This document shows, piece by piece, positions 1-22,400 of a DNA stretch of 22,400 nucleotides. Origin of the DNA: Thermodesulfovibrionales bacterium (lineage in GTDB: Bacteria > Nitrospirota > Thermodesulfovibrionia > Thermodesulfovibrionales > UBA6898); assembly GCA_044450345.1 (NCBI GenBank), contig JBIOIY010000049.1:1-22400 (forward strand), read 5' to 3'. The notes beneath the pieces were generated by a model that ran no database searches, was not told where the DNA came from, and worked only from the letters and a program-made list of their open reading frames with translations. A program made the position numbers and the translations under genes. Every line of letters begins with the position of its first letter. Positions within the stretch are counted from its first letter, which is position 1.

Positions 1-199
1 CCTCCGTAATTACTTTCCTTCTGTATTTTGCAGGGCATACAATGTGGTATAGCAAAAGGTTCTTGTTATGTCTTTTGTGTATGTGTTCACTCACGCACCA
101 TTATACCCCGATGCAGAGCATCGAGGAATTCTTTTGATTAATACCTGCAAATCATTTTCACAGATCCTCGTCCCTGGATGCCGGATTTTCTGAAAAAGT

Positions 200-763
200 C
201 TACCGATCCCGGTTTAGATCCTTTTCCAATGAATCGAGCCTGCGGGAAATGTCTTCTCTTTCCTCGTGCGTGGTGTATCTGCCTCCTTCGGTCATCCGAA
301 AATAATCACCCCGAATAGAGTCCAGTCGGAATTGATACGCTGTCCCCTCTGTCCCAGGAAAGCGTCCGTTGATTCTTCCATCATCAATTCTCCTTTGGAG
401 GGCGACAATCCTGTCCCCATTCCTTGGTTCTTCAATTCTCGTGGCACGGCCCAGCGCCCTGTTGATCTCATCTCCAAGCGCGTCAAGTCTTCCAAGGAGG
501 CTTTCCCATTCTTCCCGGTAGACCCTTCTTTCTCTCAGCGCCGTATAGTCTGTTCGAATAACCTTCAGTCTCGTCAGAAACATCTGGGACTGATCGGGGG
601 TAAGCCCGCCGGTTTTCAGCCCGTCTCCAATCTTCTCCTGGATCACAACCATCTTATTCTCTGCATTCCTATCATAATCCGGCCATGTTTGGGTAGTGGC
701 GCAGCCCGAAAACAGGGCCAATCCTAAAACCATCAACACTGCCATAAAAATGACTTTCTTCAT
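200..763 (-). CDS. Hypothetical lipoprotein with two internal ~65-aa helical repeats
   Basis: ATG at 763 follows an AAAGGGG SD. Signal peptide MKKVIFMAVLMVLGLALFSG-C ends in a lipobox. Repeats: IQEKIGDG...IRTDY...RLDAL and LQRRIDDG...IRGDY...RLDSL. Confidence 0.8.
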   Translation of the reverse strand: MKKVIFMAVLMVLGLALFSGCATTQTWPDYDRNAENKMVVIQEKIGDGLKTGGLTPDQSQMFLTRLKVIRTDYTALRERRVYREEWESLLGRLDALGDEINRALGRATRIEEPRNGDRIVALQRRIDDGRINGRFPGTEGTAYQFRLDSIRGDYFRMTEGGRYTTHEEREDISRRLDSLEKDLNRDR

Positions 764-785
764 TCTCGTCCCCTTTCTTGAGATG

Positions 786-839
786 CGCAATCATCAGATT
801 GCGGCAAGCAGGGACGTATTGCAATACGCCCCTGCTTGC
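786..839. repeat. Two adjacent intergenic hairpins; REP-like palindrome or transcript-processing/terminator structure
   Basis: CGCAATC-ATCA-GATTGCG (786-803) is followed by the 36-bp palindrome GCAAGCAGGGACGTATTGCAATACGCCCCTGCTTGC (804-839, one mismatched pair). Confidence 0.6.
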
Positions 840-850
840 TGTCTGCGCTC

Positions 851-1630
851 CTATCTTACGATTTCTTCAAAATGGACTCTCCTGTTAGATTTCATGCAGT
901 CAGAGTTCTTATTTTTGGGATTTGGCTCCTCAACACAGAGAGGTCTTGACTTGCCATAGGCTATCGTCGTGAGTCTCTCTTCCCCGATTCCGGCTTTTAC
1001 GAGGTATTCCTTCACCGCAGCCGCCCTTCTTTCGGTGAGACCCATATTATATCTTTCCGATCCATGCTGGCAGGCATGTCCTTCGATCTGGACTTTAATG
1101 CCTGGATTGTCCTTCAATGTCTTTATATCCCCGTCCAGAATTTCCCTTGCTTTGTTCGTAAGAGTCGCTTTATCAAAATCGAAATGAATGTCCTCAAGGG
1201 TTATCTTCACTGGCTCGACAACTGGAGCAGGCGGAGCAGGTGTAGGCTCTGGTGCCGGTGCCGGTACAGGCTCAGGCTTGGGTTCAGGTTTCACCTCGGC
1301 AACCCGTTTGGCAGGACAAAGGGCCTTAATTTTGGCAGTTGCCTCATTGGCCATATCGATCGCTCCCTGGGTATCGCATGCCATGTAGAGCTCATAGGCC
1401 CTGTCCACCATATCTTTTGCAGCATTAAATTCTGTCGGACATTCCTTGTCTTTGCCGGCCGCGCGAGCTTCAGCCAGGGCCCGGTCTGCATTGACTAATG
1501 CTGTGGGATAGTACAAATATCCGTCTCTGTTTGCGGGTCTCTTCTCCATACCGGAACAACCCACCATCACACTCATGGAAAATATGACAATTACGAATAA
1601 GAACACTCTCTTTGCCGTTATTGCTTGCAT
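851..1630 (-). CDS. OmpA/Pal-like peptidoglycan-binding lipoprotein
   Basis: AGGAGG SD before ATG at 1630; lipobox MVG-C; Pro-rich linker; OmpA C-like domain (IHFDFDKA, IEGHA, YNMGLTERRA, NRRV). Confidence 0.92.
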   Translation of the reverse strand: MQAITAKRVFLFVIVIFSMSVMVGCSGMEKRPANRDGYLYYPTALVNADRALAEARAAGKDKECPTEFNAAKDMVDRAYELYMACDTQGAIDMANEATAKIKALCPAKRVAEVKPEPKPEPVPAPAPEPTPAPPAPVVEPVKITLEDIHFDFDKATLTNKAREILDGDIKTLKDNPGIKVQIEGHACQHGSERYNMGLTERRAAAVKEYLVKAGIGEERLTTIAYGKSRPLCVEEPNPKNKNSDCMKSNRRVHFEEIVR

Positions 1631-1748
1631 CTTTAATACCTCCTTCACAAAGTTTGTTGTTTTCACATCCTCACCATGTCCTTAACATTGTTTCTTCACT
1701 CACCCCCCTTAGCACCAGCTTTTCCTTCTTTGCCCGGCGGGAGCATAG

Positions 1749-1889
1749 TTATCCTCTCCGAAAGAGGCCTACCACCAGCACAATGACTGCCACAACGAGC
1801 AAGATATGGATGAACCCGCCCATCGTGTAACTGCTTACCAGCCCCAACAGCCAGAGTATTAGGAGTATCACAAAGATCGTCCAAATCAT
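1749..1889 (-). CDS. Lmo0937-family (DUF5670) small membrane protein, 46 aa; not in ORF track
   Basis: Hand translation MIWTIFVILLILWLLGLVSSYTMGGFIHILLVVAVIVLVVGLFRRG; AAGGAGGT SD; family motif WLLG...YT.GG.IHILLV. Confidence 0.92.
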   Translation of the reverse strand: MIWTIFVILLILWLLGLVSSYTMGGFIHILLVVAVIVLVVGLFRRG

Positions 1890-1974
1890 ATCAACACCTC
1901 CTTTTGTTATATGACATCATGCCTTACGCGTATACATCGGACCCGATGGCATATCCTTCCCGCTCTTATCTCGA

Positions 1975-2313
1975 TCACCGTACTCTGTGCAGGACATCTT
2001 CTATAAGTTCCATTCCTGCCGTGTGTGACACGGCGTTGAACCGCAATTCAGGCTGTTCACTCAGGAGATCCATGAGCGCGAGCAGCCGCCGTTGATTGTC
2101 TGTGTGGAGGTGGTCCTCAAGATCTCGCTTCGTCTTCCATTCCTCCACCAGGAGGAAGGTATTTCTGTCTTCTACGTCTTCATAGAGACGGTAACTCAGG
2201 CAGCCCCTTTCGACCCGCACGGGTTCAAGCATCCCCCGCATCGTTTCTAAAAGACCGTTCCGCCTTTCAGGCCGGACAATCATTCTTAATGTCACAAGTA
2301 TTTTCGTGTCCAC
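1975..2313 (-). CDS. Antibiotic biosynthesis monooxygenase (ABM) family protein, quinol monooxygenase-like
   Basis: GTG start after AAGGAG; motif VRVERGCLSYRLYED...FLLVEEW...LEDH. Confidence 0.85.
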   Translation of the reverse strand: MDTKILVTLRMIVRPERRNGLLETMRGMLEPVRVERGCLSYRLYEDVEDRNTFLLVEEWKTKRDLEDHLHTDNQRRLLALMDLLSEQPELRFNAVSHTAGMELIEDVLHRVR

Positions 2314-2354
2314 CCGCTCTCCTTACATTCAGACATCGGATGCCGATCATCCTC

Positions 2355-2549
2355 TTAATGCCGTTCTTCGTGATCACCACGGTCCCGGTCGCCGTATCCT
2401 CCGCGGTCATGCTCGTGCCCTCCGCGCTCTTGTTCACCACGCCCTCCGCGCTCTCCGTCCCCATACCCCCCGCGGTCGTACCCCCAAAAACAGCCGGAAC
2501 ACGTGATAAGCAGGATAACGGCTAAAATTAAGCCAACAGGCCTTCTCAT
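2355..2549 (-). CDS. Small lipoprotein with RGG/charged disordered tail
   Basis: AAGGA SD; hydrophobic signal ending CSG-C; mature part made of (D/E)RGG repeats. Confidence 0.7.
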   Translation of the reverse strand: MRRPVGLILAVILLITCSGCFWGYDRGGYGDGERGGRGEQERGGHEHDRGGYGDRDRGDHEERH

Positions 2550-2603
2550 ATTTCTTCCTTCTTTACCTTTATTTACCGGACTATTTTCCTGAAAACCTCT
2601 CGA

Positions 2604-2783
2604 TTAATTCCCCAGGACCTTCTTGACTTGGCCGATCTTTTCCTGAGCTTTGCCGGCAATATTTTCGACTTTGCCTTTGGCCTCCAACTTGGGATTATCG
2701 GTTATTTTCCCGGCCATTTCCTTGACCTTACCCTTTGCTTCGTGAAACGTGCCTTTCACTTTGTCCTTCATGCTGGATTTCAT
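2604..2783 (-). CDS. csbD: CsbD/YjbJ-family general stress protein, 59 aa; not in ORF track
   Basis: Hand translation MKSSMKDKVKGTFHEAKGKVKEMAGKITDNPKLEAKGKVENIAGKAQEKIGQVKKVLGN; AAGGAGG SD. Confidence 0.93.
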   Translation of the reverse strand: MKSSMKDKVKGTFHEAKGKVKEMAGKITDNPKLEAKGKVENIAGKAQEKIGQVKKVLGN

Positions 2784-2828
2784 GGTATTCCTCCTTTATG
2801 ACTGAACGGTCACTACATACTATTTAAC

Positions 2829-2845
2829 AGCATACGTTGTGCCAA
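2829..2845 (-). promoter_or_regulatory. Sigma54 (-24/-12) promoter of csbD
   Basis: Minus strand TTGGCACAACGTATGCT has exact GG-N10-GC spacing and a TGGCAC -24 box; it lies 45 bp upstream of the csbD ATG. Confidence 0.85.
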
Positions 2846-2871
2846 GACCTGTGCTGAAAGAAAGGGTTCTC

Positions 2872-2884
2872 TAAGGGTTTGAAA
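2872..2884 (-). promoter_or_regulatory. Putative IHF site
   Basis: TTTCAAACCCTTA differs from WATCAANNNNTTR at one position and lies between the sigma54 promoter and the enhancer. Confidence 0.5.
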
Positions 2885-2943
2885 ACATTGGAACTTCAGC
2901 TGAGACTACGACGGGGGAATGATACTGTGAAAGGTGCGGCCTT

Positions 2944-2974
2944 CTGATATATCAGGAGTCTCCTGATATATCAG
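2944..2974. promoter_or_regulatory. Putative upstream activating sequence for a sigma54 enhancer-binding protein
   Basis: CTGATATATCAG-GAGTCTC-CTGATATATCAG: two identical 12-bp palindromes with 19-bp period, about 100-130 bp upstream of the -24 box. Confidence 0.7.
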
Positions 2975-2980
2975 TTCTTG

Positions 2981-3112
2981 CCCCGGTGGAGCCCACTGGT
3001 CTCTAAAGGGGCTTATTTCTTTGGATGCCCACACCGGTCCGGTGGTGATGACCATCGCACGCTCAATATCTTCCTCAGTTCCCTTATATTGCCCGGCCAG
3101 GGATAGGCTTGC
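2981..3112 (-). pseudogene. Decayed fragment of the 3' end of the sigma54 activator gene at 5577-7124
   Basis: 2981-3031 matches 5555-5605 at 50/51. 3032-3112 matches 5787-5868 with 6 substitutions and a 1-bp gap. The 181 bp between these blocks in the intact gene are missing. Confidence 0.88.
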
Positions 3113-3211
3113 GATTATTGATTTCGGTTTGAAAGAAACATGCGCCAAGAATGGTTGCATTCGGTCCCGGCGTGTGAAATTCGAGACGCTTCAAAACTGC
3201 TGCGTGCCGTT

Positions 3212-3358
3212 CTACTTTTCCGTTAGTTGCATGTAAACTAAAATCACGGCAGCAAAGGTCATAAGAACTAATGTCGCAAATCCAAGAATGTTAGAAGTTC
3301 TTCCGTTTGTATTTTTGCCCATTATTTTTTTGTTGTTGGAAATTTTGTTGTTGTTCAT
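3212..3358 (-). CDS. Possible 48-aa single-pass membrane peptide
   Basis: Hand translation MNNNKISNNKKIMGKNTNGRTSNILGFATLVLMTFAAVILVYMQLTEK. Co-oriented with neighbours, but SD spacing is poor and no family was recognised. Confidence 0.3.
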   Translation of the reverse strand: MNNNKISNNKKIMGKNTNGRTSNILGFATLVLMTFAAVILVYMQLTEK

Positions 3359-3376
3359 TCCTTATATCTCTACTGG

Positions 3377-3406
3377 AATGGGAGAAGCGAGATCACCTCT
3401 CCCATT
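3377..3406 (-). terminator. Hairpin downstream of the cupin gene
   Basis: AATGGGAGA-N12-TCTCCCATT lies just past the stop at 3414; no clear U-tract. Confidence 0.3.
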
Positions 3407-3413
3407 ACGCGCC

Positions 3414-3818
3414 TCAGGCCCCGGTAACCCAGCGATGTTCTGCCACCTCTGCGGCATCGGCTTCGGCTTTTGTCTTATGTACCGTTCCGTCAGGATGATT
3501 CGGAGGAGTGTAAATCGTGTATAGTTTGAGAGGTTTATCTGAAGATGCATTGATAACATTATGGTATGTGCCAGCGGGAACCACAACCGCATCACCGTCA
3601 CCTATGACATGTTCCTCCTTGCCGTCAAAGACAAACTTAGCCTTACCTTCTTCTACCCGAAAGAACTGATCAACGTTCTGGTGCACTTCGTTTCCGATTT
3701 CCTCCTTGGGCTGCAAACACATTACCACAAGCTGGCTATGCTTGCCCGTAAATAACACCTGCCGAAAATAGCCGTTCTTGATGGTTGCTTGCTCAATGTG
3801 TCCTACATAGGGTTTCAT
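3414..3818 (-). CDS. Cupin domain protein (Cupin_2, mannose-6-phosphate isomerase-like)
   Basis: AAGGAGGT SD; cupin motifs IGNEVH...DQFFRVEEG and GDAVVVPAGTYHNVIN. Confidence 0.92.
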   Translation of the reverse strand: MKPYVGHIEQATIKNGYFRQVLFTGKHSQLVVMCLQPKEEIGNEVHQNVDQFFRVEEGKAKFVFDGKEEHVIGDGDAVVVPAGTYHNVINASSDKPLKLYTIYTPPNHPDGTVHKTKAEADAAEVAEHRWVTGA

Positions 3819-3902
3819 TGTTCATACCTCCTTTTTTTTAAATAAAAACAATTATGCAGCAAATCATCTGTTAAGGGGCCGATCCCGATACTTCACTTAA
3901 TA

Positions 3903-4058
3903 TTACCTGCCAATCAGGATGAAGGCGCCGGCAGCAATAGCGAGAATATCCACCAAAGTACGTATCGTGAGAATTCCACCTCCCAGCAGACCCGTCAGGC
4001 CGATCAAGATGAGCCAGATTCCCAGCAAAAGCATTCCAATATTCTTTGTCATTGTCAT
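3903..4058 (-). CDS. Small two-TM membrane protein, 51 aa; not in ORF track
   Basis: Hand translation MTMTKNIGMLLLGIWLILIGLTGLLGGGILTIRTLVDILAIAAGAFILIGR; TAGGAGGTGA SD. Confidence 0.8.
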   Translation of the reverse strand: MTMTKNIGMLLLGIWLILIGLTGLLGGGILTIRTLVDILAIAAGAFILIGR

Positions 4059-4128
4059 GTTATTCACCTCCTAAAATAAATATATTCAGACATGTCATCT
4101 TATGTGACTCACTTACTAGAAGTACACT

Positions 4129-5217
4129 CTACCTCTTTTTTCCGCCTCCGCCTTGCCCACTTCTGCTCTTTCCACTGCTTCCGCGACTTGGAGCATTGAA
4201 TGTTCTGCTTCCGCTGGGTACGCCGCTTCGAGGCGTTAATATCCTTCCACCTCCGGGGGGTCGGCTGTAGACTTTGTTTGCCGCAAACGGATTGGCCGCA
4301 CTTCTACTGCTCATTGACGGCTGTCTGACAGCTCCTGTTCTGCTTGCCTGAGAGCGAAGCGTGTCAGTGCCGGACCGCGGGCCAAATGACCGGTCACGGT
4401 TAAAAATCCTTGCAGGCGATCCCTTAACTCCGGTGCTGATGAAACTGTTTGCCCGCGGCGCTCCGATGCCGGCAAACGTCCTGCCGCTAAATCTTTTTAC
4501 GGGATCCACTCTAAATACACGATGAGCTCTGACATCATTGAAGTGGTTGCTGACAAAAAAACCGCCATCATGGCCTATGAAATGCCTATGAAAATCATTA
4601 AGGATGAAGAATCCCCCAAACCAGAAGCCACCCCACCAGAACGGATAGGGGACCCATCCATACAGCGAATAGTAATCCTGCGGCGGGGCGTAGTATGTCA
4701 CAATAGGAGGCCCTTCACTGGAATAATAATTGTTTATGACAGTCTGGTCGGGATAGCTCTGTACGCTCTCCGCCGTCTCGACTGGAGATGTTTCCGAAGC
4801 CGAGGTGCTTGGGGGGCCGGCGGGTGCAGGAGTAACTGATACGGAAACGCTTGCCTGAACGCTTTCCAGAGTCCTCAACGCTGCGTCTTTATCCATAGGT
4901 ATTGTTTTAGCCTGCGCAGCGTACCCGACAGAGTCCCGCAACTCCCCTATGATATCAGGCGTTACAGGATAGTCCGCCATCCAGCCGTTATGTGGCGCAA
5001 CGCCGACGGCCCCAAGCATGCTCTCCGCTTCGGCTTCCGACGAGGGATGGCCCACATTCAGGGCTTCCGCCAGTTTCATCGAAAAGGCACCTTCGCGGAC
5101 TAGTGGCGCCGCCACAGGAGGAGGTTGGGATGCTCCTTCCTGCGCACCAATACCTAATGGCAACAGCAAAACAATAGTCATGCATACGGCAATCATTTTA
5201 AATGAACTCGTTTTCAT
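4129..5217 (-). CDS. Hypothetical exported protein with aromatic-rich middle and R/G/S-rich tail
   Basis: 362-aa ORF; GAGGTGA SD; signal peptide; P/S/T-rich linker; YYAPP...WVPYPFWWGGFWFGGFF segment. Confidence 0.8.
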   Translation of the reverse strand: MKTSSFKMIAVCMTIVLLLPLGIGAQEGASQPPPVAAPLVREGAFSMKLAEALNVGHPSSEAEAESMLGAVGVAPHNGWMADYPVTPDIIGELRDSVGYAAQAKTIPMDKDAALRTLESVQASVSVSVTPAPAGPPSTSASETSPVETAESVQSYPDQTVINNYYSSEGPPIVTYYAPPQDYYSLYGWVPYPFWWGGFWFGGFFILNDFHRHFIGHDGGFFVSNHFNDVRAHRVFRVDPVKRFSGRTFAGIGAPRANSFISTGVKGSPARIFNRDRSFGPRSGTDTLRSQASRTGAVRQPSMSSRSAANPFAANKVYSRPPGGGRILTPRSGVPSGSRTFNAPSRGSSGKSRSGQGGGGKKR

Positions 5218-5576
5218 GGCTTATTCACCTCTCTAATTAATTTATACACCAAAGAGCGCGATTCGCCAACAGTTCGAGAAAAATTTGACAAATAGTTTTT
5301 TTGCTGCACTAAAAATATATTTGCTGACCCTCTTTTACAGGGATAGGCAACGCGCCTTTGCCTGTTCCCGGTAGAAGAGTTTTTCTGAATGAAAGAGGTT
5401 CGTAACAGCATGATAAGGGTGGGGGCCGACATGACGCTGAGCCTGGTTCTGGCTTAAGCCCCCACTGTTGGTCATTTCTCTCCTCCCCGTGTTCAGGCGC
5501 TCGATGGTCTCCCTTCCCCCCGGGCCAGCGCCGCCTACGCCAGTATTCTTCTTTCCCCGGTGGAGCCCGCTGGTCT

Positions 5577-7124
5577 CTAAAGGGGCTTATTTCTTTGGAT
5601 GCCCAGTCTTTGCATCCTCGATCCAAGCGTCTTTGGGTTGATGCATAAAACCTCTGCTGCACCGCCCTTACCGCTTACCCGCCAACCCGTGGTGTTCAGG
5701 ACCTCGATAATGCGCCGTTTCTCTACCTCTTCGAGAGTCCCGGACCGCTCTGCGGACCCCTCAATCTTCGGTACATCCGCATGAAGCACCGGCCCGGTGG
5801 TGATGATCATCGCACGTTCAATAATGTTCCTCAGTTCCCTTATGTTGCCCGGCCAAGGATAGGCTTGCAGGGCTTCAGCGCCCTTCTGCGGTATCGATTC
5901 GATCCGCTTGCCCATCCGCTTGCCGAACTCCTGCACAAAAGACCATACGAGCGGCAATATGTCCTCCCGACGCTCACGAAGAGGCGGCACGGTAATCTGA
6001 AAGACGTTCAAACGGTAGTAAAGGTCTTCCCTGAACCCGCCCTTGCTGACCAACCCGGCAAGATTGCGGTTCGTCGCCGAAATGATTCTGACGTCGACCT
6101 TCACGGTCCGGGGGCCACCCAGGCGCTCAAACTCACCGCTCTCCAGCACCCGAAGCAGCTTGGCCTGGAGCTCAAGCGGCAGGGTGTCGATCTCATCCAG
6201 AAAAATCGTTGAAGCGTCCGCAAGCTCAAAACGGCCTATTTGCTTAGACAGCGCGCCGGTAAAAGCGCCCTTCTCGCGGCCGAACAGTTCACTTTCAATG
6301 AGGGTCGGCGGCAGGGCGGCACAGTTGACTTTAATCATAAGCCGCCCCTTGCGGGCACTCAGGTTATGGATCGCATGAGCGAGCAGCTCCTTTCCTGTGC
6401 CCGTCTCCCCCTGGATCAAGACCGTCGAGTCTATCGGCGCCACCTGTTCTATCTGCTTCAAAACGGTCCTGATCGCTTCACTGTTGCCCACGATGTCCTT
6501 ATGTGAGTGTGTCAGATTAATTTCTTCTTTAAGGTAGATATTCTCCTCATGCAATTGGTCTTTTAATTGCTTGATTATTGTGAGCGCTTCCCTCAGTGAG
6601 TGTGCCGTCTGCTTGCGGTCCTCTATTTCCTCCGAGAGCCGCTCGTTTGCCCTGATCAACTCTGCAGTCCGTTCTTGAACGCGCAACTCAAGTTGATCGT
6701 GCGCTTTTCGCAGGATTTCTTCCACATGTTTGCGCTCAATAGCGTGTCTTATTGCCCTAATCAAAAGGTTGCCGTCAACCCGACCCTTCACTAAGTAATC
6801 CTGCGCGCCTTTCTGTAATGCCCGGACTGCAAGCTCTTCATCACCCAATCCGCTCATCACTACAATGGGGACATTCGGCACAGCAGCACGCGTGCGTAAG
6901 AACGTATCAAGCCCCTGGCCATCAGGAAGTGAAAGGTCCAGTAAAATGACTCCAAAGCTGCTTTTGCTCAGCAATTTTAGTGCACTGCTTAACATATTGC
7001 AGTGGGTCAATTCAAACTGAACCGTATTTGTCTCCCCAAGCATTCTCTTGAACAAAACGACGTCATCGGGATTGTCTTCTACGAGAAGGATACTGATGGG
7101 CTTATTTTTCATCCTTTGGCTCAT
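5577..7124 (-). CDS. Sigma54-dependent response regulator (REC, coiled coil, AAA+, Fis-type HTH; FhlA/NtrC-like)
   Basis: REC motifs LLVEDN and ILLDLSLPD; Walker A GETGTGKE; ESELFG-GAFTGA; Walker B IFLDEI; WPGNIREL; C-terminal HTH. Confidence 0.96.
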   Translation of the reverse strand: MSQRMKNKPISILLVEDNPDDVVLFKRMLGETNTVQFELTHCNMLSSALKLLSKSSFGVILLDLSLPDGQGLDTFLRTRAAVPNVPIVVMSGLGDEELAVRALQKGAQDYLVKGRVDGNLLIRAIRHAIERKHVEEILRKAHDQLELRVQERTAELIRANERLSEEIEDRKQTAHSLREALTIIKQLKDQLHEENIYLKEEINLTHSHKDIVGNSEAIRTVLKQIEQVAPIDSTVLIQGETGTGKELLAHAIHNLSARKGRLMIKVNCAALPPTLIESELFGREKGAFTGALSKQIGRFELADASTIFLDEIDTLPLELQAKLLRVLESGEFERLGGPRTVKVDVRIISATNRNLAGLVSKGGFREDLYYRLNVFQITVPPLRERREDILPLVWSFVQEFGKRMGKRIESIPQKGAEALQAYPWPGNIRELRNIIERAMIITTGPVLHADVPKIEGSAERSGTLEEVEKRRIIEVLNTTGWRVSGKGGAAEVLCINPKTLGSRMQRLGIQRNKPL

Positions 7125-7270
7125 TTATTATTGTCCAATATGAAGATACTTCTCTTGTGATCAACAAGATAGACATTGCTGACAAACTCTGCCTGCCTGC
7201 GTCTGGTTTCTTCTGCTTCCAAATCCTCAATAGACTTCAGTTGCTCTTTTATTTTGTCTTTATATTTCAT
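7121..7270 (-). pseudogene. 49-aa ORF, probable remnant of a sensor histidine kinase
   Basis: MKYKDKIKEQLKSIEDLEAEETRRRQAEFVSNVYLVDHKRSIFILDNNK: sensor-like N-terminal coiled coil, then EFVSNV resembling a HisKA H-box lead-in. Its stop overlaps the regulator start (ATGA). Confidence 0.45.
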
Positions 7271-7276
7271 ACATAT

Positions 7277-7305
7277 TATTTATCAAAATACTTATCGTAT
7301 GTCAA
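7277..7305 (-). promoter_or_regulatory. Putative sigma70 promoter for the remnant/regulator unit
   Basis: TTGACA-N17-TAAATA with a TG extension, 6 nt before the ATG at 7270; the -10 is imperfect. Confidence 0.45.
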
Positions 7306-7308
7306 TTT

Positions 7309-7433
7309 GTAAGCGTTCAGCCGTCAGCAATAGGCTATCAGCTAAAGGCATAATTTACGCGGGTCACAAACGAGCCATTGGGGCCTTAGACAACCTTTCT
7401 TCCGCCTTTTCTTGCTGAAGGCTGATGGCTTAC
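7309..7433. mobile_element. 125-bp MITE/REP-like element with 22-bp imperfect terminal inverted repeats
   Basis: GTAAGCGTTCAGCCGTCAGCAA (7309-7330) and TTGCTGAAGGCTGATGGCTTAC (7412-7433) are 19/22 complementary and built from TCAGC-type heptamers. Confidence 0.5.
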
Positions 7434-7484
7434 CTATTAGAGTGTGGGATAATTACTTTTTTGCCGATGACATGAAAATTAACA

Positions 7485-7513
7485 TTGTGGAACCAATAAA
7501 GAAATGGTAAGCT
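7485..7513 (+). promoter_or_regulatory. Putative sigma70 promoter of the mla operon
   Basis: TTGTGG-N17-TAAGCT with a TGn extension, 9 nt before the ATG at 7523. Confidence 0.45.
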
Positions 7514-7522
7514 GTTTTAGAA

Positions 7523-8332
7523 ATGGAGGCGACAATAAAAGATAGTGTCTTCCTGCCCTTCTTTCATTTTCTCGGCAAGAGGACAATGAACATAATCAAC
7601 AATCTTGGCGCGGTAGTCATCTTCTTGACCCTGGCCTTTCTGAAGATCTTCCGGCCTAAACAGCTTCGGGAGATTATTCAGCAGGTCTATTACATCGGCG
7701 CCAGGTCATCGACTATCGTGCTGCTCGTCGGCCTCTTCACCGGGATGGTCCTTGGCCTGCAGCTCTACTATACCCTGGTAAAATTCGGATCTCAGGGGGT
7801 CCTCGGTTCTGTCGTGGCCTTCACACTCATCAGGGAACTGGGCCCTGTCCTTACGGCGATTATGATAACCGCACGGGCGGGCTCTGCAATGACAGCCGAA
7901 ATCGGCATCCTCCGTATCTCCGAGCAAATCGACGCCCTCTATACCATGCGGATCGACCCTCAGCGGTATCTTATCAGTCCCAGGATCGCAGCCTCGATCA
8001 TCAGTTTTCCCTTGCTGACGGCCTTCTTCGATCTCATCGGAATACTCGGAGGATATCTCACGGGCGTGGTCCTCCTCGGGGTAGATAAAGGCGCCTACTT
8101 TTATCGCATCCATTCCTATGTGGAGATGGTCGACATCAGGGGCGGGTTTATCAAGTCACTCGTCTTTGCCGTGCTCGTCTCGACGATCTGCTGCTATGAG
8201 GGATATTTTACCCACCTTCGTACCGACAGCTACGGCGCAAAGAGCGTCAGTCTCTCGACCACCTCGGCAGTCGTATTATCCTGTGTCATGATCCTGATCT
8301 CAGACTACGTCGTTACCTCTTTTCTTATGTAG
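7523..8332 (+). CDS. mlaE: MlaE-family ABC permease
   Basis: GLFTGMVLGLQ, IRELGPVLTAIMITARAGSAMTAEIG, ISEQIDAL, STTSAVV. Alternative start at 7586. Confidence 0.95.
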   Translation: MEATIKDSVFLPFFHFLGKRTMNIINNLGAVVIFLTLAFLKIFRPKQLREIIQQVYYIGARSSTIVLLVGLFTGMVLGLQLYYTLVKFGSQGVLGSVVAFTLIRELGPVLTAIMITARAGSAMTAEIGILRISEQIDALYTMRIDPQRYLISPRIAASIISFPLLTAFFDLIGILGGYLTGVVLLGVDKGAYFYRIHSYVEMVDIRGGFIKSLVFAVLVSTICCYEGYFTHLRTDSYGAKSVSLSTTSAVVLSCVMILISDYVVTSFLM

Positions 8333-8340
8333 AGGACCCT

Positions 8341-9591
8341 ATGGAAACGCCATTGATAGAATTCAGAGATGTCACCAAGCGCTTTGACGAAAAGACTATT
8401 CTTGACAAGGCGAATCTCTTGATTTACGAAAACCAGATTACTACGGTCATCGGAAAGAGCGGCAGCGGCAAAAGCGTGCTTCTCAAACATATCATCGGCC
8501 TCCTCTCTCCTGATGAAGGGAGCGTACTCTTCAGGGGGAAGCCCGTGCATGAGATGAAGAAAAAGGAATGGGAGGGATACAGGAGCCAGATCAGCTACAT
8601 GTTTCAGAATAATGCCCTCTTTGATTCCATGACGGTCTTTGAAAATATAGCACTCCCGCTCAAGCAGACAACGCACCTCAGCAAAAAGGAGATCGAACAG
8701 AAGGTGATGTCACGACTCGAACAGATGGAACTCTCCGACGTTGTCAAGCAGTATCCGTCAGAGCTCTCAGGGGGGATGCAGAAGCGGGTGGCCCTGGCCC
8801 GGTCCCTCGTAACAGACCCGGCCATCGTGCTCTTCGACGAGCCGACGACAGGCCAGGACCCTATAAGGAAAAACATCATCCTGAGCATGATCGCCCATTA
8901 CAGGAAACAGTTCGGGTTTACCGCCATTCTTATCAGCCATGATATCCCCGATGTCTTCTTCATCTCTGACCGGATACTTCTCCTTTGGGAAGGGAAAATA
9001 GCTTTTAACGGGACCTATGAGGAGTTGACGAGATTTAAGCATCCCATGATCGACGAATTTCTCAGGAGCATTGATGGCCTCCGTGACGAACTCACCGGGC
9101 TTCTCTCAAAGGAGATGTTCAGGTCCCGGTATGCCATGACACTGGGCGGAGGACGTGTCGACACGACAATGACGGCAGTCGTCTTCGGCGTAAGCTTTGA
9201 CCAGATTACTGTTAAGCTCGGGGCTCAAACTGCCCTAGAGGTCCTCAAGACCCTCGGTGAGCATGTGAATGAACATTTCGGTCCACTGGGGGGATTCTCA
9301 TCCCGCCACAGGAGAGGTGAGATCCTTACGATACTGCCCCGGGTGGGTCTTGACGAAGCCGGGCAATTAGTGCATGATTTTGTCCAGAGGCTCCAGCAAA
9401 AGGCCCTTCCCGGGATCCAGGCACTTACCAGGGTCAAGACAGAAGCCGGAGAAGGTTTCGAAATATTTGTGACTGCAGGGATGACTGAGGGCAGCAGCTC
9501 CGACGACATTGATCAGATCATAGCAAAGGCTGAGGCGAATCAGAAGATAATCGCACGATACCAGTGCGGCAAGGAGGGTGCTTCAAAATGA
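8341..9591 (+). CDS. mlaF: MlaF-family ABC ATPase with C-terminal degenerate GGDEF-like domain
   Basis: Walker A GKSGSGKS, signature LSGGMQKRV, Walker B LFDEPTTG, ISHD. An extra ~170 aa starts at DELTGLL. Confidence 0.92.
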   Translation: METPLIEFRDVTKRFDEKTILDKANLLIYENQITTVIGKSGSGKSVLLKHIIGLLSPDEGSVLFRGKPVHEMKKKEWEGYRSQISYMFQNNALFDSMTVFENIALPLKQTTHLSKKEIEQKVMSRLEQMELSDVVKQYPSELSGGMQKRVALARSLVTDPAIVLFDEPTTGQDPIRKNIILSMIAHYRKQFGFTAILISHDIPDVFFISDRILLLWEGKIAFNGTYEELTRFKHPMIDEFLRSIDGLRDELTGLLSKEMFRSRYAMTLGGGRVDTTMTAVVFGVSFDQITVKLGAQTALEVLKTLGEHVNEHFGPLGGFSSRHRRGEILTILPRVGLDEAGQLVHDFVQRLQQKALPGIQALTRVKTEAGEGFEIFVTAGMTEGSSSDDIDQIIAKAEANQKIIARYQCGKEGASK

Positions 9592-10061
9592 AAAAATACT
9601 CGCTCGAAACGGTTGTCGGCATTTTTGTAGTCATCGGCCTCCTCTGCGTGGCGTACATGACAGTGAAACTCGGCAAGGTTTCACTGTTCGGGGACAACTA
9701 CTATTCACTCTATGCGCGCTTCGGTTCAGTATCGGGATTACGAGAGGGCAGCCCTATCGAGATTGACGGCATAGAGGTCGGACGGGTTGCACGACTGACC
9801 TTAGACCAGGAAAAACAGTTGCCTTTGGTTACATTGAAAATCCGGAAAGGCGTCAGGGTTTATGACGACGCCTCCGCGGCAATCAAGACTGCCGGTCTCA
9901 TCGGCGACAAGTTCGTCAAGATCGACCCGGGAGGAGGTGGTGAAGTCCTCAAGCCGGGAGGGACGATCACCGAGACTACCACCGCCGTTGATATAGAGGA
10001 ACTTATCAGTAAATATGCGTTTGGGGACATCAAAAAAGACGGTAAGAAGGAGGCCGAATGA
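9588..10061 (+). CDS. mlaD: MlaD / MCE substrate-binding protein
   Basis: AAGGAGG SD; ATGA overlap with mlaF; ETVVGIFV TM; MCE motifs SGLREGSPI...GIEVGRV and IKTAGLIGDKFV. Confidence 0.95.
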   Translation: MKKYSLETVVGIFVVIGLLCVAYMTVKLGKVSLFGDNYYSLYARFGSVSGLREGSPIEIDGIEVGRVARLTLDQEKQLPLVTLKIRKGVRVYDDASAAIKTAGLIGDKFVKIDPGGGGEVLKPGGTITETTTAVDIEELISKYAFGDIKKDGKKEAE

Positions 10062-10672
10062 GCTTTAAGGAAGAAGTCATGAAGAAATATCTTGTCAGCA
10101 TGGTCCTCATTGTTTGCCTGATTTGCCCGGTCCCGGCCCTTGCAGGTGTACCGCTTGATACCGTAAAGGGCTATGCCGACAAGGTGCTTGACGTACTGCG
10201 GGACCCGGCCCTCAAGGCTGAAGCTGCTAAGAAGACCAAAAAGGAAAAACTCCGGGCCATTTCAGAGAAGATGTTTGACTTTACCGAACTCTCCAGGAGA
10301 ACCCTGGCCAATAACTGGAAAAAGCTCAGTCCGGAGCAGCAGAAGGAATTTGTCGAGCTCTATACGTCTCTTCTCGAGGATACCTATGCAAATAAGATCC
10401 TGGCGTACAGTGATGAAAAGATCAACTTCACCAAAGAGGTTCCCCTCAGTGAAAAGACGGTTGAGGTGCAGAGCACGGTCCTGAGAACAAAGGGAGATAT
10501 CCCGATTTACTATAGGGTAATTATTAAGGACGGTTCGTGGAGGGTCTACGATGTAGTCATTGAAGGGGTAAGCCTCATCAATAACTACCGCTCTCAATTC
10601 AAAGAAATGCTCGCAAACAAACCGCCGGAGTCATTACTCGAGACCCTGAGGAAAAAGGTGGGCAAAGCCTGA
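10058..10672 (+). CDS. mlaC: MlaC/Ttg2D periplasmic lipid shuttle
   Basis: Signal peptide; FDFTELSRRTL, WRVYDVVIEGVSLINNYRSQF. Alternative start at 10079. Confidence 0.95.
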   Translation: MSFKEEVMKKYLVSMVLIVCLICPVPALAGVPLDTVKGYADKVLDVLRDPALKAEAAKKTKKEKLRAISEKMFDFTELSRRTLANNWKKLSPEQQKEFVELYTSLLEDTYANKILAYSDEKINFTKEVPLSEKTVEVQSTVLRTKGDIPIYYRVIIKDGSWRVYDVVIEGVSLINNYRSQFKEMLANKPPESLLETLRKKVGKA

Positions 10673-10950
10673 GCCATGCGTAAAGAGACCGCAAAAGAAG
10701 AAAATCCGTTAAGCTCATACATAATTTCATGCTGATCTCCGTTCTTGTGCTCTGTCCGCTCTCTCTCCGCGCAGCTACTCCTTCAACGGCCCCGACATGC
10801 TTCAAATGTAATCCTCTCATAGCGTGACAGTCATTTCGACGTGGATACCCCTGTGTGATACCTTGAAATCAAGATTTTGCAAATTGATTGGAGGGCGATG
10901 CGCAAGGAGGGCCAGAATTTCTTGCGGCCGGACGGTATAATATTCCTTTG

Positions 10951-12612
10951 ATGAATGCGAAGAAGAAAATAGTCCTTTTTGTCCTTGGCGGCGGTGCCGC
11001 AGCCCTTGTTCTGGCAGTAGTCGTTTTTGCCCTCACCTTCGACATAAATTCCTACAGGCCCCGCATCGAGGCGGTTGCCTCCAAGGCGACCGGCCTGGAG
11101 GTCAGAATCAAAGGGAAGATGGGGCTCTCTTTTTTTCCCTTTGGCATATCGGCCAAGGACATACATGTTACCAGCAGGGGAGACGAAATCCTTTCCCTTG
11201 AGAACCTGAAGCTTGGGGCTGAGTTGATGCCCCTTCTGAAGAAGCAACTTAAAGTCACCAGTTGCGAACTCGTCAAACCGGTCGTCACCATCGTGCAAGA
11301 CGCTGAGGGAAAATATAATTTCGAAAACGCTGAAAAAAAATCCACTGAAAGGGGACCCGGAGCAGCCTTCAGTTTGAATGATCTCAAGCTGTCCAAAGGG
11401 GTAATAGTCTATCTCGACAAGAAAACGGGGGAAAAGACGGAGTTTAAGGATTTCAATCTGGCTATCAAGGACCTCTCGATAGAAGGAGACGTCATAAAGA
11501 ACGCCTCGTTCACAGGAAGTTTCGACTGCAAGGAAGTGCTGCAAAAGGACTTCAGGATCGAGAATCTCAAGGCCCCTGTGAAGGCCGTCAAGGGGATATA
11601 CCATTTGGAACCTCTTGCCATAGAGGCGCTCGTCTACCTTGACAAGAAGGCGGGTGAAAAGACCGAGTTGAAAAAAATCAATCTTGCTATCAAGGATCTT
11701 TCGGTAGTGGATACCTCAGGGGCTATTATAAAGAACATCGCCTTCACAGGAAACATGGACTGCAAGGAGGTTCGGAAAAGAGACCTCAGGCTCGACAAAG
11801 TCAAGAGTCCTATAAAAGTGGAGAAGGGAGTAATCTACCTCATGTCCCTTACCATGGATATCTTCGGCGCGAAGGCTGAGGGAGATGCCACGGCAGACAA
11901 GTCGGAAGTCGATGCTCTGTATAAAATCAATTTAAAGGTATCGAAGCTGGACTTCGAAAAACTCGAGGAGTCTTTCGGCACAAAAAAGGTTATCGGCGGG
12001 AAGGGTGATCTTTATGCTTCCCTGACGATGAAAGAAAAAGGAAATCGCAATCTGATGAGCGGCCTGGACGGTACTTTTTCTCTCCGCGGTGATAATCTCG
12101 TCATGTATACTATGGACCCCGACAAGGTCCTCTCATCGTATGAAACGAGCCAGAAGTTCAACCTCGTCGACCTCGGCGCTTTCTTCATCGCAGGCCCGCT
12201 CAGTACCGTTGCGCTCAAGGGGTACCATTATGGGGACGTTTACAACCAGACCCGGGGAGGACGGGGTGTCATCACGAAGTTCATCTCCCACTGGAAGATC
12301 AAAAACGGCGTGGCGGACGCTACGGACTGCGCCCTTGCGACGCACCATAACCGGGTCGCACTTAAAGGCAAGCTTGATCTTGTCGGCGAGCAATATGACA
12401 ATGTAATAGTGGCGCTTCTCGATGACAAGGGATGTGCAAAATTCAAACAAGGCATCAGCGGTCCCTTCGGCAATCCCAAGGTCGGCGCGGTAAGCGCGGT
12501 CGAGTCCCTTGCCGGCCCAATCTCCAATCTCTACAGAAAGGCAAAACGCTTTCTTCAAGGCGGCAAATGCGAGGTATTTTATAACGGCGCTGTGCAGCAA
12601 CCTCCAAAATGA
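10951..12612 (+). CDS. AsmA-family protein with internal tandem duplication
   Basis: N-terminal TM anchor, then FDINSYRPRIE...ATGLEVRIKG...LSFFP (AsmA N-terminus); beta-rich body; AsmA-like C-terminus (WKIKNGVA...LKGKLDL). The track start at 10888 is probably too early. Confidence 0.85.
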   Translation: MNAKKKIVLFVLGGGAAALVLAVVVFALTFDINSYRPRIEAVASKATGLEVRIKGKMGLSFFPFGISAKDIHVTSRGDEILSLENLKLGAELMPLLKKQLKVTSCELVKPVVTIVQDAEGKYNFENAEKKSTERGPGAAFSLNDLKLSKGVIVYLDKKTGEKTEFKDFNLAIKDLSIEGDVIKNASFTGSFDCKEVLQKDFRIENLKAPVKAVKGIYHLEPLAIEALVYLDKKAGEKTELKKINLAIKDLSVVDTSGAIIKNIAFTGNMDCKEVRKRDLRLDKVKSPIKVEKGVIYLMSLTMDIFGAKAEGDATADKSEVDALYKINLKVSKLDFEKLEESFGTKKVIGGKGDLYASLTMKEKGNRNLMSGLDGTFSLRGDNLVMYTMDPDKVLSSYETSQKFNLVDLGAFFIAGPLSTVALKGYHYGDVYNQTRGGRGVITKFISHWKIKNGVADATDCALATHHNRVALKGKLDLVGEQYDNVIVALLDDKGCAKFKQGISGPFGNPKVGAVSAVESLAGPISNLYRKAKRFLQGGKCEVFYNGAVQQPPK

Positions 12613-12649
12613 TTCTCTTCCGCGCCATAGGGTTGGAGTATCCCGACAC

Positions 12650-13699
12650 TCACTGAAGACCTGTCGAAATCCGTCGCTGGAGTATCACCTGGTTTTTATG
12701 CTCTTTTGTCTTGAATGTGAGGTAGTCCTTCTTGTCCAGATCGAAAAGCTGTTTCCTGTAGCGGCTCGTAAGATCATACCACTTGATGGTCCTCATGCTG
12801 AAACGACTTTCTTCGGGATAGGGCAACATATTCATGAAGGACTGGATCGCAAAATAGTACCGCACAGCATTGCGTTCAATCGCGCCGCGAGGCCCGCCGA
12901 TATAGAGGGGGTTGCCGTTTCTGTCTGTTCCGGTCACCGTGAACCCTGCCTTGCCCCAACCTAATGTCGCAAAATAGACCTTTTCCGCGAGGCGAAGTGC
13001 AACGCTGTCGCTGTATGTATAACTGACGTGGACAAAAGTCCTTCCCCCGTCAAGGGGCAGGGCCTCGAACCTCATCCTGTGGTCCTTCGTGCCGAAGGGG
13101 CCTGCATCGGCACTGAGAATGATATCCAGATACCCCTGCTGCTGATCAACGCTCCGGTAATGGTAAATGATTTGACGCGCACCTTCCGGAGGTTGATAGA
13201 CTTTGCGGCCGATGTAAAAGGTCAACAGCCATGTTCCGGGCAGTTCCCTGTATGTGCACGCCTTGACATTAGGATGGAGGGATACGATATCGCACCAGTT
13301 TGCCGGAACCTTGAGCACGTTGACAACGCTGCTGAAGGGGTAATCGAAGATCCCGTAGACATCCGCGTGCACTTTGTCGTCTCGCTCAAAAGACTCCAGA
13401 CAGAGAGGAAGGCCGAAGCTGTTTGTCTCCAATTTGGCCATGTTCCTGTGATAGGTGTCGAGCAGGATGTCTTCGCCCTGCCGGGGCTTTTCGACAGCTG
13501 AAGCGGGACCGGCGGAAAAAAAAATTGCAGCTGCAACCATGAACAGGAAGACTTTCGATAAGAGTTCACCGCGGAGGCGCAGAGAAGGCATTTGATATGA
13601 TACCCGGAATATCACTTTTGTTTTCCGCCTTCTCAGCGGAAAACAAAAAGATCTCCAACTCTGCGTCCTCTGTGTCTCTGCGGTGAAAATTTTCTTCAT
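12650..13699 (-). CDS. Hypothetical exported protein; N-terminus interrupted in frame by a palindromic element
   Basis: 349-aa ORF 18 bp downstream of the PLD gene; signal h-region FLFMVAAAIFFSAGPASA; mixed alpha/beta body. Confidence 0.8.
   Translation of the reverse strand: MKKIFTAETQRTQSWRSFCFPLRRRKTKVIFRVSYQMPSLRLRGELLSKVFLFMVAAAIFFSAGPASAVEKPRQGEDILLDTYHRNMAKLETNSFGLPLCLESFERDDKVHADVYGIFDYPFSSVVNVLKVPANWCDIVSLHPNVKACTYRELPGTWLLTFYIGRKVYQPPEGARQIIYHYRSVDQQQGYLDIILSADAGPFGTKDHRMRFEALPLDGGRTFVHVSYTYSDSVALRLAEKVYFATLGWGKAGFTVTGTDRNGNPLYIGGPRGAIERNAVRYYFAIQSFMNMLPYPEESRFSMRTIKWYDLTSRYRKQLFDLDKKDYLTFKTKEHKNQVILQRRISTGLQ
13565..13687. mobile_element. 123-bp palindromic MITE-like element
   Basis: Terminal IRs TTCACCGCGGAGGCGCAGAG / CTCTGTGTCTCTGCGGTGAA (17/20); internal perfect 13-bp stem TTTTGTTTTCCGC-N7-GCGGAAAACAAAA (13616-13648). 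Confidence 0.8.
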
Positions 13700-13717
13700 T
13701 GGGTCGACCGGGATCTT

Positions 13718-15109
13718 TTACATCCAATGGGAAAATAAGTGCGCAAAGCACTCCCTGATCCTTTGGAACAGGGGCCTCTTTTTCCACTCTTCCCATTGAA
13801 TCTGGTCGGACTCGGCAAGGTCCATGGCAAACATCTTCTCCATTTCGCCGGCAAACTCGCGACTCAGGATAACCGCATTCACCTCGTCATCGCTCAACAA
13901 GCTCCATGAGTCCATGTTGGTAGAGCCGACTGTCGACCAGACTTCGTCAATCACCGCAGTTTTTGCATGCAGCAGGGCGTTTCGGCGTTCGTATATCTTC
14001 ACCCCCGATTTTAAAAGCTCGGAATAATTGTACCTCGCCGCATATAAGGCCAGCGAAGAATCGCTGGTTGAGGGAAGAATAATCTTTACGTCAATACCGC
14101 GTCTGGCAGCATCAGTGAAGGCATCCAGTGTCTGGTCGTCGGGGATAAAATAGGCATTCGTCAGATGGACCGAATGCTCAGCAAAAGTGATGGCTGACAC
14201 ATAGACGATAAAAGTGATTCGATTGTCCTGTCCCGGAGTGCTGCCGACCACCCGCACCAGTGCGTTCCCCCCTTCTTTCAGATCAGGGAAATAGTTCCGT
14301 TCAGAAAGTTCCAGACCCTTCTGCTTCTGCCACGTATCAAGAAATAGTTTTTGCAACTCGGCGACGGCAGGGCCTTCGATTTGAACATCTGTGTCACGCC
14401 AGGGCAGCGGTGCCTTTTCGTCCTTGTCCCTGCGGAAGGGCGTGCTCGAATAGACCTTACTGATGTTGATACCCCCTGTAATGGCAACTTTGCCATCGAT
14501 GATCAAAATCTTGCGGTGGTCCGGATGCGCCAGGTGCCAATGCCCCTGGGCCTTGAACGGATTTAGCGGATTGAATTCGACCACCTGAATTCCCCCGTCC
14601 CGCAAGCGCTGAAAAAAGGGAGCCGGAGTACTGAAACTGCCGACGCTGTCAAAAATGAGATTTACCTGGACGCCCTCCGCCTGTTTCTGCAACAACAGAT
14701 CGGCAAATCTGCGGCCTGTTTCATCATCTTCGATGATAAAGGTTTCAAGGTTGATATGGTCTCTGGCATCCTGTATTGCTTTAAACATTGCGGCATAGGC
14801 GGCCTTGCCATCAACGAGCAGATTGACTTTGTTCCCTTTCGTCAGCGGGCTTTCGGTCACCGATTCCACCACGGCATTGTGGCGTTCCAAAATGTCCGTA
14901 GGGTTGACCGAGCTCTTCAGCCTTTCCATGATGGCCTTGCTCTTTTGGGAAGATAACAGTCCTGTGGACGAAACGATTTGACGAGGTTCCTCCGTAGTCG
15001 GAGCCCCATCAATAATTTCAGAGGCGTTCGGCAAGGTCGCACATCCATTGCTGAGGCTCAAGACGGATACGAACAGAAAGGATAAAAAGAAAGGCTTGGC
15101 TCTTTTCAT
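13718..15109 (-). CDS. cls: Cardiolipin synthase-type phospholipase D (ClsB-like) with predicted lipoprotein signal
   Basis: Two HKD motifs (HRKILIIDG, HAKTAVIDE); WRDTDVQIEGP, TNAYFIP, GSTNMD. Start placed at MKRAKPFF (15109); the track start is 15184. Confidence 0.9.
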   Translation of the reverse strand: MKRAKPFFLSFLFVSVLSLSNGCATLPNASEIIDGAPTTEEPRQIVSSTGLLSSQKSKAIMERLKSSVNPTDILERHNAVVESVTESPLTKGNKVNLLVDGKAAYAAMFKAIQDARDHINLETFIIEDDETGRRFADLLLQKQAEGVQVNLIFDSVGSFSTPAPFFQRLRDGGIQVVEFNPLNPFKAQGHWHLAHPDHRKILIIDGKVAITGGINISKVYSSTPFRRDKDEKAPLPWRDTDVQIEGPAVAELQKLFLDTWQKQKGLELSERNYFPDLKEGGNALVRVVGSTPGQDNRITFIVYVSAITFAEHSVHLTNAYFIPDDQTLDAFTDAARRGIDVKIILPSTSDSSLALYAARYNYSELLKSGVKIYERRNALLHAKTAVIDEVWSTVGSTNMDSWSLLSDDEVNAVILSREFAGEMEKMFAMDLAESDQIQWEEWKKRPLFQRIRECFAHLFSHWM

Positions 15110-15263
15110 GATCTCGTCATTAACTTTAGCACGAAAACAAAATTTTGGCTTAAGGACCATGTCTATCGGGTTTCTCACCGTCATTATTAGTTGGCGGACA
15201 CTGAGACTACAGTGAGCATAATTCTCTGATTATGTCGTGACATCACTTGAGACAAATCTATTT

Positions 15264-15272
15264 TGTTATAAT
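15264..15272 (+). promoter_or_regulatory. Extended -10 promoter
   Basis: Perfect TGtTATAAT, 7 nt before the ATG at 15280. Confidence 0.65.
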
Positions 15273-15279
15273 AGTCACT

Positions 15280-16404
15280 ATGGCCGGCATAGACATTATT
15301 GCTGTGGAAGGGGGATCAAAATTAAAGGACTTCATTGACCTTCCATGGAAGATCTATGCTGAGTACCCCCGCTGGGTTCCCCCAATTAAGAAAGAGGTCC
15401 GCCGGATGCTGGACCCACACAAGCACCCTTTCTGGGAGTTTTCCGAACGCATCCTCTTTCTGGCCCGGCGTGGTTCAAAGACGGTGGGAAGGATCGCGGG
15501 CATCATAGATCGTCGTAATAACGAGTTCCACAACGAAAAGATGGGCATTTGGGGATTCTTCGAATGTGCCGACGATGCGGAGGCCGCAACGGCCCTCTTC
15601 TCTTCCGTTGAGACGTGGGTCCGCCAGAAGGGGATGACCTTCCTAAGAGGTCCGCTCAACCCTTCGATGAATAACGAGTCGGGACTGCTTATCGAGGGGT
15701 TCGATTATCCACCTGCTGTGTCGATGACTTACAATCCACCGTATTACCTCAGGCTGATCGAATCGTGCGGCTTCACCAAAGAGAAAGACCTGCTCGCCTT
15801 TCTGCTGGATGGAGGCGATTACCGGCTGCCTGATTGGATGGACCGTCTCGCCGGACGGACCGCCCAAAAAAAAGGTGTCCGCATCAGGCACGTTGATCCG
15901 AAGAATCGGGATGCCGAGTTCGCCCTGATCAGGGAGATCTACAATGATTCCTGGTCCGGCAACTGGGGTTTCGTCCCCCTGACGGAAAATGAGATGAAGG
16001 ACATTCAAAAAAGTGTGAAGCCCTTCGCGGACCCGGACCTCGTGTTCTTCATCTACTATGAGGATGAGCCGGCGGCGGTCTGCGTGATCTTTCCTGATAT
16101 CAATCCTTTGCTCAAACGCCTCAACGGCAGGATAGGCCTGCTCGGTCTGTTCAAGGCGCTCATCTATCGGCGGGAGATCAACGGATTGCGGTTGGTGATG
16201 TTCGGAATCAGGGAGAAGTATCGACAACTGGGGCTTCCCATGTTGGCGTTCCGCCACATCTATAAGATTGCGAGGGGGAAAAAGGACTATCAGCATCTGG
16301 AGATGGGCTGGACCCTGGAGGACAATGAGTCGATCAACGCATTGATAGGGGAAGCCGGCGCAAGAATGTACAAGAAATATCGCATATTCAGAAAGTCGTT
16401 ATAA
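15280..16404 (+). CDS. Tandem-GNAT N-acyltransferase, YghO/bacterial ceramide synthase (bCerS)-like
   Basis: FIDLPWKIY...WVPP, VGRIAGI, GFFEC, GPLNPSMNNESGLLIEGF, YNPPYY, WSGNWGFVP, EMGWTLEDN, YKKYRIF. Family recognised from memory, not by search. Confidence 0.75.
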   Translation: MAGIDIIAVEGGSKLKDFIDLPWKIYAEYPRWVPPIKKEVRRMLDPHKHPFWEFSERILFLARRGSKTVGRIAGIIDRRNNEFHNEKMGIWGFFECADDAEAATALFSSVETWVRQKGMTFLRGPLNPSMNNESGLLIEGFDYPPAVSMTYNPPYYLRLIESCGFTKEKDLLAFLLDGGDYRLPDWMDRLAGRTAQKKGVRIRHVDPKNRDAEFALIREIYNDSWSGNWGFVPLTENEMKDIQKSVKPFADPDLVFFIYYEDEPAAVCVIFPDINPLLKRLNGRIGLLGLFKALIYRREINGLRLVMFGIREKYRQLGLPMLAFRHIYKIARGKKDYQHLEMGWTLEDNESINALIGEAGARMYKKYRIFRKSL

Positions 16405-16407
16405 TCT

Positions 16408-17244
16408 ATGAATTTGAAATTAACTAAACGAGTATATAGAGCGTGTCTCCTCGCGGCAGTGATAGTACTGACCGGGGTTGCGGCAGGTTGCGCCCACAGG
16501 CTCTACGCTCCGATGCAACCAACTGGCTGGAGTGCCCAGCCTATCGTGAGCATGTGCCGCTTTGCCCCTGACGCCGACCTGGACCCTGCCACCGGAACGC
16601 CGGCCGGGGACGAAGGGTATTACCTTTATATCCTGACTGAAGCTGCCAATTGGGACTTCAGCTATGCGCCGGGGCTTCTCTTTTCAATTTGGCGTCAGCC
16701 GTGGGCGCATAGTTGGATCATCCTCGAAAGTCCCGGGGATCGTCTGGAATTCGGCCACACCGGCGACTTCGGTCTGGAGAAACCGCGTTACCATCTGGGC
16801 GTGATACAGAGAATTCGGGAGGGAGACCCCAATCCTATCGCTTATTTGTGGCAGACGATGTCCGACGGCGAATTCCAGATCGGCAAGCCCCCTCGCCCGC
16901 CCACATTCGTCTGGAAAATGCCGATTACACAGCGACGGTATCAGCTGATATATGAATACGCGATGCACCGGAAGTATGACCAGTTCGGATTGAGGAGCAA
17001 CAATTGCACAGACATGGTGGCGGAGATAGCTGCGATGGCGGGCATCAACCTGGTCCACCGCATTCGCCTTTCCCTGCCGCCTGAGACAAAGTTCTTGGGC
17101 AAGAAGGCGCGTATCTGGACGGACCCACAATACCGCATACTGGAGTTCAGTACCCCAGAAGTTCTTGAGGTGGACCTGCGGCAGCTTGCCCGGATGGGAA
17201 TCGGGAGTGATGTCACCGAGTGGTATCTGGCTTTGCAACACTGA
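16408..17244 (+). CDS. Hypothetical lipoprotein, probable circularly permuted papain-like (NlpC/P60) enzyme
   Basis: Lipobox VAAG-C; AHSWIIL precedes FGLRSNNCTD (His before Cys); starts 3 bp after the GNAT stop. Confidence 0.7.
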   Translation: MNLKLTKRVYRACLLAAVIVLTGVAAGCAHRLYAPMQPTGWSAQPIVSMCRFAPDADLDPATGTPAGDEGYYLYILTEAANWDFSYAPGLLFSIWRQPWAHSWIILESPGDRLEFGHTGDFGLEKPRYHLGVIQRIREGDPNPIAYLWQTMSDGEFQIGKPPRPPTFVWKMPITQRRYQLIYEYAMHRKYDQFGLRSNNCTDMVAEIAAMAGINLVHRIRLSLPPETKFLGKKARIWTDPQYRILEFSTPEVLEVDLRQLARMGIGSDVTEWYLALQH

Positions 17245-17354
17245 AGATCGCTCGTTTGTTTGGCCGTATCGGGCTGGATTGATCCACCCGGCGAATGACT
17301 GTAAAATTTCTGTCAAAAGGTTAATGTATACCATTGAAGCATAGGTCTGACATA

Positions 17355-20300
17355 TTGGCTAAGCATAGGGACGACATCATTGCTTTTGTCTGGCGGCCCG
17401 AGGAGGTCATCCCACCTGTGATCCGGATGGCTCACAGAACAGGGAGCAGGGCCATCTTCGACTTTTCCTCGATGGGGGCGGAAGAGTTGCGTTCTTTCTT
17501 ACGAAAGGCCGACCCTGCCGGCCACGTCAGGGATATCAAGATTTCTGCCCCTGCCTTGATCGATCCATCTTTTGGGCGGCTCCTTCAGGAAACAGGGATC
17601 CAGGACATCTGGGTAGAATGCCACCCCCTGTTTTTCGGGGAGGATACCGCCCCCGTTCTCCAGAGATTGAGGGAATTGTCGCAAACCCACCGTTGCTTTC
17701 CGATCGTCGGGGACCTGGATCTTCTCACCACGATTTTGAAGGACAGCCCGGGAATCGGGCGCATCGTATTGAAAGGATGCGAGGCATCCGGATTCGTGAG
17801 CGGTGAGACGACCCTAGTTCTTTATTCGGCTCTCAAGGAAATGCTGCGTACCATCTCGAAGTCTCTGGACATCCTCATCTGGGGCGGCATCTGCACCCCT
17901 GAGGCGGCAGCGGCATTCCTGTCCACGGGGGCCACCGGGATCGTCTTTGAGAGCGTCCATTGGCTGACAGATCTGGTTGCCATTGATCACCTACAGCGGC
18001 GGCGGCTCGCCGGACTTCGCATGGATTCTACCGATCTGGTTGGCCTGGACCTGCAGGTCCCTTGCCGCCTTTTCAACAAGGGGAACTCGCTTGCGTTCAG
18101 GGAGATCAAGACGTTCGAGAACTCGCTGTGCGGAGCAGAGATCACGGAGGAAAGCCGCCGTTCCTTCATAAGCCAACTGCATGCCAGGGCCATCCACCCT
18201 CTCAACAGCCGTTTTAGCCAGGACGAGGTCATCCCTCTGGGTGTGGAGGCCGCCTTTGCTGCGTCCTTCGTTGAGCGTTTTGGGGCTGGAACCGGGGAGG
18301 CCGTGCAAGCCTTCATGGAGGAGATTCGAAACGTATGCCGCTCGGCTGAGGGGAAAAGGGATTGTTTTTTGGACAGCACTGTAGCCAGAGAGATGGGAAC
18401 CATGTATCCCTTTATCCAGGGCGCCATGTCCTCCATCACGGATGTCCCCGAATTTGCCTCAAAGGTGGCCGATGCCGGTGGACTGCCCACTATCGCCCTT
18501 GGCCTGATGGACGATGAGGCCCTTGACCGGAGGCTGGAACGTTTGCCTGAGATCATGGGAGGGCGCCCTTATGCTGTGAATGTCGTTTCTTTGGCAGAGA
18601 ACCCTTTGCGGGGGACGCATCTCGCCTGGATAAAGAAACACAGACCCCGCTTTGTGGTGATCGCAGGGGGTGACATCTCCCCCTTAAGAGAATTGGTAGA
18701 ATGCGGCATGGAGGTCATCTATATCGCTCCTGATGAGACCCTGATGAGGCTCGCCCTTGAAGCCGGCGCCGGGTACGTAGTCTGCGAGGGGTATGAGGCC
18801 GGGGGCCACGTCGGGCGACAGAGCACGCTCACCTTTGCTCAAACGGTGCTGGATCTGAAACGGCGCAAGCCGTCCCTCTTCCACGACCGCCGCGTGATCC
18901 TTGCAGGGGGGATCTTCAATCGGGAGACAGCATTCATAGCTACCATGCTCGGCGCGGACGCCATCCAGATGGGCACCACCTATCTGGCCACCCGGGAGAT
19001 CGTCGAGACCGGTGCCCTGTCGGCGCTCTATCAGCGGATGATCCTGGAATCGCCTCCGGGGGGAACCATCATTTCAGGCCAGGGCACCGGACTTCGGGTG
19101 CGCTCCCTGAGGACCCCGAAAATGGCATCTCTACTCTCCCTGGAGAGGGAGTTTGCAGCGGGCCGCCAGGACGAGCCTTCCTTCCGGGCGAAAATAGAAG
19201 AGATGTCCGCAGGGAGCCTCTTTGCCGCGGCCCGAGGGCTGGACAAGCCGGGAGGGGCGCCTCTTGATGAGCGGGCCTGTCTGCAACGCGGGCAATTCAT
19301 GAGCGGGGCATGCGCCGGCCTCATCGGTCGGGTCCGGACGCTGCGGTCATTTCACCGCGAGCTTGCCGAAGGACCTCTTTTGCTGCATCAGCCTTTTGTA
19401 GAAACCCCATCCTCGCAAGTTGGCCACAGCCTCACCCGGGTCGCCCCGTATAAAGTCTCTCATGAGAGGATTGCCATCACAGGGATGAGCATTGTCAATG
19501 CCTTGGGGAATAGCCCGGAGGAGGTCTGGGCCGCAAGCCTGGCAATGAAGAGCGGGATTACATTGGTTCCGCCTTCCCGATGGGACCACGGGCGTTTTTA
19601 TGATCCCCGGCCGCATGTTCCGGACAAGACCTACTGCCGGGTGGGCGCCTTCCAGGATTTTCATATTTCCCGCAATGATCTCGGGATCTCCCCGCAGGAT
19701 TTCCGGACCATGACCAAGGCCACAAAGATCACGCTATGGCTGGCAGAGAGGGCCATCCGGGCCTCGGGCATCCTGGAGTCGGACATCCCGCGCGAGCGAA
19801 TCGGGGTCCTCATCTCTCAGAACTCGGGAGAGGCGGCGGGAACACTTTCCAATATTCACATCAGGGCGTACGTTCACGACATCCTCGCCGACATCAAGAA
19901 GGCCGTTCACCTTACGCCGAATCAGTTGAGCGCCATCGAACAGGTGGTGAAGTCCGGTCGCATGGCCCCGGACGACACCACACTCCTCGGCAGACTCAAC
20001 TGCGCGGCGGCTGGTTTCATCTGCAACCGGTATGGGTTCATGGGGCCAAGCTTTGCGGTCTCCGCAGCCTGCGCGACCGCGCTGGTCGCACTGCACAGCG
20101 CCATTCAGATGGTCCGGAACGGCATCATCGATGCTGCCATTGTGGGAGGGGCCGAAGAGGACCTTACACACCTGCATTTTCTGGAATTCTCCGCACTCGG
20201 TGCACTTTTTGGACTGTCCGGACAGGAAAGACCCCCTCGCGAGACCTCCCGTCCCTTCGATGCCGAACGAGACGGCATGGTGCTCGGCGAAGGCGGGGGA

Positions 20301-22400
20301 ATGATCGTCATCGAGCGGGAAAGCCTGGCACGCGCAAGAGGGGCGCTTGTCCAAGCAGTCATCACCGGCATGGGGGCGAGCAACAACCATATGGGTATGG
20401 TGGAGTCCTCCAGTGTCAGCCAGGAAATGGCCATCCGCGCCTCTTTCCACGGGATACCCTACGGGCCTGATGCGGTGGACCTCGTGGAATGCCACGCCAC
20501 GAGCACGCGGCAAGGGGACGTGGAGGAGATACGTGCCCTGAAGGCCGTCTTCGATTCCTCAAGGCGCACGGTGATTACCTCATTCAAATCCCAGATCGGA
20601 CACACACTGGGCGCCTCGGGTATTAATAGTCTTATTCGGGGGGTCACGGCTATGAAGTCTGAGGTTTTCCCTGCCACCCTCAATTATATGCATCCGGACC
20701 CGGAAATCGACTTAAAGGGATCGGGTCTCCTCATCACCCAGGAGCCGATTGATTGGAAGTGCGGGGCCGGCCAGCCGAGGAGGCTTCAGGTCAACGCATT
20801 CGGGTTCGGAGGTTCCAACTACGTTGTACAGGTGGAGCAGGCCATGGATGAAGTGGATACGGTCCTGGTCTCCCCGGAAAGAGAATACGGTTTCGACAAG
20901 GAACCCGATCTCCGTAGAAAGAAGGGGGGTGGCTCTCCGACGCTCCAGGGCATCTCTTTCTTCCGGACTGAGATCGACGGCAAGAACTGCCGGATGGCCG
21001 TCGTGGCTCAATCCGAAGAGGAGGCGCTCACGGTCATCGAGAGGTCGGCAGCCCTTGCTGAAGCCGGGACCGCTTCACCCAAAGTATTGAGGTCCCTGGC
21101 GCAGCAGGGGATTTTTGCGAGCAGCGAGGACCTGCCGGCACGACCGCTAGCCTTTGTTTTTCCCGGACAGGGGGCACAGTATGGAGGAATGGGACGGGAT
21201 CTCTACGAGTCCTTCCCCGTCATTAAGGAGTGGATGGATCGGGCTGCAGCTGCAGCTGACTTCGACCTCCTTCACTTATTGTTCCACGATCGGGAGGATA
21301 ATCTTGCGAAAACCCGGTGGCAGCAACCAGCCATGTTCGCCATTGAACACGCCATGGCCCGATACCTCACCACCCTGGGCATCCACCCCATGGCGATGGC
21401 CGGCCATAGTTTGGGCGAACTGACCGCCCTGTGTCTGGCCGGTGTCTATTCCCCAGAGGACGGGTTTCGAATCGTGAACAAGAGGGCCCTCTGCATGGAC
21501 AAAGCCGCTGCCGTGCACGTTGAACCGGGCGTTATGATGGCCGTGGATGTCCCCCTGGATCTGATTAAAGAGATGATCCATGGACTGGAGAATGTCCACA
21601 TCGGCAATATCAATTCACCGCACCAGGTTGTCCTGAGTGGCAATACCGAGGCGGTCAAGGATCTTTGTAAAAAAATAAAGGGAATGGGATACCGGGCCAC
21701 CCTTTTGCCGGTCAGCATGGCTTTCCACTCTCCTATCATGAGGGTCATCCATGATGAGCTCGCGGCGTACATTGCCTCCATACCATTTCATTCCCCGCAG
21801 ATTCCCGTCATCTCCAACACGACCATGGCACCGTATCCATCAGATCCCAATGAGATCAGGCGAATCCTGATGGCCCATCTGGAATCTACCGTCCATTGGA
21901 TAAACAATGTCCGGACCCTTTGGAATGACTACGGAGTCCGGCTCTTCGTTGAGGTGGGCCCCGGTGATATTTTAAGCAATCTCATCGCAGACACGCTTCC
22001 TGAACCGGCTTGCATCCAGACGTGCCTTCCCTCTGCAGAGGGCCTGACCTACAAGACCGCTCTTGCTCAGCTCTTCGTCGAAGGTTATTTTGAGATACAA
22101 GGAGAACTGAGGTTTGTTTCCCTCTCTGCATTCAGGAAGGCCCCTGCATCGGGCCGCAACACCCTGGACGTAGTGGTCTCCCCTGCCCCCTCCGAGACGT
22201 CTGAGCATCAGCACCATATAGAGGCGCTTGTTCAAATCATCATGGGCGCTACAGGATTTAACAGGGATGAAATCCGGCCTGATATGGATCTCAGAAGGGA
22301 CCTCTCCATCCGCTCCAGCCGTCTCCCGATAATCATGGATGCAGCGGAACGCCATTTCGGGATCACCATCGAACTGGAGGATTTTATAGGTCTCCGCACC
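17355..22400 (+). CDS. Type I PKS/FAS, Pfa-like: FabK-type ER x2, KS, AT, ACP; 3' end lies beyond the window; not in ORF track
   Basis: All motifs are in one frame with no stop seen. ER2: YPFIQGAM, EGYEAGGH, LAGGI. KS from 19464: ERIAITGM, SAACAT (Cys 20070), ECHATST, KSQIGH. AT: FPGQGAQ, GHSLG (21402), MAFHS. ACP-like region from about 22215. Start uncertain (TTG 17334/17355 or GTG 17418). Confidence 0.93.
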   Translation, partial: MAKHRDDIIAFVWRPEEVIPPVIRMAHRTGSRAIFDFSSMGAEELRSFLRKADPAGHVRDIKISAPALIDPSFGRLLQETGIQDIWVECHPLFFGEDTAPVLQRLRELSQTHRCFPIVGDLDLLTTILKDSPGIGRIVLKGCEASGFVSGETTLVLYSALKEMLRTISKSLDILIWGGICTPEAAAAFLSTGATGIVFESVHWLTDLVAIDHLQRRRLAGLRMDSTDLVGLDLQVPCRLFNKGNSLAFREIKTFENSLCGAEITEESRRSFISQLHARAIHPLNSRFSQDEVIPLGVEAAFAASFVERFGAGTGEAVQAFMEEIRNVCRSAEGKRDCFLDSTVAREMGTMYPFIQGAMSSITDVPEFASKVADAGGLPTIALGLMDDEALDRRLERLPEIMGGRPYAVNVVSLAENPLRGTHLAWIKKHRPRFVVIAGGDISPLRELVECGMEVIYIAPDETLMRLALEAGAGYVVCEGYEAGGHVGRQSTLTFAQTVLDLKRRKPSLFHDRRVILAGGIFNRETAFIATMLGADAIQMGTTYLATREIVETGALSALYQRMILESPPGGTIISGQGTGLRVRSLRTPKMASLLSLEREFAAGRQDEPSFRAKIEEMSAGSLFAAARGLDKPGGAPLDERACLQRGQFMSGACAGLIGRVRTLRSFHRELAEGPLLLHQPFVETPSSQVGHSLTRVAPYKVSHERIAITGMSIVNALGNSPEEVWAASLAMKSGITLVPPSRWDHGRFYDPRPHVPDKTYCRVGAFQDFHISRNDLGISPQDFRTMTKATKITLWLAERAIRASGILESDIPRERIGVLISQNSGEAAGTLSNIHIRAYVHDILADIKKAVHLTPNQLSAIEQVVKSGRMAPDDTTLLGRLNCAAAGFICNRYGFMGPSFAVSAACATALVALHSAIQMVRNGIIDAAIVGGAEEDLTHLHFLEFSALGALFGLSGQERPPRETSRPFDAERDGMVLGEGGGMIVIERESLARARGALVQAVITGMGASNNHMGMVESSSVSQEMAIRASFHGIPYGPDAVDLVECHATSTRQGDVEEIRALKAVFDSSRRTVITSFKSQIGHTLGASGINSLIRGVTAMKSEVFPATLNYMHPDPEIDLKGSGLLITQEPIDWKCGAGQPRRLQVNAFGFGGSNYVVQVEQAMDEVDTVLVSPEREYGFDKEPDLRRKKGGGSPTLQGISFFRTEIDGKNCRMAVVAQSEEEALTVIERSAALAEAGTASPKVLRSLAQQGIFASSEDLPARPLAFVFPGQGAQYGGMGRDLYESFPVIKEWMDRAAAAADFDLLHLLFHDREDNLAKTRWQQPAMFAIEHAMARYLTTLGIHPMAMAGHSLGELTALCLAGVYSPEDGFRIVNKRALCMDKAAAVHVEPGVMMAVDVPLDLIKEMIHGLENVHIGNINSPHQVVLSGNTEAVKDLCKKIKGMGYRATLLPVSMAFHSPIMRVIHDELAAYIASIPFHSPQIPVISNTTMAPYPSDPNEIRRILMAHLESTVHWINNVRTLWNDYGVRLFVEVGPGDILSNLIADTLPEPACIQTCLPSAEGLTYKTALAQLFVEGYFEIQGELRFVSLSAFRKAPASGRNTLDVVVSPAPSETSEHQHHIEALVQIIMGATGFNRDEIRPDMDLRRDLSIRSSRLPIIMDAAERHFGITIELEDFIGLRT

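Follow-up and report, generated by a model that had tools for sequence, protein, structure and literature searches.

Does a run of ten consecutive genes in a member of the Thermodesulfovibrionales encode a single dedicated system for making and exporting an unusual membrane lipid? A sequence-only reading of the window (the whole stretch of 22,400 nucleotides analysed here, contig C49 of assembly GCA_044450345.1) had proposed such a system, with a sphingolipid-like or N-acyl product built by a polyketide synthase (PKS) and a GNAT, modified by phospholipase D (PLD) and papain-like lipoproteins, and delivered by an Mla/AsmA set. The source organism is represented by a metagenome-assembled genome (MAG) only.

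The ten open reading frames at 7523..22400 are all present at the stated place, most of them with Pfam or NCBIfam domain matches, in the order MlaE, MlaF, MlaD, MlaC, AsmA-like protein, exported protein, PLD lipoprotein, GNAT, lipoprotein and type I PKS (Table 1). We read the locus, with a probability of roughly 0.55, as two parts, Part A at 15.2-22.4 kb, which runs on into contig C15, and Part B at 7.5-15.2 kb; Part A would make a ceramide-type lipid whose amide-linked chain is PKS-made and offloaded by the GNAT, and Part B would move that lipid or alter its head group. The idea of one lipid system thus stands for the PKS, GNAT and lipoprotein, which form a conserved module, and is not supported in that form for the Mla, AsmA, PLD and exported-protein genes, which are not conserved neighbours of it.

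Table 1. Features of the window, with coordinates, strand and supporting evidence
Feature	Coordinates	Strand	Probable start	Evidence
Sigma-54-dependent response regulator, divergent from mlaE	5577..7124	-		Pfam Sigma54_activat E 7.9e-70, Response_reg, HTH_8
MlaE-family permease of extra Mla set	7523..8332	+		Pfam MlaE E 8.4e-75; TIGR00056 236.9 vs cut-off 212.2
MlaF-like ABC ATPase	8341..9591	+		ABC_tran E 9.1e-36
MlaD (MCE) subunit	9564..10061	+		Pfam MlaD E 6.7e-20; TIGR04430 145.7 bits vs cut-off 135
MlaC-family periplasmic lipid-binding protein	10058..10672	+		Pfam MlaC E 1e-48
AsmA-like protein, N-terminal membrane anchor	10888..12612	+	10951	Pfam AsmA E 1.7e-32
Exported START/Bet v 1 (SRPBCC)-fold protein P0001	12650..13699	-	13594	AF2 and Foldseek
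PLD-superfamily cardiolipin-synthase-like enzyme	13718..15184	-	15109	PLDc_2 x2 E 1.7e-43; TIGR04265 304.3 vs cut-off 290
YghO/bCerS-family N-acyltransferase P0002, PKS-linked subfamily	15247..16404	+	15280	YghO alignment, synteny, clade
Lipoprotein P0003, permuted papain-like fold (NlpC/P60, LRAT/PLAAT-like)	16408..17244	+		AF2, VIA-align, conserved residues
Iterative type I synthase, N-terminal 1689 aa	17334..22400+	+		pseudo-ER, ER (FabK type), KS, AT, first ACP

A conserved synthase and N-acyltransferase module

Pfam matches in the synthase comprise NMO/ER, KS (E 1.9e-49) and AT (E 4.5e-46) domains and the start of an ACP at the window end, from which the frame runs on into contig C15 as ACP-KR-DH. 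The ends of the two contigs overlap by 141 nt (100% identity) within the repeated ACP region; synteny agrees with the join. One ACP repeat has probably been collapsed there: a naive join gives 2548 aa, whereas the closest relative has 2648 aa in the layout pseudoER-ER-KS-AT-ACPx2-KR-DH(N-half); full-length relatives span 2536-2749 aa. The content is accordingly ER, KS, AT, two ACPs, KR and DH, and a domain search of the window, C15 and the closest relative found no thioesterase or reductase (release) domain in the synthase. Further Part A genes encode a PPTase, an ABC-2 exporter and a FemAB-like enzyme with weak similarity to FemAB_like, ATE_C and Acetyltransf_6 (E 9e-6 to 3e-4). The KR, DH and PPTase for which the sequence-only reading had advised a downstream check all lie on C15.

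In its KS-AT-ACPn-KR-DH backbone, its PfaD/FabK-kind ER and its adjoining PPTase the synthase is like the Pfa-type "secondary lipid" synthases, in so far as these are covered in the parts of PMC3098273 used here. It could then serve to make polyunsaturated fatty acids or olefin precursors, as the tandem ACPs and domain order shared with PfaA (Shulse and Allen, same parts) and the presence of omega_3_PfaA among the best NCBIfam models (350.5 bits, far under the cut-off of 1010) might suggest. We consider this highly improbable: unlike the Pfa systems, the synthase is one polypeptide with two ER-type domains fused in, the N-terminal one a degenerate duplicate; no KS-CLF or FabA-type dehydratase protein (PfaB/PfaC) was found in the window, C15 or related loci; and the genes conserved alongside it encode a ceramide-type GNAT and CerR. 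For none of the cluster types A-T do those same parts of PMC3098273 describe such a layout or a partner GNAT.

The synthase's fixed partner is the N-acyltransferase P0002 (385 aa), which has no Pfam or NCBIfam match of its own. Its full-length alignment with E. coli YghO (33% identity, E 1e-67) is in keeping with its earlier designation as a bCerS-like GNAT, and it also matches the GNAT of a CerR-Spt-GNAT operon on contig C52 of the same genome (36% identity, E 4e-88). Homology to the characterised Caulobacter enzyme runs only through YghO, whose neighbours are genes for an AOS, an ACP, an epimerase and a fatty acyl-AMP ligase; for the N-acyltransferase step in dihydroceramide synthesis, the part of PMC9386255 consulted lists both yghO (ECD_02850) and CC_1154. 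Judged by these alignments, P0002 is a predicted member of the ceramide N-acyltransferase family. In the tree, P0002 groups with the other PKS-linked GNATs in a single clade (55 rows, SH-aLRT 97) that leaves out the Spt-adjacent GNATs.

The lipoprotein P0003 carries an N-terminal lipoprotein signal ending AAGC (read by eye) and no sequence-family match was found for it. Its AF2 model (pLDDT 94.6) gives VIA-align Z scores of 12.3 to TseH, 5.9 to Aichivirus 2A and 5.6 to PLAAT4, a permuted papain-like fold, as the papain-like label of the earlier reading implied. Among 56 sequences H101, W103 and C200 are invariant and H117 nearly so, and the His...His...Cys order (H101, H117, C200) is that of the LRAT, PLAAT (H-rev107), picornavirus 2A H-box-NC and TseH permuted NlpC/P60 enzymes, whose fold it shares. 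P0003 differs from these enzymes in that it is a lipoprotein (about 280 aa), has additional elements and lacks a sequence-family match.

We compared 61 loci in which the GNAT is at least 65% identical, with denominators restricted to loci with enough flank. The PKS adjoins the GNAT in 49/49 loci, with a PPTase in 30/32, the ABC ATPase of an ABC-2 transporter in 19/32, a FemAB-like gene in 12/32 and a P0003-type lipoprotein in 22/49; lipoprotein and FemAB-like gene occur together in 11/32. The PKS, GNAT and papain-like protein seen as a group in the window are therefore a conserved module, and the exporter that travels with it is ABC-2, neither Mla nor the MMPL transporter for which the earlier reading had advised a check. 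Carriers are mostly MAGs labelled Thermodesulfobacteriota, Nitrospirota or Acidobacteriota, and the PKS-linked GNAT is about 70-90% identical among MAGs labelled with different phyla. Part A is conserved and probably a horizontally spread accessory module. No description of this cluster family was found in the literature searched; it is a widespread, unstudied gene set, whose product is probably a ceramide-like membrane lipid made with a private giant fatty-acid-making enzyme.

Relation to sphingolipid biosynthesis

The bacterial (dihydro)ceramide pathway, as found in Caulobacter crescentus and in E. coli B, consists of Spt, AcpR, AasR, CerR (epi) and bCerS (aca; CC_1154/YghO). Part A resembles it in its YghO-homologous GNAT and in the CerR-like and Spt-like genes found in an operon with a further GNAT on C52 in the source genome, and beside the module elsewhere. 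The C52 operon has the AOS/SPT and reductase for which the earlier reading had advised a check, the Spt-like protein matching best the serine palmitoyltransferase model NF047600 (590.6 bits, cut-off 640). A CerR-like gene lies upstream of the module in 23/51 loci and an Spt-like gene in 6/51; in a set of 80 loci, 10 have an Spt-like gene within 10 kb. Several loci have the order CerR>Spt>GNAT1> <x GNAT2>P3>PKS>PPT. Other neighbours are FAAL-ACP-AOS fusions, which in some clusters stand in for AasR, AcpR and Spt, as well as PAP2 (sphingomyelin-synthase-like PAP2_C), DAG-kinase-like and sulfotransferase genes, a company that agrees with the sphingolipid-like product first proposed. Unlike bCerS, the module's GNAT is a distinct, highly conserved subfamily that is always followed by the giant synthase; the PPTase, ABC-2 exporter, LRAT-like lipoprotein and FemAB-like enzyme are outside the described pathway.

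Against a ceramide product is the position of Spt and CerR in the source genome, away from the locus. As the C52 pair already has its own GNAT, Part A could act on another acceptor, and its product could be a non-sphingoid N-acyl lipid (an N-acyl amino acid, or a lipoamino acid aminoacylated by the FemAB-like protein) independent of Spt and CerR. The subtype with lipoprotein and FemAB-like gene does often occur without an adjoining CerR, and the similarities of the FemAB-like protein, though weak, fit such a product. We nonetheless regard it as improbable, because this very subtype stands directly behind CerR>Spt in four loci (L022, L043, L049, L061), the GNAT is homologous to YghO throughout, and the PAP2_C, DAG-kinase-like and sulfotransferase neighbours suit ceramide head-group chemistry.

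A second question is which of the two chains the synthase makes. Spt might use PKS-derived acyl-ACP and serine or alanine to form an unusually long sphingoid base, to which the GNAT adds an ordinary acyl-CoA chain. The precedent (PMC12134224) is PfSgaAB of Pseudomonas fluorescens MYb115, in which the iterative type I PKS SgaA feeds the AOS SgaB to give C24-C28 sphinganines; rhodobacterial SPTs, according to the part of PMC9386255 used, prefer acyl-ACP to acyl-CoA, and Spt-like genes do occur near some modules. Part A likewise couples a private iterative synthase to sphingolipid-type chemistry, but its fixed synthase partner is an N-acyltransferase where that of PfSgaAB is an AOS, and its synthase, unlike SgaA, is of the PfaA-like kind, bearing tandem ACPs along with ER domains of FabK type. 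The contrast between an invariant GNAT and an occasional Spt beside the synthase, together with the separate C52 operon, makes the Spt route rather unlikely. In one complete chromosome (G061), moreover, the last gene of the cluster encodes a fusion of 1193 aa with AMP-binding, ACP and AOS parts. The base is thereby provided there with a loading system of its own, so that the PKS chain is left for the GNAT. G062 and G065 have the AOS equally far from the GNAT, within open frames of 1199 aa and 1154 aa.

For the favoured ceramide-type lipid with a PKS-made amide chain, we infer each chemical step, what the product is and what Part B carries from the observed gene content, homology, folds, synteny and co-occurrence. 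The module's PPTase would activate the iterative synthase of 2.5-2.7 kaa (pseudoER-ER-KS-AT-ACP2-KR-DH), which has no release domain and would build a saturated, probably long, acyl chain on its own ACPs; P0002 would remove the chain by amide-linking it to a sphingoid base. That the GNAT instead of Spt offloads the chain is suggested by adjacency only. The base would come from an Spt-type oxoamine synthase followed by CerR-type reduction, encoded on C52 in the source genome; elsewhere base genes adjoin the module, or the FAAL-ACP-AOS fusion would make the base. The lipid would be tailored both in the cytoplasm, by the FemAB-like enzyme, and outside it, by the LRAT/PLAAT-like lipoprotein, and the ABC-2 transporter would export it.

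The extra Mla set and its neighbours

Part B keeps the customary gene order MlaE, MlaF, MlaD, MlaC of the Gram-negative Mla system (MlaFEDB-MlaC-MlaA), and an AsmA-family protein comes next. It differs in being an extra paralogue, with an MlaF of 416 aa that carries about 170 extra C-terminal residues, and with a START-fold protein and a PLD lipoprotein alongside; no MlaA or MlaB was seen at this locus. The MlaF extension has a weak GGDEF-like match (residues 248-397, E 1.4e-4, below cut-off; E 0.0084 for the extension alone). The earlier proposal would have fallen had this been the only housekeeping mla operon, but the housekeeping set, MlaA with a normal MlaEFDC (MlaF 248 aa), is on contig C17, where the MlaE copy adjoining MlaA is 56% identical to that of Part B.

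Both of the uncharacterised exported proteins of the sequence-only reading are real, their N-terminal signals being readable by eye. The second is P0003; the first, P0001, has a signal peptide ending ASA and a Pfam family in none of 917 homologues. Its AF2 model, built from 14 sequences, is of middling confidence (pLDDT 72.7, pTM 0.73) and gives 176 Foldseek matches in the PDB at E <= 0.001, those listed being mostly Bet v 1/PR-10, PYL, START (including CERT START) and cyclase proteins. The modelled fold makes P0001 a candidate periplasmic lipid carrier. Read by eye, the PLD enzyme has an N-terminal signal peptide with a Cys after it, so that its earlier description as a lipoprotein is plausible, and it is one of three Cls paralogues in the genome, the others being on C24 and C46. 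This enzyme and the P0003 lipoprotein may modify the lipid.

The proposed synteny of these genes with the module does not hold in general. Where 8 kb or more of upstream sequence was available (38 loci), Mla and AsmA genes are present in 2 loci each, Cls genes in 8 and a gene for the exported protein in 4; Part B is absent beside the module in 36. Part B might then be an independent paralogue for envelope-lipid homeostasis (phospholipid, cardiolipin or hopanoid) and a chance neighbour of Part A in a few related genomes, a reading to which we give somewhat less than an even chance. The genome has four MlaE/MlaD sets besides its three Cls paralogues; the best NCBIfam model for the Part B MlaC is HpnM (98.4 bits, cut-off 160), and a squalene-hopene cyclase is encoded as well. 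Two genomes each given as 100% complete (G010, G031) have the extended-MlaF set without the module, arranged in G010 as rSAM>P1>MlaEFDC><AsmA.

Co-occurrence points the other way. In 61 genomes of the order, 5 of which have the module (defined as P0002-type GNAT plus P0003), the extended MlaF is found in 8, namely 5/5 with the module and 3/56 without; an AsmA orthologue (at least 70% identity) in 7 including G000, 4/5 against 3/56; and the START-fold protein in 3/5 against 6/56, counts that overstate independence because related genomes are kin. Linkage also recurs in three different arrangements, Part B being upstream and co-oriented with the module in G000 and G004, upstream but on the opposite strand in L023, and immediately downstream of ABC-2 in G034. 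Two further facts speak against an independent role: on C2, about 7 kb away from the cyclase, the hopanoid region carries an MlaC-like gene of its own, and the canonical MlaA-MlaEFDC is on C17. The notion of a dedicated Mla set thus keeps its enrichment within one bacterial family and loses adjacency beyond it: Part B travels loosely with Part A in this family. It may carry the Part A lipid to the outer membrane, and most likely would act by moving it across the periplasm or altering its head group.

The response regulator divergent from mlaE belongs to the context of the locus and is a possible regulator of it. No enrichment of a sigma-54 promoter motif was found; a copy of the regulator, 82% identical, is at the equivalent place in a genome of the same genus (G004).

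Gene content of the window and continuation of the synthase

The window is the entire contig C49 of a 3.19 Mb genome (G000; 86 contigs, stated completeness 91%). Its gene content is as the sequence-only reading had described it, with ten open reading frames from 7.5 kb onwards, two of them encoding uncharacterised exported proteins, one papain-like. Family matches (Pfam, NCBIfam) were obtained for MlaE, a 416-aa MlaF-like ATPase, MlaD, MlaC, an AsmA-family protein, a phospholipase D (PLD)-type enzyme and the synthase; the remaining three frames are listed in the table below. No Rfam family reached its gathering score, a sigma-54 consensus matched 8 times against 10.2 expected (none of these matches lying between genes of the locus), and scans for sigma-70 promoters and for terminators gave counts not above those of shuffled sequences.

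Coordinates of the features discussed
Feature	Record	Position	Strand	Remarks
C-terminal extension of MlaF	window	9088-9591		~170 aa
P0001, exported protein	window	12650-13699	-	349 aa; no family match
P0002, GNAT	window	15247-16404		385 aa; no family match
P0003, lipoprotein	window	16408-17244		278 aa; no family match
N-terminal part of synthase	window	17334-18383		350 aa; degenerate ER copy
Genes upstream of the locus	window	851-5217		OmpA-family protein with DUF4398, ABM monooxygenase, cupin, 362-aa ORF without family
Genes past the ABC-2 genes	L003 (G000:C15)	7248-13208		two B12-binding radical SAM enzymes, DUF4833 protein, 224-aa unknown, GH43 glycosidase
Hopanoid-type region	G000:C2	~198-208 kb		squalene-hopene cyclase (677-aa frame), HpnA-like epimerase, radical SAM gene, MlaC/HpnM-like gene
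P0001 paralogue	L093 (G000:C1)	6296-7195		40% identical; between two DedA/VTT-domain membrane protein genes
Distant P0001-like gene	L095 (G004:C4)	7329-8215		35-38% identity, two tblastn pieces; between mlaC and asmA
AMP-binding ligase-ACP-oxoamine synthase fusion	L106 (G061:C1)	15388-18969		1193 aa
yghO cluster	L104 (E. coli plasmid record NZ_MG591698.1)	1-10116		yghO, AOS, ACP, epimerase and acyl-AMP ligase genes, flanked by annotated LptF and LptG permeases and a 'lipopolysaccharide biosynthesis protein'

Within the window the synthase is open-ended (1689 aa), with a FabK-type ER, KS, AT and the start of an ACP. The final 141 nt are identical to the end of another contig of the same genome, C15, and the reading frames agree. 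The KR and DH domains and the PPTase that had been proposed as a check downstream are present there: C15 encodes ACP-KR-DH (906 aa), a PPTase, a FemAB-like GNAT-fold protein, an ABC ATPase and an ABC-2 permease, followed by two B12-binding radical SAM enzymes, which may modify the alkyl chain, and then by some unrelated genes. The join is supported by two genomes of the same order, G034 and G024, in which the genes for the GNAT, P0003, synthase, PPTase, FemAB-like protein, ABC ATPase and ABC-2 permease are contiguous. Full-length relatives of the synthase measure 2536-2749 aa, the closest (2648 aa) comprising an N-terminal extension, ER, KS, AT, two ACPs (two PP-binding stretches), KR and the N-terminal half of a PKS dehydratase. 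Since the naive join gives 2548 aa, against 2648 aa in this relative, one ACP repeat has probably collapsed at the joint. The N-terminal 350 residues are a degenerate copy of the FabK-type ER that follows (27% identity over 133 residues, pairwise E 5e-5), with the ER motif EAGGH reading EASGF; six related loci encode this stretch as an ORF of its own (~266 aa).

The PfaA-like order KS-AT-tandem ACP-KR-DH, with a PPTase behind the synthase, is that of Pfa-type enzymes. No PfaB or PfaC (KS-CLF, FabA-type DH/isomerase) was found in the window, on C15 or in the conserved neighbour clusters of 80 loci, and as both are missing we rejected a PUFA or olefin synthase. The synthase has no release domain.

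A conserved module around the GNAT and the synthase

We compared 80 loci encoding P0002 relatives, with 10 kb on each side, by tblastn and ORF clustering, and counted neighbours at those 61 loci where GNAT identity to P0002 reaches 65% or more, the denominator in each case being the loci with enough flank. Three genomes of the order (G004, G035, G034) are the same records as loci L012, L027 and L081 and supply no independent loci, except for the downstream half of the G034 contig. The synthase lies directly downstream of the GNAT in all 49 loci, and the PPTase gene is present in 30 of 32. An ABC ATPase gene (19/32), the FemAB-like gene (12/32) and the P0003 lipoprotein gene (22/49) are more variable. 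The last and the FemAB-like gene go in pairs (both present at 11 of 32 loci, one alone at 2, neither at 19). Upstream, a gene resembling the ceramide-pathway reductase CerR was found at 23 of 51 loci and a serine palmitoyltransferase (Spt)-like gene at 6 of 51. Over all 80 loci, other recurring neighbours are B12-radical SAM genes (15, immediately before the GNAT), PAP2 (5), DAG-kinase-like (3) and sulfotransferase (3) genes.

In a quick maximum-likelihood tree of the GNATs, for which SH-aLRT was the only support measure, the PKS-linked copies form one clade (55 rows, SH-aLRT 97), with the synthase next door in 48 of the 55. Six of the other seven have downstream sequence too short to show one, and the seventh (L069) has a synthase downstream. 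The Spt-adjacent GNATs, including a second copy in the source genome on contig C52, fall outside this clade.

The module is common: the GNAT query gave more than 3900 matches and the lipoprotein 583, at loci from metagenome-assembled genomes (MAGs) labelled with many phyla. Within the order of the source genome, a GNAT match is present in 56 of 61 genomes, mostly at 34-41% identity, the range of the C52 copy. The P0002 type itself (81-91% identical) is restricted to five (G000, G004, G024, G034 and G035), and P0003 is present in exactly those five. Such a patchy distribution among relatives suggests that the module has spread horizontally, as does the ~70-85% identity shared with copies from MAGs that carry the labels of other phyla.

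The GNAT and the ceramide pathway

The best 120 of the P0002 homologues are 77-93% identical to it, and the few with named sources carry the labels Deltaproteobacteria, Thermodesulfovibrionales, Thermodesulfobacteriota, Nitrospirae and Thioalkalivibrio. P0002 has no Pfam match; PF13480 is precomputed on some close homologues and PF00583 is found in 39-84% of the members of the nearest Atlas clusters, the Atlas search giving little beyond 'N-acetyltransferase'. Searches with P0002 (best E 1.6) and with the FemAB-like protein of C15 (best E 0.19) against PDB sequences yielded no usable match, and no similarity between these two proteins was detectable. A tblastn search of plasmid records with the P0002 paralogue located E. 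coli YghO, whose gene adjoins AOS (oxoamine synthase), ACP, NAD-epimerase and fatty acyl-AMP ligase genes and to which P0002 aligns over its full length (33% identity, 384 columns, E 1e-67). According to PMC9386255, the N-acyltransferase gene of dihydroceramide synthesis, aca, is yghO ECD_02850 and CC_1154 of Caulobacter. By homology, P0002 would thus belong to the bCerS/YghO/CC_1154 family, its kinship with the Caulobacter enzyme being indirect, through YghO. The E. coli cluster, with its flanking permease genes, is a further instance of transport genes adjoining ceramide-type genes.

Spt and CerR are absent from the window locus itself. The genome's copies are on C52, in a three-gene operon encoding a CerR-like NAD-epimerase, an oxoamine synthase (best model serine palmitoyltransferase NF047600, 590.6 bits, cut-off 640) and the 366-aa GNAT paralogous to P0002 (36% identity, E 4e-88). 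Elsewhere P0002-type loci are associated with both genes, and in L022, L043, L049 and L061 CerR>Spt stands immediately before the module. The order is CerR>Spt>GNAT1> <x GNAT2>P3>PKS>PPT in L022, L061 and partly L017, and CerR>Spt><PAP2 GNAT>P3>PKS>PPT in the two Geobacter-labelled MAG loci, L043 and L049 (P3 being the P0003 lipoprotein). FemAB comes next in L049; the gene-order row of L043 ends without it, yet tblastn matches it there. On the complete chromosome of G061 the order CerR>GNAT>PKS>PPT>ABC>ABC-2>< closes with the 1193-aa AMP-binding/ACP/AOS fusion, which appears to do the work of AasR, AcpR and Spt as a single protein. G062 and G065 likewise have the AOS within a long open frame (1199 and 1154 aa), spaced from the GNAT as in G061.

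Taken as a whole, these data suggest, with a probability that we put at about 55%, that the product is a ceramide with a privately made chain. The favoured mechanism is that the GNAT would offload the chain from the PKS and so place it in the amide position, because no gene other than that of the GNAT invariably adjoins the synthase, which lacks a release domain, and because some clusters provide the AOS with a loading ligase and an ACP for itself. The main alternative is that the PKS feeds Spt, for which SgaAB (PMC12134224) provides the model. The Spt-like genes next to the module would accommodate such a route; the separate loading ligase and ACP of the AOS speak for offloading by the GNAT, and we regard a PKS feeding Spt as unlikely.

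A privately made ceramide chain released by the GNAT would give the module a concrete candidate for the release step and would explain unusual, privately synthesised ceramide chains in anaerobes. Oxygen-free waters and sediments are rich in sphingolipid-type lipids, whose makers and pathways are only partly known (PMC11334938). The ceramide pathway and PKS-fed sphingolipids are already known; the combination of a PfaA-like synthase, a bCerS-subfamily GNAT, an LRAT-like lipoprotein, a FemAB-like protein and an ABC-2 exporter was not found in the papers searched. Neither a description nor a product of the module turned up in that literature, to which subscription journals and supplements may add.

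The P0003 lipoprotein

None of the homologues of P0003 has an assigned family, and the protein itself matches no curated Pfam or NCBIfam family (LRAT, NLPC_P60 and others). A deep search collected 246 cluster representatives at E <= 0.001, and in 56 diverse sequences H101, W103, G116, P143, G154 and C200 are invariant, with H117 conserved in at least 90%. The family profile found nothing significant among PDB sequences (best E 0.39), and Foldseek returned no match at E <= 0.001 for the AF2 model (pLDDT 94.6); the fold emerged only with VIA-align. TseH (6v98) came first (Z 12.3, rmsd 4.0, 141 residues aligned), followed at Z 5.1-8.3 by YiiX, a cysteine peptidase, a deSUMOylase, the MARTX RID acyltransferase domain, Aichivirus 2A, PLAAT4 and CLN5. 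These we take to be permuted papain-like enzymes, several of them lipid acyltransferases. The modelled fold and the order of His before Cys are those of the permuted NlpC/P60 (LRAT/PLAAT-like) enzymes, to which P0003 is predicted to belong.

The extra Mla set and its neighbours

The sequence-only reading had joined all ten genes in one system for making and exporting an unusual membrane lipid. The grouping is supported for the part from 15.2 kb onwards, which belongs to the conserved module, and is not supported for the genes between 7.5 and 15.2 kb: among P0002-type loci with 8 kb or more of upstream sequence (38 in all), Mla genes are near the module in 2 (L012 and L023), AsmA in 2, P0001 in 4 and cardiolipin synthase (Cls) in 8. 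The window does encode MlaE, MlaF, MlaD and MlaC; neither MlaA nor MlaB is among its ORFs scanned against Pfam. The possibility that this is the sole, housekeeping mla operon can be set aside, as the genome has four MlaE/MlaD sets and contig C17 holds MlaA with a complete MlaEFDC, including a normal 248-aa MlaF, which makes the set in the window an extra paralogue. Hopanoids were considered as its cargo because its MlaC has HpnM as best model; they are less likely, since the cyclase region on C2 has an MlaC-like gene of its own.

The C-terminal extension of MlaF has a weak GGDEF-like match below the cut-off (E 1.4e-4 with the whole protein, 0.0084 alone) and is kept in 8 of the 61 genomes of the order, G000 included, at 56-90% identity. 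It occurs in all 5 module genomes and in 3 of the 56 others; the corresponding figures are 4/5 and 3/56 for an AsmA orthologue at least 70% identical, and 3/5 and 6/56 for the P0001 type at least 60% identical. Linkage to the module takes three layouts, with the Mla set either upstream, on the strand of the module (G000, G004) or on the opposite one (L023), or immediately downstream of the ABC-2 genes (G034); G010 has rSAM>P1>MlaEFDC><AsmA without the module. A dedicated role of the Mla set for the module lipid is possible, and we rate it no higher because these genomes are kin, amounting to about three or four lineages.

The PLD-type enzyme, on the reverse strand, has PLDc_2 in two stretches and scores 304.3 with TIGR04265 (curated cut-off 290), so that its two HKD/PLD domains and its score are those of a predicted cardiolipin synthase. 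Its N-terminus, read by eye, is a signal peptide followed by Cys; ClsA has N-terminal transmembrane helices.

P0001 has 917 homologues (typical length 309 aa), none with a family, and an Atlas search gave a weak SRPBCC lead. Its model is of moderate confidence (overall pLDDT 72.7), with means of 78-91 for the 10-residue blocks across residues 71-190. Foldseek found 176 matches at E <= 0.001 (best 3.3e-5), with TM by target of 0.33-0.68 in the rows listed; the matches listed are mostly named Bet v 1/PR-10, PYL, START or cyclase, and a ceramide-transfer START domain is among them. The model thus has the helix-grip fold of the SRPBCC (START/Bet v 1) superfamily, and with its signal peptide P0001 is a candidate periplasmic lipid binder.

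One might speculate that the Mla set with extended MlaF, the AsmA-like protein and P0001 form a dedicated route that takes a ceramide-type lipid across from inner to outer membrane, with periplasmic remodelling by the PLD and LRAT-like lipoproteins, although we consider this improbable. PMC11087976 states that no flippase or transporter has been identified for bacterial sphingolipids. If true, the Mla/AsmA/START-fold route would be the first bacterial sphingolipid transporter, and in the source bacterial family the module offers a candidate answer to how sphingolipids reach the outer membrane. The window's own addition is this linked extra set of Mla, AsmA, START-fold and PLD genes.

The P0001 paralogue of the source genome (L093) also has genes for an RND pump and its outer-membrane factor nearby. 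The more distant P0001-like gene of G004, a genome of the same genus, is a further such gene there and is absent from the window; mlaE, mlaF, mlaC and cls of that locus (L095) each appear as two tblastn pieces, perhaps through assembly errors. At other loci, BON-domain and OmpA-VWA genes are found repeatedly ahead of the GNAT gene.
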